Shown: positions 1-64,000 of the stretch, piece by piece
How the letters are laid out: each line of letters begins with the position of its first letter
How positions within the stretch are numbered: the first letter of the stretch is position 1
Assembly (NCBI GenBank): GCA_030699125.1
Contig: JAUYKM010000009.1
Coordinates: 204,958-268,957, forward strand
From: Candidatus Daviesbacteria bacterium
GTDB lineage: Bacteria; Patescibacteriota; Microgenomatia; Daviesbacterales; UBA10151
Reading direction: 5' to 3'
DNA: 64,000 bases
Notes under the pieces: model-generated
Told to the model about the DNA's origin: nothing
What the model saw: the letters and a program-made list of their open reading frames with translations, nothing else
The model's database searches: none
Translations under genes and position numbers: made by a program

Positions 1-829
1 CTCTTTCTTGTTTATTATTTCTATAAATCTTAATAATAAAATCAGTAACTCTCTTGTTTCTATTTTTCAGAATAATTCTTCCTTTCTCGAATTTAAAAAT
101 AAGTTGATGCTTAGAAGTCGTTGAAGAATTACAAGATAGTTGAGCTTGTCCGGTTATACCATGCTCAAATTTTAAAGTAAGATCTGCGCCTACATCACCT
201 CTGTTTAAACTTTTCTTAGAATAAAATATATCGCTATTAATTTTTATAATTTTTCCTGCAAAATATTCTAAGTAGTATAAGGAATGAGAAAAGTAAAAAG
301 ATAATGCTCCACCTCCCTCTCTTGCATTCGATTTCCAGGATGTAATTTTGTTTTTAATATCATAACTTAAAAATAACCATGTCAGTTCAATCTTTTTTAA
401 TGTTCCTAATTGACCATTATTGATTATTTTTTTGACTTCTTTCCACTCTTCAATTTCAGGAAAAATAAAATCTATAGCATGAATAATTTTCTTCTTTTCC
501 GCCAATTTATATAGCTGACGTGCTTGTAATAAGGTGGCTGCCAGAGGTTTCTCAGCAAAAATATGTAGACCTTTTTTAATTGCTTTTTTTGCTATGCGAT
601 ACTGTGCGTTTGGGGTGACTGCTATTGCTAATGCATCTAATTTTTCATTATTGAGCATTAATTGCCAATCTTTGTAAATTTTTTTATTTCCAACTTCAGA
701 CTGATACTTTTTTAATCTGCCTTTATCATTTGCACAAATTGCTATCACCTGGCATTTTTTTATTGAATTAAATGCAGGCAGTAAGCCATAGAGACCAAAC
801 CCAGAACCGATAATCCCAACCTTCACCAT
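1..829 (-). CDS. Gfo/Idh/MocA-family NAD(P)-dependent oxidoreductase (WbpB-like sugar dehydrogenase candidate); 3' end lies beyond the window
   Basis: Reverse-strand ORF with ATG at 829-827. The N-terminus MVKVGIIGSGFGLYGLLPAF is a Rossmann GxGxxG of the Gfo/Idh/MocA type. It is absent from the ORF track because it runs off the window edge. Confidence 0.7.
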   Translation of the reverse strand, partial: MVKVGIIGSGFGLYGLLPAFNSIKKCQVIAICANDKGRLKKYQSEVGNKKIYKDWQLMLNNEKLDALAIAVTPNAQYRIAKKAIKKGLHIFAEKPLAATLLQARQLYKLAEKKKIIHAIDFIFPEIEEWKEVKKIINNGQLGTLKKIELTWLFLSYDIKNKITSWKSNAREGGGALSFYFSHSLYYLEYFAGKIIKINSDIFYSKKSLNRGDVGADLTLKFEHGITGQAQLSCNSSTTSKHQLIFKFEKGRIILKNRNKRVTDFIIKIYRNNKQER

Positions 830-892
830 ATTTATTTTGCAGTATTATACTATACTTAAACATCAAAGGGGTTTATAATCACTAGCAGAAAA

Positions 893-913
893 CCCCGCTT
901 TTTTAAAGCGGGG
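893..913 (-). terminator. Rho-independent terminator-like hairpin downstream of the DegT operon (minus strand)
   Basis: CCCCGCTT-TTTTA-AAGCGGGG gives an 8-bp GC-rich stem. On the minus strand it is followed by TTTTCTG. It lies between the DegT stop (1046) and the next minus-strand start (829). Confidence 0.55.
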
Positions 914-937
914 ATGAATGCTTAAGTGATTACAGTC

Positions 938-1030
938 TTCCGCGGAATGATTGGTGGTATCTGAAGGTAGGGTTTTCTGCAGTTTCTTGTAAACTTTTAA
1001 AGAAAACCGCGGAATTTCAGTCCGCGGAAG
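938..1030. promoter_or_regulatory. Three copies of the palindromic CCGCGGAA / TTCCGCGGAA motif plus a 10-bp long-range inverted repeat
   Basis: TTCCGCGGAA at 938-947. CCGCGGAA at 1007-1014 and at 1022-1029; copies 2 and 3 can pair as a 7-bp stem. CAGAAAACCC (886-895) is complementary to GGGTTTTCTG (970-979). The GC-rich content contrasts with the AT-rich surroundings. Confidence 0.4.
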
Positions 1031-1045
1031 TTTATAAGTAAGGGA

Positions 1046-2173
1046 TTATTTAGTCAAATTTTTAAAGAATTTCTTGAACTTGCTGGCAATGAACTTAATA
1101 TCAGACTCTTTCAAACCCGGGTAGATAGGCAGTCTTAATATTGAATCGGCAACAGTGTTTGTTATTTTAAAATCACTTTTCTTATATCCCAACTTTCTTC
1201 CCATTTTTGAAGAATGAAGTGGAGTATAGTGGAATGCAGTTTCAATATCTTTTGATTTCATAAATTCAATTAGTTGGTCTCTTTTCCTGCTACTTACTAA
1301 TATTGCAAAGATATGCCAATTGGGATCACATTCTGATGGTAATTGCGGAAGGACAACTTCTTTAATACCTCCCAAAAATTCCAAATACAATTGTGCAATA
1401 TTTTTGCGGTCTTGAGTTATTTTGTTTATTTTTTTCAACTGGTTTCTTGCTATTGCACTTTGAAGGCCAGACAAATAATAACTGCTACCCCTTGATACCC
1501 ATTGATACTTTCTAATTTTTTTTTGGAGAAAATCATAACGATTGGTACCGACTTGTCGATAGATCTCTGCTTTTCTAAATATTTTTTTACTATTAGTGAT
1601 AAAAATACCCCCTTCGCCACTAGTGATGTTTTTGGTTGCATGTAAACTAAAGCAGCCAATATCTCCAATGGTACCTAAAAGTTTCCCTTTATATCGTGAT
1701 CCCCAGCCGTGAGAGGCATCTTCTATTATTTTTATTCCAGCTTTTTTGGCAATTTGCATTATTTGGTCCATTTGACAGCTCATTCCAGCATAGTGGACAG
1801 CAATGATTGCCTTGGTCTTTGGAGATAGTTGTTTTTTAATACTTTCAGGATCGATATTAAAATAAACTGGATCAATTTCGGCGAATTTTACTGTTGCACC
1901 TTGGTTTAGAATTGCCGTAGCATCAGAGGGAAAAGTAAAACTTGGAACTATTACTTCATCATCCTGTTTTAGGTTCAAGCTAGCAACAGCTAATTCCAAA
2001 GCCGCTGTCCCGGAAGGTACGGCAATTGCATATTCAACTCCAAAATAATCTTTTAGTTCTCTTAAGAAAGAATTTTCAACACTTCCACCACTGTAAATTA
2101 CTCCAGAATCAATAGTTTCAAGCAAGACTTTCTTATCGTCTTCTTCTAAAAAGGGTTTATGAAGCGGAATCAA
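1046..2173 (-). CDS. DegT/DnrJ/EryC1/StrS-family PLP-dependent sugar aminotransferase (WbpE/PglE-like)
   Basis: 375 aa. The motifs SGTAALELA, AVHYAGMSCQMD and SLHATKNITSGEGG (PLP lysine) are typical of DegT sugar aminotransferases. Confidence 0.85.
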   Translation of the reverse strand: MIPLHKPFLEEDDKKVLLETIDSGVIYSGGSVENSFLRELKDYFGVEYAIAVPSGTAALELAVASLNLKQDDEVIVPSFTFPSDATAILNQGATVKFAEIDPVYFNIDPESIKKQLSPKTKAIIAVHYAGMSCQMDQIMQIAKKAGIKIIEDASHGWGSRYKGKLLGTIGDIGCFSLHATKNITSGEGGIFITNSKKIFRKAEIYRQVGTNRYDFLQKKIRKYQWVSRGSSYYLSGLQSAIARNQLKKINKITQDRKNIAQLYLEFLGGIKEVVLPQLPSECDPNWHIFAILVSSRKRDQLIEFMKSKDIETAFHYTPLHSSKMGRKLGYKKSDFKITNTVADSILRLPIYPGLKESDIKFIASKFKKFFKNLTK

Positions 2174-2174
2174 T

Positions 2175-2720
2175 TTATCCTCCTTTTATCTTTCTGATTG
2201 ATCTGGCTGGTACTCCAGCCACCAGAGTTTTATCAGGAACATTTTTCGTCACAACGCTTCCAGCAGCGACAAAAGATTGGTGGCCTATGGTAACCCCGGG
2301 TAAAATAGTAACTGTTGCGGCAATCACACTCCCTCTTTTGAACAAAACAGGCTTTGTTGATTTTGGGAAATATTTTTGCAAAGGGTGGTCAAAGTAGCCA
2401 ACGTTAAGATGAGTTAAAACTGTCACTCTTTGAGCCAGAGTTACTTCATTTTCCAAAGTAACTGAGCCATATAAATCAATTAATGTCTCATCTCCGATAA
2501 AACAGTCACTTCCAATTACCAGACCTTGCGGTCCTTTGTGATGCCAATTAAAAAATTTAACATTCATAATAATTGAATTACTACCGATCTTGGCGCCCAG
2601 AAGAGTTAGAAAGACCTTTCGTAAGGGAGGTAATATTAATAAACCATAAATAAATTGTAAAATTGCATAGACAATAAATCTAATTGTTTTTTCTACACCG
2701 ATCTCTTCAGTTGCCTTCAT
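2175..2720 (-). CDS. Hexapeptide-repeat (left-handed beta-helix) sugar N-/O-acetyltransferase with N-terminal TM helix
   Basis: 181 aa. Repeated [LIV]-G-x-x-x-x hexapeptides (VIGSDCFIGDETLI, GSVIAATVTILPGVTIGHQSFVAAGSVVTKNV) match the WbpD/PglD/WbbJ-like fold. Confidence 0.75.
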   Translation of the reverse strand: MKATEEIGVEKTIRFIVYAILQFIYGLLILPPLRKVFLTLLGAKIGSNSIIMNVKFFNWHHKGPQGLVIGSDCFIGDETLIDLYGSVTLENEVTLAQRVTVLTHLNVGYFDHPLQKYFPKSTKPVLFKRGSVIAATVTILPGVTIGHQSFVAAGSVVTKNVPDKTLVAGVPARSIRKIKGG

Positions 2721-3427
2721 TCCTTAAAACTTTCTTTAAAAACTAACAATCTTTGTAATTGGCGCCAACTGTCACGCATAAACTTGACTGTTGATTTTTT
2801 CTCAGGGCGTCTTTGAAACAATATGGGGATTTCAACTATCTTTAAGTTCGCAAAAAAAGCTCGGGCTATGATTTCTGTATCCCAGAACCAACCATTGTCT
2901 TCTGTTTTTTTGACAATGGGAAGGATTTTTTTTCTATTAAAAAACTTATATCCGGCCTCAGTGTCCTTAAAAGGCAATAATAATAGTCTTCTCACGAGAA
3001 TGGGATATATTACACTGCCAAGGTACCGGTGAGGTCCAGTAATTTGGAATTTATATGACCTGGAGCCAATTGCAACATCAGCTCCTAAATCAATAGCTCT
3101 AATAAATGCTGGTAGATAATTTTCTGATACCTCAAGATCAATATCAACAAATCCAACTATATCCCCTTTAGCCTTGAGTATTCCCTCTTTAACCGTGCCG
3201 CCGCGGCCTATATTTTCAGTGTGGAATATCGAAAGGATGTTTTTGCTATGATGATGATTTTGTACATTACTTATTATTTTGCTACTGTTATCTTCACTTG
3301 CATCGTCAATAAATATTAACTCATATTCATATTTTGTGATATCCAAAATATTGATAATTCTTTTAGTACTTTCCTTAATTGAAAGTTCGTCATTGAAGCA
3401 TGCAAGAATTAAGCTAATCTTTTTCAT
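2717..3427 (-). CDS. GT2 glycosyltransferase, polyprenyl-phosphate sugar synthase type (GtrB/CsbB/ArnC/DPM1-like)
   Basis: 236 aa with ILACFNDE, FIDDASEDNS, DIDLE and a GRGGTVKEG-like motif. The short soluble GT2 architecture is typical of C55-P-sugar synthases. Confidence 0.7.
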   Translation of the reverse strand: MKKISLILACFNDELSIKESTKRIINILDITKYEYELIFIDDASEDNSSKIISNVQNHHHSKNILSIFHTENIGRGGTVKEGILKAKGDIVGFVDIDLEVSENYLPAFIRAIDLGADVAIGSRSYKFQITGPHRYLGSVIYPILVRRLLLLPFKDTEAGYKFFNRKKILPIVKKTEDNGWFWDTEIIARAFFANLKIVEIPILFQRRPEKKSTVKFMRDSWRQLQRLLVFKESFKE

Positions 3428-3435
3428 ATATCCTG

Positions 3436-4296
3436 TTATTTCTTTTGTGCGAGCAAGACTATTGGCGTTTGGGCATTGAATAAATTTGCAACATGAATTG
3501 CTGGTTTTAAAAGTTTTAAAGTTTTTAAAATTGTGATAATTTTTTTTGCCGATCCTACGGTACTTAACTCAGGAAGTTTTAATTTTGAGACTTTTTCAGT
3601 AAATACCTCTTTACCCCAATCTAATACCAGTAATGGTAGGGGTCGAGTTATATTTTTTAGATCTATTTGATTCACTAGTTGTAATTCATCTAAGAGTTTG
3701 GGGTTTTTGCCCCAAAGCTTAAGGTATAATCTACCCAGGGATTTTGATAAGTAGGGGATCCAAATTATTCCATAATGGCTCTCCCAGAAAGATCCATAAT
3801 TTGGAACTACAGAATATAAATAGCCACCACTTTTTAAAACACGCGTTGATTCCTGAATAACTCTCTTCACGTTTTGAACATGTTCAAGAGTAAAAAATGA
3901 GACAACAATATCAAATGATTCGTCTTTGTAGGGAAGTTTTTCTCCGTCTGCTTGTTTGATTAAATTGGGGTTAAATCCGGATCTTTTAAGTAGCTCTCGG
4001 CCTATTCTTAATGTAGTTTGATAGTAGGGTTGATTAGCCGGTTCTATACCCTTCGCTCTAATGCCATTTTCCAGACAGATTACAAGAAAGAGGCCATAAC
4101 CGCAGCCAACCTCTAAAAGTTTTTTATTTTTTAATTTACCCAATGCGACAGTCAAATCGTCAAAATGTTCACGAGCACGCTGCCATGATAGAAGTGCTTC
4201 TGCAGTTTCTTGGGCAGGCCTTCCGGTTACGTGAGCTAAAGTTTGATCTAAATGTTCAGTTAGCTCATTTTTTAAATCATTTATTTCAATTCTCAT
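3436..4296 (-). CDS. Class I SAM-dependent methyltransferase
   Basis: 286 aa. LEVGCGYGLF is a motif I (GxGxG), with an acidic residue after beta-2. Confidence 0.7.
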   Translation of the reverse strand: MRIEINDLKNELTEHLDQTLAHVTGRPAQETAEALLSWQRAREHFDDLTVALGKLKNKKLLEVGCGYGLFLVICLENGIRAKGIEPANQPYYQTTLRIGRELLKRSGFNPNLIKQADGEKLPYKDESFDIVVSFFTLEHVQNVKRVIQESTRVLKSGGYLYSVVPNYGSFWESHYGIIWIPYLSKSLGRLYLKLWGKNPKLLDELQLVNQIDLKNITRPLPLLVLDWGKEVFTEKVSKLKLPELSTVGSAKKIITILKTLKLLKPAIHVANLFNAQTPIVLLAQKK

Positions 4297-4326
4297 GGCT
4301 TAAAATTCCAATATGACTGATAATTA

Positions 4327-5637
4327 CTAAACTTTTGAATTTTTGACAATTTTGAAATCAGGTAGAGGAATAATGAAGTTAGATTTCAAGCCCCTTTTCT
4401 TTAATTGTTGCATGATTGGAAGTGCATAATGCCAGGCAAGTAGTACTACATAATCCGGTTGATCATCAAATAATCTTTGATTATTAACAACTGGCATATG
4501 TTTTCCAGGTAAGTACATGTTTAGTTTTAAGGATGTTGGCTGCTCAGCTAAGTAAGGAAGTAATTCAGTGTCCACGCCGTAATAATTTAGGAGAGTAGAA
4601 CATCTTCCAGGACAAGAATTTCCCACAATTTTTTTACCTTTTTTTCTTGATTTCATTAAGAAATCCATAAATTTCAGACGGGCATTTCTAACTCGATCTG
4701 CAAATAGCTTGAATGTTTCCAATTTTCCTAATCCAAATTCTTTTTCTAATTTTAATAATTTAGCCACTGATGGATTAATCTTTTTTCCCTTACCCTTTTT
4801 AACGTATATTCGAATATTGCCTCCGTATCTACTTCCTCTTTCTACCTCCACTATTGTAAAATCATATTGATTAAATAGAGTAATAAGAGCTTTTAGAGAA
4901 TACGTTCTTAAGTGCTCATGATAGATTGTATCGAATTGCCCGCCGGCTATTACATCAAGAAGGTAATGAGTTTCGGAGATAAAGATTCCATCGTCCTTTA
5001 ATAAATTGTATGCACCCATTATGAACTCTCCCAGTGTTTGCATATGGGCAAAAGTATTAGTAGTAATAATAAGAGATGCTTTCCCGTATTTTTCCTGAAT
5101 TTTTTTAGCTGTTTTTATTCCAAAAAAGGCTTGAAAAGTGTTTATACCACTTTTATTGGCAATTTTGGCAATATTCGTTGGTTCAACTCCTAATGTTTTT
5201 ATACCCTCTTCTTTAAAGCCTTGGAGTAAGGTACCATCATTTGAACCGACATCAACAATTAAGTCATTTGAATTTAATTTAAATTTTTTTATAATGGATT
5301 TACTTATTTGTTTTTGGTAATCAACTAGCTCTTTAGTGATACCGCTACGGTAAGGATAATCAGGATAATAGATCTCTTTCCCAGCTACACAGTAATCAAT
5401 TTGAACTCCCGTACAATCTTCACACCAAACCATTCTAAGAGGATAGGTTATCTCGGGTTTATCTAATTGCTCATCTGTTAGCATAGCCACACAGGGAGAT
5501 TGGTGACCTAAATCTAAGATCAAATGTAATTTTTTTGAATTACATATCTGGCAGGAAGATATATGGCCAGTTTTAACAAAATGATGCTTTGGATAAGTTA
5601 ATTTCATTTGTTTTTGAGTATAACATATCAAATCCAA
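4327..5637 (-). CDS. NDP-hexose C-methyltransferase-like (TylCIII/NovU family) with N-terminal zinc-ribbon domain
   Basis: 436 aa. An N-terminal CQICNSKK...LDLGHQSPC zinc-ribbon/Methyltransf_13-like region is followed by a SAM-binding motif (VDVGSNDGTLL) and a C-terminal C-methyltransferase-type domain. Confidence 0.6.
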   Translation of the reverse strand: MDLICYTQKQMKLTYPKHHFVKTGHISSCQICNSKKLHLILDLGHQSPCVAMLTDEQLDKPEITYPLRMVWCEDCTGVQIDYCVAGKEIYYPDYPYRSGITKELVDYQKQISKSIIKKFKLNSNDLIVDVGSNDGTLLQGFKEEGIKTLGVEPTNIAKIANKSGINTFQAFFGIKTAKKIQEKYGKASLIITTNTFAHMQTLGEFIMGAYNLLKDDGIFISETHYLLDVIAGGQFDTIYHEHLRTYSLKALITLFNQYDFTIVEVERGSRYGGNIRIYVKKGKGKKINPSVAKLLKLEKEFGLGKLETFKLFADRVRNARLKFMDFLMKSRKKGKKIVGNSCPGRCSTLLNYYGVDTELLPYLAEQPTSLKLNMYLPGKHMPVVNNQRLFDDQPDYVVLLAWHYALPIMQQLKKRGLKSNFIIPLPDFKIVKNSKV

Positions 5638-6659
5638 TATAAATCCTTATTGAGCTTACCCACTTTCATCAAATTTTGAAGATGGGTTAAACGAATAAAT
5701 TTACCATCATCGAAATCCTTTTTGGTAAAATTTTGATTAAGCTTTTTAATCAAATGATGAATTGATTTTTCCAGTGGCCATTTTTGAATTAATTTTGGTA
5801 AGATTTTTTTTATTTTAGAAAAGTCTACTCGATAACTTCTGCTATCTTTACCGTGTTCTCCGGTGTAGATAATTTTACAACTAGGCAAATATTTTTTAAC
5901 GTATTTTACTATATCCTTAATCCGGTAATTACTTTCATCGAATCCCACATTGAAAATCTCTCCATTAATTGCTTTAGAATCCAGAGTTATAAACTTAGAA
6001 ATAATTTCGGATAAATCCTGTATGTCAACAAGTGGTCTCCAAGGACTACCATCGCTTAGGATTCTAATCTCCTCAAATGCAATCGCGGAAGTGACAAGAT
6101 TATTAACAACTAAATCATTCCTAAATCTGGGAGAAAAGCCATAAACAGTTGCATTTCTCAGTAAACAAACACAAAAATTATCATCCCTTAATTTTTTCAG
6201 CTCTGTTTCTACTAAAACCTTTGATTTAGCATAGGCGGTTAAGGGATTAATTGGGGAGTTTTCATTGACCAGGTTCTCTTTAGCGATACCGTAAACCGAG
6301 CAAGAGGAAGAGAAAATAAATCTTTTTACACCCATTTTCTTTGCTTTTTTAGCAAGGGTAATAGTAGCTTTATAGTTTATATCTAAGGTAAGTTTTTCAT
6401 TTAAGGCACCCATAGGATCATTTGATAAGGCTGCCAGATGAATAATACAATCAATACCATTCAATTTCTTTATCTTATCCCGAATATCTGTTCTTTTGGA
6501 ATAATACTTATTTTTATATCTACCAATGGTAATATCCTTAAAATAATCAGTATCCCATCCAATAACTTCAAAGCCCTTTCTTAATAATTTGTTACATAAA
6601 ATAGTACCAATATAACCATTTGCACCTGTTACCAGAATTTTTTTTACCATATTTTCCAA
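5628..6659 (-). CDS. NAD-dependent epimerase/dehydratase (extended SDR), nucleotide-sugar modifying
   Basis: 343 aa. N-terminal VTGANGYIGTIL is a Rossmann motif, and YAKSK is the catalytic YxxxK. Confidence 0.75.
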   Translation of the reverse strand: MENMVKKILVTGANGYIGTILCNKLLRKGFEVIGWDTDYFKDITIGRYKNKYYSKRTDIRDKIKKLNGIDCIIHLAALSNDPMGALNEKLTLDINYKATITLAKKAKKMGVKRFIFSSSCSVYGIAKENLVNENSPINPLTAYAKSKVLVETELKKLRDDNFCVCLLRNATVYGFSPRFRNDLVVNNLVTSAIAFEEIRILSDGSPWRPLVDIQDLSEIISKFITLDSKAINGEIFNVGFDESNYRIKDIVKYVKKYLPSCKIIYTGEHGKDSRSYRVDFSKIKKILPKLIQKWPLEKSIHHLIKKLNQNFTKKDFDDGKFIRLTHLQNLMKVGKLNKDLYWI

Positions 6660-7420
6660 GGAATCTTATCGGAATTCCAGATTTTATTTAGATCTTCGAG
6701 TTCCTTATAAGTATCAACAGCAAACCAAAAATCATCATGTTTAAAGATTGAAATCTGTTCCTTCTCTGCTAAATTTGAAATTACTTGAAGTTCAGAAGAG
6801 CCATCCTCTAAATAATCAAAAAATCTTTGATCAAAAATCATAAAACCTCCATTGACCCAATCCGATAATACAGGTTTTTCTACTATAGCCTTCAGTAGCA
6901 TATTATTGGTTATATCTAGTAAACCATATTTAGATCTTGGGTGAACAGAAACAATGGTGCCGATAGTTTTTTGTTTCTTATGAAATTTAACCTCCTCTTT
7001 AATATTAATATTGGCTACTCCGTCTCCATATGTAACCATAAAATATTTATCATTTTTAGGAATATATTTTTTGCAACGAAGGATTCTTTCTCCCGGCAAA
7101 GTTTCCAGTCCTGTATCAACGAAAGTAATCTGGAAGTCATCATTATCTTTTTGATTTTCCAAACGGAATTTAGTTTTATGGTTCTTTGTATAAAGAGTAA
7201 AGTCGCTCATAAATGCTTTTTGGTTTAAGAAATAATCTTTAATGTAATCTGCTTTATATCCAAGAGCTAATATAAAATCGTTAAATCCAAAATGAGCATA
7301 TATTTTCATGATGTGCCAAACTAATGGTTTATTCCCGACAAGAACCATCGGTTTCGGTTTAAATTCCGTTTCTTCTTTAAGTCTTGTTCCGGCACCACCG
7401 CATAGTATTATTACTTTCAT
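6644..7420 (-). CDS. rfbF: Glucose-1-phosphate cytidylyltransferase (RfbF/DdhA-like)
   Basis: 258 aa. MKVIILCGGAGTRLKEETEFKPKPMVLVGNKPLVWHIMKIYAHFGF matches the RfbF N-terminus almost motif for motif (GGxGTRL, KPKPMV, WHIMK). Confidence 0.9.
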   Translation of the reverse strand: MKVIILCGGAGTRLKEETEFKPKPMVLVGNKPLVWHIMKIYAHFGFNDFILALGYKADYIKDYFLNQKAFMSDFTLYTKNHKTKFRLENQKDNDDFQITFVDTGLETLPGERILRCKKYIPKNDKYFMVTYGDGVANINIKEEVKFHKKQKTIGTIVSVHPRSKYGLLDITNNMLLKAIVEKPVLSDWVNGGFMIFDQRFFDYLEDGSSELQVISNLAEKEQISIFKHDDFWFAVDTYKELEDLNKIWNSDKIPWKIW

Positions 7421-7471
7421 CTTTTTCTGATTCTAATTAGGTAATCTGTAATAGTCAAACCCTGAAAAGAG

Positions 7472-8308
7472 TTAGCCTGGCTGTATTTCCCAAAAACTAT
7501 TGTAAATTGATTGTTTAGAAAGGAATATAAAATTTGATAAAAGATAATTTGGGAGCCTTTTATCGATACCATCCTCAACAAGTAGAACAACCCTTTTCCC
7601 TAATCGTAAAATTTTACTTGCTCCTTGTAATACTTCTGTTTCATGGCCTTCAACATCTAATTTAATGAATATCTCATCAAACTTTGAAAAATACCTTGAG
7701 AAACTATTTAATTTCTCTGCCTTAAGTTTGATTTTTTTGGATCCTGATTTAAAAGTAGTAAACATTTTCATCTGGTCGTTAATATAAAAATCTACAAAGC
7801 CATTTTTATTACTTAATACAGATTGAAATATTCTCACACTTGATAGTTTGTTGATTTGAATATTTCTTTTCAGGAGAGAAAAATTTTCCGGAAAAGGCTC
7901 AAATGCCATAAGTTCCAAATGATCATTACTTTTCCATTTCCTTCCAATGCTGACAGAGTATTTACCAAAACCTGCACCAATATCTACAAACATTACCTTT
8001 TTACGTTTCTTTAGTCTATTGCCTATGAGATTATTCAAATAAACTATATCTGTCCTTTCAAAGGATGGTGAAGCAATGGTTAAATCCGGCCAGATCTTCC
8101 TAATAAAAAAATCACCACACCTTGTTTTTAACAGAATTTTTTCGTTTTGATAGATTAATTTCAGGGAAGGAAAAATGTGTGCGGCAAAATACCCAATTTC
8201 ATTAAATAAAATAGTCAGGCGATAATTATAACATTCTAAGGGGGCGATAAGTTTGTAGAACAACAGATAAACAAAAAAAGTAAGTTTCTGTACGATATTA
8301 AATTTCAT
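7472..8308 (-). CDS. FkbM-family SAM-dependent methyltransferase
   Basis: 278 aa with VDIGAGFGKYS ... FEPFPENFSLLKRN ... LDVEGHE, the characteristic FkbM-domain signature. Confidence 0.7.
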   Translation of the reverse strand: MKFNIVQKLTFFVYLLFYKLIAPLECYNYRLTILFNEIGYFAAHIFPSLKLIYQNEKILLKTRCGDFFIRKIWPDLTIASPSFERTDIVYLNNLIGNRLKKRKKVMFVDIGAGFGKYSVSIGRKWKSNDHLELMAFEPFPENFSLLKRNIQINKLSSVRIFQSVLSNKNGFVDFYINDQMKMFTTFKSGSKKIKLKAEKLNSFSRYFSKFDEIFIKLDVEGHETEVLQGASKILRLGKRVVLLVEDGIDKRLPNYLLSNFIFLSKQSIYNSFWEIQPG

Positions 8309-8324
8309 TTAAAAATATTCATAA

Positions 8325-11045
8325 TTGCTGGATATTGGGAATTATAATATACTTTTTGAAATGTTTATATCTATACCTAAGAGAGATCTATTGCTTTTAC
8401 TCGTTATACCCCTTACCTTAGTTCTAATCTGGTTCAGAAATGGATTAATTATAGGAGGTGGAGAGGAGAGTTTACCGTTTTATAATCTTAAACATACCTT
8501 TGAAATTTCTACTTCAATCTGGGTCGAATACGCCACAGGACTTCCTATAATTGGCTGGCTTCCAAAAGCACCACTTATTTACACCGCATCATTGTTAGCA
8601 AGTATAGGTATCCCTCCTTTTATTCTACAAATGATGACATTTTATGTTTTGATGGTAGTAGGCCTTTTTAGTTTGTATTATCTTATACTGTGCTTCTTAC
8701 AAGATCGGGAAGATAAATTTACCATCGCTTTAATTACAGCTATATATTACTTATTGAATCCATTTACTTTTAGTCAAGTTTGGGGACGTGGTATATCTGC
8801 ACAATACTTTTCCTTTACTCTCTTACCGCTAACTCTTTTGATCTATATGAAGGCGCTTGAAAATAGAAAATATTGGTTTGGGATATTAATTGCTTTAATA
8901 TCTGCCATTTTTGCTGCTGCTTATCAATTTTTAACGTTTATAATAGTTCAATGGGCTGTATTATTCGCATATTCCCTGTATATACTTATCTCATCTAGGG
9001 ACAAACTAAAGCAGCTCGTGTTTATTGTCCCCTTCATGTTACTAAGTTTTACTCTCTGGGTTATTATTAATTCTTGGTGGTTAATTCCCCTTGGTTATTC
9101 AGCTACAAACGTATACTCATCAGGGATTTCCGGGGAAGCAGAAAATCTCGGGACTTTGATAGGTGTAAGCAGAAACTATACCCCGGATATTATTATTCGT
9201 CTTCTGCAAAGAACCTATTTTTACGATGCTTCTGCCTTTAGTCCAATTTATCTATCAATACCGTTTCAGCTTATTAGCTGGATCCCGGTAATATTTATAA
9301 TCCTTGCCCTTTACAAAATTTTAAAAGCAAAACTGAGGCAGTTTCGTTTTCTTGTCATTTTGCTTTTCTTAGGATTAATTATTTCATTGGGAGCAAACCC
9401 GCCTTTCGGAAGTCTATTTATAGAAGTATTTAAAAAATCTTCCATACTCCAAGCTTTCAGAAATCCTTTTGAAAAATTTGGTTTGGTTTATGCCTTAGGT
9501 TACAGTGCTATTTTTGCCTATGGGCTTACTTCATTTTTTAATAACAAGTTTAAGAGCTTAGGTATACTCTTTATATTGGGGTTAACTTGTGGCATTTTTG
9601 CCTGGCCAATGTGGACCGGCAGGGTAGTAGCTGCACCGGATAAAAAAATTGGTGTACTGGTCCCCTCCGCCTATCAGGAGTTGAATAATTGGTTAAATGA
9701 TAAAGGAGATTTTAGATTAATTATGACTCCTCTTTGGGGTGGAGATGGAGCTTTTTATCTTTGGGATGGCCATAGATATCAGGGTTCAGACCCAATGATA
9801 TTTATTGTAAATATGGGCACTATTTCAAACAGCATTAAATTGCCCTACTACTATGATTTTATAAGAGGGATCCATAAGTATAAGGAAAGAATTAATGTAG
9901 CACCTTCGCTCAGTCTACTTAGAGCAAAGTATTTGGTAGATAGAAAGGATGCCACTTTAATCAGTGAAGCAGAGAAACAACATCAAAAATATTTAACAAA
10001 GGTGATATATCCCCCAACTGAATCTATATATAATGTATGTAATGATCTTTACGATAATGCCGGGGCCGATAAAATAGCTTGGATTGTTTGTCAGGTTCCC
10101 CCAGCATATAGTAATTGGCAGGAGATCAAATATCTTCATATCAAAGTTAGAGCGAACGAGAGCGCCCTTTTAGATGTTGCAGTGCAGGACAAAAAGGGAA
10201 TTAGGATTCGCTGGGACGGCAGGATGGATAAAGAATATTCAACCATAGGGGACAGCTGGACTACGCTTATCTTACCAATTAATTACCCGACAGAATACAA
10301 TTACGCAATTGATTTTTCTGCAATTAATTCTTTGGAGATTAAGGCTCACCCTATCGGGAACCCTCTTGATACAGTTTGGGAGGTGAATTTAGGAGAGGTT
10401 AGGTTAGATACAGGTAGAGAAGAGAAAACTGATGCCTTTGACCTAGTGAAAAGTTTTGGGGCACTAGATGTATATGAACCAAATTATTTTGTAGATCCTG
10501 GTGAAGTTAATATGTTATCAAATATAAACTTTGTAGAAGATTTTATCGAATTATTTAATTTAGTCAATGAAGATAGAGAAGTTTTGAATCAAGAAGGCTT
10601 TTTAGTTTATAGTCAGAATCCAGAAAAGAATTCTGATCAACTAGTCATAAAACCAACTCTTAAAATTAAAAATTATAGCAAGATCTCAAATACTCGTTAT
10701 TGGATTCAGACTAAAGGGGAAGGAGAGGGATTAGTTTTATTAAGTAAGACTTTTGACCCGCAATGGAAAATCTTAAAGGGTGTTACTCCTGAAAAACTCT
10801 CAAGCAATTTTTTCAATAATCTCAATCTTTTAAAAGATGTATCACTGAGTGAAGATAATCATTATATAGTTAACGGTTATGCAAATTTATGGAAAATCGA
10901 TGCTGGAGAATCTGATTATGCTATAGTATACAAACCGAGGATCATAGCTGAGATAGGTTTTACGATTTCTAAATTTTCCGCCATTTTTATCTTAGGGATC
11001 GTGGCTATGTTGACGTTTAAAAATTATGTTCAAAGAAAATTCTAA
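8325..11045 (+). CDS. Giant polytopic membrane protein, YfhO/AftD-like GT-C glycosyltransferase architecture (paralog 1 of 4)
   Basis: 906 aa. About 11-13 N-terminal TM helices with an acidic GGG[DE] motif just after TM1, then a ~450-aa extracytoplasmic domain, then one C-terminal TM. It is a paralog of the 21633, 25458 and 29392 genes. The start may instead be 8361 (MFISIPK). Confidence 0.55.
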   Translation: MLDIGNYNILFEMFISIPKRDLLLLLVIPLTLVLIWFRNGLIIGGGEESLPFYNLKHTFEISTSIWVEYATGLPIIGWLPKAPLIYTASLLASIGIPPFILQMMTFYVLMVVGLFSLYYLILCFLQDREDKFTIALITAIYYLLNPFTFSQVWGRGISAQYFSFTLLPLTLLIYMKALENRKYWFGILIALISAIFAAAYQFLTFIIVQWAVLFAYSLYILISSRDKLKQLVFIVPFMLLSFTLWVIINSWWLIPLGYSATNVYSSGISGEAENLGTLIGVSRNYTPDIIIRLLQRTYFYDASAFSPIYLSIPFQLISWIPVIFIILALYKILKAKLRQFRFLVILLFLGLIISLGANPPFGSLFIEVFKKSSILQAFRNPFEKFGLVYALGYSAIFAYGLTSFFNNKFKSLGILFILGLTCGIFAWPMWTGRVVAAPDKKIGVLVPSAYQELNNWLNDKGDFRLIMTPLWGGDGAFYLWDGHRYQGSDPMIFIVNMGTISNSIKLPYYYDFIRGIHKYKERINVAPSLSLLRAKYLVDRKDATLISEAEKQHQKYLTKVIYPPTESIYNVCNDLYDNAGADKIAWIVCQVPPAYSNWQEIKYLHIKVRANESALLDVAVQDKKGIRIRWDGRMDKEYSTIGDSWTTLILPINYPTEYNYAIDFSAINSLEIKAHPIGNPLDTVWEVNLGEVRLDTGREEKTDAFDLVKSFGALDVYEPNYFVDPGEVNMLSNINFVEDFIELFNLVNEDREVLNQEGFLVYSQNPEKNSDQLVIKPTLKIKNYSKISNTRYWIQTKGEGEGLVLLSKTFDPQWKILKGVTPEKLSSNFFNNLNLLKDVSLSEDNHYIVNGYANLWKIDAGESDYAIVYKPRIIAEIGFTISKFSAIFILGIVAMLTFKNYVQRKF

Positions 11046-12693
11046 TTTAGCAATCGCACAAATTTCATCCTATCCTGGTGAAATCTCCGATAACGTCAAG
11101 AAAATTATTAATTCAATAATCAAAGCAAAAAGCATAGGTGCAAAATTGATTATTTTTCCTGAACTGGCTATTCCAGGTTATATGTCGCTTGATTTAATGC
11201 TCTATCCAAAGTATATAGAAGAGAATTTGAAGGCCTTGGATAAAATAAAGCTGTTGACAAAAGATGTAATGGCAATTATAGGATTTATTGATCAGGATAG
11301 AAATAAAATTGGTCCAGATGGTACGGCGATCAGATATAATTCAGCGGCTATTATTTATGATCAGAAAATTGTTGCTATCCAGGATAAAACTCTACTGCCT
11401 AATTACGATGTTTTCTTTGAAAAAAGATATTTTGCTGAAGGAAGGGATAGAAAAATCATCAATTTTCAGGATCTAAAATTAGGTATAGAAATATGTGAGG
11501 ATCTTTGGGATGAAAACTACTCGGTGAAGGTTTCTCAGGATTTAATAAAAAAAGGTGCAGATATTTTAATTAACATTTCAAGTTCGCCCTTCTATCTGGG
11601 TAAAAGGAACGATAGAGAGAATTTGATAAAAAGAATTAGCCTCAAATTTAAAGTCCCGTTTGTCTACGTCAATTGTGTGGGAGTCCAAGATGGTTATGAT
11701 GGCGAGTTAGTTTTTGACGGTCAAAGCATGGTTTTTAATAATAAAGGTGAATTAATTCGTTTGGGTAAAGAATTTGAAGACGATATATTTTATATAAATC
11801 CTGCTGATCTTTGGAATGGAAAGAGATTAACTCCGCCAAGATATAATCAAATTCACGATCTTTATAAAGCGCTTGTTTTAGCAATTACCAGTTATTTTAG
11901 AAGAACAAAGTTTAGAAAAGCTTATATTGGTTTGAGCGGAGGGATAGATTCTGCAGTTGTTGCCTCTTTAGCTGTGAAAGCATTGGGGAGTAAAAACGTT
12001 ACAGGTATTTTAATGCCTTCCCAATTTACAGATAAGGAGAGTATAAATGATGCGAAAAAGTTAGCAAAAAATTTGACAATTGAATATAAAATAATATTTA
12101 TAAATGGTTTATTTAAAAACTTCCAAAAGTCATTAAAAAATTCATTTAAGGAAAAAGGGGTTGATACAACAGAAGAAAATCTCCAGGCAAGAATTAGAGG
12201 AATGATTTTAATGGCCCATGCTAACAAATTTAAAGGTTTGGTAATAAGTACAGCGAACAAAACAGAAACGGCCTTAGGATATACAACGCTATATGGTGAT
12301 ATGTGTGGAGCAATCGCACCCTTGGCTGATGTAAGTAAGCTGCTTGTTTATGAACTTGCAAATTTTATAAATCAAGAACAAGAAATAGGAATAATTCCTC
12401 AAAACATCATTAAGAGAATCCCCACAGCAGAACTTAGGGTTAATCAAACAGATGAGCAGTCTCTCGGTGCACCCTACAGTATTATTTCACCTTTAGTTGA
12501 TGAAATTATTGAAGGAGGGAAAGGATCCAAAGAATTAGAAAAGAAATATTCCAAAAAGGTGGTTGAACATATTACAAATTTAATAAATCAAAATGAATAT
12601 AAAAGAAGACAAGCGGCTCCCGCAGTCAAAGTAACCAAAAAGGCCTTTGGTATTGGACGAAGGATTCCCATTGTCCACCAATTTAAAATTTGA
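11026..12693 (+). CDS. nadE: Glutamine-dependent NAD+ synthetase (CN-hydrolase domain + NAD synthase domain)
   Basis: 555 aa. An N-terminal nitrilase-like domain (FPELAIPGY, catalytic Cys region) is followed by the LSGGIDS PP-loop of NadE. Confidence 0.85.
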   Translation: MFKENSNLAIAQISSYPGEISDNVKKIINSIIKAKSIGAKLIIFPELAIPGYMSLDLMLYPKYIEENLKALDKIKLLTKDVMAIIGFIDQDRNKIGPDGTAIRYNSAAIIYDQKIVAIQDKTLLPNYDVFFEKRYFAEGRDRKIINFQDLKLGIEICEDLWDENYSVKVSQDLIKKGADILINISSSPFYLGKRNDRENLIKRISLKFKVPFVYVNCVGVQDGYDGELVFDGQSMVFNNKGELIRLGKEFEDDIFYINPADLWNGKRLTPPRYNQIHDLYKALVLAITSYFRRTKFRKAYIGLSGGIDSAVVASLAVKALGSKNVTGILMPSQFTDKESINDAKKLAKNLTIEYKIIFINGLFKNFQKSLKNSFKEKGVDTTEENLQARIRGMILMAHANKFKGLVISTANKTETALGYTTLYGDMCGAIAPLADVSKLLVYELANFINQEQEIGIIPQNIIKRIPTAELRVNQTDEQSLGAPYSIISPLVDEIIEGGKGSKELEKKYSKKVVEHITNLINQNEYKRRQAAPAVKVTKKAFGIGRRIPIVHQFKI

Positions 12694-14018
12694 TAACATT
12701 TGCTCCTATGAAAGTTTCTGTTTTAGGACTGGGAAAACTTGGATTACCGCTTTTAGCAACCTGTGCTTCAAAGGGATTCCTTAGTTATGGATACGATATT
12801 AATAAAGAAATTCTCAGCAAACTGGGCAAAAGTATAACTGATTCAAAAGAAACTTCACTAGCAACGCTTATAAAAAAATTTAAAAAAAAGATCATTACTT
12901 CAGAGAGTATTACGGATGCGGTTTTAAATTCTGATATAACATTTGTCGTTACGCCCACACCATCTAAAAAGAATGGCTCTTTTTCTAATAAATATATTTT
13001 TGATGTGGTAAAAGGGATAGCTCATGGACTCAAAGTAAAGAGTAAGTATCATTTGGTGGTGATTGTTAGTACTATTATGCCCAATTCTACTAATCAAGCA
13101 AGAAAAATTTTAGAAAAAAACTCCGGAAAGATGTGTGGCAAAGATTTTGGTTTATGTTACAACCCAGAATTTATAGCCTTGGGTAGTGTAGTCGAGAATC
13201 TACTGAATCCAGATTTTGTGTTAATTGGGCAATCAGATACGAAGTCAGGCGATATTTTAGAACAATTTTATCTTAAATTTTGTAATAATCGCCCCAAAAT
13301 TATGAGAATGAATTTTGTTAATGCGGAACTGACTAAGATCTCTCTCAATACTTATGTCACAACCAAAATCTCTTATGCTAATATGTTAACTGAAATCTGT
13401 GAGAAATTACCTGAAGGTGATGTAGATGTGATCACAAATGCTTTAGGACTAGATTCCAGAATTGGGACCAAATATTTAAAAGGAGGACCATCTTTTGGGG
13501 GTCCTTGTTTTCCCAGAGATAATTTAGCCTTTATTTATTTAGCAAGGAAATTAAAATCAAATTTCCAACTTCCATTAGCAACTCATAAAACTAATCTACA
13601 ACAAACAGATAGATTAGTTAAGATTATAATGCAGTATTCTGCTAACAGTAAGATAGGCATCCTTGGTCTATCTTATAAACCTTTCACAGATGTAATTGAA
13701 GAGTCTTTTGGGCTTATTTTAGCCAAAAAATTATTGCAACAAAAGAAAATAGTAAACGTTCATGATCCTGTGGCTTTAGAAAATGTAGAAAAGGTCTTTA
13801 AGGATCAGGTGAAATATTTTAACAATATTAAAGAATGTATTGAAGAATCAGAAGTAGTTGTTATCTCATGTAATTGGCCTCAATATAAAGCTGTCGATAA
13901 GTTTTTTAAAAGCAAAGCTAAAAAAATATTAATTGACCCTTGGCGGATGATTAACCCCAAATCACTTTCTTCCAGTGTAATTTATGTACCGGTTGGTCAA
14001 AATATTAATTATCAATGA
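12690..14018 (+). CDS. UDP-glucose/GDP-mannose dehydrogenase-family nucleotide-sugar dehydrogenase (WbpA/Ugd/WecC-like)
   Basis: 442 aa. MKVSVLGLGKLGLP is the N-terminal Rossmann motif. GGPSFGGPCFPRD is the catalytic-Cys motif. The real start is probably at M7 (12708). Confidence 0.8.
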   Translation: MITFAPMKVSVLGLGKLGLPLLATCASKGFLSYGYDINKEILSKLGKSITDSKETSLATLIKKFKKKIITSESITDAVLNSDITFVVTPTPSKKNGSFSNKYIFDVVKGIAHGLKVKSKYHLVVIVSTIMPNSTNQARKILEKNSGKMCGKDFGLCYNPEFIALGSVVENLLNPDFVLIGQSDTKSGDILEQFYLKFCNNRPKIMRMNFVNAELTKISLNTYVTTKISYANMLTEICEKLPEGDVDVITNALGLDSRIGTKYLKGGPSFGGPCFPRDNLAFIYLARKLKSNFQLPLATHKTNLQQTDRLVKIIMQYSANSKIGILGLSYKPFTDVIEESFGLILAKKLLQQKKIVNVHDPVALENVEKVFKDQVKYFNNIKECIEESEVVVISCNWPQYKAVDKFFKSKAKKILIDPWRMINPKSLSSSVIYVPVGQNINYQ

Positions 14019-15238
14019 TAAGTCTTAGAATATACATAATAGCATTGGCTGCTCATGGCCAAGGTATTTCAGGTTCTGATCGGATTTTTATTGAGTTTGC
14101 AAAAGTTTGGTCAAGAAGAAATTCTGTGACAATTTATGTTTGGGAGGAAGGGTTCAAGATGTGCCAAAGGCAACATCTTGAGATATCAAATATAAGCAAA
14201 GCTTCCCTTTTGCAAAAACAAAACGTCAAATATCAAATATCAAATATGGGAATATGGAGGAAGTTTGGTTTTGTTATAAATTATCTGGCACGGATTATAG
14301 AAGGAATAAGATTGGGTTTTTCCATTAGATTAGAAAATTCACCGTCAATTATTGTTTACTCTGCTTCTGAGTTTTGGATGGATTCTATACCTGCCTTAAT
14401 TCTCAAATTGAGATACTCAAAAATAAAATGGGTGGCGGCTTGGTTTCAGACAGCACCAAAACCTTGGGTGGGGTTTACGGAAGGTGAAAGAAGCAATACT
14501 TATAAGTTGAGTGCTTTTCTTTATTGGTTAGCTCAACTACCTATAAAACCTGTTATTTCTCATTTTGCCGACTTTATTCTAGTGAATAATGAACAGGAAA
14601 GAAAACAGTTCCCCATTCTTAATAAAAAAAACAGAGTAATTGTTGTTTTAGGAGCTGTAGATTTAACACAGATAAATCAATGGAAAAAGAAATTTAAAAA
14701 TTTACCTAAAATTTATGATGCGGTTTTTCAAGGAAGATTTCATCCACAGAAAGGAGTTGTGGAACTTATTGATATCTGGAAACTAGTAGTTAATAAAAAA
14801 AATGATGCTAAATTGGCTCTTATAGGTGAAGGTCCTTTAATGGAGGATGTGAAACAAAAGATAAACCAGTTGATGTTGCAAAAAAATATCAAACTCTTTG
14901 GTTATGTCTTTGATGGCCCCAAGAAATATAAAATATTTGCCCAATCTAAATTGGTAGTCCATCCTGCTTTTTATGATTCTGGAGGCATGGCAGCAGCAGA
15001 AGCTATGGCATTTGGTATTCCCGCTATTGGATTTAATTTACCTGCATATAAATCATATTATCCAAAAGGGATGTATAAAGTTCCAGTCAATAATTTAATG
15101 GTATTTGCTGATACAATTTTAAATCTCTTAGACAATAAAAAATTATACTTAGAATTGGGAGATGAGTCTAAGCAGATGATTTCTAAAAATTGGTCATGGG
15201 ATAAAAGAGCAAATGAGGTATTAGCTAGATTGTCATAG
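14015..15238 (+). CDS. GT4 (GT-B fold) glycosyltransferase
   Basis: 407 aa. The C-terminal GGMAAAEAMAFGIPAIGFN is an EX7E-type motif. Confidence 0.75.
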   Translation: MISLRIYIIALAAHGQGISGSDRIFIEFAKVWSRRNSVTIYVWEEGFKMCQRQHLEISNISKASLLQKQNVKYQISNMGIWRKFGFVINYLARIIEGIRLGFSIRLENSPSIIVYSASEFWMDSIPALILKLRYSKIKWVAAWFQTAPKPWVGFTEGERSNTYKLSAFLYWLAQLPIKPVISHFADFILVNNEQERKQFPILNKKNRVIVVLGAVDLTQINQWKKKFKNLPKIYDAVFQGRFHPQKGVVELIDIWKLVVNKKNDAKLALIGEGPLMEDVKQKINQLMLQKNIKLFGYVFDGPKKYKIFAQSKLVVHPAFYDSGGMAAAEAMAFGIPAIGFNLPAYKSYYPKGMYKVPVNNLMVFADTILNLLDNKKLYLELGDESKQMISKNWSWDKRANEVLARLS

Positions 15239-15267
15239 ATAATAAGAGATGTCATAATGAATATAAT

Positions 15268-15483
15268 ATGTTGATTTTGATAAGTTTATTATCCATTTTG
15301 TTAATTTTTCCAAATGAAGTAAATGCTTATCTTGATCCCGGATCAGGCAGTTTATTTCTGCAAATGATTTTAGGATTTATATTGGGTGCTTTAATTTCTG
15401 TAAAAGTATTTTGGAAACAGGCCGTAAACTTTATAAAAAATCTTACTCGCAAGAAGGATAAAACTTCAAGTAATGAGCAGTAA
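15268..15483 (+). CDS. Small hydrophobic protein (2 predicted TM)
   Basis: 71-aa ORF with two hydrophobic helices; it overlaps the next gene's start. There is no homology evidence. Confidence 0.3.
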   Translation: MLILISLLSILLIFPNEVNAYLDPGSGSLFLQMILGFILGALISVKVFWKQAVNFIKNLTRKKDKTSSNEQ

Positions 15484-16846
15484 TTTTTCAAATGGTTCTT
15501 TTAGAGATCCCAGCGGACGTGTGTTTTTAGAAAATGGGAAAATTTACAGGACAATAGATTATTCATATAAAGATAATTATGATCAATTAATTAAGTCCGG
15601 TTTGTATGCCAAACTTACCAGTCTAGGTTTGTTGATACCTCACAGGGAAGTAAAAACACCAAATAATACTGTCTATAGAACAATTAGACCTGAGCATATT
15701 CCTTTTGTGTCCTATCCTTATGAGTGGTGTTTTAGTCAGTTTAAAGATGCCGCCTTGACTACTCTTAGAATTCAGAAAATTGCTTTGGAAAATAACATGA
15801 GTCTTAAGGATGCCAGCTCTTTCAATATCCAGTTTTTTAGGGGTAAGCCCATTTTAATTGATACTCTCTCATTTGAAAAATATCAGATAGGTTTGCCGTG
15901 GATAGCATATAGGCAATTTTGTATGCATTTTTTAGCACCTTTGCTTTTAATGAGTCAAAAGAATTTAGAATTCAATAAAATCCTTTCTATTTATATAGAC
16001 GGAGTACCTCTTAATTTGACCAGTACACTATTGCCCAAAAAAACATATCTTAATTTTTCTGCCCTAACTCATATTCATCTCCATTCCCGAATGGAAAAGC
16101 ATTTTGGTGGAAGAAAAGTTGCCTCGGGTGGGAAATCCCTCAGCAAAAAAACTCTCATAGCTCTAGTGGAAAATTTGGAAAAAACCATTCAAAACATTAA
16201 ACTTAAAAATGAAATTAGCCACTGGAGCAAGTACTATCAGGATAATAGCTATTCCTCAAAAGCCTTTTCCCATAAGAAGAAAATAGTTGATGATCTATTA
16301 AAGTCTCTAAATATAAAAACAGCCCTGGATATAGGTTCTAATACGGGATTTTTCAGCAGGCTTTATGCTAAGCGGGGGATAAATACTATCTCCATAGATA
16401 ATGATCATCTCTCAGTAGAAAAAAATTATCTAACTTGCAAAAAAGAAAATATAGATAAATGCTTACCTCTTTGTGTAGATATTACAAACCCTTCCCCTTC
16501 AATTGGCTGGAATAATGAAGAAAGATTATCGTTTATTGATCGAGGTCCTTTTGATCTTATTTTAGCGTTGGCATTGATACATCATCTGGCTATTGGCTAT
16601 AATATCCCATTGGAAAATATTGCTAAAATGTTTAGTAAATTAGGTAGAAATATTATAGTTGAGTTTGTAGCTAAAGCTGATCTCATGGTACAGAGATTGC
16701 TGGCAAACAGAAAAGACATCTTTCCAAATTATACCAGGGAGAATTTTGAGATAGAATTTAGCAAATTTTTTCAAATAAAAAAAGTAATAAATATATCTGG
16801 TTCAATAAGATCTATGTATCTTTTTAAAAATAGAATTGATATATGA
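15473..16846 (+). CDS. Two-domain protein: uncharacterised N-terminal domain fused to a class I SAM methyltransferase
   Basis: 457 aa. The C-terminal half carries LDIGSNTGFFS (motif I) and an acidic post-beta2 residue. The N-terminal ~270 aa (SFRDPSGRVF...) is unassigned. Confidence 0.55.
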   Translation: MSSNFSNGSFRDPSGRVFLENGKIYRTIDYSYKDNYDQLIKSGLYAKLTSLGLLIPHREVKTPNNTVYRTIRPEHIPFVSYPYEWCFSQFKDAALTTLRIQKIALENNMSLKDASSFNIQFFRGKPILIDTLSFEKYQIGLPWIAYRQFCMHFLAPLLLMSQKNLEFNKILSIYIDGVPLNLTSTLLPKKTYLNFSALTHIHLHSRMEKHFGGRKVASGGKSLSKKTLIALVENLEKTIQNIKLKNEISHWSKYYQDNSYSSKAFSHKKKIVDDLLKSLNIKTALDIGSNTGFFSRLYAKRGINTISIDNDHLSVEKNYLTCKKENIDKCLPLCVDITNPSPSIGWNNEERLSFIDRGPFDLILALALIHHLAIGYNIPLENIAKMFSKLGRNIIVEFVAKADLMVQRLLANRKDIFPNYTRENFEIEFSKFFQIKKVINISGSIRSMYLFKNRIDI

Positions 16847-18417
16847 AAAATTTTATAACTAAGCCGATTCACCCTTTCTTATTTGCACTTTTTCCTACCT
16901 TTGCATTTGTTGCTCATAATTTTGATGAGTTAATTGCTGAATATTTAACATATCCCACTGTCTTTCTCACCCTTTTCGTATTTATTTTATGGCTTTTGGT
17001 GTCCTTTTTCATAAGCAATAGACAAAAATCAGCCTTAGTAGTTTCGGCGGTAGCGTTCCTTACCAGTTATCTGATTGACTTTAAAGTTTTTCTTTATGAT
17101 TTTAGAGCCAATCAATTTTTTATTACCAATCAAAAGAAAATTTTATTTTTGGCAATTTTTTTAGTTTTTACAATCTTTGTAATTAGAAAGATTACAGTAA
17201 ACTTTAGAAAAATAACCATACTTCTAAATATTTTTTCCCTCTCCTTTCTGATGATCCCCACCACCCAGATTATTTATAAGCAAGCCTTAAGAGCGCTTAA
17301 TCCGGTTAAGTCTTCAAACATAATTGTTTATAACGGGGATGAAAGTGTGCAGGGGGAACTTCCAGATATCTACTACATTATAGTTGACAGATATGCCAGC
17401 AGGCGAATTCTTGATGAGCTCTATAACTTTGATAACTCAGAATTTATAAATTTTTTGAAAAATAGGGGGTTTTTTGTGGCAAAGACTGCTGCCAATTATC
17501 CTTTCACTGTTTCCTCACTTGCCTCATCTTTAAATATGATTTATCTGGATAATGTTGTTGAACAGGTTGATAGGGGATCTGATAGCAAGAGGCCTTTAAT
17601 AGATATGATACAAGATAGTGAAGTTGCCAGATATCTTAAAAACAAAGGCTATAAGTATTTAAACTTTGGTTTCTCCTGGGAGCATAATGCCAAAAATAAG
17701 AATGCTGATTATAACTATGCTTATGAACCAAAAGAACTTCACTATTTGGAAAAGTTACTAGACGAATTAGATAACAACTCCACCAATTTTTTGGGCAGTT
17801 TTTTAACTCAAACCCTGAAAGATCAGACCTTGGGACAATTAACTGGGGGTGGAAATTACTGGAATTTCATTATCGATCAGATTCTGGAAGTTTCCAGGAC
17901 CACCAAAATAGAGGGCCCCAAGTTTGTTTTTTACCATTCTTTTCTGGCGCATGATCCGTATATATTCGATAGAGATGGAAATCCTCAGGCAACAGATCAA
18001 TTTAATATGAAGGAAGGAGCAAAAAAACTTTATGTAGAGCAATTAATTTTTGCCAATAAGGTCTTGATGAATCTAATAGATACTTTGCTAAAAGATTCAG
18101 AAAAACCTCCGATTATTATTTTACAAGCAGATGAAGGACCTTACCCAAAAAGATTTAGACAGCAATTAGATAAATTTAATTGGAGGACTGCCACCGTAGA
18201 AGAATTAAAAGAAAAAATGAGAATTATAAGTGCTTATTATTTTCCCGGTGGGAAAACTGATCTTCTTTATCAAACGATCTCTCCTGTTAACAGCTTTAGA
18301 GTGATTCTAAATACCTATTTTGGTGAGAATTTACCACTTTTACCTGACAAAAATTATGCCCAAGTCTATTCTGAATTTCCTTATGATGTATTTGAAGTCA
18401 CTAATATTGTTAAATAG
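16843..18417 (+). CDS. Membrane-anchored alkaline-phosphatase-superfamily enzyme (LtaS/sulfatase/phosphoglycerol- or phosphoethanolamine-transferase-like)
   Basis: 524 aa. About 5 N-terminal TM helices precede an extracytoplasmic domain. PDIYYIIVDRYAS (metal-binding D) and HSFLAHDPY resemble sulfatase/LtaS core motifs. Confidence 0.55.
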   Translation: MKNFITKPIHPFLFALFPTFAFVAHNFDELIAEYLTYPTVFLTLFVFILWLLVSFFISNRQKSALVVSAVAFLTSYLIDFKVFLYDFRANQFFITNQKKILFLAIFLVFTIFVIRKITVNFRKITILLNIFSLSFLMIPTTQIIYKQALRALNPVKSSNIIVYNGDESVQGELPDIYYIIVDRYASRRILDELYNFDNSEFINFLKNRGFFVAKTAANYPFTVSSLASSLNMIYLDNVVEQVDRGSDSKRPLIDMIQDSEVARYLKNKGYKYLNFGFSWEHNAKNKNADYNYAYEPKELHYLEKLLDELDNNSTNFLGSFLTQTLKDQTLGQLTGGGNYWNFIIDQILEVSRTTKIEGPKFVFYHSFLAHDPYIFDRDGNPQATDQFNMKEGAKKLYVEQLIFANKVLMNLIDTLLKDSEKPPIIILQADEGPYPKRFRQQLDKFNWRTATVEELKEKMRIISAYYFPGGKTDLLYQTISPVNSFRVILNTYFGENLPLLPDKNYAQVYSEFPYDVFEVTNIVK

Positions 18418-18423
18418 TAAAGC

Positions 18424-19347
18424 TTGATAAAAATGAATAAAAAATTACCGGGAGTATCAGTTGTCATTCCCAGTTTTAACGATAAAAAAAAAGTTTTTAG
18501 ATTACTTAATTCTTTAGAAAAATCAACTTATTCTAATCTAGAAACTATTGTAGTAGTAAATGGCCCAAAAGATACCTTAGATGAGGGAGAGAAGAAATAT
18601 CTTTGGGTTAAATGGATTGATGCCGGTGGAGATAATATTGGACAAACTGGCTGTTATAATTTAGGCTTTGCCTATACAAAAAAAGAAAATCATATTCTCT
18701 ATTGTGACTCTGATGTAGTTTTAGATAAAGACATGATATCTAATTTGGTTAAAGCGACGCAGTCTAATAAAAAGATTGGGATAGTAACTCCAATGATTTT
18801 GTATCTGTCTGATAAGAACTTTGTTAATCAAGCGGGAGCAGAAGTTAATTTAATTACAGGCCAGGTCAAAGTAGGATGGGGGTCCAAAGAGAAATTTTTA
18901 GAAGGTCATGAGGTTCAGAATTCTGGCACATTAATGCTTTTTAAACGGGATGTTGTCAATAAAATTGGAGGAGTAGATAATTGGTTTCTGTGTTATTTTG
19001 ATCCCGATTATTGTTTAAGAGCAAAAAGAGAGGGTTTTATTACTTGGTATGAGCCTTCGGCTAAATGTTTCCATGATCAGTCTAAAGATCCCAATATATG
19101 GAGACCGCGAGTATTAAGCAGGGCGTATCTTTTGGGAAGAAATAGGGTTTTATTTATGAGGAGGCATGGCAATATGTTGACATTTATCTTATTCCTACCT
19201 CTTATTTTAGGATACTATTTTATCGAAACTTTGAGATATAATAATTTCCATAAATTTCTTGAGCTTCTCTGGGGTACTTTGGTAGGATTTTTTTACCCTC
19301 TAAAATCTGCTAATTTTATTCCTCTGCCAAGGGTTAAAAAAGTATAG
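18424..19347 (+). CDS. GT2 glycosyltransferase with C-terminal TM segment
   Basis: 307 aa with VSVVIPSFNDKKK, CDSDVVLDKD (DxD) and a C-terminal hydrophobic helix. It is paralogous to the N-terminal half of the 20042 gene. Confidence 0.75.
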   Translation: MIKMNKKLPGVSVVIPSFNDKKKVFRLLNSLEKSTYSNLETIVVVNGPKDTLDEGEKKYLWVKWIDAGGDNIGQTGCYNLGFAYTKKENHILYCDSDVVLDKDMISNLVKATQSNKKIGIVTPMILYLSDKNFVNQAGAEVNLITGQVKVGWGSKEKFLEGHEVQNSGTLMLFKRDVVNKIGGVDNWFLCYFDPDYCLRAKREGFITWYEPSAKCFHDQSKDPNIWRPRVLSRAYLLGRNRVLFMRRHGNMLTFILFLPLILGYYFIETLRYNNFHKFLELLWGTLVGFFYPLKSANFIPLPRVKKV

Positions 19348-19388
19348 TTTTCCTAAAGAAATCATGTAATAATACAAACTTAAAGTGT

Positions 19389-20045
19389 ATGAAGTTTATC
19401 GATAAACTTAAAACCCTTACTCCATTTTCATATATGTGGTTTCTCAAAAGAAATATTGGAGAAGCCAAGACTATACTAGATTTAGGATGCGAAGATGGCA
19501 GGTTGCTTGAACTTTTATCCTTTGGGGAGAAGTGGCAAGTGACAGGTGTAGATATATATAAAGAGAATGTGGAAAAAGCATCTAGAAGAAATATTTTTGT
19601 TAAAGTGATTAAGGGAGATGTAGTAGAAGTTTCAAAAAAATTTGTAAAATTGAGAAAAAAATTCGATGTGGTTTTTTGTTCGCAAGTGATAGAACATATT
19701 GAGAGAAAAAAGGGAGAACAGTTATTTGATCTTGTTGATAAATTAGCAAGAAAAAGAATCGTGATTGGAACACCGAAAGGATTTATGAATCAACCGCATG
19801 TTTTTTTGGGAAATAATCCTCATATGCACCATAAATCTGGGTGGACTATAGAAGATTTTAAGAATCATGGGTATAAAGTTTATGGGATAGGTTTTTGGCC
19901 TATCTGGAAGGAAGAAGGATTAGCAAGAATAGATAATAAACTACTTTTCCTTACAATGACAATCTTAGGTTATATTTTTTCTCCAATAGTTTACTATTTC
20001 CCTACACTCGGAGCGGGAATTTTGGGTATTAAACAAAAGGTATGA
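19389..20045 (+). CDS. Class I SAM-dependent methyltransferase
   Basis: 218 aa. ILDLGCEDGRLLE is motif I. It is paralogous to the C-terminal half of the 20042 gene. Confidence 0.7.
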   Translation: MKFIDKLKTLTPFSYMWFLKRNIGEAKTILDLGCEDGRLLELLSFGEKWQVTGVDIYKENVEKASRRNIFVKVIKGDVVEVSKKFVKLRKKFDVVFCSQVIEHIERKKGEQLFDLVDKLARKRIVIGTPKGFMNQPHVFLGNNPHMHHKSGWTIEDFKNHGYKVYGIGFWPIWKEEGLARIDNKLLFLTMTILGYIFSPIVYYFPTLGAGILGIKQKV

Positions 20046-21646
20046 AAAAAGCTTTGGTATCAGTAGTTATAGTAACAAAGGATAGAAAAAATGATTTAAT
20101 TGAGTGTACTAATTCCTATATTAAATCAACATATAAGCCAATAGAAATTATAGTTATAGATAATGCCTCAAAGCCTTCTTTATTAACATGGCTACCAAAA
20201 AAATATCCAAAAGTTAAACTTATTACTTCTGATAAAAATCTAGGTGCAGCATCTGGGAGAAACTTAGGATTTGATCATTCGAAAGGTGAGTATATTCTTT
20301 TTACAGATGATGACGCTGTTTGTGATAAAGATATGATTACTCAATTAGTGAAAGTTTTCGAAGATAAAAATGAAGCAGGAATTGTTCAACCGTTAGTCTA
20401 CGATAAGCATCGAAAGAATATGCTGCAAGGTGCAGGTCATGATATTGATCTTACAACAGGAAGGATTAGAGCATCAGGTGTGAAAGAAGTTGATAGGGGA
20501 CAGTATGATGGTTTAAGGGAAGTGCCGATGTGTGGTTGTGTGTGGATGGTAAAAAGGGAGGTCTTTGAAAAGATTGGCAGCTATGATCCGGATTATTTTA
20601 TTCCATATGAAGATTGCGATTTTTCTGTAAGGGCAAGGAATGCAGGATTTAAGCTCTATTGTATATCTTTGGGTAAGACTTGGCATCGAGGCCCTAAGAA
20701 TACATTTGTTCATCCCTGGATAGAATGGCTTGGTATTACTTCCCCCGAAAGAGCATACAGAATTGCCAGAAATAAAATGATATTCATGAGAAAAAATTCA
20801 CCATTTCCTAACAATCTTATTTTTTTCTTTTTGTTTCTTCCAATATATACTTTAGCTCATAGTTTAATTATTCTATTGACGGGAAAGTTCGATATCTTTT
20901 TAAAGTATTGGTTAGGAGTTATATCCGGAGTTTGGTATGCTATAACTTTCCCTGTCAGAGATATTGTTAGATCTAACTATAGGAAGATTGATAAATTATC
21001 ACGTCCTATAAAAATGTTCCTAATTGCAACAACAGATCCTGTTAATTGGGTAATTGATACAAAAAGTGAATCTATTCTGGATTTGGGTTGTGGACCTGGT
21101 AAATTAATGGAATTTATAAAATTCAAAATGAAGGTAAGAAAAGCAGTCGGTGTTGATCTCTTTGCTCCTTATATTGAAGAGGGAAAATTAAGAAAAACTC
21201 ATGATCAATTTATATTGGAAGACGTAAGAAAAGTGAAATTTAATAATAAATCTTTTGATATTGTACTTGCCTCTCATGTACTTGAGCATTTAGGTAAAAA
21301 TGATGCTTGGAAACTTTTGAGTAATATGGAAAAGTGGGCAAAAAGACAAGTTATTGTGGCAACGCCAATTGGTGAACATTACCATCCTCCTGAGGATGGT
21401 AATCCACTACAGCTTCATCATAGCGCTTTCCAGCCTGAAGATTTTGAAAAAAGAGGTTATAAAATACTAAAATATGGCTGGAAATGGTTACTTGGAGATA
21501 AGGGATTAGTTCATAAAATAGATAATGATTTGATCAGAAAAATCATCTATACATTTAATATTTTGATTACCCCCATACTTTATTTATTTCAAGAAAGCTG
21601 TGACTATATTTTTGTAGCTATTAAAAGGGTAGATGAAAAGTTATAA
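20042..21646 (+). CDS. Bifunctional GT2 glycosyltransferase / SAM methyltransferase fusion
   Basis: 534 aa. The N-terminal half (VSVVIVTKDRKND ... FTDDDAVCDKD) is GT2. The C-terminal half (ILDLGCGPGKLME ... VLASHVLEHL) is a methyltransferase. Both halves are paralogous to the two upstream stand-alone genes. Confidence 0.75.
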   Translation: MKKALVSVVIVTKDRKNDLIECTNSYIKSTYKPIEIIVIDNASKPSLLTWLPKKYPKVKLITSDKNLGAASGRNLGFDHSKGEYILFTDDDAVCDKDMITQLVKVFEDKNEAGIVQPLVYDKHRKNMLQGAGHDIDLTTGRIRASGVKEVDRGQYDGLREVPMCGCVWMVKREVFEKIGSYDPDYFIPYEDCDFSVRARNAGFKLYCISLGKTWHRGPKNTFVHPWIEWLGITSPERAYRIARNKMIFMRKNSPFPNNLIFFFLFLPIYTLAHSLIILLTGKFDIFLKYWLGVISGVWYAITFPVRDIVRSNYRKIDKLSRPIKMFLIATTDPVNWVIDTKSESILDLGCGPGKLMEFIKFKMKVRKAVGVDLFAPYIEEGKLRKTHDQFILEDVRKVKFNNKSFDIVLASHVLEHLGKNDAWKLLSNMEKWAKRQVIVATPIGEHYHPPEDGNPLQLHHSAFQPEDFEKRGYKILKYGWKWLLGDKGLVHKIDNDLIRKIIYTFNILITPILYLFQESCDYIFVAIKRVDEKL

Positions 21647-24600
21647 GAGTCTTTTACCGATTGCTATATTTGTCCTACTTTCAACAATTCTGATATTTTC
21701 TTGGTTTAGGTATGGATATTTATATGGTGGAGGAGATGTAGGTATACCTTCATATAATCCGGCAAGGGTTCTAGAATTTGCCAAAAATATCTGGTGGGAG
21801 GCGTCTGCTCCTGGGGCACCTGTTGCACAGGGGTTAACTTCCGTACCAATGCAGTTTTTTCAAACTACTCTTGCAAAAATTGGCTTACCGTATTTTTTAA
21901 TTCAAGCAGTGTTATTTTGGATCATCCTTTTTTCAATGGGGATGGGTATGTATTGGGTGGGACTGACAGTTTTTGGGTCGAAAAATTTAATTCTTGCTAC
22001 TCTCTCTGGCCTTTTTTACATGCTAAATCCATATACAATGATTCAAGTTTGGCACCGCTCTATCTACAATACATTTTTTCTAGCAGCTGCATTTCCATTT
22101 CTTTATATATTCTGGAGTTATTGGATAAAAAGGGGAAAATATTATCTTCTATTGCTATTTCTCCTGGTCAATATTTTGAGCGTTTATATGTTTGGTACCT
22201 TAGGATTTATTTTTGCCATACTTTTTTTACTGTTGTTTGAAAGCTTGATAGAAATTTTTTTGCCTTGGAAAGGAAAAGCTCATTTAAAGACTATCATATT
22301 CAGATCTATTTTGGGGATAATCTCCTTTTTCATTATTCATATTTGGTGGCTTTGGCCAGTTTTTAATATTACTCCTCTAACTGTTTCCCAACAGCATACC
22401 ATTGGTGAAAACTTAGCAGTTTTAAGAGGAATCAGCAGTCAAACTATAATTCCCTATAGCCTAATAGGTATAAATCCTTTCTATCTTTATGAGGTTGCTG
22501 ACTGGGGGGAAATTTTTGACTTTTCATTTTTCCGCTTCAGTCCTTATCTAATTTTAATTTTTTTGATCCCAGGAATATGGAAATCCTTAATAACTCAGGG
22601 TTTAACTAAGTGGGCGTTACTATTTTTTACAGGGATGTTGTTGCTTAAAGGGGCAGCCGCTCCTTTTGGAAATTTATTTTATTTAGCTTTCAGTAACCTA
22701 TTTATTTTAGGTACTATAAGAAATCCTTTTGAGAAGTTGGGAATCTTTTTACCCTTTTCGGCGGCAATACTTTTTGCGCTGGGGGTGGATTGGATAATAA
22801 AAAGAATTAAATTGAAATTTATTGTTTTCCCTGTGATTTTTATAACCTTCTTTATAATATTTGGAATAAATTTATGGCCGATGTGGTTGGGAAAATTGTT
22901 TGACAGTAGGGAACAATCAAGTTTTGTGGTAGTTCCCAACGATTACAACCAGGTTGATGATTTTATAAAAAGAGAAGGAAAAGATGGAAAAATTTTACTA
23001 CTTCCCTTAAATTCCGGTGAATCAGCCAAATATAATTGGTTAAAAGGATACCATGGTTTGGCTCTGGGCCAGCATTTATTTACCTCCCTGCCCTCAATTT
23101 CGCACGGTTTTAATGTAGCTTATGTTGATAATGCTATTGATGCCTTATCTAAATCCTTCAACCCGGATAGTCAGACTGACAAGAAAAAGATTCTCGCTTT
23201 CCTGCAAGCATTTAATATTAGATATATTATTCTACAAAATAATTTAGACTGGCGAGTTAGTAAAACATTGGAACCGAAAAAAATAGAACAACTGCTGTCG
23301 AGTTTAGATTTCTTAGTTCTAAAGGGACAATTTGGTGAATTAGAGATTTTTGAAGTAAAGGAAGATTTCTTTTCTCCAAGAATTATTTTATCTTCCAATA
23401 TTCAGTATTTAAATTTACCATCAGCAAATATTTGGCCATATCTTTTGAAAGAAAAAGACGGTAATTTTATTACTCCTATTAATAAAGACAATGAGGATGT
23501 TAATCCTTTTCAGGTGGGAGAAGTAATACTGGTACCGCAGAATTTTTATATCTATGATTTAACGATACCTCCAATAGAAAGAGCCGTTGGGGAGTTACCT
23601 GCAGCCAGCAGAATTTTACCCAATAACCCATTGTATTTTTTAATTAGTTTAAAAGAGTTAGTGCAGCTTCTACCTTTAGTCTATCAAGATAAGTTTATTT
23701 CACAAATTAACTTTTCCGGAAAAAGACTGATTGAGGCTTATAAGTTACAGGAAAAAGAAAAGTCTTCCATAGTTTCTACAATTAATTCATATAATAATTT
23801 AATTGCTGATATTTTTGAAGGAGATTTCCTAAAGAAAGAATTGAATCTTTCAATAAATCGGGAAAGTTTACTGAATGATGTTTTCAATAAGCACATCAGC
23901 ATTTTAAATTATTTAGAATCTCAGACTGAGGGTCAGGATCAAGAGGCAGTGAAAGAAGCATTTGTTAAGTTGAATAGTTATCTAATTAGCCATGATTTGG
24001 TACCAAAATATTTAACTGATTTTAAACCCTCTTTATATCAAATATCAAACCTTTATATTCCGCAAGACGGTGGATATAACCTTTTTTTAACTAGAGAAAA
24101 CACAGAGTCTATTTATCAGAATCAGTTGAAAGAGTTTCATTTCCTAATAAATGGACAAACGTACAATCTTACGGGAGAGACTCAAGATCAGTTTATAGAT
24201 TTTGGCCAACTTAATTTTAAGAAGGGGCAGTATGAAATTGGATATGAAGTAATTGATTCAGTGAATCTAGTCGGTGACTTGGAAAAAATTAAAACCGAAG
24301 GACAAGTAAGTTATCTCAATGGTGAGTGGGAATCTACATCAGGAGAACACGAACCCTCATATATAGAAATTCCTATAAATCCGGTTAGTCCTCATACAAA
24401 TTATCAAATTCAATTTGATTCTTGGATTAAACTGGGAGATAAATTTAAGATACAGCTAATTCAAGAGACGGATATATTTGATAAAAAAATAAATGACCAT
24501 AAAAGAGATTTCGAAAAGGTAGTATTTAGAAATATTTACAATAATTATTGGAATGAAAATATTTTTATTTTCACACTTGATGAAAAAAGTTCTAAAGCCA

Positions 24601-25133
24601 GTATTCGGATAATTTTGGAACCTTGGGATGATTGCCGAATAATCTTAGTCAATAAAAAGTTATGTGATAAAAAAGATTTTCGCTTCCCCTTTGAACATAA
24701 AAGCTCTATATCATTAAGAGATATAAAGCTGGTCAGAAAACTTAACAATAGATTATTTATCAAATCTACCAATAATGAGCTAGAAACCGGAAGTATTGAC
24801 TCCAATCAAGTAATAAATCTTATGAGTATAAGTCCGACCCTATTTAATGGGAAAATTAAAATAACAAAACCGACATTTTTGATCTTTAAGGAAAGTTATC
24901 ATCCAGACTGGAAATTATCAATTAAAGATGGAAACTTTAATAATAATCACCTGCAGAGATTTTTGGCAAATGGTTACTCTAATGCCTGGTATATAGATCA
25001 GGAGGGTACATATGAGTTTAGTTTAGAATTTACTCCTCAAAAACAGGTTTTGATAGGAATTTTAATAAGCGTTGGTTATTTTATAATAATAATTATCTTA
25101 ACTTTTTGGCAGATTAGAAGGAGAGTTAAATGA
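21633..25133 (+). CDS. Giant polytopic membrane protein, YfhO/AftD-like GT-C architecture (paralog 2)
   Basis: 1166 aa. N-terminus SWFRYGYLYGGGDVGIPSYNP...IWWEASAPGAP. A ~430-aa multi-TM domain is followed by a ~700-aa soluble region. The C-terminal module YHPDWKLSIKDG...NGYSNAWYIDQEGTYEFSLEFTPQ precedes a final TM. Confidence 0.55.
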   Translation: MKSYKSLLPIAIFVLLSTILIFSWFRYGYLYGGGDVGIPSYNPARVLEFAKNIWWEASAPGAPVAQGLTSVPMQFFQTTLAKIGLPYFLIQAVLFWIILFSMGMGMYWVGLTVFGSKNLILATLSGLFYMLNPYTMIQVWHRSIYNTFFLAAAFPFLYIFWSYWIKRGKYYLLLLFLLVNILSVYMFGTLGFIFAILFLLLFESLIEIFLPWKGKAHLKTIIFRSILGIISFFIIHIWWLWPVFNITPLTVSQQHTIGENLAVLRGISSQTIIPYSLIGINPFYLYEVADWGEIFDFSFFRFSPYLILIFLIPGIWKSLITQGLTKWALLFFTGMLLLKGAAAPFGNLFYLAFSNLFILGTIRNPFEKLGIFLPFSAAILFALGVDWIIKRIKLKFIVFPVIFITFFIIFGINLWPMWLGKLFDSREQSSFVVVPNDYNQVDDFIKREGKDGKILLLPLNSGESAKYNWLKGYHGLALGQHLFTSLPSISHGFNVAYVDNAIDALSKSFNPDSQTDKKKILAFLQAFNIRYIILQNNLDWRVSKTLEPKKIEQLLSSLDFLVLKGQFGELEIFEVKEDFFSPRIILSSNIQYLNLPSANIWPYLLKEKDGNFITPINKDNEDVNPFQVGEVILVPQNFYIYDLTIPPIERAVGELPAASRILPNNPLYFLISLKELVQLLPLVYQDKFISQINFSGKRLIEAYKLQEKEKSSIVSTINSYNNLIADIFEGDFLKKELNLSINRESLLNDVFNKHISILNYLESQTEGQDQEAVKEAFVKLNSYLISHDLVPKYLTDFKPSLYQISNLYIPQDGGYNLFLTRENTESIYQNQLKEFHFLINGQTYNLTGETQDQFIDFGQLNFKKGQYEIGYEVIDSVNLVGDLEKIKTEGQVSYLNGEWESTSGEHEPSYIEIPINPVSPHTNYQIQFDSWIKLGDKFKIQLIQETDIFDKKINDHKRDFEKVVFRNIYNNYWNENIFIFTLDEKSSKASIRIILEPWDDCRIILVNKKLCDKKDFRFPFEHKSSISLRDIKLVRKLNNRLFIKSTNNELETGSIDSNQVINLMSISPTLFNGKIKITKPTFLIFKESYHPDWKLSIKDGNFNNNHLQRFLANGYSNAWYIDQEGTYEFSLEFTPQKQVLIGILISVGYFIIIIILTFWQIRRRVK

Positions 25134-25468
25134 AAAAAGGCAAAATCATAAAATTTATTTCGGCGTTTTTTATAATTTTCCCTCTGATATTTTTTGCAAA
25201 TACTACCTCGTTAGCTAATAGTGAAGTTATACTTTTGCAGAATTTAATTTTTTCTGTTTCTTTAGCAAGTCTATTAATTTGGCCGTATCTTAAAAAGTAT
25301 TACCTTATATTGTGCTTAATCCTAATTATTGTAATGGTTTTTTTATCAACTTTTAAATTACTTGAAGCTGCAGATTATGCTGGTAGTACCGCTTTTGGAA
25401 TAATGTTCTTTGTTTTATTAATTTATCTACCTGTATTAGTTAGAAGGGGACATATTAATGAACTATAA
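25130..25468 (+). CDS. Small 4-TM membrane protein, candidate lipid-linked-sugar flippase subunit (GtrA/ArnE-like by architecture only)
   Basis: 112 aa with four hydrophobic helices. Its start overlaps the stop of the preceding giant gene. It is a paralog of the 28909 gene (shared C-terminal YLP.L.R.G). Confidence 0.4.
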   Translation: MKKGKIIKFISAFFIIFPLIFFANTTSLANSEVILLQNLIFSVSLASLLIWPYLKKYYLILCLILIIVMVFLSTFKLLEAADYAGSTAFGIMFFVLLIYLPVLVRRGHINEL

Positions 25469-28400
25469 TCGTTTTAAATCGCCCTTAATTTTTTTTCTTT
25501 TATTTTCCGCCACTTTAATTTTTATCTGGTTTAAACAGGGATTAATCTATGGAGGTGGAGATGTTGGTTTGCAAACTTATAATCCACAGAGAACTTTGGA
25601 AAATGCGCAATATATCTGGTGGGAGGCGGTTGCCCCCGGAAACCCTATTCCCCAAGGGTTAACAGCTGTTCCATTTCACTTTATTTTTTCCAAACTGCAA
25701 CTGATAGGTTTTGGTCCGGTTCTTCTGCAAGCCACGTTATTCTTTTTGATTTTATTTTTTATGGGTTACGGGATGTATAGATTACTTTTATCTATTTTTA
25801 ATGTAAACAAATTTTACGCCATTTTGGGCGGTTTATTCTACATGATTAATCCATATATGATGGTGCAGGTATGGCATAGATTTGTTCACTCGACTTTTTT
25901 TTTGGCAGCTGCACTGCCATTTTTGGTAATTTTTTGGACAAACTGGATTAAAAAAGGTAATTCTTTTTCTCTTTTGCTCTTTTTATTTACCAATCTGATA
26001 GCTGTTTATTTATATGGAACTTTAGCTTATTTATTAACCGTCTGGATATTGCTTTTTCTGATAACTCTTGGAGAAATTATTATTCCCTTTACCAATCTCA
26101 AACATTCAAGTAGGTTGTTAGTTAAATTCTTAATAGGCTTCATTTTGTGGCTGTTAACTAATAGTTGGTGGTTGGTACCTACTTTTAGTGTTGGGCCAGC
26201 AACATTCGCTCAACAACATACAGGTGAAGAAAGTCTTGTAACTTTAATTAACATCAGTAAACAAACGATTATTCCTTACTCATTGCAGCTTGTTAACCCA
26301 TTCTATCTATTTCTCCAGGCAGAATTGGGACAAGTTTATGCAAATGGCCTTATGAGAATAATTCCTTGGCTTTCAGTCATTTTTATATTGATTGGCTTGA
26401 TAAGTGGGTTAAAACAGAAGAAAATTGTGCTTTATTCATTGATATTTTTAATTGTACTACTTTTTGCAAAAGGAGCTGCTTCACCATTTACTTATCCATA
26501 CATCTTTGGCTTTGAACACTTGTTTAGTCTTGGAATTTTAAGAAATCCCTTTGAAAAAATAGGTATCCTTTTGCCATTTGTTGGTAGTATTCTTTTGATA
26601 GCAGGAATAGGATCATTAAGGACATTTTTTTCAAGATTTAACAGAGTCTATTATATTAATTCAGCAATTATACTTTCCTTTGTTGCTTTAATTATTTTTC
26701 ATTGGCCAATGTTTATTAGTCAACCATTTGGTAAACCGAATAATCCGGGTTATGTACAAGTCCCCCAAAGTTATAAAGACACAGATAATTGGATTAAAAA
26801 TGAGGTTAATATAAATTATAAAAGTAACATAGGTAAGATACTGCATCTCCCTCTACCCCTTGGAGAAAGCGTTTCGTATAAATGGAGGTGGGGATATAAC
26901 GGACTTGAATCTTCGGACTTACTATTTAGTTCACTACCCTCAATCTCGCATGGATTTAATATCAGTCGATTAGATGATTCTTTAACTGCATTATCTTTGT
27001 CATTTCTTAATTTCGGTATTAGCAATCAGAATTATATTTTGCGTCTTTTGCAAAATTTTAATGTTAGATTTATCGTTCTGCATAAAGATATTAACTGGCT
27101 TGGAGGAGATTTATATGACCCCACTCTTATTGAAGAAAAACTTAATCAATTAAATTTTCTAAAAAAATCTGCATCATTTGAAGACTTGTTAGTTTATAAA
27201 GTTTCAGATGATAATTTTAAACCAAAGATAAATTTAACGGTTAATTATCAGCTAATATATCCATCAAATAATGGTACGTTTTGGCCTTGGAGTCTAACTA
27301 ATGATAATCTTATGATTACTCCTTCTTTGGATGATCAGATAAACAACGATACGATTGATTTGGCAAATCAAGTGATAGTTTTTCCCGAGTCTTCATTTAA
27401 CTATCCACACTCTGTTTTCATTAATAATTTAGTTGACCAAATTGCTAGTAGTGAAGCATTAGCTCAATCATTAATTTCTGAGATAAGGAAGGTAAAGCCT
27501 ATTTTATTGCAAAACGGTGAGATAAATGCTGAACACATAAATGACAAGTTGATTTCAGCAACTGAAAAGATGATAGTAATGTTGAAAGCTAAAAGAGAAA
27601 ATTCTGAAATTACTAATAGTCAACTAGATGATTATAAGATGGACATGGAAACTATTTTCTCTCAAGACTTAAGAAATTCTAGGTTATTACTTTACATAAA
27701 TGAAAGAGATATGAGTCTCTTTTTACAAGTTCATTTTCATTCATTGCCCAAATTAAAAGAGGGATTAAATCCTAATATTCAAATACAGGTAGATGGAATA
27801 TCCCAGTATCTAAATAACCAATTAATCAGATATAACCTTATCCCGCAGTACTCACTCAAATTAGATACAAAAGAAGGTATAGATAGTCAAAAAGTTTTTA
27901 AATTTAAGATACCCAAAAAGTATCAATATGAAATTTTGATGATAGATATAAAAGGTAGCACCCTCTACCCGACCTTCCTACAAAAGATAAATTTAAGTAT
28001 CAATGGTCAGGTTAAGGAATTAACTGGTCAATTAAAAGAGAATGTTATGTCTTTTGGGTATTATGAATTTGATTCTGGTGATGTGGAGATAGGATACAAT
28101 ATTATTTCTTCATCAAATCTGGCTCAGTCATTTGATAATTTAATTAAGATTGGGAATGTAACTATAGCAGATGGTGTGATAAAGGTAGAATCAATTGGAG
28201 GAATTGGGTATATCGAAAGTTCAATTCCTGGCGCTAGGGGGGGAGATGTCTACCGAGTCAGTTTTGAAGTTATGTCACAAAATGCTAATGGTTTTAATTT
28301 TCAATTGGCTCAAGATATAGACAATATCAATGAAGCAGGTAAGAAAGTACCACAACTGAATGAGTTTATTAATCTAACACCAAACAATTGGCAGCACTTA

Positions 28401-28919
28401 AGGTTTACACTAAACCCGTTAAAGTTAACTACTCAAGAAGCATCAATAAGGTTGATAGTTTCTTCTAACCCACAATCATTAACACAATCGGCTATTTCGA
28501 TAAGAAACTTAAAAATAGAAAAGATATTAAATAATGATATAGTGCTGAAAGCTGTTTTAAATGAACAAAACAGTGAAGATGATGGGGGGCAAATATTGGA
28601 TATATCACAGAAGAGTCCAGTACTTTATCATGGAAAAGTAAAAATTATCAAACCTTCTTTTTTTATTTTTAGTGAGACATTTCATCCGGGATGGAAACTG
28701 ACCTTAAGCGATGGCCACAAGAATTTTTCACCAAAAGAGCACTTGATGGCCAATCTTTATGGTAATGCTTATTTTATAGATCAAATTGGCGAATATGATT
28801 TTATCTTAGAATTTGAGCCACAAAGATTGGTAAATAGGGGGGCTCTAATTGCATTTACAACGTATGTTGGTTTAATTATGTTTATAATTTGGAGGAGATT
28901 TAGAAAACATGAGAGTTAA
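25458..28919 (+). CDS. Giant polytopic membrane protein, YfhO/AftD-like GT-C architecture (paralog 3)
   Basis: 1153 aa. N-terminus IWFKQGLIYGGGDVGLQTYNP...IWWEAVAPGNP. The C-terminal FHPGWKLTLSDG...NLYGNAYFIDQIGEYDFILEFEPQ module precedes a final TM. It is collinear with paralog 2. Confidence 0.55.
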   Translation: MNYNRFKSPLIFFLLFSATLIFIWFKQGLIYGGGDVGLQTYNPQRTLENAQYIWWEAVAPGNPIPQGLTAVPFHFIFSKLQLIGFGPVLLQATLFFLILFFMGYGMYRLLLSIFNVNKFYAILGGLFYMINPYMMVQVWHRFVHSTFFLAAALPFLVIFWTNWIKKGNSFSLLLFLFTNLIAVYLYGTLAYLLTVWILLFLITLGEIIIPFTNLKHSSRLLVKFLIGFILWLLTNSWWLVPTFSVGPATFAQQHTGEESLVTLINISKQTIIPYSLQLVNPFYLFLQAELGQVYANGLMRIIPWLSVIFILIGLISGLKQKKIVLYSLIFLIVLLFAKGAASPFTYPYIFGFEHLFSLGILRNPFEKIGILLPFVGSILLIAGIGSLRTFFSRFNRVYYINSAIILSFVALIIFHWPMFISQPFGKPNNPGYVQVPQSYKDTDNWIKNEVNINYKSNIGKILHLPLPLGESVSYKWRWGYNGLESSDLLFSSLPSISHGFNISRLDDSLTALSLSFLNFGISNQNYILRLLQNFNVRFIVLHKDINWLGGDLYDPTLIEEKLNQLNFLKKSASFEDLLVYKVSDDNFKPKINLTVNYQLIYPSNNGTFWPWSLTNDNLMITPSLDDQINNDTIDLANQVIVFPESSFNYPHSVFINNLVDQIASSEALAQSLISEIRKVKPILLQNGEINAEHINDKLISATEKMIVMLKAKRENSEITNSQLDDYKMDMETIFSQDLRNSRLLLYINERDMSLFLQVHFHSLPKLKEGLNPNIQIQVDGISQYLNNQLIRYNLIPQYSLKLDTKEGIDSQKVFKFKIPKKYQYEILMIDIKGSTLYPTFLQKINLSINGQVKELTGQLKENVMSFGYYEFDSGDVEIGYNIISSSNLAQSFDNLIKIGNVTIADGVIKVESIGGIGYIESSIPGARGGDVYRVSFEVMSQNANGFNFQLAQDIDNINEAGKKVPQLNEFINLTPNNWQHLRFTLNPLKLTTQEASIRLIVSSNPQSLTQSAISIRNLKIEKILNNDIVLKAVLNEQNSEDDGGQILDISQKSPVLYHGKVKIIKPSFFIFSETFHPGWKLTLSDGHKNFSPKEHLMANLYGNAYFIDQIGEYDFILEFEPQRLVNRGALIAFTTYVGLIMFIIWRRFRKHES

Positions 28920-29244
28920 TAAATTGATTTTGAGCATAATTATTTTTATTATTTCATTACCAATTTTTATCTGGTTGGAATCCGGATTTGCCATTAAATC
29001 TGCTACTGATTTTGTAAAACCATTAATATTCTCAGCCTCTTTGGTAATCTCATCAGTAAGATTTTATAAACATTATCTTTTGATTATATCCTTGACTCTG
29101 CTATTTTTGATGGTTATTTTTTATCTTTTTTGGCAAATTCCTACTGCAGATTGGCTGGGTAGTGTTGGCATAGGGATGTTTACTATCTATATTATTGGAT
29201 ATTTACCAGAATTGATAAGAAAAGGGTATGTGGAAAAATTATGA
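28909..29244 (+). CDS. Small 4-TM membrane protein, paralog of the 25130 gene
   Basis: 111 aa with four hydrophobic helices. Its start overlaps the stop of giant paralog 3. Confidence 0.4.
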   Translation: MRVNKLILSIIIFIISLPIFIWLESGFAIKSATDFVKPLIFSASLVISSVRFYKHYLLIISLTLLFLMVIFYLFWQIPTADWLGSVGIGMFTIYIIGYLPELIRKGYVEKL

Positions 29245-29405
29245 TTATAACCTTTATACTTTTTCAAATAGGATTAATAATGGTATTTTTGGTAATTACT
29301 GGTAATCATCCGGGTTTCGCTCAATATCTGGTTAAAATTACCTTCTTTATACTAGTTATCGCTATTATTTTTTATAATTCGAAATTATTCAATGCAAAAA
29401 AATAA
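29241..29405 (+). CDS. Possible 54-aa two-TM micro-protein (not in ORF track)
   Basis: ATG at 29241 overlaps the upstream stop (ATGA), and the stop at 29403-29405 overlaps the start of the next gene. It is entirely hydrophobic. Support is weak. Confidence 0.25.
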   Translation: MIITFILFQIGLIMVFLVITGNHPGFAQYLVKITFFILVIAIIFYNSKLFNAKK

Positions 29406-32061
29406 TTTTTTTTTGATTCTCATAGTTTCTTTTTTAATTTTTTCATTTTGGATGTTTTGGCTACCTGGCTTAAGAGTGGCTACAGATTACCATCAAGCAG
29501 ATCAAAAAGTTATATTGAATATTTCGTTTCCTTGGGTTTGGAGAGAAGTTGGTGTGGCCGATGGTTTGGGAGAATATACAGGTAGCTCTTTATGGTTTCA
29601 ACCATTCCTTTCCCTTTCAGGCCTTTTAACATTAATTTCTATTCCATTTTGGTTACAAACTAAATTATGGGTTTTCTTGATACTGATATTGGGGTTCGTC
29701 TCCCTGAATAAACTTTTAAAATATCTAAGGATTAATTTTTTTGCAAGATATGTTGGGATATTTTTTTATCTTTCTAATTCTTTTTTTCTACTGCTTATTG
29801 ATGGAGGACAATTATCTTTAGCCTTAACTTATGGAGTTTTTCCACTAAACATTTATTTTTTTCTAAAAAACATTGATCAATCAAATTTTAAGAATAAATT
29901 ATATTTATCTGTTTCAATCTTGGTAGTTTCAATTTTAGATATCAGATTTGTTTATCTTTTAATTATTATTTTCTTAATACAATTTTTGATACTTCTATTT
30001 ACAGGCAATTGTCTTAAACTTTTAAAAGAATCTTTTTTTTATGCTTTATTAACATTAATTATTCTTTTGGGTTTTCATTCTTATTGGCTATTGCCAACTG
30101 CATTAAAACCTCCTCAATTACCACAAACATACGGAAGAGCTTCTCAAGTTGATTTTTTAAGTTTTTCTACTCTGGGTCATTCATTATTTCTTGAACAGCC
30201 GCACTGGTATAAAAATGTCTTTGGTCAAATTGAAAATATCAGAGGTGAGTTTGTATTGATACCCATGTTAGTTTTTTTGGCTCCAATCCTAAGGAGAAGG
30301 GACAAAGCAGTTGGTTTTTGGCTGATTGTTGCTATATTGGGAATTTTTTTAAGTAAAGGTTCACAGGAACCATTGGGAAAAGTCTATTCCTGGTTATTTA
30401 GCAATATTCCCGGCTTTTCATTTTTTAGGGATCCGGTTAAATTCTATTTTTTAACTAGCTTGTCGTACAGTATATTACTGGGTATTACGGTTCAAGAGAT
30501 AAATAACTTGAAATTAAAAAAAAATCTTATAGATAGATCTTTAAAATTCCTTCCTTTCTTAATACTCATATATCTTGTCTGGTTGATAAGGCCAGTGTAT
30601 CTCGGTCAGATGACAGGACTTTTTTCCTATCCGATATATGAGAAAGAATTTAGCAATTTAACGGAAAACATAAATGAGGATCAAAACTTCTCCAGAACTT
30701 TTTGGATTCCTACAAAATCACCTCTAGGTATAAGTTCTTTGCTGCATCCATCCGTTGAAGCATCAAGGTTGGTACAAAAAAGACCATTTGCTATTGGTAC
30801 AATTGGCAGTTATGAGACTTTAAACTTTTTGAGGGAAGCTACCTTTATGGGAGAAATTTTTGATGTATCAGGGATAGGCTATATAGTTTATCCTTATCTT
30901 GATCCCAAAAGAGATGATATGCATCCGGACAGTATAAGATATTTTTACACATTTTCTAACCAATTATCAGATTTATCATGGTTAACTAAAGTTGATAAGT
31001 CTCCAATTCCTCTTTGGCAAGCAAAAAAACACCAAGATAGATTTTTTATAACTCCCAATATTTGGTGGGTAATTGGATCAGATGATATTTATAATGAGTC
31101 TACTAAAAGTGCCCAGCTTCAATTATCTAAAAATGCACTGGTTTTCGTTGAAGAAAAAGCCGGCCTGGGCCAGAGAATAGATGAAAATCCGTCAGCAAAA
31201 ATAGTTTTAAACAAGAAGACTCTTGTAGATCTGGCAGCCAGTTTCATAGATGATTCAGAGTTTATTTTTCCAGCAAAGAATTTAGACTTTGACCCAAATG
31301 AGTCAGGATGGTGGAAGAGGGAGGTAGCGGACCTGATTAGGTGGAGGGATTTTTTACAAACAAAGTATGGAATTGATAATTTAGATTTTGATTTAGGTGG
31401 AGGTTGGGCGGTAGGAGAAGGAAGTTTAAAGTTTAAAGTTAAAAGTGAAAAATTTAGTGAAAATAGGATGCTTTTAGCTAGGGTATTGGAGAGTACCAGA
31501 AGTGGGCAGTTAAGATTTTATCAAAATGGTCAATTAATTGGTGAAATAAATACAAAAAAAGAGGGGAATAATATCCGATGGTTTGAGGTGGGGGAGTTGT
31601 CCAGGGATCGTGGTGAATTAAATATTGAGTCATCAGGGGATATTAATGTAGTTAACGCGCTGGCCATTATTGAGAAAAACTTATGGCAAGACGATCAAGA
31701 TAAGGCTAAGCAGTTACAAAAACAAAATCGCATCATGAACTACGATAAGAATAATGTTCAGGATACTAAGACAGAAGTTACCTATCAAAAAATTAACCCT
31801 ACCAAATATAAAGTTACTGTGAGTGGATTAAAAGGCGAAGCTTTTTTAGTATTTTCTCAAAATTATGATGGACTGTGGAAACTGAATGATCAGTTCTCCC
31901 TTCCTATTTATAGCCTACTAAACGGATTTAAGGTAGAAAAGGATGGAGAATATATTGTAAAATTTGAGCCGCAAAAGTGGGTTTATCCGGGATTGATAGT
32001 TTCTTTTATCACGTCGGTATTTTTAATAGTTACATGGGTATTACTACGAAAAAAAGGCTAA
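29392..32061 (+). CDS. Giant polytopic membrane protein, YfhO-like GT-C architecture (paralog 4)
   Basis: 889 aa. An N-terminal multi-TM domain is followed by a C-terminal soluble domain ending DGLWKL...NGFKVEKDGEYIVKFEPQKW and a final TM. Confidence 0.5.
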   Translation: MQKNNFFLILIVSFLIFSFWMFWLPGLRVATDYHQADQKVILNISFPWVWREVGVADGLGEYTGSSLWFQPFLSLSGLLTLISIPFWLQTKLWVFLILILGFVSLNKLLKYLRINFFARYVGIFFYLSNSFFLLLIDGGQLSLALTYGVFPLNIYFFLKNIDQSNFKNKLYLSVSILVVSILDIRFVYLLIIIFLIQFLILLFTGNCLKLLKESFFYALLTLIILLGFHSYWLLPTALKPPQLPQTYGRASQVDFLSFSTLGHSLFLEQPHWYKNVFGQIENIRGEFVLIPMLVFLAPILRRRDKAVGFWLIVAILGIFLSKGSQEPLGKVYSWLFSNIPGFSFFRDPVKFYFLTSLSYSILLGITVQEINNLKLKKNLIDRSLKFLPFLILIYLVWLIRPVYLGQMTGLFSYPIYEKEFSNLTENINEDQNFSRTFWIPTKSPLGISSLLHPSVEASRLVQKRPFAIGTIGSYETLNFLREATFMGEIFDVSGIGYIVYPYLDPKRDDMHPDSIRYFYTFSNQLSDLSWLTKVDKSPIPLWQAKKHQDRFFITPNIWWVIGSDDIYNESTKSAQLQLSKNALVFVEEKAGLGQRIDENPSAKIVLNKKTLVDLAASFIDDSEFIFPAKNLDFDPNESGWWKREVADLIRWRDFLQTKYGIDNLDFDLGGGWAVGEGSLKFKVKSEKFSENRMLLARVLESTRSGQLRFYQNGQLIGEINTKKEGNNIRWFEVGELSRDRGELNIESSGDINVVNALAIIEKNLWQDDQDKAKQLQKQNRIMNYDKNNVQDTKTEVTYQKINPTKYKVTVSGLKGEAFLVFSQNYDGLWKLNDQFSLPIYSLLNGFKVEKDGEYIVKFEPQKWVYPGLIVSFITSVFLIVTWVLLRKKG

Positions 32062-32079
32062 AAAGCATATAATAGCTAT

Positions 32080-33339
32080 ATGCTAAAATCCATACTTTCA
32101 ACTGCCACTTTCCGACAATCCCAAATAACTATTCTTGGAACACTGATAAATGGTGGGCTGGGAGCAGTTTTTTATATACTGCTGGCACGATATTTGGGTC
32201 CCGCGGACTTTGGACTTATTACAATTGCTCTAACTACAATGGTACTATTTTCAGATATTGCAGATATTGGAACCAACACCGGTCTAATCCGCTTTGTCTC
32301 TTCAAATTTAGGGCAAAACAGAGATAAAGCATATCGGTTTTTAAAATTAAGCCTAGAGATAAAACTGTTTGCCTGGGCAATATCTTTTTTAATTATTTTT
32401 TTTCTGGCGCCATTTTTGGCAACTCAACTTTTTCACAAAGCAGAGCTGATTTTGCCCTTAAGACTCACCGCTTTTGGAGTAGGAGGAGCACTTCTTTTTA
32501 CATTTGTTACATCTGCTTTACAAGCATATCAAAAATACTTCCTTTGGAGTATCATAAATATTTTTACCAACTCATTGAGATTAATTCTACTTATTATTTT
32601 AGGTTATTATCTTTTGCTTAATGTTGAAAGCAGTCTAATTGTTTATATTATTTTACCCTTTTTTGGTTTTTTTATCTCACTTTTTATCCTTCCTGCAAGA
32701 AAAATTCTTATAAGTAAAAATGAATTTAGTTTATCCGGAGAACTTTTTAAATATAATATTCCTGTTGCAATATTCACCGTGATTGCTGCCTTTTCGGCAA
32801 GACTGGATACTTATTTAAATGCGATTTTACTTTCCGCCAGAGACGTGGGAATTTATGGAGCAGCGAATAATCTGGTACAAATAATGCCACAACTGATTTC
32901 TGCATTGGGATTGGTTGCCGCACCTAAATTTGCCTCCTTTCAAAACAATACGCAGATGTTAACTTATTTTAAAAAATTCCAATTATTTGTCTTAGGGCTT
33001 TGTCTTTTGGGAATTTTAACTATCCCTCTTTCAACATATCTTATTCCCATACTTTTTGGCGGACAATATCAGGAGGCAGCTTTGCCATTTATATTTCTAT
33101 TTTTGGCAATGCTTATTTTCCTATTTTCTATTCCAGTACATCATAGCGTTATTTTTTATTTTGGCAGACCGGATGTTTTTATCTGGGTTTCAATAGGACA
33201 TCTATTAATAATTGGAGGAGTAGGATATTTTATGATCCAAAATTTTGGTGTCTTGGGCGCATCAATAACTGTACTAGTTGGGACGATCTTTAATTTTCTA
33301 TATCCTTTAATCTGGTTATTAATTAAACTTAAGAAATGA
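32080..33339 (+). CDS. Wzx-like oligosaccharide flippase / polysaccharide biosynthesis protein (MOP superfamily)
   Basis: 419 aa with ~12 TM helices. The N-terminal LGTLINGGLGAVFYILLARYLGPADFGL is typical of PST-family flippases. Confidence 0.65.
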   Translation: MLKSILSTATFRQSQITILGTLINGGLGAVFYILLARYLGPADFGLITIALTTMVLFSDIADIGTNTGLIRFVSSNLGQNRDKAYRFLKLSLEIKLFAWAISFLIIFFLAPFLATQLFHKAELILPLRLTAFGVGGALLFTFVTSALQAYQKYFLWSIINIFTNSLRLILLIILGYYLLLNVESSLIVYIILPFFGFFISLFILPARKILISKNEFSLSGELFKYNIPVAIFTVIAAFSARLDTYLNAILLSARDVGIYGAANNLVQIMPQLISALGLVAAPKFASFQNNTQMLTYFKKFQLFVLGLCLLGILTIPLSTYLIPILFGGQYQEAALPFIFLFLAMLIFLFSIPVHHSVIFYFGRPDVFIWVSIGHLLIIGGVGYFMIQNFGVLGASITVLVGTIFNFLYPLIWLLIKLKK

Positions 33340-34130
33340 AAATTTGGGTAAATACTATTGTTAATAATGAGGAAAACTTTATCTGGTTTGCAGTGATGTC
33401 TGTAGTGGATTATGTTGATAAAATTTTAATTTGGGATACTGGTTCAACTGATAGAACAGTTGAAATTATCAAGGAATTAATAAAGGTTAAGGGTAATAAG
33501 ATTTCATTTAAAGAAGTTGGCGAGGTGGATAAATATAAATTTTCCAAAATGAGACAAGAAATGCTGGAAGAAACTCAAAGTGACTGGATTTTGATTTTGG
33601 ATGGGGATGAAATTTGGTGGGAGGATTCTATAAAAAAATTAATTGATTTTATTAATAAAAATGGGAAGAATTATGAATCAGCAGTTACACCTTTCATAAA
33701 TGCCATAGGGGACATTTATCATTATCAAAGTGAAGAAGCGGGGAAGTATGAATTAATTGGCAAAAAGGGCCATTTAACAATTAGAGCCATGAGAAAAGAT
33801 ATTCCAGGGCTGCATGTTGGAGGTAGTTATGGAATCGAGGGATATTTGGACAAAGAGAATAATCCCATACAAAAAAGGGACCCTAGAAAAATAGCATTTA
33901 TTGATGCACCGTTTCTTCATTTAACCCACCTAAAGAGGAGTAGTATTGATATCCATCATAAATTCAAATATGAATTAGGACTTAAGTTTCCAAAGAATTT
34001 CCGTTATCCCCAAGTTCTTAAAAAGGATAGACCAGACATTGTTTTATCTCCCTTTAGCAAAAGAAATGTACTGTATGAAGTAATAGGTTTATTAAAATTT
34101 CCCTATTTGAGTTTAAAGAGAAATATTTAA
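33336..34130 (+). CDS. GT2 glycosyltransferase (DxGSxD type)
   Basis: 264 aa with ILIWDTGSTDRT and a DGDE acidic motif. It is a paralog of the 39259 gene. Confidence 0.65.
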   Translation: MKIWVNTIVNNEENFIWFAVMSVVDYVDKILIWDTGSTDRTVEIIKELIKVKGNKISFKEVGEVDKYKFSKMRQEMLEETQSDWILILDGDEIWWEDSIKKLIDFINKNGKNYESAVTPFINAIGDIYHYQSEEAGKYELIGKKGHLTIRAMRKDIPGLHVGGSYGIEGYLDKENNPIQKRDPRKIAFIDAPFLHLTHLKRSSIDIHHKFKYELGLKFPKNFRYPQVLKKDRPDIVLSPFSKRNVLYEVIGLLKFPYLSLKRNI

Positions 34131-34133
34131 AAG

Positions 34134-34790
34134 ATGAATAAAATAAAGAATTTTTATGATCAATTTTGGTCAGAAGATAAAGGGGAATTTGGAAGATATA
34201 TCAGGAATTCTTATCTGCCGCAATTTTTTAAAAAAGGGGAACTGGTTTTGGATGTGGGATGCGGAGATGGGGTGATTGCCGATTATTTACAAAGAAATGT
34301 CAATGTTAAGGTTATAGGTATTGATATTTCAGAAGAAGCCATCAAAAAGGCAAGAAACTTAGGGATTGAGGCGAAAGTTTTAAACAGCGAGGATAAATTT
34401 CCCTTTAAGGACAATACTTTTGACGCTGTTTTCTGGGGAGACAATATTGAACATCTTTTTAACCCTACCTCTTGCGCAAAAGAGATAAAAAGAGTCTTAA
34501 AAAAAGATGGCAGATTGATTTTATCTTGTCCTAATATGGGCTACTGGAGGTACAAAATTAAGTATTTAATTTCAGGGAGTTTAGCAGATACTGAATGGAC
34601 AGGACTCAAACCCTGGGAATGGTCGCATATCCGTTTTTTTAATCTTAAGATTTTGAAGGATTTTTTATTTTCTTGTGATTTTGAAAAAATTACAAAAGTG
34701 CTTGGTGTCAGTGAACGAAGACTGGATAAACCTTTTCTTGCAATTAACCCATCCTTTTTTGGAATGATTCTTATTTTGGAGGTAGTATGA
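34134..34790 (+). CDS. Class I SAM-dependent methyltransferase
   Basis: 218 aa. LDVGCGDGVIADYL is motif I. Confidence 0.7.
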   Translation: MNKIKNFYDQFWSEDKGEFGRYIRNSYLPQFFKKGELVLDVGCGDGVIADYLQRNVNVKVIGIDISEEAIKKARNLGIEAKVLNSEDKFPFKDNTFDAVFWGDNIEHLFNPTSCAKEIKRVLKKDGRLILSCPNMGYWRYKIKYLISGSLADTEWTGLKPWEWSHIRFFNLKILKDFLFSCDFEKITKVLGVSERRLDKPFLAINPSFFGMILILEVV

Positions 34791-35470
34791 GCGCCGGTAC
34801 ACAAACGTTAGAAAGTATGAGTCAGGCGGTTTGGTATAACAGATGGACTCTGGATAAATTTAAGAAATATTTGAAAGGTGATATTCTGGAGGTGGGTTGC
34901 GGTATCGGAAATTTTACAGATAGTCTTAATGAATATGGTGAGATATATGCTATTGATATAGACAATAGTTATATTAATAAGGTTAAGGAACTGGTTTATG
35001 GTAGAGCTGGATTTGGAGATATAGAGACTGGCGAATATTTTTTTAAGGATAAAAAGTTCGATACTATTGTTTGTCTTAATGTATTAGAACATATTCAAAA
35101 GGATGAGGTGGCGGTTAAGAATTTATATAAACTTTTGAAGGATGAGGGTCACTTAATTTTACTTGTTCCGGTGCATCCATTTATGTTTGGGAAAATTGAT
35201 GAATCCATTGGTCATTTCAGAAGATATACCAAAGAGAAAATAATTCAAGAGATAAATGATGCTGGATTTAAAATAATTTTATCGAGGAAATTAAACTTTT
35301 TAGGTGCCATTGGCTGGTGGTTAGCTCAGAAAGTTTTTAAAGAAAAAACCATCAAAGAAAGTAATATTCAAATATTTAATATTCTTGCCCCACTGGTTTT
35401 ACCGCTGGAAGATATCATAGAACCTCCGCTTGGTACATCAATTCTGGTAATTGCTCAAAAAAAATTATGA
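34787..35470 (+). CDS. Class I SAM-dependent methyltransferase
   Basis: 227 aa. LEVGCGIGNFTDSL is motif I. Confidence 0.7.
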   Translation: MSAGTQTLESMSQAVWYNRWTLDKFKKYLKGDILEVGCGIGNFTDSLNEYGEIYAIDIDNSYINKVKELVYGRAGFGDIETGEYFFKDKKFDTIVCLNVLEHIQKDEVAVKNLYKLLKDEGHLILLVPVHPFMFGKIDESIGHFRRYTKEKIIQEINDAGFKIILSRKLNFLGAIGWWLAQKVFKEKTIKESNIQIFNILAPLVLPLEDIIEPPLGTSILVIAQKKL

Positions 35471-36198
35471 TCCTCACCATCATCATCCCAGTCTTTAATG
35501 AGGAAAAAACAATCGAAAGACTTTTAAAAAAGGTTGTGGAGGTTAATTTGCCTAAGGGTATCAAAAAAGAAATTATTGTTATTGATGATGGATCAACCGA
35601 TAAAACTCAAAAAGTTTTATCGGAAATTCGAAATTCCCGCTTCGCGAGGCGAGCGAAATTCGAAATTCGAGTTTTAGGACATGATAAGAATAAAGGAAAG
35701 GGTACAGCAATAAGAACTGGATTAAAGTATGCCGAAGGAGATTACATAATCATTCAGGATGCGGATCTAGAGTATGATCCAAATGATTACAATACTCTTC
35801 TAGAACTAGTCATCTCTAAGAAAGCTCAAGTGGTTTATGGAACAAGACTGATAAATTATCCTTTTAAGATTTTGGGCAAAAACAAAACTGTGATGCCTAT
35901 TCATCTATTGGCCAATAAATTCTTAACAACTTTCACAAATTTATTATATGGAAGTAAACTAACTGATATGGAAACTTGTTATAAACTTATTAAAAGCGAC
36001 ATTTTTAAAAAAATTACATTAAAAGCTAATCGGTTTGATTTTGAACCGGAAGTGACAGCAAAAATATTAAAACTAAAGATTCCAATAGTTGAGGTCTCGA
36101 TTAGTGTTAAGCCAAGGACATACAAAGAAGGTAAAAAAATTGGATGGCTGGATGGATTAGTAGCGATCTGGATTCTATTAAAGCATAAATTTAGTTAA
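35467..36198 (+). CDS. GT2 polyprenyl-phosphate sugar synthase (DPM1/Ppm1/GtrB-like) carrying an in-frame GC-rich mini-insertion
   Basis: 243 aa with IIIPVFNEEKTI, IVIDDGSTDKT, NKGKGTA and IIIQDADLEYDP, the hallmarks of the dolichyl/undecaprenyl-phosphate glycosyltransferase family. Confidence 0.75.
   Translation: MILTIIIPVFNEEKTIERLLKKVVEVNLPKGIKKEIIVIDDGSTDKTQKVLSEIRNSRFARRAKFEIRVLGHDKNKGKGTAIRTGLKYAEGDYIIIQDADLEYDPNDYNTLLELVISKKAQVVYGTRLINYPFKILGKNKTVMPIHLLANKFLTTFTNLLYGSKLTDMETCYKLIKSDIFKKITLKANRFDFEPEVTAKILKLKIPIVEVSISVKPRTYKEGKKIGWLDGLVAIWILLKHKFS
35623..35668. repeat. GC-rich 18-nt core flanked on each side by two GAAATTC heptamers; in-frame insertion within the GT2 gene
   Basis: The sequence reads GAAATTC GAAATTC CCGCTTCGCGAGGCGAGC GAAATTC GAAATTC and encodes ...EIRNSRFARRAKFEIR... 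Removing 33 nt (core plus one heptamer pair) restores a family-typical ...EIRNSVLGHDKNKGKG. Confidence 0.5.
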
Positions 36199-36201
36199 AA
36201 A

Positions 36202-37140
36202 ATGAAAATATTATTCTTAAGTAGATATCAAAATAAAAATAAAAGGGGAGCAGAAAGTTTTGTCACAGAACTATCTAAAAAATTAGCTAAAAATCATCAG
36301 GTTTCTATTTTTTCAGAATCTGATTCAGATTCGTTGTCAAAAATTTTACAAGGAAAGTATGATATGGTAATTCCCATCAATGGTAGGTTGCAGGCATTAA
36401 AAGCATCAGTGGGAAGACTAATGGGAGGATATAAACTTTTGATATCAGGTCATAGCGGCATTGGTCGGGATGATATCTGGAATATTGCAGTGGTTAGGCC
36501 TAATGTCTTTGTGGCCCTGACGGAGTTTCAAAAAGAATGGGCCAAAAAATTTAGCTGGGGAACTAAACTAACAAAAATTACTGATGGGGTAGATATAAAA
36601 AAATTTACGCCGGTGGGGGAAAAAATCGAACTTAATCTTGAACACCCAATTATTTTATCGGTGGGAGCACTGGAATGGTACAAATATCATAAACGGGTTA
36701 TTGAAGCCGTTTCCAAAATAGCGGATGTATCGTTATTGGTGGTGGGGGAGGGGAGTATGAAAAAAGAACTATCTGAATTAGGAGATAAACTTTTGGGAAA
36801 AAGATTTAGAATTAAAAATTTTGACTATCAGGATATGCCAATGGTTTATAGAAGTTGTGATTTATTTACCCTACCTTCTTGGGAGAGAGAAGCTTTTGGA
36901 ATTGTTTATCTTGAGGCCATGGCCTCAGGCTTGGGGGTGGTAGCTTCGGATGATTCACCAAGACATGAAATTGTAGGGGATAGTGGAATATTTGTGGATG
37001 TGACCAATCTTCAAAAATATGCAACAGCAATTGAAGAAGCTCTCAAAATTGACTGGAAATCCAAAGCAAAAAAGCAAGCAGAAAAATTTTCCTGGGATAA
37101 AATTGCCGATCAATATAATCAAATTTTAAAATATTTATGA
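36202..37140 (+). CDS. GT4 (GT-B fold) glycosyltransferase
   Basis: 312 aa with the C-terminal EAFGIVYLEAMASGLGVVASD motif. Confidence 0.75.
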   Translation: MKILFLSRYQNKNKRGAESFVTELSKKLAKNHQVSIFSESDSDSLSKILQGKYDMVIPINGRLQALKASVGRLMGGYKLLISGHSGIGRDDIWNIAVVRPNVFVALTEFQKEWAKKFSWGTKLTKITDGVDIKKFTPVGEKIELNLEHPIILSVGALEWYKYHKRVIEAVSKIADVSLLVVGEGSMKKELSELGDKLLGKRFRIKNFDYQDMPMVYRSCDLFTLPSWEREAFGIVYLEAMASGLGVVASDDSPRHEIVGDSGIFVDVTNLQKYATAIEEALKIDWKSKAKKQAEKFSWDKIADQYNQILKYL

Positions 37141-38504
37141 AAGAATCCTTAGGTGTCTACCTAACACACACCTGGTGTGTACAATTATTTATTGGTGGAT
37201 GTTTATTTGTCTCATCAATATTTTTAATTGGTCAAAATTTGGACAAGCCTTTTTGGGGAGAGCATGACTGGAATGGAGTCCGCTACGGCAATATTGCCAG
37301 AAATTACCTAAGGTATGGATTTTTGGAAACAAAATTTGGCCAGGTGGAAAACAGTGGATATTATACTCACTACCCTCCCCTTCTGCCGATATTAATCTCC
37401 ATAAGTTATAAATTATTTGGGATTTTTGAGTGGTCAACCAGACTGATACCGCTTTTGGCTACCTCAGGTATTGTGGTCATGTTATATTTAATTGGTTCTT
37501 TAGTTTGGAATATTAAAACGGGGATATTGGCATCACTTCTGGCTTTAGCAACACCAACAGCTTTGTACTTTGGAAAAAATCCAGTACATGAACCAGTGGT
37601 GTTATTTTTTATTCTTCTATCTTTTTATGGATATTTTAAAAAATATCCCCCCCTTTTTTTAGTAGGGCTAGTATTAGCAGAGATAACAGCATGGGCAGGA
37701 TATTTCATCTTACCTGCTATAACTATTGCATTGGTTTTAGGAAAGGATTGGTCTAGTGTAAAAAGACTCTTACCATATTGGATTTTATCTATAACATTAT
37801 TCTCTTTCCACTTTGTTCATGTGGCAATTCTGACAGGATCAATTTATGGAGGAGATTTGATTAACTCACTACTCCAACGAAGTGGGGTTTTATCCACAGC
37901 GCAGCCGCAGGAATTTACTTTTTTAGGTTATCTAGATAGATTGAGGATCTGGTTTAGTATCCAGTTTAGCCTAACGCTCACTCTACTTACTCTAGTCTGG
38001 TTATATCTTAATCGGACCGGGGTAAGAACTAAATATTGGCCAATTACTACTTTGGGGCTAGTAGGTCTAATCTATTTGATGGTCTTCTCTAATTCAGTCT
38101 TTATCCATAATTATTTAACCTTTTACTTTTTACCCTTTTTATCACTGGCAGGATCTGCAATGATTCTTCATTTAAGGAAATTTAAAATTTTTAAAAAAAT
38201 AAGTTTAATTTTGCCTGTTTTATTTCTAATTATAGTTTTCCTTGAAAGAAATGGTTATCTTAAGGCGCTCAATGAAAGTAATAGAGACAAATTAGCGGTG
38301 GAAATTGGACAGTCAATTAAGGAACAAACCACAGATGATGATGTTATTTTAATCTCTCCTTTGAAATATTCATATTCTGCAGATAATTTTTTAGAATTTT
38401 ATTCAGATAGAAAACTTATTTATTCGGATGATGTGACTGCCGATTATGACGTTTTAGTTTTAGTAGATCATGAAAGAGGGAAATTTGAGATAATTAGAGA
38501 ATGA
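37137..38504 (+). CDS. GT-C glycosyltransferase, PMT/ArnT-like (GT39/GT83-like) polytopic membrane protein
   Basis: 455 aa with ~10-11 TM helices. The first extracytoplasmic loop carries an acidic motif (FWGEHDWNGVRYGNIARNY). Confidence 0.55.
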   Translation: MKESLGVYLTHTWCVQLFIGGCLFVSSIFLIGQNLDKPFWGEHDWNGVRYGNIARNYLRYGFLETKFGQVENSGYYTHYPPLLPILISISYKLFGIFEWSTRLIPLLATSGIVVMLYLIGSLVWNIKTGILASLLALATPTALYFGKNPVHEPVVLFFILLSFYGYFKKYPPLFLVGLVLAEITAWAGYFILPAITIALVLGKDWSSVKRLLPYWILSITLFSFHFVHVAILTGSIYGGDLINSLLQRSGVLSTAQPQEFTFLGYLDRLRIWFSIQFSLTLTLLTLVWLYLNRTGVRTKYWPITTLGLVGLIYLMVFSNSVFIHNYLTFYFLPFLSLAGSAMILHLRKFKIFKKISLILPVLFLIIVFLERNGYLKALNESNRDKLAVEIGQSIKEQTTDDDVILISPLKYSYSADNFLEFYSDRKLIYSDDVTADYDVLVLVDHERGKFEIIRE

Positions 38505-39262
38505 AACTTGATGTAGGTTCTTTTTATGACGATACGGAAAGATTGAAATACAATCCGGAAGGTTCCTTTAAGAAAAGAGGCTTTCTAAAAAGACTGGTAG
38601 CTTTTGATGACAGATTTGTAACTGTTAAAAAGGAATTAGAAGAATTAATCGGACAAAAATCAACTATTTTGGTAAAGATTTTAGATATTGGGGTAGGTGA
38701 TGGTATATATGAAGCAATTTTGGATGAAAGAATAAGAAAAAAATGTGAAATTTATGGAATTGACATAAGTGAAGGACAACTTAAGAGGGCTAAAAGATTC
38801 TTAAAAGAAGTCAAAGAGGTGGACCTAAATACTGAAAAGATCCCCTATCCCGAAAACTCATTTGATATTGTTATTGCTTCGGAAATTTTGGAACATGTGT
38901 TTTACCCTGAAAAAATTTTGCAGGAAGCAGAACGGGTTCTAAAAAAGGAAGGATATATGTTAATTACTATTCCCAACAGTGCTTGTCTGCAACTTAGAAT
39001 GGCGATTCTCTTAACCGGTCATTCTACCCTATTAAATTATCCGACAAATAGGGAGCATATCAGATTTTTTACCTCTAATGATATTAAAAAGATGATTAGC
39101 TCAAAATTAGAAGTAATTAAAGTGCTAGGCTTAAGTTCTTTTTTGTTGGATAAATGGAATTTCTTTATCAGGATTCCCATACCAAGAATAATACAAATTA
39201 CTGGCAATAGATTTCTTCCCAGTTTGGCTTTAGGTAATATGATAATAATAAAGAAAAAATGA
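38501..39262 (+). CDS. Class I SAM-dependent methyltransferase
   Basis: 253 aa. ILDIGVGDGIYEA is motif I. Confidence 0.7.
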   Translation: MKLDVGSFYDDTERLKYNPEGSFKKRGFLKRLVAFDDRFVTVKKELEELIGQKSTILVKILDIGVGDGIYEAILDERIRKKCEIYGIDISEGQLKRAKRFLKEVKEVDLNTEKIPYPENSFDIVIASEILEHVFYPEKILQEAERVLKKEGYMLITIPNSACLQLRMAILLTGHSTLLNYPTNREHIRFFTSNDIKKMISSKLEVIKVLGLSSFLLDKWNFFIRIPIPRIIQITGNRFLPSLALGNMIIIKKK

Positions 39263-39996
39263 TTACAGCAACTATTATTACACTAAATGAGGAAGAACAA
39301 ATTGGTAACGCTTTAAAAAGCCTGCAAAGGATAGCAGATGAGATAATCATAGCTGATTCCGGGAGCGTCGATAAGACTGTTGAGATTGCCAAAAAATTTG
39401 GAGCTAAAGTATTTTTTAGGAAATTTGACAATTTTGCCAGTCAAAAAAATTGGGCTGCCTCAAAAGCAAAAGGAAACTGGATTTTATCACTTGATGCTGA
39501 TGAAGAGGTTCCAGAAGAGTTGGCAGAGGAAATCAGGAATGCCGTCAAAACAAAACAATATGAAGGTTTTCTAATTGGCAGGAGAAATTTTATCTTGGGA
39601 AAGGAAATAAAATATTCCCGATGGAGCCCGGATAACCATATCTGGTTATGGAAAAAGGATAAGGGAAAATGGGTGGGAGATGTCCATGAGGAAGTATTAA
39701 TAGAGGGTAGAGTCGGACAGCTTAAAAATAAAAAAATTCACCATTCTCACAAGAGCGTTGGTGAATTTATCAAATCAAATGACCGATACTCTTCTTTAGA
39801 AGCTCAATCTTTACATTCCGAAGGAGTGAAGTTTTCCTTCTGGAAAATGATTTGGTTTGCAAAATTCGAATTCTTGTTAAGGTTTATTTACAAGTTGGGT
39901 TTTTTGGATGGATTAAGAGGTTTTATTCTATGTTATCTGATGGCAATCTATAAGCTGACAGTCTGGATTAAATTATGGGAACTTCAGAAAAAATGA
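39259..39996 (+). CDS. GT2 glycosyltransferase (DxGSxD type), paralog of the 33336 gene
   Basis: 245 aa with IIIADSGSVDKT and LSLDADEE. Confidence 0.65.
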   Translation: MITATIITLNEEEQIGNALKSLQRIADEIIIADSGSVDKTVEIAKKFGAKVFFRKFDNFASQKNWAASKAKGNWILSLDADEEVPEELAEEIRNAVKTKQYEGFLIGRRNFILGKEIKYSRWSPDNHIWLWKKDKGKWVGDVHEEVLIEGRVGQLKNKKIHHSHKSVGEFIKSNDRYSSLEAQSLHSEGVKFSFWKMIWFAKFEFLLRFIYKLGFLDGLRGFILCYLMAIYKLTVWIKLWELQKK

Positions 39997-41420
39997 TTTG
40001 GCTGATTCTATTTTTGGCAGCCTTATTAAGGTTAATTTCATTGGATCAAAGTTTGTGGTTGGATGAGGCAATTAATGTTTTGGCTGCCAAAAACTATTCC
40101 CTTCTGGGGATAGTAACAGAATATGCTAAAGGGGATTTTCATCCACCCGGATACTTCATAGTTTTGTGGGTTTGGACAAAAATATTTGGTTATACAGAGA
40201 TTGCTGTTAGATTGCCTTCTATAATTTTTGGAATTTTAACAATCTGGATCACCTTTTTGATTGGGCAGAAAATACACTCCAAGAGTTTAGGATTCATAGC
40301 AGCCCTTTTTTTGGCAGTTAACCCGCTACATATTTATTATTCTCAGGAGGCCAGGATGTATTCTTTAGCTGCTTTGGTAGTTAGCATAAATATGCTATTT
40401 TTTTTAAATCTAGTTAAGGGGGAAAAGAGTAATGGGAGGAATTTGGGTTTTTATATATTAAGCAATCTGTTAGTTTTGGTCTCGGATTATGTTTCCTACT
40501 TAATTTTTCCTGCTCAGTTAGCCTTTTTTTTAATTGGCCACCGAACTCGGTTTTTAAAAAAATGGTTAATTGTTTTACTTTTAAGTTTAGGTATTTTTTC
40601 CATTTGGCTGCCGATATTTATGAATCAATTACAGGCTGGACTGGCAGTGTCTTCCAGTATCCCGGCATGGAAAGAGGTGGTGGGGTCTTTTGGTCTAAAA
40701 CCTTTGATTTTAACTTATGTTAAATTTATTATTGGCAGAATTGATCATCCTGATCCATTAATTTATGGTTCATTATTTTTAATCCCCGGACTACTGTTCC
40801 TTTTTTTGATGTGGAGAGGAATAAGATTTGCCTCTGATTTTAACAAAAAATTATTGTCTGTATGGCTGATCATACCAATAGTATCGGCATTACTGATTTC
40901 GCTGACAGTTCCAATTTACAGTTATTTCAGATTACTCTTTATATTGCCATCTTTCATGATGCTAATTTCTTTAGGTGTTTTATCATTTAAGCCAAAATTC
41001 AGAAATTTCCTGATTATTCCGACAATTTTAGTAGAAGTTATTGCTGCAACTATTTATCTGTTTAACTCTCAATTTCAAAGAGAAGACTGGAAGGGTCTGG
41101 TTAGTTTTTTAGGAGCAAAAGGAGACAGTCATGTTTTATTGGAAAGTACAGGTTTATTTGCGCCATTTGAATATTATTCGGAGAATAGAATTGAAGCTGA
41201 TGGGGCTTTGAAAGAATTTCCAGCTGAAATTATTTCGAATGTCTCAAATCTTGAGTTTTTAGATGGGAAGAAAGATGTCTATTTGGTTGATTATTTAGTG
41301 GAGATAAGTGATCCTAAGAGGTTGGTCAGTCAGAAACTTATGGAATTAGGATACCAGAAGTTAGATATTAAAAATTTTAGTGGAGTGGGATTTGTTTATC
41401 ATTATTTCAAAAATGAATAA
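39975..41420 (+). CDS. GT-C glycosyltransferase, PMT/ArnT-like (dolichyl-phosphate-mannose-protein mannosyltransferase family)
   Basis: 481 aa and polytopic. The loop-1 motif SLWLDEAINVLAAKNY is a DE motif typical of GT39/GT83. Confidence 0.6.
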   Translation: MGTSEKMIWLILFLAALLRLISLDQSLWLDEAINVLAAKNYSLLGIVTEYAKGDFHPPGYFIVLWVWTKIFGYTEIAVRLPSIIFGILTIWITFLIGQKIHSKSLGFIAALFLAVNPLHIYYSQEARMYSLAALVVSINMLFFLNLVKGEKSNGRNLGFYILSNLLVLVSDYVSYLIFPAQLAFFLIGHRTRFLKKWLIVLLLSLGIFSIWLPIFMNQLQAGLAVSSSIPAWKEVVGSFGLKPLILTYVKFIIGRIDHPDPLIYGSLFLIPGLLFLFLMWRGIRFASDFNKKLLSVWLIIPIVSALLISLTVPIYSYFRLLFILPSFMMLISLGVLSFKPKFRNFLIIPTILVEVIAATIYLFNSQFQREDWKGLVSFLGAKGDSHVLLESTGLFAPFEYYSENRIEADGALKEFPAEIISNVSNLEFLDGKKDVYLVDYLVEISDPKRLVSQKLMELGYQKLDIKNFSGVGFVYHYFKNE

Positions 41421-42759
41421 GTTAACATTAATAATCTTGGGAATTATTCTAGTATTACATGTTTTTATTTTAACGAAGTTGATTTTTTTTCCATATCCTG
41501 AACAATTTATCTATCCCTACCTTGTTAATAGTGGCTTAAAGCCTTACAGCCAGATTTTAGATCAACATTTTCCCGGGCTAATGCTTTTGCCCATTAATTT
41601 TAATAATTTAGGAATGACAACTCCTGATATTGCCAGGATTTGGCTGATCTCTGTTGTGTTATTAACTCAATTATTGTTGTTTTTTGTATCGGGAAAAATT
41701 TTACAGGATGATAAAAAAGCCCTACTTGTTAATATTTTATATTTAATCTGGCAGCCTTTTTTTGAAGGGTGGGTACTTTGGGTTGATTCTTTTTTACCGC
41801 TAATGCTTTTGCCTGCAGCATATTTTTTGCATAAACAAAAGTATGGTTTATTAGGTTTACTGTTAGGTCTGGTTATTATTTTTAAACAGGTCATGATTCC
41901 TCTTGGTGCAATAATTGCTCTTTATATTTTTTGGGAAAATAAGAAATTAACAAATGTTAAAAATTATTTATTAGGATTGAGTGTTCCGCTATCTTTAATG
42001 GTTATCTATTTAATTAGTATAGAGGTTTTTAAGGACTTTTTATTTTGGACAATTACTTTTAATCTAACAACCTATGCTCAATTAGGACGTGGAGCAGGAC
42101 CTACACTAGCTCATCTTTTCAGAGCAGTGTTAGTCTTTGGTACGCCATTTATTATTTTGTTAAAGATTAAAGAAAGAACCTCTCAGATATTATTGATTTT
42201 CCTCATTGGCAGTTTAATGGGACTTTTCACCAGGTTTGATTTTGTGCACTTTCAGCCAGCTTTACCCTTTGCACTTATTGGTACAGTGATGGGATTTTCA
42301 GTCATTTTCAAAAACTTGGGTGGTAAAGTGTTAATTTTATTATACATTTTAGTATTAGTATGGTGGCTAAATATTTTTTATCAGGGACATATTTCAAATC
42401 AGGTTTTATTCTTTGATAAGAATACTTATGAAGTAGCAGAAAAAATTATGCAGTATACTGATCCCGGAGATAAAATTTTTATTTTAGGAAGTCCGCTGCA
42501 TCTTTATCAGATGACTCAAACTCTACCGGCAGGAGATATATTTGTTTTTCAATTCCCTTGGTTTTTACAAGTGACCCAAAGTCAGATACTAGATGGAATT
42601 AAAGAAGATCAGCCTGAAATTACGGTAGTAGATAGATCAGTGGAAATAGAGGATAAGAGATTGACAGATTTTGCCAGTGAGATTAATAAGTATTTGCAGG
42701 AGAACTATATTAAAATAGATATGGTGGGGACAGCAGAAATATTAAAAAGAAAAATATGA
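41380..42759 (+). CDS. Polytopic membrane protein of unknown function (possible GT-C-like)
   Basis: 459-aa ORF. The likely true start is MNKLTLIIL near 41413. It has about 11 hydrophobic helices and a C-terminal soluble ~90 aa. Confidence 0.4.
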   Translation: MEWDLFIIISKMNKLTLIILGIILVLHVFILTKLIFFPYPEQFIYPYLVNSGLKPYSQILDQHFPGLMLLPINFNNLGMTTPDIARIWLISVVLLTQLLLFFVSGKILQDDKKALLVNILYLIWQPFFEGWVLWVDSFLPLMLLPAAYFLHKQKYGLLGLLLGLVIIFKQVMIPLGAIIALYIFWENKKLTNVKNYLLGLSVPLSLMVIYLISIEVFKDFLFWTITFNLTTYAQLGRGAGPTLAHLFRAVLVFGTPFIILLKIKERTSQILLIFLIGSLMGLFTRFDFVHFQPALPFALIGTVMGFSVIFKNLGGKVLILLYILVLVWWLNIFYQGHISNQVLFFDKNTYEVAEKIMQYTDPGDKIFILGSPLHLYQMTQTLPAGDIFVFQFPWFLQVTQSQILDGIKEDQPEITVVDRSVEIEDKRLTDFASEINKYLQENYIKIDMVGTAEILKRKI

Positions 42760-43784
42760 AAAATATCAGAGTGGGAATGGACATATCTCAAGTAGCTCAC
42801 AGGGGAGGGGTGGCAATTTATACTCAGAATCTCTCTCAAGAACTTTCCAAAAATAAAGGTTTGGAGATGGCGTATTTTTATTCATCTTTAAGAAAATCTT
42901 ATCATGGTCATTTAAAAAATATTAAGAAATACAGGCTTCCGCCTACTTTTTTTGAAATGCTTTTTAACAGATGGAGAAACGTATCTATTGAGCGATTTTT
43001 AGGACCCTTAGATATTTTTCACTCATCAGATTGGACTCAGCCGCCATCTAAGGCCAAAAAAGTGACAACATATCATGATTTGGTGCCTATAAAATATCCC
43101 CAGTGGTCACATCCTAAAATTGTATCTGTTCACAAAAGAAGACTCTATCTAATAGAGCAAGAGATAGATCATGTAATTTGTGTCTCAGAATCTGCCAAGA
43201 ATGATTTGATGGAGGTTTCATCTATCCCTGAGAAAAAAATTACGGTAATTTATGAGGCGCCAACCTCCGAATTTAAAATCCAGCCAAAAGATAAAATTGA
43301 AGCGTTTAAAAAGAAATATAATTTGCCCGAAAAATTTGTCTTGGCAATTGGGGGAGTGGGAGAAAGAAGAAATTTGGCGAGAATTAAAGAAGCTTGCAAA
43401 GATTATCATCTGGTAATTTCCGGATATGATATTCCCCATCTGGAGGATTTAGGGGAGTTGGAGCTACTTTACAACTGTGCTCAGGCATTAGTGTATTGTT
43501 CGCTATATGAGGGTTTTGGGTTGCCAATTTTAGATGGATTTGCCTGTGGTTTGCCGGTTGTAACCTCAAACGTCTCTGCCATGCCGGAGATTGGTGGAGA
43601 GGCTGCCACTTATGCAGACCCATATAATATAGAAGATATGACAATAAAATTAAGATCGGTTTTGGAAGATGAGGATATGAGGAATATTATGATAAAAAAA
43701 GGATTGGAGAGAGTTAAACAATTTTCCTGGAAAAAATGTGCAAAAGAAACAGCAGAAGTTTATAAAAAATTAATGAAGTCATGA
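42756..43784 (+). CDS. GT4 (GT-B fold) glycosyltransferase
   Basis: 342 aa with the LYEGFGLPILDGFACGLPVVTSN motif. Confidence 0.75.
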   Translation: MKNIRVGMDISQVAHRGGVAIYTQNLSQELSKNKGLEMAYFYSSLRKSYHGHLKNIKKYRLPPTFFEMLFNRWRNVSIERFLGPLDIFHSSDWTQPPSKAKKVTTYHDLVPIKYPQWSHPKIVSVHKRRLYLIEQEIDHVICVSESAKNDLMEVSSIPEKKITVIYEAPTSEFKIQPKDKIEAFKKKYNLPEKFVLAIGGVGERRNLARIKEACKDYHLVISGYDIPHLEDLGELELLYNCAQALVYCSLYEGFGLPILDGFACGLPVVTSNVSAMPEIGGEAATYADPYNIEDMTIKLRSVLEDEDMRNIMIKKGLERVKQFSWKKCAKETAEVYKKLMKS

Positions 43785-44908
43785 AGATAGCCATAGACGG
43801 TTATGAAGCTAATGTTTTACAAAGGTTGGGCTCATCACAGGTGGCTTTTGAATTAATCAAAAACCTCGAAAAAATTGATAGAAAGAATGATTACACTATT
43901 CTTTTACCGTCTGCTCCGATGGAGGATTTTCCCAAAGAACGTCAGGGATGGAAATATAAAATTCTAAAACCCAAGATGCTTTGGACCAGGATAGCTTTAC
44001 CCTTGTTTCTATATACATCCAGACAAAAGGTTGATTTGATCTTTTCCCCAACACACTATATTCCCAGATTTTCTTCAGTAAAAAGAGTAGTAACAATATT
44101 TGATTTATCTTTTTTACATTTTCCCGAAAGTTTTCTTAAAAAAGATCTTTGGCAGCTTAAAAATTGGACCAAGTTTTCCGCCCAGGAGGCTGATCATATC
44201 ATCACCATCTCCAATTTTTCCAAAAAGGATATTATCAAACAATATGGAGTAAGCTCTGAAAAAATAACAATAGCATATCCCGGTTTTAATAAAGATATTT
44301 TTAAACCAATAAAAGATAAAGAAAAAAAAGAAAAGATAATTAAAGAATATGGATTAGGAGATTCCTTCCTTATATATATAGGGACAATACAGCCTAGGAA
44401 AAATCTGGTTAGACTTATGGAGGCAATTGCTAGAATTGAGAATTTACAGCTAGTGATTGTGGGAAAAACCAGAGATAAGGGTAAGTCCGGCTGGATGTTT
44501 GATAAAATTTTACAAACTCCTAAAAATTTAGGTATTGAGGAAAGGGTAAAATTTACAGGATTTGTTAAAAGTGAAGACTTGCCCTATCTTATTTCAGGAG
44601 CGAAGGCTTTTATTTTACCTTCTCTTTGGGAGGGATTTGGCATTCCGGTACTAGAAGCTATGGCTTGTGGTGTGCCAACTCTTATATCTAATAACTCATC
44701 GCTTCCCGAAATAACAGGTAAAGGAGGAATAAAATTTGATCCATATTCAGTTGATCAGATTGAGCAGGCAATCAGAACTATTATCAGCGATAAAAAGTTG
44801 TGGCAAAAATATTCTAAAGAGGCTTTGATCCAGTCAAAAAAATATTCCTGGAAAAAAATGGCCAGAGAAGTTAAGAGGGTATTTGAGATAGTTGGAGAAA
44901 TAGCCTAA
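43781..44908 (+). CDS. GT4 (GT-B fold) glycosyltransferase
   Basis: 375 aa with the LWEGFGIPVLEAMACGVPTLISN motif. Confidence 0.75.
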   Translation: MKIAIDGYEANVLQRLGSSQVAFELIKNLEKIDRKNDYTILLPSAPMEDFPKERQGWKYKILKPKMLWTRIALPLFLYTSRQKVDLIFSPTHYIPRFSSVKRVVTIFDLSFLHFPESFLKKDLWQLKNWTKFSAQEADHIITISNFSKKDIIKQYGVSSEKITIAYPGFNKDIFKPIKDKEKKEKIIKEYGLGDSFLIYIGTIQPRKNLVRLMEAIARIENLQLVIVGKTRDKGKSGWMFDKILQTPKNLGIEERVKFTGFVKSEDLPYLISGAKAFILPSLWEGFGIPVLEAMACGVPTLISNNSSLPEITGKGGIKFDPYSVDQIEQAIRTIISDKKLWQKYSKEALIQSKKYSWKKMAREVKRVFEIVGEIA

Positions 44909-44931
44909 AGATAGGTATAATAGATCTATCT

Positions 44932-45534
44932 ATGGCTATATTTCATAATCGGATGGGTCAAGAACTATCTGGGAGGCAAGCATCATCCAAGATTGCCAAC
45001 CGTCTCTATAATTATCTGGCTGATTTTGCCCTTTTTTGTATACAAGTGCTTTCGTATATTCCCTCTCACCATATTCGGAGATTTCTATACAGATTGGCTG
45101 GTGCAAAGATTGGTCAAGGCAGCACGATACATATGGGCTGTAGTTTTTTTTCTTTAAAAAAAGTGAGTATTGGAGAAGATAGCCTGATAGGACGAGGTAC
45201 TTTTTTGGATGGCAGAGCCCCCCTAAAGATTGGTGACCATGTAGATATTGCCTCAGAGGTGATGATTTATAATAGTGAGCATAATATTAATTCCGATGAC
45301 TTTCATGCCACACTTGCCCCAGTTGAAATAGAAGACTATGTATTTATTGGTCCCAGAGCCATCATTTTACCTAATGTAAGGATTGACAAAGGAGCTGTAG
45401 TGGCAGCAGGAGCTGTTGTGACAAAAGATGTTAATGAGTTCGTCATAGTAGGTGGAGTACCGGCAGAGGTGATTGGTGAGAGGAAACTGAAAGATCCAAA
45501 GTACAGATTAGGAAGGGCACGATTGTTTCAGTAG
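44932..45534 (+). CDS. Hexapeptide-repeat acetyltransferase (WcaF/CapG-like polysaccharide O-acetyltransferase)
   Basis: 200 aa with the tandem hexapeptides IGEDSLIGRGTFLDGRAPLKIGDHVDIASEVMIY and IGPRAIILPNVRIDKGAVVAAGAVV. Confidence 0.7.
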   Translation: MAIFHNRMGQELSGRQASSKIANRLYNYLADFALFCIQVLSYIPSHHIRRFLYRLAGAKIGQGSTIHMGCSFFSLKKVSIGEDSLIGRGTFLDGRAPLKIGDHVDIASEVMIYNSEHNINSDDFHATLAPVEIEDYVFIGPRAIILPNVRIDKGAVVAAGAVVTKDVNEFVIVGGVPAEVIGERKLKDPKYRLGRARLFQ

Positions 45535-45539
45535 CCAAT

Positions 45540-45606
45540 TGTCATCCTGAGGGCGAAGCCCGAAGGATCTCTCAACCCATTCGGGTCTGAGTCCCTCAGG
45601 GTCGAA
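45540..45606. repeat. GC-rich structured intergenic element (TGTCAT + imperfect long hairpin)
   Basis: TGTCAT-CCTGAGGGCGAAGCCCGAAGG-ATC ... CCCATTCGGGTCTGAGTCCCTCAGGG. Pairing is CCTGAGGG/CCCTCAGG and CCCGAA/TTCGGG. It lies directly after the stop at 45534 and is unlike the AT-rich flanks. Confidence 0.5.
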
Positions 45607-45613
45607 GACTTGT

Positions 45614-46225
45614 TTGAGACTTGCATTCGCAAGAGATTCTTCGCTAATCGCTCAGAATGACAAAAAAGATATGAAATATTCTTTTATCATTTTTTCTCTA
45701 CTACTTCTAATTTATATGCTCTGGCCCGGGCCCACGAAAATTTCCGATTCCCCCCCTCTTCCAAATTCTGATAAATCCACTCTGGAAGGTGATACTATCC
45801 AAATACCAAACGTCTCAGCATATTTTTCCAACAATTTTAGGGATTTTGCTACCAGCTTTTATCGAAATCATTACCAGAACTCATCTCATTTTCCTTTCCC
45901 ACCACTCACGCTGAATCATCCTCCGGAATATTCCTGGATTGCCATAAAAAGGCACACGGATACCACCTATTTGGAAGAATTTGCTTACCCTCTTAGGGAT
46001 TCCTTGTATGTGAACGGTTTGGAGCCATTTTATGAAGACGGTTCACCTAAATTTTGGGGTGCCACTATGTTTGAGATTGGTCCTGCAAATTTCTTTACTA
46101 AGGTAACATTAAGATTTTATCCGTCAAATATTCTAGTCAGAATTATCGTTTGGTTAGGTGTAGTGGTGTCTATCTGGTTACTTTTTAAATTAGGCAAGCA
46201 AATTGTTTTGCAAAAATATGAGTAG
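45614..46225 (+). CDS. Hypothetical membrane-anchored protein
   Basis: 203-aa ORF. The probable start is at 45671 (MKYSFIIFSLLLLIYMLWPGP), which gives one N-terminal TM and a C-terminal TM. There is no recognisable family. Confidence 0.4.
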   Translation: MRLAFARDSSLIAQNDKKDMKYSFIIFSLLLLIYMLWPGPTKISDSPPLPNSDKSTLEGDTIQIPNVSAYFSNNFRDFATSFYRNHYQNSSHFPFPPLTLNHPPEYSWIAIKRHTDTTYLEEFAYPLRDSLYVNGLEPFYEDGSPKFWGATMFEIGPANFFTKVTLRFYPSNILVRIIVWLGVVVSIWLLFKLGKQIVLQKYE

Positions 46226-47654
46226 ACTCTTATCCATTTATAGTAAATCATTATTTATTCTAGCTGCATTTTTATTTGCTTTTATTCCTCTTTATCCCAA
46301 GTTCCCTTTTTTAAATATTGCAGGAACTTTTGTAGCAGTAAGATTGGAAGATATTCTGATTGCTTTTTTGGCCGTATCTTGGGCAATTTATATTGTTATC
46401 TCTAATAAATTGAGAGATCTCCTCAAAGATAGACTAGCTCAAGTTTTGTTGCTTTTTTTCTTTATTGGGGCTGTCTCTTTAATTTCAGGCATATTTTTAA
46501 CTCATAGCGTCTCAGGGAGTATTGGTTTACTACATCTTTTAAGAAGGGTTGAATATATGATTCTTTTGCCAATTGTGGCCACCCTTATTCAAACTAAGAA
46601 ACAATTTATAATGATTCTAATAACATTGGGGGCTGTTTTGCTAGCAGTGAACTTATATGCTTTAGGCCAGCAATTCTTAGATTGGCCGGTTATCTCTACC
46701 ACCAATTCTGAATTCTCCAAGGGATTGATTTTAAGACTGACTCCTGGAGCGAGGGTCAACTCCACTTTTGCAGGACATTATGATTTGGCGGCATTTTTGG
46801 CAATGGCATTATGTCTACTTAGTGCACTTTTCTTTGCTGTTAATAAAAGGATAAAAATAGTGGTAATTTTATTGTTTGGGAGCTCCCTTTTAGTACTGGT
46901 TATGAGTGCTGCCAGAGTTTCATTTATGGCGGCATTCTTTGGAATAATTGCTGCTCTAATCTTTTCTAAGAAAAAGAAGTATTTAATTTTCATATTCATT
47001 GCATCTTTATTGATCTTACTTTATCCCTCTCAATTAAGGGATAGATTTATTTCAACTATCACTATAAATATTTTAAATTTGGGCCAAAGATATGAAGGAC
47101 AAACGCAAGACCAGCACATCAGAAGCAAACTTAATATACCCACATTGGCAATTAAAACTTCCTCCCGGTCAGCAGAATCTTCAACTTTTGCTTCGCCCTC
47201 GGGTTCCACAGCCACAGATATTACTCCGGGTGAACCGCTAGATACCACACAGCTCGGGGTTTATAGATCTTTTCAAATTAGGCTAAATATTGAATGGCCC
47301 AGAGCCGTAAGAGCGTTTATTAAAAATCCGCTTTTGGGAACTGGCTACTCCTCAATTGATATAGCAACGGATAATGATATTTTAAGATCGTTAGGGGAGG
47401 TGGGATTGTTAGGAACTTTTGCCTTAGGACTAGTATTTATAGAGGTTGGTAAAAGGATCCACTGCTGTTTTAGAGATGAATCCAAATTAATTAAATATTT
47501 TTCTGCAGGCGTGTTAGCTATCATGATTGCCTTTTTGATAAATAGTTTATTCATAGATGTATTGGAAGCTTCAAAAGTAGCCACTCTTTTCTGGATGATA
47601 TTAGGTTTAAACTTGGCAGTATTGTCATTCCCGCGTATGCGGGAATCCAATTAA
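46203..47654 (+). CDS. Wzy_C-type O-antigen ligase/polymerase-like polytopic membrane protein
   Basis: 483 aa with ~12 TM helices. RAVRAFIKNPLLGTGYSS resembles the conserved O-antigen-ligase loop motif. It carries an S/T-rich, GC-rich insert at ~47150-47260. The last 7 codons are contributed by a GC hairpin. Confidence 0.55.
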   Translation: MFCKNMSRLLSIYSKSLFILAAFLFAFIPLYPKFPFLNIAGTFVAVRLEDILIAFLAVSWAIYIVISNKLRDLLKDRLAQVLLLFFFIGAVSLISGIFLTHSVSGSIGLLHLLRRVEYMILLPIVATLIQTKKQFIMILITLGAVLLAVNLYALGQQFLDWPVISTTNSEFSKGLILRLTPGARVNSTFAGHYDLAAFLAMALCLLSALFFAVNKRIKIVVILLFGSSLLVLVMSAARVSFMAAFFGIIAALIFSKKKKYLIFIFIASLLILLYPSQLRDRFISTITINILNLGQRYEGQTQDQHIRSKLNIPTLAIKTSSRSAESSTFASPSGSTATDITPGEPLDTTQLGVYRSFQIRLNIEWPRAVRAFIKNPLLGTGYSSIDIATDNDILRSLGEVGLLGTFALGLVFIEVGKRIHCCFRDESKLIKYFSAGVLAIMIAFLINSLFIDVLEASKVATLFWMILGLNLAVLSFPRMRESN

Positions 47655-47695
47655 TAATATTTGTTAAATGGATCCCTGCCTTCGCAGGGATGACA
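47623..47695. repeat. Inverted pair of GC-rich hairpin units (TGTCAT-TCCCGC-GTAT-GCGGGA-ATCCA ... TGGAT-CCCTGC-CTTC-GCAGGG-ATGACA)
   Basis: Two units lie in opposite orientation, separated by a 19-nt AT spacer. The outer TGTCAT/ATGACA and ATCCA/TGGAT arms are complementary, and each unit carries its own 6-bp GC stem. The pair overlaps the stop of the 46203 gene and the annotated 5' end of the 47668 gene. Confidence 0.55.
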
Positions 47696-49173
47696 CAATA
47701 ATTGAGATGAATATTTTTAAGATTTTAAGAAATGAATATTTTTGGCTAGGTTTAATCTTACTGGCGGCTTTTTTGGTGAGACTATATAGAATCGATGCAC
47801 CAATTGCAGATTGGCATTCCTGGAGACAGGCTGATACGGCAGCGGTCAGTAGAAATTTTATAAAGGAAGGATTTAATCCCCTCATTCCAAAATATGATGA
47901 TATGTCAGGAGTGGCGGAAAAACCCCTGGTTAATAGCCAGGGATTTAGATTTGTGGAATTTCCCGTCTATAATATCTTTGTTTATCCAATGTATCTTCTC
48001 TTTGGAGTAAATGATGCTCTCAGCAGATTAGTTTCAGTATTTTTTTCTTTAGGCAGTGTAATATTTGTTTATCTTATTTCTAAAAAATATTTAGGTATTT
48101 TAACAGCGCTTTTAACAGCTTTTATCTATGCTCTCCTGCCTTTTAATGTGTTTTTCCAAAGAACTACTTTGCCTGAACCAACCTTTTTATTTTTTGCTCT
48201 GGGGATGCTTTATTTTATGGATCGCTGGATTTGGGATAATAAAATAAATTCAGCCTCCTGGGGATTTATTTTTACAACAATTGCCTTTTTGATAAAACCC
48301 TGGGCCATCTTTTTTTATTTGCCGCTTTTGTACTCAGTTTTTACAAAGAGAGACAAACAATTCTTTTTTAAAAAATTTATCCCTTTAACAATTTTTGCAA
48401 TTACCCCATTTGTTCTATGGAGAATGTGGATTTTGCAGCAGCCTCAGGGAATACCTGCTTCTAATTGGTTGCTTAATGGGGATGGGATAAGATTTAGACC
48501 GGCTTTTTTCTGGTGGATCGTATCAGAAAGAATGGGCCGGGAGATTTTAGGGGCTTCAGGTTTTGCACTTTTTATAATAGGAATCTTGGTTAGGCCCCTG
48601 AAAAGTTACTTTTTGCATGTTTGGCTATTATCCATGGTTTTATACTTTGTGGTTTTTGCCACAGGTAATGTCAGACACAATTATTACCAAATAATATTTG
48701 TACCGATTGCCGCAATTTTTATCTCTTATGGTTTTTCCTATTTATTTAATAGGTCGAAAGATCTATTGCCAAGAGTTTGGACGATCCCTTTAGCACTTTT
48801 ATTACTTTCATCAACGTTTTATTTTACCTATAAGATTGATAAAGAATTCTATAAAATAAATAATCCGGCAATTGTGGAGGCAGGAGAAATAGCTGATAAA
48901 ATCTTGCCCAAAGATGCAATTGTCTTGGCTCCTTATAATGGAGATACTGCCTTTTTATACCAGATAAATCGACGAGGTTTTCCAGTTGCTATACTACCTG
49001 CTTCGGAGATGGTATCAGATTATGGTGTGACTCATTATGTTTCTACCACATATGATGAAAAAACTAATTGGGTAAAAAGGCATTTCCAGATTATTTTAGA
49101 GACTCCGCAATTCATGATTGCTGATCTAACTAATCTGACTTCTCCATTAGATACGCTAGACCCTGAACCGTAA
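47668..49173 (+). CDS. GT-C glycosyltransferase, PMT/ArnT-like polytopic membrane protein
   Basis: 501-aa ORF. The likely true start is MNIFKIL at 47707. The first-loop motif is WHSWRQADTAAVSRNF, with ~11 TM helices. Confidence 0.55.
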   Translation: MDPCLRRDDTIIEMNIFKILRNEYFWLGLILLAAFLVRLYRIDAPIADWHSWRQADTAAVSRNFIKEGFNPLIPKYDDMSGVAEKPLVNSQGFRFVEFPVYNIFVYPMYLLFGVNDALSRLVSVFFSLGSVIFVYLISKKYLGILTALLTAFIYALLPFNVFFQRTTLPEPTFLFFALGMLYFMDRWIWDNKINSASWGFIFTTIAFLIKPWAIFFYLPLLYSVFTKRDKQFFFKKFIPLTIFAITPFVLWRMWILQQPQGIPASNWLLNGDGIRFRPAFFWWIVSERMGREILGASGFALFIIGILVRPLKSYFLHVWLLSMVLYFVVFATGNVRHNYYQIIFVPIAAIFISYGFSYLFNRSKDLLPRVWTIPLALLLLSSTFYFTYKIDKEFYKINNPAIVEAGEIADKILPKDAIVLAPYNGDTAFLYQINRRGFPVAILPASEMVSDYGVTHYVSTTYDEKTNWVKRHFQIILETPQFMIADLTNLTSPLDTLDPEP

Positions 49174-49191
49174 AGGAAGGATGAAAGAAAA

Positions 49192-50382
49192 TTGAAGATT
49201 TTAATGTTGACACCATACTTGCCTTACCCGCTTTTAACAGGCGGTCAGACTAGATCCTTTAACTTAATCAAAAGATTATCTTCTTTGGGTCATAGAATAA
49301 GTCTTTTCTGCTTAATAAAAAATGATCACGATAAAAAATATATTGGGGAATTAGAAAAATATTGTGAGGAGGTAAAAGTTTTTAAAAGATCAGAAAAACC
49401 CTGGACAGTTAGTAATATTCTAAGAACCGGATTCTCTTTTTTCCCCTTTTTGGTGATTAGAAATTGGGCCAAAGGTGAAAAAGAAGCTATTAAAGAAAAG
49501 ATTCAACAGGAAAAATTTGATCTAATTCATGCAGAAACTTTTTACGTCATGCCCCATATTCCCAAAACAGATATCCCGATATTATTGGTTGAACAAACCA
49601 TAGAGCACCTTGTTTATAAACATTTTGCAGATGAGTTTAAGATCCCTCTTATTAAACAACTACTTTATATAGATGTTTTTAAAATGAAGCATTGGGAACT
49701 CAAATACTGGCAGCAAGCTAAAAAGGTGGTAGCTATGTCTGATGAAGATTTGAAAGCCATGACAGATGAGGTTAAATCCCTGGATGTAGATACTGTACCT
49801 AATGGAGTAGATATTGAATACTTTGGGGAAAAGGTTACTCGGAGGTCTGAGACTCCAGTCGTCTTATATTTAGGCAATTTTACCTGGTTACAAAATAGAG
49901 AGGCAGTTGATATTTTGGTTAAAAAAATCTGGCCCAAGATTAAGGAAAAATTAGCAGATGCTAAATTATGGATTATTGGAAAAGGCGCCAAGGATTTTTT
50001 CGCCAAATTAGAAACAGATAGTGTCAGAGTTGATGAAGTATCAGATGTAAGAGTAGCCTATCAGCAGGCCTCTATACTGGTTGCTCCCATCTTTGGCGGA
50101 GGAGGCACCAGATATAAAAATTTTGAAGCTTTTGCCTCTGGACTGCCAGTAGTGACAACTTCAATTGGCATCAGAGGTACCGATGCTAAGGATGAAGAAG
50201 AGGTGATTATAAGAGATAGCTCCCAAGAAATTGCTGATGCTGCAATAGACTTATTGACTAACCCAGCTCTTTATAAAAAACTGGCCATTAATGCCAAAAA
50301 TATGGTTAGAGAAAAATATAACTGGGATCCGATTGCTAGAAAGTTGTCTGATATTTATGAGAAATTAGGTGAAGTATCATGA
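49192..50382 (+). CDS. GT4 (GT-B fold) glycosyltransferase
   Basis: 396 aa. N-terminal MKILMLTPYLPYPLLTGGQTRSFNL is a GT4 N-terminal domain. FEAFASGLPVVTT is the C-terminal motif. Confidence 0.75.
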   Translation: MKILMLTPYLPYPLLTGGQTRSFNLIKRLSSLGHRISLFCLIKNDHDKKYIGELEKYCEEVKVFKRSEKPWTVSNILRTGFSFFPFLVIRNWAKGEKEAIKEKIQQEKFDLIHAETFYVMPHIPKTDIPILLVEQTIEHLVYKHFADEFKIPLIKQLLYIDVFKMKHWELKYWQQAKKVVAMSDEDLKAMTDEVKSLDVDTVPNGVDIEYFGEKVTRRSETPVVLYLGNFTWLQNREAVDILVKKIWPKIKEKLADAKLWIIGKGAKDFFAKLETDSVRVDEVSDVRVAYQQASILVAPIFGGGGTRYKNFEAFASGLPVVTTSIGIRGTDAKDEEEVIIRDSSQEIADAAIDLLTNPALYKKLAINAKNMVREKYNWDPIARKLSDIYEKLGEVS

Positions 50383-51497
50383 AAATTGTGATAGATGGAA
50401 GAATGTATGCTGAATCAGGGGTAGGGAGATACATCAGAAATTTAATAACTCAATTGCAAATAATTGATAAAAAAAATGAATATTTTATTCTACTTTTGCA
50501 AAAAGACTACCCTTTCTTAAAAGAATCGGAAAATTTTCGAAAAGTTGTGGCAGAATTTAGATGGTATGGTGTCGGTGAACAAATTAAATTGCCAAAAGTT
50601 TTTAATTCCTTAAAGGCGGATCTGGTGCATTTTCCCCACTTTAATGTCCCACTTCTTTATCGAGGTAAATTTGTTGTCACCATACATGATTTAATCCATC
50701 AACATTTTCAAATGAGAAGAGCCACTACTCTTGATCCCCTAACTTATAAAATAAAACAACTTGCCTATATAAAAGTCTTTAAAAATGCAGTGACTAAATC
50801 CTTAAAAATATTGGTCCCATCAAATTATGTTAAAGAGTTGTTAATTGATGAATGGAGTTTGGGTGCTGATAAAATTGTGGTTACGCCTGAAGCAGTTGAT
50901 GACAATATATTCTCGATCGAGAAGATAATGAATAAAGAGAAAATCGAAAGAGTAATGCGGAAATTTAAAATAAATACCCCCTATATTTTTTATGTGGGTA
51001 ATGCTCATCCTCATAAAAATATAGAAGGGCTAATCAGGGCATTTTTAGAATTGAGAAAAAAATATCCAGATTTATATTTGGTACTTTCTGGTTATGATCA
51101 TTATTTTTGGCAAAGAATAAGGGAAGAATTCCAATATCCAGGTATAATCTATACCGGACATATTAGTGATGAGGAGCTGGTGGCTTTATACAAAGAAGCA
51201 GAATGTTTTGTAATGCCATCCTTTGAGGAAGGTTTTGGTATACCACTTCTGGAGGCCATGGCTTGCGGTTGTCCAGTTGTCTCATCAAATGCCGCTAGTC
51301 TGCTGGAGGTTGGCTTAGATGCCGCCATTTATTTTGATCCACGAAATTCCCAGGAGATGATAGAAAAAATCTTGCAAGTTCTAGAAGATGCAAATTTGAA
51401 AGAGAAATTAGTCAAAAAAGGAAAGGAAAGAATAAAAGTTTTCAGTTGGGAAAAATTAGCCAAGCAAACATTGGAGGTTTATTCCTCATGCGTGTAG
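50379..51497 (+). CDS. GT4 (GT-B fold) glycosyltransferase
   Basis: 372 aa with FEEGFGIPLLEAMACGCPVVSSN. Confidence 0.75.
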   Translation: MKIVIDGRMYAESGVGRYIRNLITQLQIIDKKNEYFILLLQKDYPFLKESENFRKVVAEFRWYGVGEQIKLPKVFNSLKADLVHFPHFNVPLLYRGKFVVTIHDLIHQHFQMRRATTLDPLTYKIKQLAYIKVFKNAVTKSLKILVPSNYVKELLIDEWSLGADKIVVTPEAVDDNIFSIEKIMNKEKIERVMRKFKINTPYIFYVGNAHPHKNIEGLIRAFLELRKKYPDLYLVLSGYDHYFWQRIREEFQYPGIIYTGHISDEELVALYKEAECFVMPSFEEGFGIPLLEAMACGCPVVSSNAASLLEVGLDAAIYFDPRNSQEMIEKILQVLEDANLKEKLVKKGKERIKVFSWEKLAKQTLEVYSSCV

Positions 51498-52567
51498 CCA
51501 TAGTTCATGATGACCTGGTGCAATGGGGCGGGGCTGAGAGAGTTTTGGAAGGAATTTGTGAGATTTATCCCGACGCACCAATATTTAGCTCTGTTTTTGA
51601 CAAAGATAATAAAGATTTAAAAAAAAGATTTGGCAACAAAAAAGTTTACACCTCTTTCCTGCAAAGAATTCCCGGATGGAAAAGTTTATATAAAGCGATG
51701 CTGCCGCTTTATCCGATTGCCTTTGAGCAATTTGATTTCTCTGAATATGATTTGGTGATATCTCATACCACCCGCTTTGCCAAATCAATTATTACTAAAC
51801 CTAAAACAGTTCATATTTGTTATTGTCATACACCCCCCAGATTTTTATGGAATTTTTCCGGGCAGTCTTATCCAATGCTGGAGTTTTTTTTCAAAAAGCT
51901 TAAGCCTTACGATAAAATTTCAGCTCAAAGAGTAGATTATTTTATTGCCGGATCAGAAAATGCCAAAAGGAGAATAAAGAAAGTTTATGGTAACGATTCA
52001 AAAGTGGTTTATCCTTTTGTGGATCTGAAAAGATTTGAAAATATAGAAACTTTTGATGGAGGATATTATCTGGTAATTTCCAGACTTAATAAATATAAAA
52101 GGATAGATTTGGCATTGGAAGCATGTATTAAGTTGGAATTACCACTTAAGATTATAGGGATAGGGCCGGAGTCGGAAGGGTTAAGGGTTAAGGGTAAAGG
52201 GGAAAGGGTGGAGTTTTTGAGAGAATTGGATGATGAGATGCTGGTACAAATTATGGCTGGATGCAGGGCATTAATTATTCCCGGCATTGAAGATTTTGGT
52301 ATGACATCTTTGGAGGTTCAAGCTCTAGGCAAACCCGTTATAGCATATAAAGAGGGCGGAGTTTTAGAGACAGTTCAGGAAGGGAAAACCGGTTTCTTTT
52401 TTGATTATCCTACAGTGGATAGTTTGATTAAAACTCTAGATTTTTTTAATGATTTACATCGTTGGAATAATGCAAAGATTTGCCAAGAGAATGCAAAGCG
52501 CTTTAGCAAGGACCTCTTTTTTACGAATTTTAAGCAAACAGTTGAGCATTTGTTGTACACTAATTAG
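51488..52567 (+). CDS. GT4 (GT-B fold) glycosyltransferase
   Basis: The track ORF starts at 51446. A start at 51488 (MRVAIVHDDLVQWGGAERV), overlapping the upstream stop, is more plausible. The C-terminal motif is DFGMTSLEVQALGKPVIAYKEGG. Confidence 0.7.
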   Translation: MRVAIVHDDLVQWGGAERVLEGICEIYPDAPIFSSVFDKDNKDLKKRFGNKKVYTSFLQRIPGWKSLYKAMLPLYPIAFEQFDFSEYDLVISHTTRFAKSIITKPKTVHICYCHTPPRFLWNFSGQSYPMLEFFFKKLKPYDKISAQRVDYFIAGSENAKRRIKKVYGNDSKVVYPFVDLKRFENIETFDGGYYLVISRLNKYKRIDLALEACIKLELPLKIIGIGPESEGLRVKGKGERVEFLRELDDEMLVQIMAGCRALIIPGIEDFGMTSLEVQALGKPVIAYKEGGVLETVQEGKTGFFFDYPTVDSLIKTLDFFNDLHRWNNAKICQENAKRFSKDLFFTNFKQTVEHLLYTN

Positions 52568-52573
52568 TTACAT

Positions 52574-53207
52574 GTATGATTTTCTAAAAAGGATTATGGA
52601 TATGGTGGGCTCACTTGTGGGATCAATCCTTCTACTGCCGATTTTTTTATTGGTGGCTCTGGCAATTAAATTGGATTCCCAAGGACCAATCTTTGCAGAA
52701 ACCCCCATGCGAGTAGGGCGTGATGGAGAACTTTTTAAGATGTATAAATTTAGATCTATGATTGCCAATGCTCATGGTCTTCTCACGACCGATCCTCGCT
52801 TTAAAAAGCTGTATGATGAGTATAAAAAAAGTAGTTATAAATTAACCAAAGATCCACGCATCACTAGGGTGGGTAAGTTTATCCGTAAGTACTCATTGGA
52901 TGAACTACCGCAACTGATTAATGTATTAAGAGGTGAGATGAGTCTGGTAGGTCCCCGGGCATACTATCCGGATGAGTTAGAAGAGCAACAGAAGAATTAT
53001 CCTGAGACGAAAGAATATGTCAATATTATATTATCCGGTAAACCTGGTATCACCGGAATTTGGCAAGTTTCAGGCAGATCCGGGATTAATTTTGATGAAC
53101 GAGTCAAGATGGATGCTTCATATGTACAGAAACGGTCGATTATTTACGATTTTTGGCTAATTCTCAAAACAATTCCGGCAGTTATTTCCGGAAAAGGAGC
53201 AGTTTAA
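52574..53207 (+). CDS. Initiating sugar-phosphate transferase (bacterial sugar transferase / WbaP-PssY-type small PGT)
   Basis: [36 protein letters not shown] is the Bac_transf signature. The start was chosen at [13 protein letters not shown] (52574) rather than the track's 52449. Confidence 0.85.
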
Positions 53208-53208
53208 T

Positions 53209-55099
53209 GGCTTTGGTTAATTTAACAAAAAAACTAGATAAGATGAACCGCTCATATTCAATGAGAAAACAGAATACGCATAAAGGTCTTAAAAGGCTTA
53301 TTGTTATTTTGGTGCTGTTGGCTGTATCAATCCTTATTCCATCCCTTTTTGCTTATATGGGTTTTAAGGAGACTCTTGTTCACACTAGGGCCTTAACAAA
53401 ATCTTACGAAAATCAACAATTTGATGTAATGAAAAAGGAGATTCAAGAAACTAAAAGCTCTTTGGAAAAGGTTAATATTCCGCTAAACTTCTTATTTTGG
53501 CTAAGAATTGTCCCAATTGTTGGCGGATATTATGCGGATGCCAAAGGTTTTATTAATGCCGGAGTTGAGGATTTAATTGCACTGGAGGTACTCTTTGATG
53601 AGTTGGAAAGCAAGAAAGATGTATTAGGCTTTAATGGTGTTCCAAAGCAGGGGCCGGAAAGGGTAAGCCAGGTAATTCTCATACTCAAAGAATCGCTTCC
53701 CTTTTTTGATAAAATTGAGGCTAATTTAGCTAAAGCAGCAGATTCAGTAAAAGATATTAATACTAATAAATACCCCCAACACTTTGGCAGTTTCAAACTT
53801 AGGCAAATGATGAGTACAGCCAAGAACTTTATTTTAGGAGCATCTTTGGCAGTTTCTGAAAATAGAGACGCCTTAAGTGTAGCTCCCCTGGCGTTGGGAG
53901 AGCCAACTGCCAGAAATTATTTATTGCTTTTCCAAAACGATAAGGAGATCCGTCCCACTGGAGGTTTTATAACTGCTTTCGCCACTCTTAAAATTGACAG
54001 GGGTCAAGTACAAACCACCACCTCCGATGATATTTACAGATTGGATGAAAGACTTCTGGCAACTTGCGAGTCAAAGATCTGCCCTTTAACGCCACCGGAT
54101 CCAATTGTGAAATATTTACCTGAGGTATCAGGTGTAGCTAGGTCCGCTTGGAGCATGAGGGATTCCAATATCTCACCGGATGTGCCCACATCTGCCAAAG
54201 AATTTAGGAGAATGTATGAACTTTTGGGAGCAGGTTTTGCCTTTGATGGAATAATCTATATTGATACACAGGTAGTGGAGGAAATAATTGAGGTGACAGG
54301 GCCAATTGATGTTTTTGGTACCAAATATTCAGCTGAGGTTGATGAACGCTGTAATTGTCCCAACGTGATTTATGAGTTGGAATCATATGCTGAGATTGCT
54401 GCCAAAGGCGAGCAGGATAGGAAAGCAATCTTGGGAGTTTTAATGCAGCAGATTTTAGCCAAAGTTTTAGGAGCAGATATTGCCTCTCTCCCTCAATTCA
54501 TAGAAACAGTGGCTCGGTTGGCCAATCATAAACACATCATGTTTTATATGCATGATGATACAACTCAAAAGTCCCTTTCTAGACTGAACTGGACTGGTGA
54601 AATCAAAAACTATGATGGAGATTATCTACATATCAATGATGCCAATTTTGCCGGAGGGAAGTCTAATCTTTATGTAACACAGGAGGTGACTCAGGAAATA
54701 AAGATTAAGGATTCTAAAGTGATGAAAAAGATTACTGTTGAATATAAAAATGATCAGCCATTTAATACCTGGCTGAATGGAATAAACAGGGATTATGTCA
54801 GATTTTATGTGCCAAAAGGCTCAAAGCTGATATCTTCCAAAGGGTCTGAGGTGAGCGTGACTACTATTGAGGATGATCTGGAAAAAACTGTTTTTGAGGC
54901 CTTTATTCAAGTCAGGCCCCAAAATTCCAGGAAATTGGAAATAGAGTATGAAGTAGCTTACAATCCTAAGGATGAATATAAAATGTTAGTGCAAAAACAA
55001 CCAGGAGCTAAAGATTTTGAGTATAAAATTAAAATAAATGGTTCCCAAAAAGCTGATTTTAAACTAGACCAAGATAAAGAATTTAAATTTGGCATCTAG
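53209..55099 (+). CDS. Large membrane-anchored extracytoplasmic protein of unknown function (DUF4012-like placement next to the PGT)
   Basis: About 630 aa from MALVNLTKK. It has one N-terminal TM (LIVILVLLAVSILIPSLFAY) followed by a large soluble domain. No catalytic motif was recognised. Confidence 0.4.
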
Positions 55100-55118
55100 T
55101 TTATGCTAAACTTCCTTA

Positions 55119-55805
55119 ATGAGAGGGTTTAGGGTTGAAGGGATTATTTTAAAGAGGAGAAATTTTGGGGAGGCGGATCGGATTTTAACTGTTTTTACAC
55201 TCCAGAGAGGTAAGATTTCTGTTTTAGCAAAAGGAGTCAGAAGAATTACCTCCAGACGGGCCGGCAGCGTGGAACTTCTCAATAGAAGCATCCTATATTT
55301 ACATGTGGGGAAGGGGATGCCAATTTTAACTGAGGCTCAAAGTTTGGATACTTATTCTAAGCTGAAAAATGACCTGACACTTTCAACGTATTCTTTCCAT
55401 ATTATAGAGTTGGTTGATAAGTTAACCGCAGAGAACCAAGAAAACAGGATTTTATATGAGCATTTAGTGGAAGTTTTTAAAAGACTGGAAAGAAATCCCA
55501 GACAAATTTTAATTAGAGCATTTGAAGCAAAAATACTTGCCAATTTAGGCTTTATTTCTTTTAAAAACCCGCCACAGTCAAACGTGGCTGGGACGTTTGA
55601 CGTCCCGCAGGTGTCAATACAAATACACCCCAAGGGTGTACATATAAAATTATTAGAAGAGTTGGAGATTCTATCTTGGGACGAAATAGAAAAAATGAAA
55701 ATAAATCAGAAAGAGGCTATAGAACTTGAGCGTGTATTACGCTATCATGTAGAGAGAGTATTAGAAAGTTCACTCAAGAGTAGAACATTTCTGAGGAAAC
55801 TTTAA
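55119..55805 (+). CDS. recO: DNA repair protein RecO
   Basis: MRGFRVEGIILKRRNFGEADRILTVFTLQRGKISVLAKGVRR is the canonical RecO N-terminal OB-fold. Synteny with the downstream glycyl-tRNA synthetase is conserved. No Cys4 zinc finger is present. Confidence 0.85.
   Translation: MRGFRVEGIILKRRNFGEADRILTVFTLQRGKISVLAKGVRRITSRRAGSVELLNRSILYLHVGKGMPILTEAQSLDTYSKLKNDLTLSTYSFHIIELVDKLTAENQENRILYEHLVEVFKRLERNPRQILIRAFEAKILANLGFISFKNPPQSNVAGTFDVPQVSIQIHPKGVHIKLLEELEILSWDEIEKMKINQKEAIELERVLRYHVERVLESSLKSRTFLRKL
55568..55612. repeat. GC-rich nested hairpins embedded in frame in recO
   Basis: GTCAAACGT (55577-55585) pairs with ACGTTTGAC (55593-55601). A nested GGGACG/CGTCCC stem lies inside. It encodes NPPQSNVAGTFDVPQVS. 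Confidence 0.45.
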
Positions 55806-55807
55806 CC

Positions 55808-57115
55808 ATGAATGATTTAATGGATAAGGTTGTAGCTTTATGTAAACGTCGGGGATTTATCTATCCTGGCTCTGAGATTTATGGAGGTTTGGCTGGGACT
55901 TGGGATTATGGTCCAGCCGGTACCGAACTTAAGAGAAATCTTAAGGAATTATGGTGGAAAGAGATGGTGCAATTAAGAGAGGATATTGTGGGGCTAGATG
56001 CCGCCATTATGATGAATCCTAAAGCCTGGGAGGCCTCGGGTCATGTGGAAGCTTTCTCTGATCCTCTTGTAGAGTGTAAAATCTGCCATCAGAGATTTAG
56101 AGCAGATAAAGAGGTGGAGATCAAAGAACATGAAACAACACACAAAGAAGAGAAAGTAGAATGGACTTCTCCAGAGCAATTCAATTTATTGGTCAAAGCA
56201 TATTTGGGTGTTTTGGAAGGAAAACAATCTGAAATTTATCTAAGGGGAGAAATAACTAATGGGGTACATGTTAATTTTAAAAATGTCCTAGATTCCACCA
56301 GAGTTAAAATACCCTTTGGCATTGCCCAAATTGGCAAGGCTTTTAGAAATGAAATAACCCCCGGCAATTTTACCTTTAGATCGCGTGAGTTTGAACAAAT
56401 GGAAGTGCAATTTTATGTTAAAAATGATGAAAAAAAGGCAGAAAAGTGGTTTGATTATTGGAAACAAAATAGGATGGATTGGTATTTATCTCTGGGGATG
56501 AAAAAGGAGAATTTAAGATTCAGAGATCATGCTCCAGGCGAACGTGCCCATTATGCTAAAGCTGCTACAGATATAGAATATCAAGCTCCCTGGGGTTGGT
56601 CTGAGTTTATGGGTATTCACCAAAGAGGTGATTGGGATTTATCCAGGCATCGACAATACAGTGGACAGGATATGAAATATAGAGATCCCCAAACAGGTGA
56701 AGAATATATCCCATGGGATATTGAAACATCAGCCGGGGTGGATCGATCTGCTTTATTTATATTGATTGATGCTTATACAGAAGAAAATGGTAGAGTGTAT
56801 CTTAAACTTCACCCTAAATTAAGCCCCTTCAAAGCAGCAGTATTTCCTCTACTTGCCAACAAGGATAAACTTGTTGAAAAAGCTAAGAAAATTTATGATG
56901 ATTTGAAAAAAGATTTTATGGTAGCTTGGGATGACCGGGGTAATATTGGTAAAAGATATGCCGCACAAGACGAGATTGGCACTCCCTTTTGCATTACAGT
57001 GGATTTTGATTCGCTAAATGATGAAATGGTGACAATAAGAGATAGAGATAGCGCTAAACAGGAGAGGGTTAGAGTGGTTGACTTGAGAGCGTATTTAGAT
57101 GGTAAGATAAAATAA
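55808..57115 (+). CDS. glyQS: Glycine--tRNA ligase, alpha2 (GlyQS) type
   Basis: The N-terminus MDKVVALCKRRGFIYPGSEIYGGLAGTWDYGPAGTELKRNL is the diagnostic class II GlyRS sequence. The C-terminal anticodon-binding domain is present. Confidence 0.9.
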   Translation: MNDLMDKVVALCKRRGFIYPGSEIYGGLAGTWDYGPAGTELKRNLKELWWKEMVQLREDIVGLDAAIMMNPKAWEASGHVEAFSDPLVECKICHQRFRADKEVEIKEHETTHKEEKVEWTSPEQFNLLVKAYLGVLEGKQSEIYLRGEITNGVHVNFKNVLDSTRVKIPFGIAQIGKAFRNEITPGNFTFRSREFEQMEVQFYVKNDEKKAEKWFDYWKQNRMDWYLSLGMKKENLRFRDHAPGERAHYAKAATDIEYQAPWGWSEFMGIHQRGDWDLSRHRQYSGQDMKYRDPQTGEEYIPWDIETSAGVDRSALFILIDAYTEENGRVYLKLHPKLSPFKAAVFPLLANKDKLVEKAKKIYDDLKKDFMVAWDDRGNIGKRYAAQDEIGTPFCITVDFDSLNDEMVTIRDRDSAKQERVRVVDLRAYLDGKIK

Positions 57116-58006
57116 GTGGAAAAATTAAGATTTTGGTTTAGTACACATAAAGTAACTGCTATTTTGGGAATTTTAATCATTTTAGCCTTAGGTGGAGGAA
57201 TATTCGCCTTCCAGAAAATTTCCACAAAACCCAGCGGTCTGGCTCAGGAAGTAGATTTAATCTTTGATGCAGAAGGTCCGTACGCCCTGACTATTCCCAG
57301 AAATGACGGCAATGCCATGATTTTAAATTTGAAAAGGACTTCTTCTTATGATGAGATTTCTTATGAACTGGCTTATACTTCAGAGGCAGAAAAGGTGGCA
57401 GAAAGAGGGGGTAAAGTCTTGGAAGAAGGGGAAGAGGGAGGAGTAATTGAACGGGGAGTGGTAGGAACAATTAATACCACAGATAGAAAGGGTGAATATG
57501 AGCAGGAAATCTTATTTGGGACTTGTTCCAAAAATGTCTGTAAATATGATCAGGGAGTGGAAAATGGTACTTTGACTCTACGTATTAAGAAGGGAAATAA
57601 CGTTTATAAAATGGTGACTCAATGGCATCTGCAAAGGCCGGATATTGCCTTGGGTAAGCTTTCCTCAGGTGATGAGCATTTTAAATATGAGATAGATACA
57701 GATAGGGAAACGCTCTCAGGAGTGGGTTATTCAATAGTAAATGATCTAACCGGGGTACCGAAACTGCCTTCTGAAAAAGAGGTTTTAGGAAAAGTTTATG
57801 CTCTAAATGTACCGATTGCCAAAGATTTGCCAACCGGCCAGGTGACATATGAGCTGGCCCAAGATTCGCCGGAAGGAGCTAAAATCTATGTATTTTATGA
57901 ATCAACAAATGAATGGCAGGAGTTGGATACCAAAGTGGAAGGTAGTAAACTATCAGCCGCAGCCAACGGTAGCGGCATATTTGCAGTATTAGTCCCCCAA
58001 AAGTAA
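57116..58006 (+). CDS. Hypothetical membrane-anchored protein (GTG start)
   Basis: 296 aa with one N-terminal TM (VTAILGILIILALGGGIFAF) and a soluble domain with no recognised motif. Confidence 0.4.
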   Translation: MEKLRFWFSTHKVTAILGILIILALGGGIFAFQKISTKPSGLAQEVDLIFDAEGPYALTIPRNDGNAMILNLKRTSSYDEISYELAYTSEAEKVAERGGKVLEEGEEGGVIERGVVGTINTTDRKGEYEQEILFGTCSKNVCKYDQGVENGTLTLRIKKGNNVYKMVTQWHLQRPDIALGKLSSGDEHFKYEIDTDRETLSGVGYSIVNDLTGVPKLPSEKEVLGKVYALNVPIAKDLPTGQVTYELAQDSPEGAKIYVFYESTNEWQELDTKVEGSKLSAAANGSGIFAVLVPQK

Positions 58007-58056
58007 TATTTTGCCCCTTGACCCTTCGACCCATTCGATTAGTACTCAGGGTCTGC

Positions 58057-58120
58057 GTCCCGCCAAAGGCGGGACTTGACAATTGGCATGAAAATGGCGG
58101 AAAATAGTAATAGATGGTGA
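58057..58120 (+). promoter_or_regulatory. GC hairpin + TTGACA -35-like hexamer + two ATGGnGn boxes upstream of mraZ (candidate dcw promoter / MraZ operator)
   Basis: GTCCCGCC-AAA-GGCGGGAC hairpin at 58057-58075. TTGACA at 58076-58081. ATGGCGG at 58093-58099 and ATGGTGA at 58113-58119, 20 bp apart. Confidence 0.3.
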
Positions 58121-58135
58121 TTCTGCCCAAAATAT

Positions 58136-58546
58136 ATGTTTTTGGGCAGCTATAAAACTTATTTCAGTGGCAAGAATAGATTAATATTACCGAAGAGGTT
58201 CAGGAAAGAATTAGGGAATGAAGATAAGTTTTATATACTTTTGGGGGAAAATGGGGAAATTTGGGGATTTGATACGGGAAATTGGTTTAAGCTGACAGAA
58301 AATGTTTTAGAATTCCCACTTTCCACAGAAGAAGGTAGAGTTAAAAGGTTAAGACTCTTTCCTAAAGCTGAAGAATGTTCGCTAGATTCTCAGGGAAGAT
58401 TTATCTTACCCCAGGAGTTTATGGAGAGGTTAAATTTTAGAAAAGAGGTATTGATAATTGGCGGCGGTGATCATTTTGAGGTCTGGGATTTAAATCTTTG
58501 GAAAAAGCAGCAAGAGAAATTGGAAAATGGGCATGGAAGGTCATAA
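58136..58546 (+). CDS. mraZ: Transcriptional regulator MraZ
   Basis: MFLGSYKTYFSGKNRLILPKRFRKELG... shows duplicated MraZ/SpoVT-AbrB-like halves. It sits at the head of the dcw cluster. Confidence 0.85.
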   Translation: MFLGSYKTYFSGKNRLILPKRFRKELGNEDKFYILLGENGEIWGFDTGNWFKLTENVLEFPLSTEEGRVKRLRLFPKAEECSLDSQGRFILPQEFMERLNFRKEVLIIGGGDHFEVWDLNLWKKQQEKLENGHGRS

Positions 58547-59471
58547 GACCCTGAGTGGGTCGAAGGGGTATCATAGAAGCGTTCTTTTAAAAGAAGTTTT
58601 GGGTGCACTTAATATCCGAGATGCCTGGTATCTAGATTGTACTTTAGGCGACGGAGGGCACACGATAGAAATTATAAAGCGGGGAGGGAAAGTTGTCGGA
58701 ATAGACGTAGACCCGCAGGCCCTTGGGCGAGTGCGAAAGAGGTTTGGAATAGAAGAAATAGATAGAAATAAGTGGAAACTAATTGTAGGGAATTTTAGGG
58801 ATTTGAAAAAATTAATACTAAAGCAGACGGATCTCAAAGATCAAAAATTTGCTGGTGCCAAGTCATACTTGGCTGGGGCAATTTTTGATCTGGGGGTTTC
58901 CAGTTTGCAGCTTGAAACCCCGAGTCGGGGTTTTTCTTTCTCTAAGATAGGACCTTTGGATATGAGAATGGACCCTACTTTAGAGGTAAGGGCTTTGGAT
59001 TTAATTAACGCTGGCGGAAGAAAGCAGTTATATGAATTATTTAAAAATTTGGGTGAAGAAAAATATTCTAAACGTCTGGCTGATCATATGGTCAGCGCCC
59101 GTCAGGTAGGGGTAAAAATTGAGACCACCAAGGACCTGGCGGATTTGGTGGAACAAGTAGTTAGAAAACATGGGAGGTTGCACCCTGCCACAAAAATTTT
59201 TCAGGCGCTAAGGATAGCTGTAAATGATGAGTTGAATGCATTAAAGGAAGGATTGGATCAGGTGATAAGTTTAATTGATAAAAATGGTCACATTATAGTA
59301 ATTAGTTTTCATTCACTGGAAGATAGGATTGTCAAAGAGACTTTTAGAGCTTGGTCAGCTCAAGGCTGGGGTCAAATTTTAACCAAAAAGCCGATTGTAC
59401 CCACTTTGGAGGAAATAAATATAAATCCTCGAGCCAGATCAGCCAAGATGAGGGTATTTGAAAGGAGTTAA
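58527..59471 (+). CDS. rsmH: 16S rRNA (cytosine1402-N4)-methyltransferase RsmH (MraW)
   Basis: HRSVLLKEVLGAL, DCTLGDGGHT and DLGVSSLQL are canonical RsmH motifs. It follows mraZ. Confidence 0.9.
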   Translation: MGMEGHKTLSGSKGYHRSVLLKEVLGALNIRDAWYLDCTLGDGGHTIEIIKRGGKVVGIDVDPQALGRVRKRFGIEEIDRNKWKLIVGNFRDLKKLILKQTDLKDQKFAGAKSYLAGAIFDLGVSSLQLETPSRGFSFSKIGPLDMRMDPTLEVRALDLINAGGRKQLYELFKNLGEEKYSKRLADHMVSARQVGVKIETTKDLADLVEQVVRKHGRLHPATKIFQALRIAVNDELNALKEGLDQVISLIDKNGHIIVISFHSLEDRIVKETFRAWSAQGWGQILTKKPIVPTLEEININPRARSAKMRVFERS

Positions 59472-59474
59472 GTA

Positions 59475-59771
59475 ATGACAATAATACGAAGTTTTGAAAC
59501 AGAAATAGAACCCAAAAAATTTTCCAAAAAATATATTATTCTCACATTAGCTGCCATTTTCGCTTTAGTGATCGTGGAAATTTGGGTAAATAACACTCTT
59601 CTTATCTACGGAGAAAAATTTGATAATTTATCAAATATTGAGAAAAACTTGAAATTGGAAAACCAAATTCTGGAAAATCAGATTGCCAGGGAAACCTCGC
59701 TGGAAAAATTATCCTCAAAATCAGCTGAGCTTGGTTTTACCCAGGCCCAAGATGTAAAATATATTCCTTGA
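59475..59771 (+). CDS. ftsL: Cell division protein FtsL-like (single TM + coiled coil)
   Basis: 98 aa with one TM (ILTLAAIFALVIVEIWV) and a heptad-rich tail. It lies between rsmH and ftsI. Confidence 0.6.
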   Translation: MTIIRSFETEIEPKKFSKKYIILTLAAIFALVIVEIWVNNTLLIYGEKFDNLSNIEKNLKLENQILENQIARETSLEKLSSKSAELGFTQAQDVKYIP

Positions 59772-61468
59772 TGCGTATTTATTGGATTAGGTTACTTTTT
59801 GTAGTTTTCCTTATTGCTATTATTGCCCGCTTGTTTTACTGGCAGATTGTTAAAGCAGAGGAGCTACAGGCACAAGCTGAGGAACAACATTTTACTGATA
59901 CTCGTGTGACTGCCCAAAGAGGGAACATATATTATCTTGATAATCATATTCTGGCTTCCTCAATTCCCTCATTTAACCTTTATGCTTTGCCAAAATTGTT
60001 AACTGATGATGAAAAAAGAGAAACAGCTTACAGAATGGCAAAAGTATTATCTGATGAAGAGAGTGATACAGAAGAAGAGGCCAAAAATATCTGGGATAAG
60101 CTTTTACAAGATCTATATTGGGTACAGCTTAAAAAAAATATTGATTTAGAGACTAAGAAAAAACTGGAGGAGCTCCAAATAGAGGCAATTGGATTTAACT
60201 CCACCAGTATAAGGTTTTACCCTGAAGGTTCATCCAGTGCTCATCTTTTAGGTTTCGTCGGTTCTGACGCAAAGGGAGGAGAGGTGGGTTATTTTGGAGT
60301 TGAGGGATACTATGATGGTGAGCTTAAGGGAATGGAGGGTATTTTAAGACATGAAAGAGATGCTCTTGGTTTACCAATTCTAACTGGAGACTTTTTATCT
60401 ACAGGAGCAAGAGACGGTAAGGATTTAGTACTTAATATTGATCGCTCTGTTCAGTTTATTGTGGAACAGTCTCTAAAAAAGGGGCTTGTCCGATACGGTG
60501 CAAAGACAGCCAGTGCTATTGTTATGGATCCCGAAACCGGTGTAATTCTGGCCCTGTCCTCCTATCCTAATTATGATCCTGCCAAATACACTCAATTTCC
60601 GCCGGATTATTATAAAAATCCGGTGGTGGCAGATCATTATGAGCCTGGATCAACTTTTAAGGTTTTGGTGTTGGCAGCGGCCATTAACGAGGAGGTGGTA
60701 ACACCTGAGACTAAATGTGATATTTGTCAGGGCCCCATATCTTTGGGGGGATTTCTGATAAGAACATGGAACAATAAATACCTTGATAACCCTACTATGA
60801 CCGATGTGATTATTCATTCAGACAATACGGGAATGGTATATGTTGGCAGGAAATTGGGTTTGGATAAATTTTATCAATACTTAAAGGATTTTGGCTTTGG
60901 TAGTTCTACCAATATTGATTTACAGGATGAAGCTTTTGTAGATCTTAGGCCCAAGAGTGAATGGAGGGAAATTGATCTGGCTACTTCCTCATTTGGACAG
61001 GGAATTGCAGTTACCCCTATCCAGATGATTACAGCTATTTCCGCAATTGCCAATGGGGGGTATTTAATGGAACCACAAATAGTGAAAACTATAAAAGATA
61101 ATAATCAAGTTGTGGAAATCAAGCCAAAAATTGTCAGGCAAATTTTAAAGGAATCAACAGCCAAAATTATCACTGAAATGATGGTAAGAGCAGTTGATGA
61201 AGGGGAGTCTAAATGGGCAAAGCCCAAGGGATTTAAAATTGCCGGAAAAACAGGTACTGCCCAAATTCCTATAGCTGGACACTATGATCCTGAAAAAACC
61301 ATTGCCTCTTTTGTGGGGTTTGCACCAGCTAATGATCCCACATTTGTGATGCTAGTGCGCTATGATCAGCCATCCTCCTCCATTTATGGTTCGGAAACTG
61401 CCGCTCCCACTTTTTTTGAAATTGCCAAAGAACTTTTTACCTACTTTAAAATAGCACCCTCCGAGTGA
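59768..61468 (+). CDS. ftsI: Peptidoglycan D,D-transpeptidase FtsI / class B penicillin-binding protein
   Basis: 566 aa with an N-terminal TM and the motifs STFK (SxxK), HSDN (SxN) and KTGT (KTG). Confidence 0.9.
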   Translation: MMRIYWIRLLFVVFLIAIIARLFYWQIVKAEELQAQAEEQHFTDTRVTAQRGNIYYLDNHILASSIPSFNLYALPKLLTDDEKRETAYRMAKVLSDEESDTEEEAKNIWDKLLQDLYWVQLKKNIDLETKKKLEELQIEAIGFNSTSIRFYPEGSSSAHLLGFVGSDAKGGEVGYFGVEGYYDGELKGMEGILRHERDALGLPILTGDFLSTGARDGKDLVLNIDRSVQFIVEQSLKKGLVRYGAKTASAIVMDPETGVILALSSYPNYDPAKYTQFPPDYYKNPVVADHYEPGSTFKVLVLAAAINEEVVTPETKCDICQGPISLGGFLIRTWNNKYLDNPTMTDVIIHSDNTGMVYVGRKLGLDKFYQYLKDFGFGSSTNIDLQDEAFVDLRPKSEWREIDLATSSFGQGIAVTPIQMITAISAIANGGYLMEPQIVKTIKDNNQVVEIKPKIVRQILKESTAKIITEMMVRAVDEGESKWAKPKGFKIAGKTGTAQIPIAGHYDPEKTIASFVGFAPANDPTFVMLVRYDQPSSSIYGSETAAPTFFEIAKELFTYFKIAPSE

Positions 61469-61480
61469 TACCATTTATTT

Positions 61481-62221
61481 ATGGAACTTAAGGGTAAAGT
61501 ATTTATTTTAACCGGAGCAAAAAGAGTTGGTCAGGATGTGGCTAAAGCTTTGGGTGAGAGAGGTGCCAATTTGGCAATTTCCTATAATTCTTCGATAGAA
61601 GATGCTCAAGAATTAAAGAAGGAATGTGAATCTGTTGGTTCCCGCGCCGAAATTTTTAAAGCAGATCTTTCTAAAAGTGAAGATATCGGTCGTCTTGTGG
61701 ATGAGACTTTGAAAAAGTTTGGCGCAGTTGATGGACTTATTCATATGGCTGCCAATTATCCCAAAACTCCTATTGGTGGGATTACATTGGAGGATTTTGA
61801 TAAAACAATGCATATAATTGCTGCTTCTACTTTACTTTTGGGGCAAAAAATAGGCAAAGAAATGCAAGAAAACGAAGGAGATGTTAAAGGAAAAATAATT
61901 TTTTTCTCTGATTGGTCAGTTTTAAGATCCCCTTATCCGAATTATATTGTTTACAATGGGGCCAAATCAGCGGTGGAATCTTTTACCAAAAGTTTAGCAA
62001 GGCAATTTGCTCCATCCATTACTGTTAATGCTATAGCTCCTGGGCCAATCCTTAGGCCCCCTGATTTATCAGATGATGACAATGAGGAAGTGATGAAAAA
62101 AACTCCTCTTCAAAAATGGGGAGGGGGAGACGAGATTGAAAAAGCTGTTTTGTACTTGCTGGATGCAGACTTTGTAACAGGAGTAGTTTTACCTGTTGAT
62201 GGTGGCAGATCAATTGCTTAA
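61481..62221 (+). CDS. Short-chain dehydrogenase/reductase (classical SDR)
   Basis: 246 aa. LTGAKRVGQDVAKAL is a TGxxxxxG-like motif, YNGAK is the YxxxK, and PG follows. Confidence 0.7.
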   Translation: MELKGKVFILTGAKRVGQDVAKALGERGANLAISYNSSIEDAQELKKECESVGSRAEIFKADLSKSEDIGRLVDETLKKFGAVDGLIHMAANYPKTPIGGITLEDFDKTMHIIAASTLLLGQKIGKEMQENEGDVKGKIIFFSDWSVLRSPYPNYIVYNGAKSAVESFTKSLARQFAPSITVNAIAPGPILRPPDLSDDDNEEVMKKTPLQKWGGGDEIEKAVLYLLDADFVTGVVLPVDGGRSIA

Positions 62222-62722
62222 AGAGATCCTCTTTATTTTTCTTTCAAGATACTTTTGTGCTTGTACATTATTAATTGCGTCAAAGGTAAACATGGTTCCT
62301 AAAGCTGCAGCAAGTGGAGGATAAAGTAGTCCTAAACTTAATAAGACTGAATCAATAGCTGCCCACTTTTTACTGAAAACCCCTCTCTCTGTAGGATAAA
62401 GAGAATAAAGTCGGTTACCCTCATAGGTATTATGTTTTATACCAGCTTCATTAGCTCTTATGGCAGTTCTTGATCCGTGAACAGTACTTATTCTATCTGC
62501 CAAACGGCCAATAATAAAAACAGACGCTCCTAAAACATACCCGGGTAAAAAATTTTCAGTAGGAGTTCCAAAAATTTGATCCCTATATAATAATACCTGA
62601 GTAGTAAGTCCTTCTAAGAATAATGGGATTTGAGGAAAATTTCCTTCGATGTAGCTGTAATTAGTTATAAATTTATCAAAAGAACTTTTGTTCTCTATTT
62701 CCATAGTTGTTGAGTATAACAT
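62210..62722 (-). CDS. Hypothetical protein
   Basis: 170-aa reverse-strand ORF with a hydrophobic segment and no recognised motif. It is convergent with the SDR gene. Confidence 0.35.
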   Translation of the reverse strand: MLYSTTMEIENKSSFDKFITNYSYIEGNFPQIPLFLEGLTTQVLLYRDQIFGTPTENFLPGYVLGASVFIIGRLADRISTVHGSRTAIRANEAGIKHNTYEGNRLYSLYPTERGVFSKKWAAIDSVLLSLGLLYPPLAAALGTMFTFDAINNVQAQKYLERKIKRISLSN

Positions 62723-62757
62723 TTGGATAATCCAGTTTTCTACTTCTTTGTAATCGA

Positions 62758-62808
62758 CAAACTACCTACGGCCGTGATAATCTTGAAATATGTATAAAAA
62801 GAAGAGTT
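62758..62808. repeat. Direct repeat copy 1 (about 50 bp, contains the ACGGCCGT palindrome and the start of the PaaX-like gene)
   Basis: AAACTACCTACGGCCGTGATAATCTTGAAATATGTATAAAAAGAAGAGTT is ~80% identical to copy 2 at 63296-63346. Confidence 0.6.
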
Positions 62809-63290
62809 TATCTAACCTCATTTTGTTAGCTTTGGAAAAATCAGTAGATGGTTACGTAAGATTAGAAAATTTTTTATATAACCCTGGATATTATGCTTAT
62901 CATAATGGATGGGATTACCCATTAAAAAAGTCCTCATTTGGACTAGCTCTTAAAAGATTGAGGGAGAATGGTTTGATAGACTTTGTTGGAGATAACGAAT
63001 TAATTATTAGACTTACTGATAAGGGAAGGGGGAAAACGCTAATGCTGAGCTTACTAGAAAATAATGATAAATGGGATGGTAAATGGAGGATAATTATCTT
63101 TGATGTTCCAGAAAAAAGAAGAATTGCAAGGGATTTATTAAGACAAAAATTAAAAGGGTGGGGATTTACTCCATGGCAGCAAAGTGTTTGGGTTACAAAA
63201 AAGAATTGCACAAAACAATTGAGGGATTTTATTAAGAATATTGGAATAAAGGATTGGGTAAAGGTTATTGAATCAGACAATGTTGATTAA
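62790..63290 (+). CDS. PaaX-like C-terminal-domain protein (putative small transcriptional regulator)
   Basis: 166 aa. WDGKWRIIIFDVPEKRRIARDLLRQKLKGWGFTPWQQSVWV matches the PaaX-family C-terminal signature (W-DG-W, [VI]-x-[YF]-D-[IV]-P-E, SVWV). Confidence 0.5.
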   Translation: MYKKKSLSNLILLALEKSVDGYVRLENFLYNPGYYAYHNGWDYPLKKSSFGLALKRLRENGLIDFVGDNELIIRLTDKGRGKTLMLSLLENNDKWDGKWRIIIFDVPEKRRIARDLLRQKLKGWGFTPWQQSVWVTKKNCTKQLRDFIKNIGIKDWVKVIESDNVD

Positions 63291-63295
63291 TGCTT

Positions 63296-63346
63296 CAAAC
63301 TATATACGGCCGTTAATAGTTTGAAATTTGTATTATAAGGAGAGTT
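63296..63346. repeat. Direct repeat copy 2 (upstream of murE)
   Basis: AAACTATATACGGCCGTTAATAGTTTGAAATTTGTATTATAAGGAGAGTT. Its ATG-equivalent is TTG, followed by a degenerate (L)YYKES versus MYKKKS. Confidence 0.6.
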
Positions 63347-63379
63347 CTGATGATATAATTAACGGCGGCAAGTTACTAA

Positions 63380-64000
63380 ATGAATTACTTGAAACAATTA
63401 TTGCGGGGATTTTTTCCTCAAAATTTTATCAATAAATTTTACCATCTTCCCATGGCCTTTTTGGCCAATTTATTTTATGGGTTTCCCACCAGAAAACTGA
63501 TTGTAATTGGGGTGACTGGTACTGACGGAAAAACCACCACCACCAATATGATTTATAGGATTCTAAAAGCCGCAGGCAAAAAAGTATCCATGGTATCAAC
63601 AGTTAATGCATATGTGGGGGGTAAAATTTATGATACTGGTTTTCATGTTACTTCTCCTGATCCATTCATGGTACAAAAATTTGCCGGAGCAGCAGTTAAT
63701 CACGGTGATAAATATCTTATTTTGGAAGTGACCTCTCACAGCTTGGATCAAGTAAGATTTTGGGGAGTAAAATTTAAAATCGGAGTGATTACCAATATTA
63801 CTCATGAACATCTAGATTATCATGAAACTTTTGAAAATTACAAAAATACAAAATTATCTTTACTAAAAAACGGCAGTTTTGCAATTATTAATGATAATTT
63901 AAAAAAAGATGTAGCAGGAAAAACTAAAGCTGATATTATTACCTTTGGTCTCTCTTCCGGGGACTTTAATCAAAAGGAGATTAACCTTAAGCTAAAGATT
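63380..64000 (+). CDS. murE: UDP-N-acetylmuramoyl-tripeptide synthetase MurE (N-terminal part; continues beyond the window)
   Basis: VIGVTGTDGKTTTTNMIY is the Mur ligase P-loop. ITNITHEHLDYH is a Mur ligase motif. It sits in the dcw cluster after ftsI. Confidence 0.8.
   Translation, partial: MNYLKQLLRGFFPQNFINKFYHLPMAFLANLFYGFPTRKLIVIGVTGTDGKTTTTNMIYRILKAAGKKVSMVSTVNAYVGGKIYDTGFHVTSPDPFMVQKFAGAAVNHGDKYLILEVTSHSLDQVRFWGVKFKIGVITNITHEHLDYHETFENYKNTKLSLLKNGSFAIINDNLKKDVAGKTKADIITFGLSSGDFNQKEINLKLKI

Follow-up and report, generated by a model that had tools for sequence, protein, structure and literature searches.

A conserved 55-kb Daviesbacteria locus predicted to assemble an envelope glycan with O-antigen-type and AftD-like components

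Positions 1 to ~55,100 of the window, the whole 64-kb stretch of DNA analysed here, probably represent a conserved core envelope-glycan locus of Daviesbacteria and related Microgenomates, organized as a hybrid assembly line working in two compartments, as judged from sequence and structural models. The glycan region extends from the window start to the end of the DUF4012 gene at 55099, and ORF and domain annotation placed about 45 tightly packed genes in it (Table 1). A preliminary description had delimited a contiguous, co-directional glycan block at 8325-53207. The ORF listing bears this out, with 35 consecutive, mostly overlapping plus-strand ORFs and no credible minus-strand gene within this range. 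Thirty-one of the 34 junctions are overlaps or gaps of at most 41 nt, overlaps (typically 4 nt) making up the majority, with just three exceptions, gaps of 234, 147 and 79 nt. The block is real, but the range was too small: the divergent minus-strand NDP-sugar operon at 1-8308, which adjoins the plus-strand run, is part of the same glycan region and had been missed. The share of coding capacity taken by ~54 kb is at most about 7%, estimated against single contigs of 0.74-0.77 Mb from related genomes and not against the source genome, whose contig is 360 kb.

Table 1. Features of the glycan region, with family assignments from Pfam and NCBIfam profile searches of 8325-53207 and its flanks
Coordinates	Strand	Assignment	Evidence
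1..829	-	partial GFO/IDH/MocA oxidoreductase, off window start; probably acts on sugar nucleotides	Pfam GFO_IDH_MocA 74.6 bits + C-terminal domains
1046..2173	-	NDP-4-keto-6-deoxyhexose 4-aminotransferase (WecE/DegT type)	DegT_DnrJ_EryC1 338.8 bits; NCBIfam dTDP-4-amino-4,6-dideoxygalactose transaminase 381.2 bits, cut-off 375
2175..2720	-	hexapeptide-repeat acetyltransferase (WcaF-like)	Hexapep; WcaF-family 81.9 bits, under cut-off
2717..3427	-	GT2, polyprenyl-phosphate sugar synthase-like (ArnC/PgfS-like)	Glycos_transf_2 85 bits; top NCBIfam matches ArnC, PgfS, each under cut-off
3436..4296	-	class I SAM methyltransferase	Methyltransf_11 73.5 bits
4327..5637	-	NDP-sugar 3-C-methyltransferase	Methyltransf_13 + Methyltransf_14; MtmC 4RV9 full-length, E 8.5e-65; also KijD1, TcaB9
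5628..6659	-	SDR-family NDP-sugar epimerase/dehydratase	Epimerase 145 bits, GDP_Man_Dehyd
6644..7420	-	sugar-1-phosphate nucleotidyltransferase (glucose-1-P cytidylyltransferase-like)	NTP_transferase; TIGR02623 258 bits, cut-off 300
7472..8308	-	FkbM-family methyltransferase	Methyltransf_21 46.5 bits; TIGR01444 75 bits, over 37.7 cut-off
8325..11045	+	AftD-like GT-C paralog, 906 aa; probable ATG start 8361	hhalign vs 1166-aa family E 6e-182; ~8 N-terminal TM helices + C-terminal TM; motifs GGGEE, RNPFEK
11026..12693	+	glutamine-dependent NAD synthetase NadE	NAD_synthase 249 bits + CN_hydrolase
12690..14018	+	UDP-glucose/GDP-mannose dehydrogenase	UDPG_MGDP_dh, all three domains
14015..15238	+	GT4, kept beside first GT-C	Glycos_transf_1 87 bits; homolog in 23/30 loci, median identity 59%
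15473..16846	+	457-aa accessory protein, weak C-terminal methyltransferase domain	Methyltransf_23 19.9 bits, under cut-off; N-terminal 230 aa without Pfam match
16843..18417	+	membrane-anchored sulfatase/alkaline-phosphatase-fold transferase (EptA/EptC/LtaS superfamily), accessory	PF00884 in homologs; four N-terminal TM helices (hydropathy)
18424..19347	+	GT2 (rhamnosyltransferase/MftF-like)	Glycos_transf_2; NCBIfam; homolog in 17 loci, median identity 69%
19389..20045	+	class I SAM methyltransferase	Methyltransf_25/11/12; 32% identical to C-terminal half of 20042 fusion
20042..21646	+	GT2-methyltransferase fusion	Glycos_transf_2 101.6 bits (7-179), Methyltransf_11 51.6 bits (346-436); fusion ORF in 15/30 related loci
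21633..25133	+	AftD-like GT-C, 1166 aa, CBM-like ectodomains + C-terminal TM anchor	fold match; Pfam GT-C_AftD 20.2 bits, under cut-off
25130..25468	+	orphan 4-TM protein, 112 aa, directly after GT-C 21633 and its putative partner	TM prediction; family of 27 representatives worldwide
25458..28919	+	AftD-like GT-C, tandem paralog, 1153 aa	36% full-length identity to 21633; own ortholog group in relatives, separate from 21633
28909..29244	+	orphan 4-TM protein, 111 aa, paralog of 25130	hhalign E 3.6e-44
29392..32061	+	divergent AftD-like GT-C paralog, 889 aa	hhalign E 1.4e-42, 8.7e-42 vs other two families; homolog in 24 related loci, median identity 50%
32080..33339	+	Wzx-type (MOP family) flippase	Polysacc_synt 82.3 bits
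33336..34130	+	GT2	Glycos_transf_2 61 bits
34134..34790	+	class I SAM methyltransferase	Methyltransf_11 79.5 bits; nearest PDB entries generic methyltransferases, one a D-glucose O-methyltransferase
34787..35470	+	class I SAM methyltransferase	Methyltransf_23/11/12, NodS 33.3 bits; homolog in 15 loci
35467..36198	+	GT2, polyprenyl-phosphate sugar synthase-like	Glycos_transf_2 118 bits; top NCBIfam matches AglJ, PgfS, ArnC, PpgS, each under cut-off
36202..37140	+	GT4	Glycos_transf_1 100.5 bits
37137..38504	+	PMT_2-type GT-C, 455 aa	PMT_2 21.4 bits vs 26.1 cut-off; 8 TM helices; hhalign probability 96.9 to 47668
38501..39262	+	class I SAM methyltransferase	Methyltransf_11 80 bits
39259..39996	+	GT2	Glycos_transf_2 72.7 bits
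39975..41420	+	PMT_2-type GT-C, 481 aa	PMT_2 52.3 bits, over cut-off; first-loop DE motif
41380..42759	+	PMT_2-type GT-C, putative; annotated product 448 aa	orthologs only
42756..43784	+	GT4	Glycos_transf_1 + Glyco_transf_4; 74-81% identity in relatives
43781..44908	+	GT4	Glycos_transf_1 125.9 bits
44932..45534	+	hexapeptide-repeat acetyltransferase	Hexapep 60 bits; WcaF-family 96 bits, under cut-off
45614..46225	+	conserved protein, 2 predicted TM helices, between acetyltransferase and Wzy-like gene	no Pfam match; 64% identical ortholog in equivalent position of L035
46203..47654	+	Wzy_C-domain protein: polymerase, ligase or O-oligosaccharyltransferase	Wzy_C 30.7 bits; 11 TM helices
47668..49173	+	PMT_2-type GT-C, 501 aa	PMT_2 48.3 bits, over cut-off
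49192..50382	+	GT4	Glyco_trans_1_4 81.5 bits
50379..51497	+	GT4	Glycos_transf_1 123 bits
51446..52567	+	GT4	Glycos_transf_1 76 bits
52572..53207	+	short polyprenyl-phosphate phosphoglycosyl transferase, initiating	Bac_transf 207 bits
53153..55099	+	DUF4012 membrane protein	DUF4012 89.5 bits; one N-terminal TM

A comparison of synteny across related genomes had been proposed at the outset. Gene order was found to be kept in 30 related, independently assembled loci from MAGs of Daviesbacteria, Woesebacteria, Microgenomates and other Patescibacteria (all compared genomes, that of the window included, are MAGs), and collinear loci are also found within single contigs as long as 744-770 kb. The second half recurs gene for gene in two other Daviesbacteria, one locus being collinear with 53-73% identity (L035) and the other having the same order (L036). 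This conserved order rules out a chimeric assembly, which the preliminary description had considered, and favours a core envelope polymer over a variable O-antigen island. Identity in relatives peaks at 82% for Wzx and 81% for one GT4 (GT4_342) versus 33-46% for the giant GT-Cs, which also fits a conserved core polymer and not a serotype island. By these sequence comparisons, the locus is conserved as a trait of the lineage, a point missed previously. Its left part (NadE, Ugd, the 457-aa protein and the EptA-like protein) is an insertion of variable content, which relatives lack or have in a different form; NadE, embedded in the operon and unrelated to glycans, is missing from all related loci. 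That the region is an ordinary strain-variable O-antigen- or capsule-type island acquired horizontally, or a chimera, is hardly credible. Glycan islands are often variable, and the GC content of the mid-block (0.30-0.33) is slightly lower than that of the right flank (0.38-0.39), but the 30 collinear orthologous loci largely refute this explanation, several genes are 60-82% identical between species, the dcw cluster directly borders the block, and the window contains no transposase, integrase or tRNA.

The preliminary count of seven to eight GT-C-type membrane proteins agrees with the eight found in 8325-53207, four AftD-like and four PMT_2-type; the AftD likeness had gone unnoticed. Among the latter four, 41380 itself gave no Pfam match, and its probable assignment comes from orthologs (55-75% identical), 24 of 40 of which match PMT_2 (best E 7.9e-12). 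The GT-C fold of the giant AftD-like proteins is evident from the AF2 model of the 1166-aa protein (pLDDT 82.7, pTM 0.79), for which Foldseek returned mycobacterial AftD (6W98, E 8.7e-18) as the best match, followed by STT3, PglB and CBM16. The four proteins (8325, 21633, 25458 and 29392) are mutual paralogs (local hhalign E 6e-182 to 9e-42) with a GT-C membrane domain at the N-terminus, a helical domain, beta-sandwiches resembling CBMs and an anchor at the C-terminus, an architecture that could accommodate a polymeric glycan as acceptor. The first loop retains an acidic residue, D35 being nearly invariant in the alignment and D/E present in all four paralogs. The essential D41 of AftD lies in the same first-loop region, and the CBM-like ectodomains of AftD bind complex glycans (bioRxiv 10.1101/2019.12.22.885152). 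Unlike AftD, the GT-Cs of the locus lack the ACP-binding C-terminal multi-TM bundle, and the decaprenyl-P-arabinose donor genes of the AftD pathway are absent here. The 4-TM orphans that follow the two largest GT-Cs matched neither GtrA nor any other family in Pfam and PDB searches; they may be donor flippases or GT-C subunits.

As previously described, Wzx, Wzy-like and phosphoglycosyl transferase components occur together with GT-Cs in one contiguous region, and the Wzx-like flippase, the UDP-sugar dehydrogenase, the Wzy/ligase-like protein and all seven GT4 enzymes (14015, 36202, 42756, 43781, 49192, 50379 and 51446) were recovered by profile searches. The Wzy_C match of 46203 is slightly below the cut-off of 31.7 bits, whereas its orthologs carry the domain unflagged. 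Several other assignments had to be adjusted. Five of the six GT2 domains lie in 8325-53207 (18424, the N-terminal half of 20042, 33336, 35467 and 39259), the sixth being the minus-strand gene 2717-3427; likewise, one of the two acetyltransferases (44932) is in this range and the other upstream at 2175. The enzyme described as WbaP-type is an initiating transferase, but PglC-sized (211 aa from the likely start ATG at 52572) and not a full-length WbaP, EPS_sugtrans and WbaP being matched in their C-terminal halves. The LtaS-like protein has the sulfatase fold of that superfamily, but its AF2 model (pLDDT 87.5) is nearer to EptC, EptA and MCR-1, the top Foldseek matches, than to LtaS. No LCP ligase, Wzz-type chain-length regulator or ABC exporter was found in the window. 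The DUF4012 protein is a probable auxiliary component of envelope-polysaccharide assembly; this family is reported as enriched in CPR and Gram-positive bacteria and occurs in a Bifidobacterium EPS cluster (PMC6744442).

In the proposed assembly line, the divergent operon would supply an N-acetylated 4-amino-3-C-methyl-deoxyhexose, which its ArnC-like GT2 may load onto a lipid carrier. The short phosphoglycosyl transferase would prime polyprenyl phosphate, and the seven GT4 and several GT2 enzymes, assigned by family, would extend the lipid-linked unit on the cytoplasmic face. Class I methyltransferases, one of them GT2-fused, and the hexapeptide acetyltransferase would decorate this unit, Wzx would flip it, and the Wzy_C protein would polymerise or ligate it, possibly with the help of DUF4012. 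Three ArnC/AglJ-like GT2s (35467, 39259 and 2717) are candidates for making polyprenyl-phosphate sugar donors, assignments that are best matches under all curated cut-offs. From such polyprenyl-phosphate monosaccharides, the eight GT-Cs, recognized by fold, would add residues or branches on the outer face, and the EptA-like protein may attach a phospho-substituent. This general logic matches multi-component transmembrane glycosylation and the proposed model of the B. anthracis SCWP, in which Wzx/Wzy is combined with a GT-A, a flippase and a GT-C (PMC8035078).

The methylation of the product deserves a more cautious wording than the densely O-methylated polymer suggested earlier. Instead of about nine methyltransferase domains, 8325-53207 contains six (15473, which is weak, 19389, the C-terminal half of 20042, 34134, 34787 and 38501), and nine are reached only with the upstream 3436, 4327 and 7472. 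For those in the range, Pfam and NCBIfam indicate generic class I enzymes and single out none as a sugar O-methyltransferase, and O-methylation of the product is plausible. The suggested likeness to methylated mannose/glucose polysaccharides did not hold, as no diagnostic similarity to MGLP/MMP was found; these mycobacterial polymers are cytoplasmic and need neither Wzx nor GT-C. It is very unlikely that most of the methyltransferases act on non-sugars (rRNA/tRNA, quinones, lipids) and that the product is not methylation-rich. Although the in-range enzymes match only generic class I families (UbiG, MetW, BioC, Hen1-like), all under cut-offs, none reached an rRNA/tRNA or small-molecule equivalog cut-off in NCBIfam. 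For several there is a link to sugars: one forms a single polypeptide with a GT2, the genes of four share 4 nt with adjacent GT genes, and the upstream 4327 is a genuine homolog of NDP-sugar 3-C-methyltransferases. Methyltransferase positions are also kept in relatives, and the one methyltransferase of the window that is clearly an RNA enzyme, RsmH/MraW (58527), is encoded beyond the glycan cluster, in the dcw operon.

The whole block may serve one product rather than several. Several independent, co-located pathways with two or more products are possible but doubtful; the modules would be the NDP-sugar genes with the ArnC-like GT2, the AftD-like GT-Cs with the GT2/methyltransferase triad, and Wzx/Wzy/PGT with the PMT_2 GT-Cs. 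The three longer gaps split the plus-strand run, the left part varies, opposite-strand genes lie between modules in some relatives, and L. lactis and B. subtilis build different polymers with several GT-A/GT-C pairs (PMC8035078). However, module order is kept between species with only 33-60% identity in many genes, the whole block has a single PGT, Wzx and Wzy_C, and, of the 19 related loci with a Wzx homolog, 15 have it immediately behind the fourth AftD-like gene.

An S-layer or protein glycan is a live rival as the product, albeit a rather unlikely one as the main output: the locus would mainly serve protein O-glycosylation of an S-layer and/or type IV pilins, with the Wzy_C protein as an O-OTase transferring en bloc and the PMT_2 GT-Cs acting directly. 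Wzy_C is shared by the predicted S-layer O-OTases WsaB and WsfB and by PglL and PilO, and S-layer glycan clusters are similarly tight, co-directional operons, in which the methyltransferase-glycosyltransferase fusion WsaE makes a 2-O-methyl cap (PMC2943079). Four of the GT-Cs are members of PMT_2, the protein mannosyltransferase/ArnT family, and a dependence of CPR cells on pili has been reported, as has a Gram-positive-like envelope (PMC6744442). On the other hand, the ectodomains of the four AftD-like enzymes are CBM-like beta-sandwiches, which in AftD bind complex glycans and thus favour a polysaccharide as acceptor; the window contains neither an S-layer nor a pilin gene; and the characterised Geobacillus S-layer pathway relies on an ABC transporter instead of Wzx (PMC2943079). 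Protein glycosylation and polysaccharide synthesis are not mutually exclusive, and both can hold.

The predicted product of the conserved envelope-glycan locus would be a heteropolysaccharide of the monoderm CPR envelope that carries methyl and acetyl groups and in whose assembly O-antigen-type machinery would be combined with eight GT-Cs, four of them resembling mycobacterial AftD.

The 36 plus-strand open reading frames (ORFs) between 8325 and 55099 follow one another in unbroken succession. Nearly all of them overlap, typically by 4 nt, or sit less than 42 nt apart; the only gaps longer than 75 nt measure 234, 147 and 79 nt. The locus totals about 45 genes, which would amount to at most about 7% of a ~0.75-Mb genome. 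The window is AT-rich (GC 30-39%), and a tRNA scan found no tRNA gene in it. With the longest ORFs, the divergent minus-strand operon at the left end is 16 nt away; the distance is ~52 nt (8308-8361) if the first GT-C gene starts at the ATG at 8361, a spacing that would leave very little room for two promoters. A consensus scan for promoters and terminators found 38 sites where 39.6 were expected and so gave no information, and tandem-repeat and homopolymer scans gave no convincing signal of phase variation. Three G7/C7 runs lie in cluster genes, which we name by their start coordinates: 28237-28243 in the GT-C gene 25458, 37647-37653 in the PMT_2 gene 37137 and 45750-45756 in gene 45614. The rough chance expectation in sequence of 33% GC is ~0.4, and a run length of seven marks the lower bound for slipped-strand phase variation.

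Features of the glycan locus and its flanks (window coordinates)
Feature	Coordinates	Strand	Content and remarks
Divergent upstream operon	8308 to window start	-	Glucose-1-phosphate cytidylyltransferase-like enzyme; SDR; WecE-type 4-aminotransferase (above the NCBIfam equivalog cut-off); WcaF-like acetyltransferase; ArnC-like GT2; 3-C-methyltransferase; two further methyltransferases, one of the FkbM family; final ORF a GFO/IDH/MocA oxidoreductase truncated by the window edge
NadE, glutamine-dependent NAD synthetase	11026-12693		Inside the glycan operon, overlapping the genes on both sides; without a glycan role
Small 4-TM protein (112 aa)	25130-25468		Overlaps the end of the giant GT-C gene before it
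Small 4-TM protein (111 aa)	28909-29244		Overlaps the end of the giant GT-C gene before it
Right flank, housekeeping	55119-64000		RecO; class II aminoacyl-tRNA synthetase; 296-aa protein with an N-terminal TM helix, without assigned function
dcw cluster			Right of these flank genes: MraZ; RsmH; FtsL-like ORF (98 aa, 59475-59771); FtsI
Past the dcw genes			SDR; PaaX_M/Cas2-like-domain protein at 62790; partial Mur ligase at the window end

The preliminary description had read the region 8325-53207 as a methylation-rich glycan supercluster, and we checked its gene inventory with Pfam and NCBIfam on the window ORFs. All seven GT4 enzymes were recovered in this range with Pfam, as was the UDP-sugar dehydrogenase, and PMT_2 matches, profile comparison and fold together yielded eight GT-C proteins, the upper end of the 7-8 estimated. 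The Wzx-like protein at 32080 matches Polysacc_synt with 82.3 bits (cut-off 28.2) and has 10 TM helices. Three further counts hold only in part, because some of the members lie upstream: five of the six GT2 domains are in range but the sixth is at 2717; six of the approximately nine SAM methyltransferase domains are in range, among them a weak one and the fusion partner of the GT2 at 20042, but three others are upstream; and one of the two hexapeptide acetyltransferases is in range but the other is upstream. The protein at 46203, described as Wzy- or ligase-like, reaches 30.7 bits for Wzy_C and thus falls short of the cut-off of 31.7, but its collinear orthologs carry unflagged Wzy_C matches; this domain does not separate polymerase, ligase and O-oligosaccharyltransferase (O-OTase). 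The initiating transferase has a strong Bac_transf match (207 bits, cut-off 27), but it is of the short monotopic type and not a full-length WbaP, with ATG 52572 as the most likely start giving about 211 aa. For a chain-length regulator, Pfam gave no Wzz or GNVR match in any window ORF, and the DUF4012 protein is in this respect a candidate auxiliary protein only. DUF4012 has been reported as enriched in CPR and Gram-positive bacteria and occurs within a Bifidobacterium EPS cluster (PMC6744442).

We compared the locus with related genomes, taking one genome per species and labelling the ORFs of the relatives by their best match to window genes. Giant GT-C relatives are encoded in 30 loci from Daviesbacteria, Woesebacteria, a 'Microgenomates group' bacterium and other Patescibacteria MAGs, and the gene order recurs, as the preliminary description had proposed to check. 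The recurring order begins with GT-C(906), GT4, GT2, methyltransferase, GT2-methyltransferase fusion, GT-C(1166), 4-TM, GT-C(1153), 4-TM and GT-C(889), and continues with Wzx, GT2, one or two methyltransferases, GT2, GT4, a PMT_2 protein that is not always present, GT2, PMT_2, the 41380 family and GT4. Two other Daviesbacteria follow the second half gene for gene (GT4, acetyltransferase, a 184-aa protein, Wzy_C, PMT_2, three GT4 and Bac_transf); in one of the related loci, L035, the second-half genes share 53-73% identity with those of the window, and L036 has the same order. Across the relatives, identity rises to 82% for Wzx and 81% for one GT4, and the giant GT-Cs share 33-46%. Orthologs of the two giant tandem GT-C paralogs fall into distinct groups in the relatives, so their duplication is old. 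The gene order is interrupted by one variable insertion, made up of 16843 (524 aa), NadE, Ugd and a 457-aa protein, which differs between relatives; NadE is missing from the corresponding position in all 30 loci. The GT2-methyltransferase fusion was found in half of the loci (15/30). In L010, L029 and L031 it is much longer (745-904 aa), which suggests that an additional domain is present or that another fusion has occurred.

The conserved order together with the pattern of identity excludes a chimeric assembly, and this explanation was rejected on the synteny across related loci. A strain-variable, horizontally acquired serotype island was likewise rejected on synteny and context; the pattern of identity and order argues against such a variable island and would fit a conserved core envelope structure. 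Several of the loci (L005, L007, L008, L012, L014, L016, L018, L019, L021, L022, L025-L027, L030 and L032) have titles naming 'uncultured Gammaproteobacteria'. These labels look wrong, because the loci are of Daviesbacteria/Microgenomates type and collinear with the window. A distant relative of the AftD-like GT-Cs (25-28% identity) is encoded on a contig labelled Candidatus Aenigmatarchaeota, a DPANN archaeon (L033:10001-12703), surrounded by GT, methyltransferase, DegT and Ugd genes; its presence there could reflect horizontal gene exchange among episymbiont lineages or mis-binning of the contig.

The four large GT-Cs, 8325 (906 aa), 21633 (1166 aa), 25458 (1153 aa) and 29392 (889 aa), are paralogs (profile-profile E 6e-182 to 9e-42) with a common topology of ~8-10 N-terminal TM helices, a big ectodomain and one C-terminal TM helix. 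The 1166-aa protein, Q8P92_02165, is annotated as hypothetical. Its match to GT-C_AftD (PF11847) of 20.2 bits and that of 25458 (19.0 bits) both remain below the cut-off of 26, and Pfam gave no PF11847 match for 8325 and 29392; precomputed PF11847 matches are present on many orthologs of the giant GT-C. Sequence and profile searches of the PDB returned nothing significant for the giant GT-C or the 889-aa protein, and fold comparison alone succeeded. NCBIfam searches of the unassigned proteins were discarded as noise (a weak MmpA match for 29392 and WgkC for 21633).

The AlphaFold2 model of the 1166-aa protein, based on 37 homologs, has a pLDDT of 82.7 and a pTM of 0.79. Foldseek placed three mycobacterial AftD structures at the top (AftD 6W98, E 8.7e-18, TM 0.47/0.42), followed by the oligosaccharyltransferases STT3 and PglB, and the model has the N-terminal multi-TM part and the extracytoplasmic alpha/beta domain of a GT-C fold. 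Residues 800-1130 are beta-rich and match jelly-roll domains, CBM16 among them (target-normalised TM 0.62-0.67), so that the predicted structure contains a beta-sandwich ectodomain of carbohydrate-binding type. AftD itself consists of a GT-C domain with three CBMs, depends on residues K39, D41, E251, K361 and D474, and has been reported to have homologs in Actinobacteria only (bioRxiv 10.1101/2019.12.22.885152). The first loop holds a YGGGD35 motif that hardly varies across the 37 sequences and whose acidic residue may correspond to D41 of AftD; this position is D or E in all four window paralogs, and an RNPFEK motif occurs in three of them.

The likeness extends to the organisation of mycobacterial and corynebacterial arabinan assembly (AftD, AftA-C, EmbA-C), which also uses large GT-Cs with an N-terminal multi-TM catalytic domain, a CBM-type ectodomain and a C-terminal anchor, several paralogs in one locus and an acidic residue, possibly an equivalent one, in the first extracytoplasmic loop. 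However, sequence identity to AftD is ~10% and the window proteins stay under the Pfam cut-off. Neither TM prediction nor the model contains the multi-helix, ACP-binding C-terminal TM region of AftD; in place of that bundle, the 1166-aa protein ends in a single helix (1135-1165), and it has an extra helical domain of ~130 residues that is DUF5667-like in orthologs. Unlike in arabinan assembly, Pfam detected no UbiA-type or DprE-type genes of the decaprenyl-P-arabinose pathway in the window, and the backbone appears to be Wzx/Wzy-dependent. An AftD-like family with multiple paralogs per locus occurs in Microgenomates, outside Actinobacteria.

Each of the two small 4-TM proteins is tied to one of these giant GT-C genes. 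They are homologous to each other (profile-profile E 3.6e-44), and both have the conserved motif GS.G.G and a basic C terminus of the LIKKGY.EKL type. A search of 1.84 billion protein clusters yielded only 27 representatives at E <= 1e-3. In the PDB, the family was matched by neither sequence nor profile searches, and neither GtrA nor any other credible Pfam family was matched at E up to 10 by the two proteins and 15 homologs (17 proteins). Membership in GtrA or SMR was rejected, no consistent Pfam family having appeared at this threshold. The position of the genes recalls Rv3789, a GtrA-like small 4-TM protein that adjoins mycobacterial arabinosyltransferase genes. In this they also resemble genes for GtrA-type flippases and for the GacJ-type helpers that serve multi-component glycosylation systems (PMC8035078), but the family-defining features of these were not found.

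The remaining four GT-Cs are of the PMT_2 type. Direct Pfam matches are clear for 39975 and 47668 and weak for 37137. The protein 41380 has no Pfam match of its own and was assigned to this type because 24 of 40 orthologs (55-75% identity) match PMT_2; sequence and profile searches of the PDB were not significant for this family, nor was local hhalign against the shallow PMT alignments from the window.

Donor supply for so many GT-Cs may involve polyprenyl-phosphate sugar synthases. The best NCBIfam matches of the GT2 at 35467 are of this kind (AglJ, PgfS, ArnC and PpgS), those of the GT2 at 2717 are similar and those of the GT2 at 39259 weaker, all of them under the curated cut-offs and, for 35467 and 2717, far below them. 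The upstream operon encodes a 3-C-methyltransferase (Methyltransf_13 65 bits, Methyltransf_14 137 bits) that aligns over residues 26-427 with MtmC (4RV9, E 8.5e-65), is homologous over its full length to MtmC, KijD1 and TcaB9 and has both the N-terminal zinc-binding and the C-terminal domain. On the simplest reading of its gene content, this operon would make an N-acetylated 4-amino-3-C-methyl-deoxyhexose, which would then be loaded on a lipid carrier for a GT-C, much as the ArnB-ArnC-ArnT route loads an amino sugar on undecaprenyl phosphate for a GT-C; its link to a particular GT-C is one that we can only infer. In contrast, the known enzymes TcaB9, KijD1 and MtmC serve actinomycete antibiotic deoxysugars and not CPR envelope glycans.

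The preliminary description predicted a densely O-methylated surface polymer. None of the methyltransferases in the cluster reaches an NCBIfam equivalog cut-off for rRNA, tRNA or small-molecule substrates, and RsmH, a member of the dcw operon, is the sole clear RNA methyltransferase in the window; a non-sugar role was rejected on synteny and context. The in-range enzymes, with their GT2 fusion, translational coupling and conserved positions, are by this context likely to act on sugars, and the upstream 3-C-methyltransferase probably does so as well, judging from context and direct homology. These features together make a methylated product likely; dense O-methylation stays a prediction. The suggested analogy with the methylated polysaccharides MGLP and MMP is limited to 'methylated glycan', since Wzx, Wzy_C and eight GT-Cs indicate an exported product, whereas MGLP and MMP are intracellular polymers made by dedicated cytoplasmic glucosyl- or mannosyltransferases with 6-O/3-O-methyltransferases.

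The protein 16843, described earlier as LtaS-like, shares the superfamily and topology of LtaS but shows no specific likeness to it. It has no Pfam match, Sulfatase included, and a single-sequence search of the PDB gave no significant match; the Sulfatase domain (PF00884) is recognised in a large number of its homologs. Hydropathy indicates four TM helices within residues 30-145, and the AlphaFold2 model (pLDDT 87.5) predicts that an extracytoplasmic sulfatase/alkaline-phosphatase fold follows this N-terminal part. The phosphoethanolamine transferases EptC, EptA and MCR-1 were the best Foldseek matches, ahead of sulfatases and PbgA, and LtaS was absent from the top 50 (EptC, EptA, MCR-1/2, ICR, sulfatases and PbgA).

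In the pathway that the observed family and fold assignments, operon-like packing and conservation suggest, the phosphoglycosyl transferase would prime polyprenyl phosphate and the GT4 and GT2 enzymes would build a lipid-linked unit, which would receive acetyl and methyl groups. Wzx would flip this unit, and the Wzy_C protein would polymerise or ligate it, perhaps with DUF4012. Outside the membrane, the eight GT-Cs could elaborate the polymer from polyprenyl-phosphate sugars, with the CBM-like domains of the AftD-like enzymes holding the glycan. The locus resembles Wzx/Wzy loci for O-antigen, capsule or EPS in having Bac_transf, Wzx, Wzy_C, many GT4 and GT2 enzymes, an acetyltransferase and an adjacent NDP-sugar pathway in one co-directional block. 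Unlike in those loci, the gene order is conserved across species instead of being hypervariable, Wzz/PCP is lacking, eight GT-C genes and many methyltransferases are interleaved, and the locus belongs to a CPR bacterium, a monoderm that lacks LPS. Three-component systems offer a second parallel, in which a GT-A enzyme synthesises the C55-P-sugar that a flippase then carries across the membrane, where a GT-C attaches the sugar to an external polymer; the proposed SCWP pathway of B. anthracis adds GtsABC to a Wzx/Wzy backbone (PMC8035078). The GT-C component is represented by eight proteins in the window, and GT2s with ArnC/AglJ/PgfS/PpgS-like best matches, scoring below the cut-offs, lie beside GT-C genes. 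The window differs in carrying all eight GT-Cs in one locus, in having no LCP ligase within it and in the orphan 4-TM family that takes the place of a GtrA-family flippase.

The main rival explanation is protein O-glycosylation, with an S-layer protein or pilins as acceptors. Wzy_C is also found in O-OTases, the PMT_2 family takes in protein mannosyltransferases, and a methyltransferase-glycosyltransferase fusion responsible for a methyl cap occurs in S-layer glycan clusters (PMC2943079). The slg clusters of Geobacillus and Paenibacillus share with the window such a fusion (WsaE, 2-O-methyl cap), a Wzy_C transferase (WsaB/WsfB) and a tight polycistron (PMC2943079). In WsaE, however, the methyltransferase is N-terminal and two GT domains are present, whereas the window fusion has a GT2 followed by a methyltransferase and a single GT domain. 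The Geobacillus cluster exports through a Wzm/Wzt ABC transporter and has no GT-C enzymes, and no S-layer gene was seen in the window. The genes of the block might also contribute to different products. We tentatively put forward, with low confidence, a conserved core cell-wall heteropolysaccharide of Daviesbacteria and related Microgenomates, built largely outside the membrane by AftD-like GT-Cs as a CPR counterpart of actinobacterial arabinogalactan and carrying O-methyl, C-methyl-amino and acetyl decorations. On this core cell-wall reading, the small 4-TM proteins would act either as lipid-linked-sugar flippases of a new class or as subunits that the GT-Cs require.

All parts of the locus are of known kinds, namely Wzx/Wzy pathways, extracytoplasmic glycosylation by GT-Cs, NDP-sugar tailoring and EptA-like transferases. 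What is new is their combination and scale in a reduced CPR genome, strictly conserved throughout a lineage of candidate phylum level, together with the multi-paralog AftD-like family outside Actinobacteria and its orphan small membrane partner. Our literature searches found no description of the locus or of CPR GT-C glycan systems. If the product is an ordinary capsule-like polymer, the analysis is a useful annotation without conceptual advance. The small orphan membrane-protein family, so tightly linked to GT-Cs, may be a new component of extracytoplasmic glycosylation. The envelope chemistry of CPR/Patescibacteria, which is essentially unknown, probably governs host attachment, phage recognition and survival, and the locus is a concrete, conserved genetic blueprint for a probable CPR envelope glycan.

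What the first reader, a model, noticed from the sequence alone, without database searches (positions are those of the whole stretch)
18424..21646. GT2 + methyltransferase gene pair, followed by a paralogous GT2-methyltransferase fusion
The stand-alone GT2 (18424-19347) and stand-alone SAM methyltransferase (19389-20045) are each paralogous to one half of the next gene (20042-21646), which is a single GT2-MTase polypeptide. The alignable segments are VSVVIPSFNDKK.../VSVVIVTKDRKN... and ILDLGCEDGRLLE...VVFCSQVIEHI.../ILDLGCGPGKLME...IVLASHVLEHL... This is a duplication-plus-fusion event caught in place. It argues that glycosyl transfer and O-methylation of the same residue are coupled in this pathway, as in methylated polysaccharides.
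Basis: seen in the sequence. Interest (0 to 1): 0.55.

Follow-up and report, generated by a model that had tools for sequence, protein, structure and literature searches.

The report
Old GT2–methyltransferase paralogs, split and fused
In a cell-surface sugar-polymer gene cluster of a Candidatus Daviesbacteria genome, a glycosyltransferase gene plus a methyltransferase gene sit beside a single gene encoding both activities; the two sets are real but very old relatives, so this is a conserved, fairly ordinary arrangement and not a gene fusion caught in the act.

Summary
GT2a (18424-19347), MTa (19389-20045) and the GT2-MTase fusion FUS (20042-21646) exist as described. GT2a aligns with the N-half of FUS (35% over 299 aa, E 8e-41) and MTa with the C-half (32% over 182 aa, E 1e-24), colinearly. 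This is far better than any other GT2 or MTase in the window.

The event is not "caught in place". Each of the three genes has its own large ortholog family at 41-79% identity, and there is no DNA-level similarity between the copies. The same [GT2a][MTa][FUS] order recurs in Daviesbacteria-like and Amesbacteria genomes. A Woesebacteria genome has the reverse state: the A pair fused and the B lineage split. With database-wide sampling the two lineages are not nearest relatives. Fusion state changed at least 6-16 times, and parsimony weakly favours an unfused ancestor.

Fold searches place the GT2 domain with glycan-elongating enzymes (GlfT2, TarP, GalNAc-T), followed by two long hydrophobic helices read as a membrane hairpin and a class I SAM MTase.

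Best reading: two anciently diverged, membrane-anchored glycosyl-transfer/O-methylation modules acting on a lipid-linked surface glycan. The coupling is inferred, not shown. This is a new member of a known kind (compare WsaE and A064R), of low to moderate interest.

The parts
18424..19347 (+). GT2a: stand-alone family-2 glycosyltransferase (lineage A), 307 aa from TTG (304 aa from the ATG at 18433). GT-A domain followed by a hydrophobic C-terminal segment (aa 252-270).
   Evidence: ORF. Pfam PF00535 56.9 bits. 35% identity over 299 aa to the fusion. 100% match to P0241 from a Ca. Daviesbacteria MAG and at least 120 ortholog clusters at 67-79% identity. DSD and YFDPDYCLR motifs conserved across the family. 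Hydrophobic segment.
19348..19388 (+). 41-nt spacer between GT2a and MTa. It carries several stop codons in the GT2a frame, and MTa is in a different frame.
   Evidence: Sequence. In relatives the same junction is a 3-nt gap (L005), a 13-nt gap (L007) or a 4-nt overlap (L006, L012).
19389..20045 (+). MTa: stand-alone class I SAM-dependent methyltransferase (lineage A), 218 aa, with a hydrophobic C-terminal tail (aa 185-214).
   Evidence: ORF. Pfam Methyltransf_25/11/12 above cut-offs. 32% identity over 182 aa to the fusion's C-half. 100% match to P0121 (Ca. Daviesbacteria) and about 120 stand-alone ortholog clusters. Motif I is DLGCEDG, shared with 59 of 120 orthologs. Hydrophobic tail.
20042..20045 (+). 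ATGA overlap of the MTa stop with the fusion's start codon, the arrangement usually associated with translational coupling.
   Evidence: Sequence. The same overlap is present in L005, L006, L007 and L012.
20042..21646 (+). FUS: one 534-aa polypeptide made of GT2, two long hydrophobic helices and an MTase (lineage B).
   Evidence: ORF. Pfam GT2 at aa 7-179 and MTase at aa 346-436. At least 120 fused ortholog clusters at 51-72% identity. AlphaFold2 model with mean pLDDT 91.3 and pTM 0.74.
20042..20731 (+). FUS GT-A catalytic domain (about aa 1-230), with the DDD and YEDCDFSVR motifs.
20744..20998 (+). FUS helix aa 235-252 plus two long helices, aa 257-280 and 283-319. I read the two long helices as a membrane hairpin, which would place both catalytic domains on the same (cytoplasmic) side.
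   Evidence: Helices in the model. Kyte-Doolittle peaks at aa 259-277 and 276-294. The topology and the interfacial role of helix 235-252 are inferred, not tested.
21059..21643 (+). FUS class I SAM MTase domain (about aa 340-534), with motif I DLGCGPG and a hydrophobic helix at aa 496-515 inserted before the last beta strand.
14015..15238 (+). GT4 glycosyltransferase, a conserved neighbour of GT2a in related loci (context).
   Evidence: Pfam. Orthologs at 45-64% identity adjacent to GT2a in L001, L003, L005-L007, L009, L011-L013, L017 and L018.
21633..29244 (+). Context: two tandem copies of a GT-C-like protein of about 1160 aa followed by a membrane protein of about 112 aa. The start of the first copy overlaps the fusion's stop by 14 nt.
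   Evidence: ORFs. 36% identity over 1188 aa between the copies. Weak GT-C_AftD Pfam hits, 19-20 bits against a cut-off of 26. This block follows the fusion in most related loci.

Best explanation
The window is part of a large surface-glycan biosynthesis locus of a Candidatus Daviesbacteria genome. It carries two anciently diverged versions of one two-part enzyme module. Each module has a membrane-anchored family-2 glycosyltransferase of the glycan-elongating type and a class I SAM-dependent methyltransferase. Lineage A is encoded here as two adjacent genes (GT2a, MTa) and lineage B as one fused gene (FUS). Both lineages are old, separately conserved and catalytically intact, with fixed lineage-specific differences in the active-site motifs, so they most likely add and methylate different residues or linkages. 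Across relatives the GT2 and MTase parts have been fused, separated, duplicated or lost many times. The mix of split and fused forms in this window is therefore one stable state of a labile architecture and not a recent event. Shown: the paralogy, its age, the conservation of each gene, the variability of fusion state, the fold class, and the intact motifs. Inferred: that both catalytic domains face the cytoplasm on a two-helix membrane hairpin; that the GT2 extends a polyprenyl-linked glycan; that the tethered or partner MTase O-methylates the residue just added or its neighbour; and that the product is then flipped (a Wzx-like gene lies at 32080-33339) and elaborated outside the membrane by the adjacent giant GT-C enzymes.
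Against: No substrate, donor sugar or methylation position can be read from sequence. No NCBIfam model reaches its cut-off. The deep nodes of my neighbour-joining trees are poorly supported: A+B monophyly is 97/200 for GT2 and 148/200 for MTase with local outgroups and 0/60 with wide sampling. Whether A and B arose by tandem duplication within this locus or were brought together later is therefore open. Several relatives keep GT2a without any MTa (L001, L003, L011, L013), so GT2a does not strictly need an A-type MTase. Some 'split' B cases (L020 and L009, which have overlapping ORFs) could be frameshift errors in metagenome assemblies. Membrane topology is predicted, not tested.
Confidence: 0.7

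Rival explanations
1. One reading: a recent tandem duplication of the GT2+MTase gene pair at this locus, after which the downstream copy fused, so that the intermediate state is preserved here.
For: The stand-alone pair is colinear with and directly upstream of the fusion. No other GT2 or MTase in the window is as similar. Parsimony favours an unfused ancestral state.
Against: The paralogs are only 32-35% identical with no DNA similarity, whereas each has orthologs at 41-79% identity in many genomes. The same arrangement occurs in three candidate phyla of the Microgenomates group. Many other GT2 lineages are closer to the fusion's GT2 half than GT2a is. An A+B-only clade appears in 0 of 60 bootstrap trees.
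Confidence: 0.04
2. Fission instead of fusion: the common ancestor of both lineages was a fused GT2-MTase, and the GT2a/MTa pair in this window arose by gene fission, with later loss of MTa in many genomes.
For: Fused proteins occur in lineage A (L019, P0326, P0333, P0334), in lineage B, and in several deeper 50%-identity clusters that resemble both (P0362, P0369, P0372, P0375, P0377, P0378, P0471). MTa's best non-A relatives are MTase domains of fused proteins (P0375 at 43% and 172 bits, against the fusion's MTase at 32% and 88.6 bits). In relatives GT2a and MTa overlap by 4 nt or are separated by 3-13 nt, so a small indel could switch the state.
Against: Fitch parsimony reconstructs 'unfused' at the ancestors of A, B and A+B in most bootstrap trees (93/101, 83/101 and 95/101 on the 61-taxon tree; 38/41, 40/41 and 41/41 on the 106-taxon tree). 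Most members of the wider family are stand-alone GT2s of about 305 aa. In L021 the MTase fused to GT2a is an extra A-type copy beside a stand-alone MTa ortholog, which looks like a secondary fusion. The grouping of clade A with the fused clusters has no bootstrap support.
Confidence: 0.2
3. Lipid-donor reading: the GT2s are polyprenyl-phosphate sugar synthases (GtrB/DPMS-like). The MTase methylates the lipid-linked sugar in the cytoplasm, the small membrane proteins flip it, and the giant GT-C enzymes transfer the pre-methylated sugar outside the cell, giving two duplicated three-component systems.
For: The architecture of a GT-A domain followed by two C-terminal membrane helices recalls GtrB (my knowledge of GtrB; helices). 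The fusion's stop overlaps the first GT-C gene, and the GT-C-plus-small-protein block follows it in most loci. There are two GT2 modules and two GT-C/small-protein pairs. Three-component systems of synthase, flippase and GT-C are an established pathway (PMC11127046). SAM is not available outside the cell, so methylating the donor first would be logical (inference).
Confidence: 0.1
4. Artefact or pseudogene: GT2a and MTa are the two halves of a fused gene broken by a frameshift or an assembly error.
For: The pair is colinear with a fused paralog, and the two ORFs are in different frames separated by 41 nt.
Against: Both ORFs have their own start codons. About 117 of the 120 listed GT2a ortholog clusters and all listed MTa clusters are stand-alone. 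Catalytic and SAM motifs are intact and conserved. The spacer contains several stops in the GT2a frame, not a single frameshift. The split state recurs in independent assemblies (L005, L006, L007, L012).
Confidence: 0.01

Closest known systems
WsaE of Geobacillus stearothermophilus NRS 2004/3a (S-layer glycan biosynthesis)
   Same: One polypeptide combines glycosyltransferase and SAM-dependent O-methyltransferase activities in a surface-glycan gene cluster. The MTase methylates a rhamnose of the chain that the enzyme builds, forming a 2-O-methyl cap. Genes in that cluster also have overlapping stop and start codons (PMC2943079).
   Different: WsaE has the order MTase-GT-GT, carries two GT domains and is described as soluble. 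FUS has the order GT2, membrane hairpin, MTase, with one GT domain. No direct sequence comparison was made here. WsaE works in an ABC-transporter pathway, whereas this window has a Wzx-like gene.
Chlorovirus PBCV-1 A064R
   Same: A multidomain GT plus C-terminal MTase. The full-length enzyme, given UDP-rhamnose and SAM, adds rhamnoses and methylates one of them (PMC9614988).
   Different: A064R is viral, has two GT domains (one founding a new GT family), and acts on a capsid-protein N-glycan. No membrane hairpin is described for it. Homology was not tested.
GlfT2 / WbbL-type GT2 enzymes of actinobacterial cell-wall glycan assembly
   Different: Sequence identity is only 16-18%. The TIGR01556 score (84.7) is far below its cut-off (200.55). 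GlfT2 has no MTase domain and no transmembrane hairpin.
Mycofactocin MftF (GT2) with MftM (oligosaccharide methyltransferase)
   Same: A GT2 and a partner MTase that methylates the oligosaccharide it builds, going by the NCBIfam model names. Both halves give weak hits to these models.
   Different: Scores are far below the cut-offs (MftF 58-59 bits against 280; MftM 24-29 bits against 200). The genomic context is different, with no mycofactocin genes seen.
GtrB/GtrA/GT-C and related three-component extracytoplasmic glycosylation systems
   Same: A GT2 with two C-terminal membrane helices sits next to GT-C enzymes and small membrane proteins. The concept is described in PMC11127046.
   Different: The fold of the GT-A domain is closer to glycan-elongating GT2s than to DPMS. 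The small proteins have no recognisable GtrA or MATE domain. No characterised three-component system that I know of includes an MTase.

Membership tests
Glycosyltransferase family 2 (GT-A fold, Pfam PF00535) | Score above Pfam's gathering threshold, a GT-A fold and a DXD motif | tested here: met
Class I SAM-dependent methyltransferases | Rossmann-like MTase domain above Pfam thresholds, with SAM-binding motif I | tested here: met
Paralogs from a recent in-place tandem duplication | Each copy is the other's nearest relative, and nucleotide similarity is retained | tested here: not met
   No significant blastn match (best 37 nt at 76%, E 0.026). Orthologs in other genomes are 41-79% identical against 32-35% between the copies. 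Other GT2 lineages score higher to the FUS GT2 half than GT2a does. An A+B-only clade appears in 0 of 60 bootstraps.
Rhamnosyltransferase subfamily (NCBIfam TIGR01556) | Score at or above the curated cut-off of 200.55 bits | tested here: not met
   FUS 84.7 bits, GT2a 48.7 bits.
Mycofactocin MftF / MftM pair | Scores at or above the curated cut-offs (280 and 200 bits) | tested here: not met
   MftF model 58.5-59.4 bits; MftM model 23.8-28.9 bits.
GtrB/DPMS-type polyprenyl-phosphate glycosyltransferases | GT-A domain most similar to the DPMS/GtrB catalytic domain | tested here: not met
GtrB/DPMS-type polyprenyl-phosphate glycosyltransferases | C-terminal transmembrane helices anchoring the GT-A domain | tested here: met
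   Helices at aa 257-280 and 283-319 in the model, with matching hydrophobic peaks.
GtrB/DPMS-type polyprenyl-phosphate glycosyltransferases | Transfer of a sugar to polyprenyl phosphate | not testable with these tools
   Needs an enzyme assay.
WsaE-like bifunctional methyl-rhamnosyltransferases | N-terminal MTase followed by two GT domains, soluble protein | tested here: not met
   FUS has GT2 at aa 7-179, then helices, then MTase at aa 346-436, with a single GT domain. The WsaE architecture is taken from PMC2943079.
WsaE-like bifunctional methyl-rhamnosyltransferases | The MTase methylates the sugar added by the same enzyme | not testable with these tools
   Inferred only from the recurrent fusion and adjacency of GT2 and MTase.
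AftD-type GT-C (neighbouring genes 21633-25133 and 25458-28919) | Pfam GT-C_AftD at or above the gathering score of 26 bits | tested here: not met
   20.2 and 19.0 bits. They are best described as AftD-like large GT-C candidates only.

The most novel reading that the evidence does not exclude
The GT2-hairpin-MTase modules do not extend a glycan. Instead they make O-methylated polyprenyl-phosphate sugars. The sugar is methylated on its lipid carrier in the cytoplasm, where SAM is available. It is then flipped by the small membrane proteins and transferred by the giant AftD-like GT-C enzymes, which would give CPR bacteria a route to install methylated sugars outside the membrane. The two GT2/MTase modules and the two pairs of GT-C and small protein would then be two paralogous four-component systems.
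Probability: 0.08. Interest if true: 0.65.

Novelty: new member of a known kind. Interest (0 to 1): 0.25.

Why it matters
If the reading is right, the locus marks a conserved and entirely uncharacterised envelope-glycan pathway in the Microgenomates group of candidate-phyla-radiation bacteria. The pathway would use two dedicated glycosyl-transfer/O-methylation modules ahead of very large GT-C enzymes. The repeated, independent fusion, separation and duplication of the GT2 and MTase parts is clean 'Rosetta-stone' evidence that the two activities act together. That gives a concrete hypothesis for heterologous expression in organisms that cannot be cultured alone. As an evolutionary observation it is ordinary: old paralogs in a glycan cluster with variable domain architecture. 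The main value of this check is the correction that nothing recent is 'caught in place'.

Tried and rejected
- **Frameshift or pseudogene explanation for the split pair:** rejected. Stand-alone orthologs are the rule, motifs are intact, and the spacer carries several stops.
- **Recent duplication:** rejected, on the absence of any blastn signal and on ortholog identities.
- **Sister relationship of A and B:** it looked plausible with outgroups taken only from the window and loci. It did not survive adding the 50%-identity cluster representatives.
- **Grouping clade A with the fused clusters P0369, P0375, P0377 and P0378:** suggested by the trees and by BLAST scores but has no bootstrap support. 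I do not rely on it.
- **PDB sequence search:** no close solved relative.
- **NCBIfam:** nothing above a curated cut-off.
- **AFDB fold search:** the afdb50 library was not available.
- **Literature search on Patescibacteria, glycosyltransferase, methyltransferase and AftD:** nothing on this locus type.
- **tRNA scan of the window:** nothing found.
- **Limits of the trees:** they are neighbour-joining on Kimura-corrected distances, because no ML program was available. Deep nodes are therefore only indicative.
- **Not done:** I did not predict the structures of GT2a, MTa or an A-type fusion, and I did not examine the genomic context of the stand-alone GT2 representatives.
Full report
**1. What is there**

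- GT2a, 18424-19347: 307 aa from TTG. NCBI's call for the identical protein, P0241, is 304 aa, consistent with the in-frame ATG at 18433.
- MTa, 19389-20045: 218 aa.
- FUS, 20042-21646: 534 aa.

The MTa stop overlaps the FUS start as ATGA, and the FUS stop overlaps the start of the next gene by 14 nt. Pfam assigns GT2a to Glycos_transf_2 and MTa to the class I methyltransferase families. In FUS it places a GT2 domain at aa 7-179 and an MTase domain at aa 346-436. All of these are above the curated cut-offs.

**2. The paralogy is real**

- GT2a aligns with FUS aa 6-301 at 35% identity over 299 aa (136 bits, E 8e-41).
- MTa aligns with FUS aa 341-516 at 32% over 182 aa (88.6 bits, E 1e-24).
- Both alignments run past the catalytic cores into the hydrophobic C-terminal segments.
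- The two genes are colinear with the fusion.

No other GT2 of the window hits GT2a or the FUS GT2 half at E<=1e-3. The next-best MTases reach 34-42 bits.

**3. Source and locus**

MTa and GT2a are 100% identical to proteins of a Candidatus Daviesbacteria MAG on a 360-kb contig. This organism belongs to the Microgenomates group of Patescibacteria. The window is essentially one large glycan-biosynthesis region. It contains:
- NAD synthase and UDP-glucose dehydrogenase;
- several GT4 and GT2 enzymes;
- at least six MTase domains that pass Pfam's cut-offs;
- a Wzx-like flippase and a hexapeptide acyltransferase;
- one PMT_2-type GT-C (39975-41420), a weaker PMT_2-like candidate (37137-38504), and four very large GT-C-like proteins.

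**4. The event is old, not caught in place**

Each of the three genes has its own large ortholog family.
- FUS: at least 120 clusters, all fused, at 51-72% identity. Almost all are about 515-560 aa, and two are 745 aa.
- MTa: about 120 clusters at 41-69% identity, essentially all stand-alone and most about 204-224 aa.
- GT2a: at least 120 clusters at 67-79% identity, of which 117 are stand-alone.

Against this the paralogs are only 32-35% identical, and blastn finds nothing between the two DNA segments (best 37 nt at 76%, E 0.026).

A scan of species-representative genomes gave 17 loci, which I mapped gene by gene.
- The order [GT4][GT2a][MTa][FUS][GT-C][small][GT-C][small][889-aa protein] recurs in L005, L006 and L007. 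There GT2a is 74-75%, MTa 64-66% and FUS 65-68% identical to the window.
- The core [GT4][GT2a][MTa][FUS] also recurs in a genome labelled Candidatus Amesbacteria (L012: 52%, 43%, 50%).
- Daviesbacteria, Amesbacteria and Woesebacteria are separate candidate phyla in NCBI taxonomy.
- The MTa/FUS ATGA overlap is conserved in all four of these loci.

**5. Fusion state is labile in both lineages**

- In the Woesebacteria locus L019 the state is reversed. A 550-aa protein is a fused GT2a-MTa (62% and 52% identity). The B lineage appears there as a stand-alone GT2, a GT2 fused to an unrelated C-terminal module, and a stand-alone MTase.
- P0326, P0333 and P0334 are fused A-type proteins of 531-532 aa.
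- In the genome of P0334 (L021) the fused MTase is an extra A-type copy. It is 46% identical to MTa and 41% identical to the stand-alone MTase that follows it, which is the likelier MTa ortholog at 55%.
- B-type GT2s occur without a fused MTase in L015, L016, L018 and L020.
- P0001 and P0002 are GT2-MT-MT proteins whose second MTase duplicates the B-type MTase (51% identity).
- Several genomes keep GT2a but have no MTa (L001, L003, L011, L013).

**6. Trees**

With outgroups from the window and loci only, both domain trees resolve a clade A and a clade B (GT2: 194/200 and 200/200 bootstraps; MTase: 179/200 and 196/200). A+B monophyly is modest, at 97/200 and 148/200.

An exhaustive search of 1.84 billion cluster representatives found 484 hits below 1e-30. 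They include:
- further fused GT2-MTase clusters that resemble both lineages;
- many stand-alone GT2s of about 305 aa that score higher against the FUS GT2 half than GT2a does (150-267 against 136 bits).

When these are added, A and B are no longer sisters. An A+B-only clade appears in 0 of 60 bootstraps.

Fitch parsimony gives an unfused state at the ancestors of A, B and A+B in most bootstrap trees. It needs 6-9 changes on 61 taxa and 12-16 on 106 taxa. My sampling deliberately enriched for exceptions, and the deep nodes are weak. The direction of change at any single node is therefore only weakly constrained. What is robust is that many independent changes occurred.

**7. Both copies look functional and diverged**

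- The GT2a family keeps D-S/A-D and YFDPDYCLR.
- The FUS family keeps DDD and YEDSDFSIR.
- SAM motif I is conserved in both MTase families. The window's DLGCEDG variant is shared by 59 of 120 MTa orthologs.

These fixed differences suggest different donor or acceptor specificity. That is an inference.

**8. Structure and mechanism**

An AlphaFold2 model of FUS, built on 49 aligned family members, has mean pLDDT 91.3 and pTM 0.74. It shows, in order:
- a GT-A domain (about aa 6-215);
- a helix at aa 235-252;
- two long helices at aa 257-280 and 283-319, which coincide with hydrophobic peaks;
- a Rossmann MTase;
- a hydrophobic helix at aa 496-515 inserted before the last strand.

Two membrane helices between the domains would put both on the cytoplasmic side. 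That is necessary for access to nucleotide sugars and SAM. This topology is inferred.

I therefore favour a membrane-anchored GT2 that extends a lipid-linked glycan, with the tethered or partner MTase O-methylating the new or neighbouring residue. The product would then be flipped and elaborated by the adjacent GT-C enzymes.

The alternative is that the GT2s make polyprenyl-phosphate sugar donors for the GT-C enzymes, in the manner of three-component systems (PMC11127046). The tight GT2/GT-C linkage makes this attractive, but the fold comparison disfavours it.

**9. Comparison with known systems**

Fused GT/MTase enzymes are established.
- WsaE is MTase-GT-GT and forms a 2-O-methyl cap on rhamnose (PMC2943079).
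- Chlorovirus A064R is GT-GT-MTase (PMC9614988).

FUS differs from both in domain order, in having a single GT domain, and in the membrane hairpin between its domains. Some database sources already label members of this family 'GT2 family glycosyltransferase/SAM-dependent methyltransferase'. I found no literature on this locus type in CPR bacteria.

**10. Verdict**

- Observation: confirmed.
- Interpretation: partly supported. The paralogy is real, and coupling of the two activities is plausible. A recent duplication-plus-fusion event at this locus is not supported.
- Novelty and interest: a new, uncharacterised member of a known kind of bifunctional enzyme, in a conserved envelope-glycan locus of the Microgenomates group. 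Interest is low to moderate.

Noticed in passing
window 21633-29244: There are two tandem copies of a GT-C-like protein of about 1160 aa followed by a membrane protein of about 112 aa. The large proteins are 36% identical over 1188 aa and the small ones 34-35%. Each copy has its own orthologs in most related loci, so this is another old duplication directly downstream of the GT2/MTase modules. The Pfam AftD GT-C hits are below the cut-off, and the small proteins have no Pfam or NCBIfam match.
   Followed up: partly
window 8325-11045 and 29392-32061: Two further large membrane proteins (906 and 889 aa) are distant paralogs of the two giant GT-C-like proteins. The 889-aa protein is conserved at 53-60% identity at the end of the block in many loci, and it has a weak sub-threshold hit to the MmpA family trehalose lipid delivery model.
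   Followed up: partly
L003 10001-12238 (P0001), L010 (P0002), L009 10001-12239: In three genomes that lack MTa, the B-type gene carries a second B-type MTase module, either fused in frame (745 aa, GT2-MT-MT) or called as an overlapping separate ORF. Two GT2s and two MTases are thus retained by a different duplication. The numbers are small and the pattern is suggestive only.
   Followed up: partly
L019 8349-14355 (Candidatus Woesebacteria, MGGJ01000001): This locus shows the reverse architecture. GT2a-MTa is fused in one 550-aa protein. The B lineage is represented by a stand-alone GT2 (314 aa), a 904-aa protein with a B-type GT2 at its N-terminus, and a stand-alone B-type MTase (230 aa).
   Followed up: partly
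L021 8001-11359: GT2a is fused to an extra A-type MTase (46% identical to MTa). It is followed by a stand-alone MTase that is the likelier MTa ortholog (55%), and then by a more distant GT2. This is an independent MTase duplication followed by fusion.
   Followed up: yes
L001 6774-8672 and L003 7577-9412; a 631-aa ORF sits at the same position in L013 (3689-5584) but was not compared; also P0364, P0366, P0367 and L019 10945-13659: An unannotated 611-632-aa protein follows GT2a in L001 and L003, two of the genomes lacking MTa. It is weakly homologous (best E 4e-9 for the L003 protein, only about 4e-4 to 8e-4 for the L001 protein) to the C-terminal module of 880-900-aa proteins whose N-terminus is a B-type GT2. 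The GT2 module therefore has at least two alternative partners. The window has no homolog of this module.
   Followed up: partly
window 32080-41420: A second block starts with a Wzx-like flippase and contains repeated GT2 / MTase / PMT_2-like GT-C sets with internal paralogy. MTases 34134-34790 and 38501-39262 are 36% identical over 166 aa, and GT2s 33336-34130 and 39259-39996 are 33% identical. Modular duplication seems to be a general habit of this locus.
   Followed up: no
window 15473-16846 and 16843-18417: A 457-aa protein has only sub-threshold MTase-domain hits in its C-terminal half (ortholog in L013 at 51%). A 524-aa membrane protein has no Pfam hit here, but its L001 ortholog (43%) carries a weak Sulfatase-family hit. 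In the window they sit between GT4 and GT2a, whereas in other genomes they lie elsewhere in the locus, so local gene order has been rearranged.
   Followed up: no
window 19389-20045 (MTa aa 30-36): SAM-binding motif I reads DLGCEDG, with Glu in place of the usual third glycine. The same variant is present in 59 of 120 orthologs, against DLGCGDG in 40. It is a family trait and not a lesion in this genome.
   Followed up: yes
L005, L006, L009, L013, L016, L020 (record titles): These MAG records are titled 'uncultured Gammaproteobacteria bacterium', but they carry the same locus at 53-75% protein identity to the Daviesbacteria window. The titles look like placeholders or mislabels.
   Followed up: no
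window 1-64000: ARAGORN finds no tRNA or tmRNA gene in the 64 kb. From 8325 onward almost every ORF of at least 100 aa is on the + strand, with many overlapping stop and start codons, and GC skew is positive throughout that stretch.
   Followed up: no

Follow-up and report, generated by a model that had tools for sequence, protein, structure and literature searches.

What is the function of a small membrane protein whose gene directly follows that of a very large glycosyltransferase, when this arrangement is found twice in a row? The question is raised by a locus of Candidatus Daviesbacteria (Microgenomates, candidate phyla radiation, CPR), which we analysed within a stretch of 64,000 nucleotides, hereafter the window. 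Two giant genes, A and B, each followed by a short gene termed here mini A and mini B, lie in a region of low G+C content (about 31%) within a cluster of surface-glycan genes that spans at least 50 kb (Table 1). The 64-kb window also encodes a DegT-type aminotransferase and an ArnC-like GT2.

Table 1 Features of the giant-mini locus and its surroundings, with positions counted from the first nucleotide of the window.
Feature	Position	Strand	Length (aa)	Remarks
Short GT2	2717..3427	-	236	Putative donor synthesis; candidate polyprenyl-phosphate sugar synthase
Paralog C	8325..11045	+	about 890-906	Start uncertain; GGGE
GT2-methyltransferase fusion	20042..21646	+		14-nt overlap with start of giant A
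Giant A	21633..25133	+	1166	AftD-like GT-C; NCBI Q8P92_02165 (hypothetical protein)
Mini A	25130..25468	+	112	Four-helix membrane protein; NCBI Q8P92_02170 (hypothetical protein)
Giant B	25458..28919	+	1153	Paralog collinear with giant A
Mini B	28909..29244	+	111	Paralog of mini A
Micro-protein	29241..29405	+	54	2 TM helices; no GenBank annotation
Paralog D	29392..32061	+	889	Distant GT-C paralog with final TM anchor
Wzx-type (Polysacc_synt) flippase	32080..33339	+		Immediately 3' of D; synteny conserved
Short GT2	35467..36198	+	243	Candidate polyprenyl-phosphate sugar synthase

All six open reading frames that the initial annotation had described (giants A to D, mini A and mini B) are present where it had placed them. 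Its statement that each mini start overlaps the stop of the preceding giant is also correct: giant A and mini A have the ATGA at 25130-25133 in common, and giant B and mini B overlap by 11 nt. Mini A and giant B overlap by 11 nt as well. The TTG at 8325 is just the most upstream candidate start of paralog C; the family alignment starts near residue 21. The next gene encodes a NAD synthase, and no mini is found downstream of C. In related loci, a GT2 gene occupies the position of the GT2-methyltransferase fusion.

Giants A and B are GT-C glycosyltransferases of the AftD type. A Foldseek search with the AF2 model of giant A (pLDDT 79.7) returned AftD as the best solved match (6w98, E = 4.9e-17). 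The AftD entries 6w98, 6wby and 6wbx rank first (E = 5e-17 to 2e-15, TM-score about 0.45, whole chain) and are followed by STT3 of OST (E = 5e-6 to 5e-4, target TM-scores 0.42-0.47), so that the GT-C fold proposed earlier is borne out by structure comparison. In the model, 11 TM helices at the N-terminus precede an extracytoplasmic alpha/beta domain, which is followed by a helical DUF5667-like domain, by beta-sandwich domains (residues ~800-1130 are all-beta) and by a final TM helix at 1135-1165. AftD (PDB 6W98; PF11847) likewise has an N-terminal 11-TM GT-C core, in which an acidic loop-1 residue is essential, and a large extracytoplasmic portion that contains CBM-type beta-sandwich domains, after which the chain goes back into the membrane as a single helix (TM12). 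Identity in the structural alignment is only about 10%, and the DUF5667-like insert in the soluble part distinguishes the giants from AftD. Partial Foldseek matches of the giant A beta region include CBM22, GH101 and Vip3/Cry beta-sandwich domains; these domains resemble carbohydrate-binding modules and their binding of glycans is putative.

Sequence profiles give a related picture. Pfam GT-C_AftD (PF11847) scores 20.2 bits with giant A, 19.0 with B and 12.2 with D, all below the gathering cutoff of 26, and does not match C; it is matched by 14 of 26 orthologs at E ≤ 0.01 (best E = 1.9e-21). A profile of the giant family searched against PDB sequences did not reach the AftD sequence. The YfhO label of the initial annotation was not supported: PF09586 matched neither A to D at E ≤ 1 nor the 26 orthologs at E ≤ 0.01. 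The proposed acidic residue of loop 1, in turn, proved invariant: D35 of the GGGD motif is present in all 25 orthologs aligned at this position, where the 26th has a gap. This conservation, together with the Foldseek ranking and the Pfam matches of the orthologs, supports the AftD-type assignment; a catalytic role of D35 is putative. W140-H-R142, K339 and R363-N-P-x-E-K368 are also invariant in all aligned giants. CPR bacteria are not known to make arabinan, and therefore the sugar and the acceptor of the giants probably differ from those of AftD.

The four giants are paralogs, as had been proposed, C and D being distant ones that were connected by profile-profile comparison. Giants A and B are 36% identical over about 1190 aligned columns (full length, E = 0), and mini A and mini B 34% identical over 83 aa (E = 8e-12). 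Giant A aligns with the N-terminal 490 aa of C (27% identity, E = 9e-47) and also in the C-terminal module, while BLASTP of A against D gives only E = 4e-5. Using hhalign, the A/B family aligned with the C family at E = 2.1e-81 and with the D family at E = 7.8e-33 (probability 99.9%, 539 columns). Two features that the initial annotation had ascribed to all four giants are more restricted. GGG[DE] follows TM1 in A and B (GGGD) and in C (GGGE). In the D family its place is taken by RVATD[YF] (RVATDY in D itself), the Asp of which aligns with D35 in the A/B versus D profile alignment. A and B clearly carry the pre-terminal module; in C, where it ends P-R, and in D it is partial.

The minis are a narrow, unannotated and undescribed family. 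The AF2 model of mini A is a compact four-helix bundle (pLDDT 87.3), and both termini are predicted to be cytoplasmic because they are basic. Conserved residues are located in the outer loops (E24-x-G26 and G85-x-x-G88-F89) and in the cytoplasmic tail (Y99-x-P-x-x-x-K-K-G107-x-x-E110); the family alignment shows no conserved residue in the helix cores, charged and polar ones included. An exhaustive profile search of 1.84 billion representatives identified about 100 mini clusters (99 relatives), all of them small and stand-alone with a single long exception that is a repeat artefact. Low G+C content lengthens random open reading frames, and the 54-aa frame upstream of D has no NCBI annotation, which might suggest that the small frames are chance openings in AT-rich DNA and not genes. 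We regard this as extremely improbable. In about 27 independent loci, the corresponding position holds homologs of these frames with 20-50% identity and conserved motifs; besides the size of the mini family and the confident mini model, Shine-Dalgarno-like sequences precede the small-gene starts. For the minis, conservation refutes the chance explanation.

Giant and mini occur together in other genomes as well. The same succession of genes was seen in 18 loci from genomes and 9 from metagenomes, and is therefore not due to chance. A mini lies directly 3' of the giant in 29 of 33 assessable giants (window and fetched genome loci), usually with overlapping codons, and a search by mini motif only found 12 minis in the 9 metagenome loci, each of them directly downstream of a giant. 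The pairing claimed from this one locus is thus conserved. None of the three outcomes that the initial annotation had named as contradicting it came about: the fold is GT-C, the loop-1 acidic residue is conserved and the minis recur next to the giants. The pairing is absent for the second giant in four loci, three of which have only a 2-TM micro-protein, so that a strict one-to-one requirement is not universal. Orthologs of B take the second position in other genomes, and across genomes the minis group according to whether they follow giant 1 or giant 2. Pairwise distances of giants and minis are correlated (Pearson r = 0.80). Together with the positional clustering, this indicates that giant and mini were duplicated as one two-gene unit and have been passed on together, and the duplication predates the divergence of the sampled Daviesbacteria. 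Of the fetched genome loci, 14 have D downstream of the giants.

The 54-aa gene between mini B and D was overlooked in the initial annotation, and NCBI locus tags pass from 02180 to 02185 without it. It overlaps both of its neighbours, with its start in the mini B stop (ATGA) and its stop in the start of D. The encoded protein has a conserved N-H-x-G-F-A loop, and its homologs are encoded immediately 5' of D in seven other genome loci and upstream of D in two metagenome loci; an eighth genome homolog was found in locus L011, whose contig ends before D.

AftD itself offers a simpler explanation for the mini, which was overlooked in the initial annotation: AftD carries a fused C-terminal four-helix bundle. 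In AftD, TM1-11 are followed by the soluble domains, TM12, an 18-residue loop and the bundle TM13-16, which no other Aft/Emb enzyme has. This bundle packs on TM8/9 and also binds the phosphopantetheine of ACP; truncation at T1285 or the mutation R1389S abolishes function (bioRxiv 10.1101/2019.12.22.885152). The giants have 11+1 helices, and their chain ends 5-8 residues past the last one (giant A model; A and B translations), where AftD continues with TM13-16 in the same polypeptide. The next gene in order then encodes a four-helix membrane bundle. Since the giants break off just past their counterpart of TM12 and the topology of the mini fits, giant and mini may be a split AftD, with the mini as a dedicated membrane subunit corresponding to TM13-16. 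We give this reading about an even chance. The basic, predicted cytoplasmic ends of the mini provide the topology required to continue from TM12. In the database fragment P0248, the last helix of a giant is fused in frame to mini helices 3-4 with the topology preserved. Against a split AftD, the mini profile found nothing at E ≤ 10 among PDB sequences, 6w98 included, and the exhaustive mini search found no long protein beyond the repeat artefact; the giants' subthreshold or missing Pfam AftD matches and the four loci lacking a four-helix mini after the second giant also count against it, as does the fact that no GtrA-type flippase that could fill this role was found elsewhere in the window. 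As the sequence and fold searches were uninformative, the equivalence of a separate polypeptide to the AftD bundle, with which it has no detectable sequence similarity, is drawn from position and topology.

The same lack of a detectable sequence or fold link would be expected if the mini were a dedicated accessory subunit of the GT-C enzyme, acting in its stabilisation, assembly or regulation and evolutionarily unrelated to AftD TM13-16. The conserved pairing and translational coupling fit such a subunit, which would be comparable to the small subunits of eukaryotic OST, and there are precedents: partner proteins, some of them small, are reported for many mycobacterial GT-C enzymes (2026 preprint, 10.64898/2026.07.15.738315), and GacJ, a small 3-TM protein, acts with a glycosyltransferase (PMC8035078). 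We nevertheless consider an unrelated subunit possible but rather improbable, because the mini agrees with the fused bundle of AftD, the closest solved relative of the giants, in gene position (immediately past the TM12 equivalent), in number of helices and in topology, and these coincidences would have to be accidental.

The initial annotation had considered a third role, that of a small flippase of the GtrA or ArnE kind. Here the mini would be a functional analogue of GtrA/GtcA, mycobacterial Rv3789 or ArnE/ArnF that flips the polyprenyl-phosphate sugar donor of the neighbouring GT-C, and would complete a glycosylation system with three components, namely GT2, flippase and GT-C. Rv3789, a GtrA-type protein whose gene lies near arabinosyltransferase genes, speaks for this idea. 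Candidate polyprenyl-phosphate GT2 synthases are present in the cluster. The two short GT2 genes are, as had been suggested, most similar to polyprenyl-phosphate sugar synthases (ArnC, AglJ, PpgS), and their activity is predicted from similarity below curated thresholds: in NCBIfam the gene at 2717 comes closest to ArnC, PgfS and Dol-P-hexose transferase and the gene at 35467 to AglJ (2.5e-28), PgfS, ArnC and PpgS, in both cases far below the curated cutoffs. No other small multi-helix candidate flippase, and no GtrA-type one elsewhere, was found in the 64-kb window. The minis (about 112 aa, 4 TM, N-in/C-in) have the size and topology of GtrA-type proteins (PMC8035078), and this part of the earlier proposal stands. 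The flippase identity itself found no positive support, and we judge it unlikely. Neither GtrA (PF04138) nor SMR is among the 25 Pfam families most often matched by 75 minis at E ≤ 1, and the exhaustive search that collected the small relatives never reached the very large GtrA family. Compared with SMR-type transporters (ArnE/ArnF, EmrE), the minis show no family match among those listed and no conserved membrane-embedded acidic residue, and the bare helix cores of the family argue against a flippase in general. A Wzx-type flippase is already encoded in the cluster. Finally, known GtrA-type flippases are shared by several GT-A/GT-C pairs rather than copied along with every GT-C (PMC8035078), whereas the minis are paired and co-duplicated with the giants and diverge about equally fast.

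Several known systems resemble parts of this locus. ArnT with ArnE/ArnF, of the lipid A aminoarabinose system, also combines a GT-C enzyme, small 4-TM proteins and an ArnC-like GT2; ArnT is much smaller than the giants and has no AftD-like soluble domains, and the minis differ from ArnE/ArnF in having no SMR/EamA-type match among those listed. The small subunits of the eukaryotic OST and the predicted partners of mycobacterial Pmt, AftA-C and MptB reflect a similar idea, namely a GT-C core that needs small membrane or lipoprotein partners. They belong to unrelated families, and a four-helix protein translationally coupled to an upstream AftD-like gene is not reported among them. In the GtrA-GtrB-GtrX and CsbB-GtcA-YfhO systems, a GT2 makes a polyprenyl-phosphate sugar that is flipped and then transferred outside by a GT-C, a logic expected here as well, and a small 4-TM protein is encoded alongside (PMC8035078). 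GtrA-type flippases are shared (PMC8035078), while the minis are mostly one per GT-C and are not GtrA-family by sequence; in contrast to CsbB-GtcA-YfhO, the giants do not match the YfhO Pfam family.

The giants most likely work in the following way, with their donor and acceptor inferred. A polyprenyl-phosphate-linked sugar would be made by the short ArnC/AglJ-like GT2 enzymes of the cluster and flipped outward. On the outer side of the membrane, the giants would then attach it to a polymer that their beta-sandwich domains hold. Each giant is co-produced with its own mini through their overlapping stop and start codons, and in a split AftD the mini would associate physically with its giant as the presumed equivalent of TM13-16.

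A more speculative extension, which we hold to be improbable, is that the mini is a free-standing, cytoplasm-facing four-helix regulatory bundle of the AftD type, a separable transmembrane module which docks a cytoplasmic ligand at its tail and switches the GT-C on or off. The ligand would be docked by the conserved Y-x-P-x-x-x-K-K-G-x-x-E tail. The helix 3-4 hairpin, kept in the P0248 fusion, would be the minimal unit, and the 54-aa micro-protein upstream of D may perhaps be that hairpin also. If so, every one of the GT-C paralogs in the cluster would be controlled by a membrane subunit of its own.

All six open reading frames of the initial annotation, namely the giant genes A, B, C and D and the small four-helix membrane genes (minis) miniA and miniB, are present in the window at the coordinates listed in the table. 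Giant A is identical to the NCBI protein Q8P92_02165, encoded on a 360-kb contig of a Candidatus Daviesbacteria MAG, a lineage within the Microgenomates group of the Patescibacteria, i.e. the candidate phyla radiation (CPR). In the NCBI annotation, A, miniA, B, miniB and D all figure as hypothetical proteins. A and B are collinear and 36% identical end to end, and miniA and miniB share 34% identity over 83 residues (E = 8e-12). A aligns with C at 27% identity across the N-terminal 490 residues and again in the C-terminal module, and with D at E = 4e-5 (BLASTP). Profile comparison by hhalign joined the A/B family to the C family (E = 2e-81) and to the D family (probability 99.9%, E = 8e-33, 539 columns). 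The pairwise and profile comparisons therefore bear out the suggestion that all four giants are paralogous. Each mini start overlaps the stop of its giant, A and miniA sharing ATGA and B and miniB overlapping by 11 nt; miniA and B likewise overlap by 11 nt, and purine-rich, Shine-Dalgarno-like stretches precede the starts.

Positions of the genes, clusters and protein domains discussed. Nucleotide positions are those of the window unless preceded by an L-number, which denotes a related genome or metagenome locus.
Feature	Position	Strand	Remarks
Giant A	21633-25133		
miniA	25130-25468		
Giant B	25458-28919		
miniB	28909-29244		
Micro-protein	29241-29405	+	54 aa, two helices; start overlaps miniB stop, stop overlaps D start
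Giant C	8325-11045		
Giant D	29392-32061		
A model, eleven membrane helices			N-terminal
A model, alpha/beta domain	residues ~430-650		
A model, helical domain	residues ~660-790		window ~23610-24000
A model, all-beta domains	residues ~800-1130		
A model, final membrane helix	residues 1135-1165		single helix
Sugar-nucleotide enzymes			nucleotidyltransferase, epimerase/dehydratase, DegT aminotransferase, acetyltransferases, UDP-glucose dehydrogenase
Other cluster genes			many GT2 and GT4 glycosyltransferases; Wzx-type flippase
SAM-methyltransferase genes/domains	3436-8308, 15473-16846, 19389-21646, 34134-35470, 38501-39262		~ten
Further multi-helix membrane enzymes	39975-41420, 47668-49173, 46203-47654, 37137-38504		
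71-aa ORF	15268-15483	+	two hydrophobic segments; in gap between GT4 gene (14015-15238) and next gene
Second giants without four-helix mini	L003:13921-17603, L013:13903-17117, L017:10476-14083, L014:13858-16890		
Three tandem giants	L026:1-7978		giant-mini-giant-mini-giant-D
Giants in two ORFs	L010:10001-13460, L021:9953-13517		frameshift or internal stop
Divergent minis	L019:13497-13820, L021:13510-13836		107-108 aa

In searches against curated families, the window proteins themselves matched GT-C_AftD below threshold only; the family was matched by 14 of 26 aligned orthologs (best E = 1.9e-21), and 13 of the 26 carry a DUF5667 helical domain. An AlphaFold model of A, built from the 26 orthologs (mean pLDDT 79.7), has as its best solved matches three mycobacterial AftD structures (E = 5e-17 to 2e-15, TM ~0.45 over the whole chain), followed by the STT3 subunits of oligosaccharyltransferase, and its beta domains partially match CBM22, GH101 and Vip3/Cry domains. 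Neither the A sequence nor the giant profile found a relevant match among PDB sequences. The giant family shows no variation at D35 of the GGGD motif, W140-H-R142, K339 or R363-N-P-x-E-K368, apart from a gap at D35 in one sequence. AftD has five residues on which its function depends, among them D41, an Asp that follows TM1 closely (bioRxiv 10.1101/2019.12.22.885152). A GGG[DE] motif had been ascribed to all four giants; D departs from this, carrying RVATD[YF] with its Asp aligned to D35. From the structural matches, the ortholog matches and the invariant residues we therefore conclude that the giants are AftD-like GT-C enzymes. The GT-C identity first suggested for them thus holds, and the accompanying YfhO label is unsupported because PF09586 is not matched at E<=1. 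In giant A, a long DUF5667-like helical insert separates the GT-C soluble domain from the beta-sandwich domains; the AftD soluble region is described as consisting of three CBMs and a beta-sandwich domain besides the GT-C domain, with no mention of such a helical domain (bioRxiv 10.1101/2019.12.22.885152). Residues 287-373 of D show a sub-threshold match (E = 8e-8) to the NCBIfam entry MmpA, a mycobacterial trehalose lipid delivery protein, which is a second hint of a link to mycobacterial envelope proteins. The giants broken into two ORFs at two related loci may be pseudogenes or sequencing errors.

A single-sequence search with miniA returned one near-identical protein only, and the mini family alignment was therefore built from the ORFs downstream of giants in syntenic loci. 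Of the 33 giants that could be assessed, counting those of the window and of the retrieved genome loci, 29 are directly followed by a homologous ORF of ~105-127 amino acids; the four exceptions are all second giants (L003, L013, L014 and L017). In a word-indexed database the mini profile retrieved 74 proteins, all of them uninformatively named and free of Pfam domains; when 1.84 billion representatives were searched exhaustively with HMMER, just 99 matched. The top match, P0195 (4342 aa), is a translated tandem repeat in which 67 stretches matched, and we rejected it as a false positive due to hydrophobic repeats; all the others are small, stand-alone proteins. Neither Pfam nor NCBIfam gave a meaningful match for the minis or for the 54-aa micro-protein encoded between miniB and D. 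When metagenomes were scanned with the C-terminal mini motif alone, nine loci with 12 minis were found, and every one of the 12 lies directly downstream of a giant. The proposed pairing of giant and mini is thus conserved across genomes.

Across genomes the minis group by position, i.e. after the first or after the second giant, and pairwise distances of giants and minis are correlated (r = 0.80). It follows that duplication of the two-gene unit preceded the divergence of these genomes and that the unit has since been passed on as a pair. A-type and B-type giants were assigned here by their BLAST best-hit pattern; average-linkage clustering by identity separated them poorly. Two genomes with a single giant (L019 and L021) encode a divergent mini that misses the YLPxxIKKGYIEK tail and is followed, on the opposite strand, by a 481-520-aa membrane protein. 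Ten loci (L004, L006, L007, L011, L013, L015, L017, L018, L020 and L021) are fully syntenic with the Daviesbacteria cluster, though their records are titled 'uncultured Gammaproteobacteria bacterium (binchicken...)'; these titles look like placeholder or wrong taxonomy.

The AlphaFold model of the mini is a compact four-helix bundle (pLDDT 87.3). Both termini are basic, and are therefore predicted to be cytoplasmic. Conserved residues include E24-x-G26 in outer loop 1, G85-x-x-G88-F89 at the start of helix 4 and Y99-x-P101-x-x-x-K105-K106-G107-x-x-E110 in the cytoplasmic tail; in the family alignment the helix cores hold no conserved charged residue. In AftD, TM12 re-enters the membrane after the soluble domains and is followed by an 18-residue cytoplasmic loop and a four-helix bundle, TM13-16, that is found only in AftD among the Aft/Emb enzymes. 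This bundle lies against TM8/9 and binds an acyl carrier protein (ACP) by its phosphopantetheine arm, and truncation at T1285, which removes it, or the substitution R1389S abolishes function (bioRxiv 10.1101/2019.12.22.885152). The Daviesbacteria giants have 11+1 helices and their chain stops a few residues past the last one, and the four helices of the mini, starting and ending in the cytoplasm, have the topology needed to continue from AftD TM12. It is this helix count, together with the overlapping four-helix gene of matching topology, that leads us to propose that giant and mini may form a split AftD, in which the mini would be a dedicated membrane subunit of its giant. From gene position, helix number and topology only, we propose that the mini is the equivalent of TM13-16. 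The mini profile found no relevant match among PDB sequences, that of AftD included. In P0248, a 135-aa database fragment closest to L001:13507-17258, the final helix of a B-type giant is fused in frame to mini helices 3-4; helices 1-2 are missing, the topology is preserved, and the junction lies between the similar basic motifs RSKIKK and SKLRK. The fusion may be natural or may have arisen in assembly, and it may lend the split AftD weak Rosetta-stone support, weak because it is a single fragment for which no contig is recorded.

In our estimate, the mini is about half as likely to be an accessory subunit that is dedicated to its giant but has no relation to the AftD bundle as it is to be part of a split AftD. 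Somewhat less likely again is the donor flippase role put forward in the initial annotation. The size and topology of the minis fit such a role, and the 64-kb window holds no other small multi-helix candidate for it; if it were correct, the minis would form a new flippase family. However, neither GtrA nor SMR was among the 25 Pfam families most often matched when 75 minis were scanned at E<=1, the exhaustive profile search found no bridge to these very large families, and no conserved membrane-embedded polar residue is present. Furthermore, the minis are one-to-one and co-duplicated with their GT-C, whereas characterised GtrA-type flippases are shared by several GT-A/GT-C pairs and often have their genes elsewhere (PMC8035078). 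The flippase role is thus left with no positive support, and we propose the split AftD as the simpler explanation of the mini.

The micro-protein gene was absent from the initial annotation and is not called in the GenBank record, where locus tag 02180 is followed by 02185. Its product has a conserved N-H-x-G-F-A loop, and homologs are found directly upstream of D in other loci. In three of the four loci whose second giant has no mini, a two-helix protein of 54-57 amino acids takes its place. An hhalign comparison with mini helices 3-4 was weak (probability 36%) and gives only a hint of a relationship. Tandem arrays can also be longer, with three giants on one metagenome contig.

These genes belong to a single large glycan-biosynthesis cluster that spans ~1 kb to 55 kb of the AT-rich window (G+C ~31-39%). 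The unusually many methyltransferases suggest that the surface glycan is heavily methylated; one is a C-methyltransferase, and another is fused to a GT2 in the gene that immediately precedes giant A. The two short GT2 proteins, initially considered to be polyprenyl-phosphate glycosyltransferases, do resemble ArnC, AglJ, PpgS and PgfS, at scores well below the curated cutoffs. The further multi-helix enzymes comprise two PMT_2-type GT-C proteins, one Wzy_C/O-antigen-ligase-like protein and one protein of 455 aa that faintly resembles the Agl23 flippase-associated family. A 71-aa ORF lies in a gap elsewhere in the cluster.

A literature search found no published link between the CPR and AftD-type enzymes, and met DUF3367, the old name of the AftD family, in one unrelated annotation paper only. 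Some giant orthologs carry the automatic name "arabinofuranosyltransferase family", so the GT-C assignment is already knowledge at the annotation level. Three points appear to be new: the giants are conservedly paired with members of a four-helix family that lacks annotation, the pair was tandemly duplicated long ago, and it can be read as a split AftD. A 2026 preprint argues that many mycobacterial GT-C enzymes rely on partners, which in some cases are small proteins (10.64898/2026.07.15.738315); the giant-mini finding fits this emerging theme and is a clear further example for the view that small membrane proteins cooperate with GT-C enzymes. The finding defines, in addition, a small-protein family of ~100 sequence clusters and adds a 54-aa gene to the annotation. 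AftD is an essential mycobacterial cell-wall enzyme, and the role of its four-helix bundle has so far only been postulated. Should the giant-mini pairs prove to be a naturally split form, they would show this bundle to be a separable module that could be expressed, deleted or swapped alone, making its function directly testable. For the ultra-small CPR bacteria, the pairs offer a first handle on how a surface glycan, apparently a heavily methylated one, is built.
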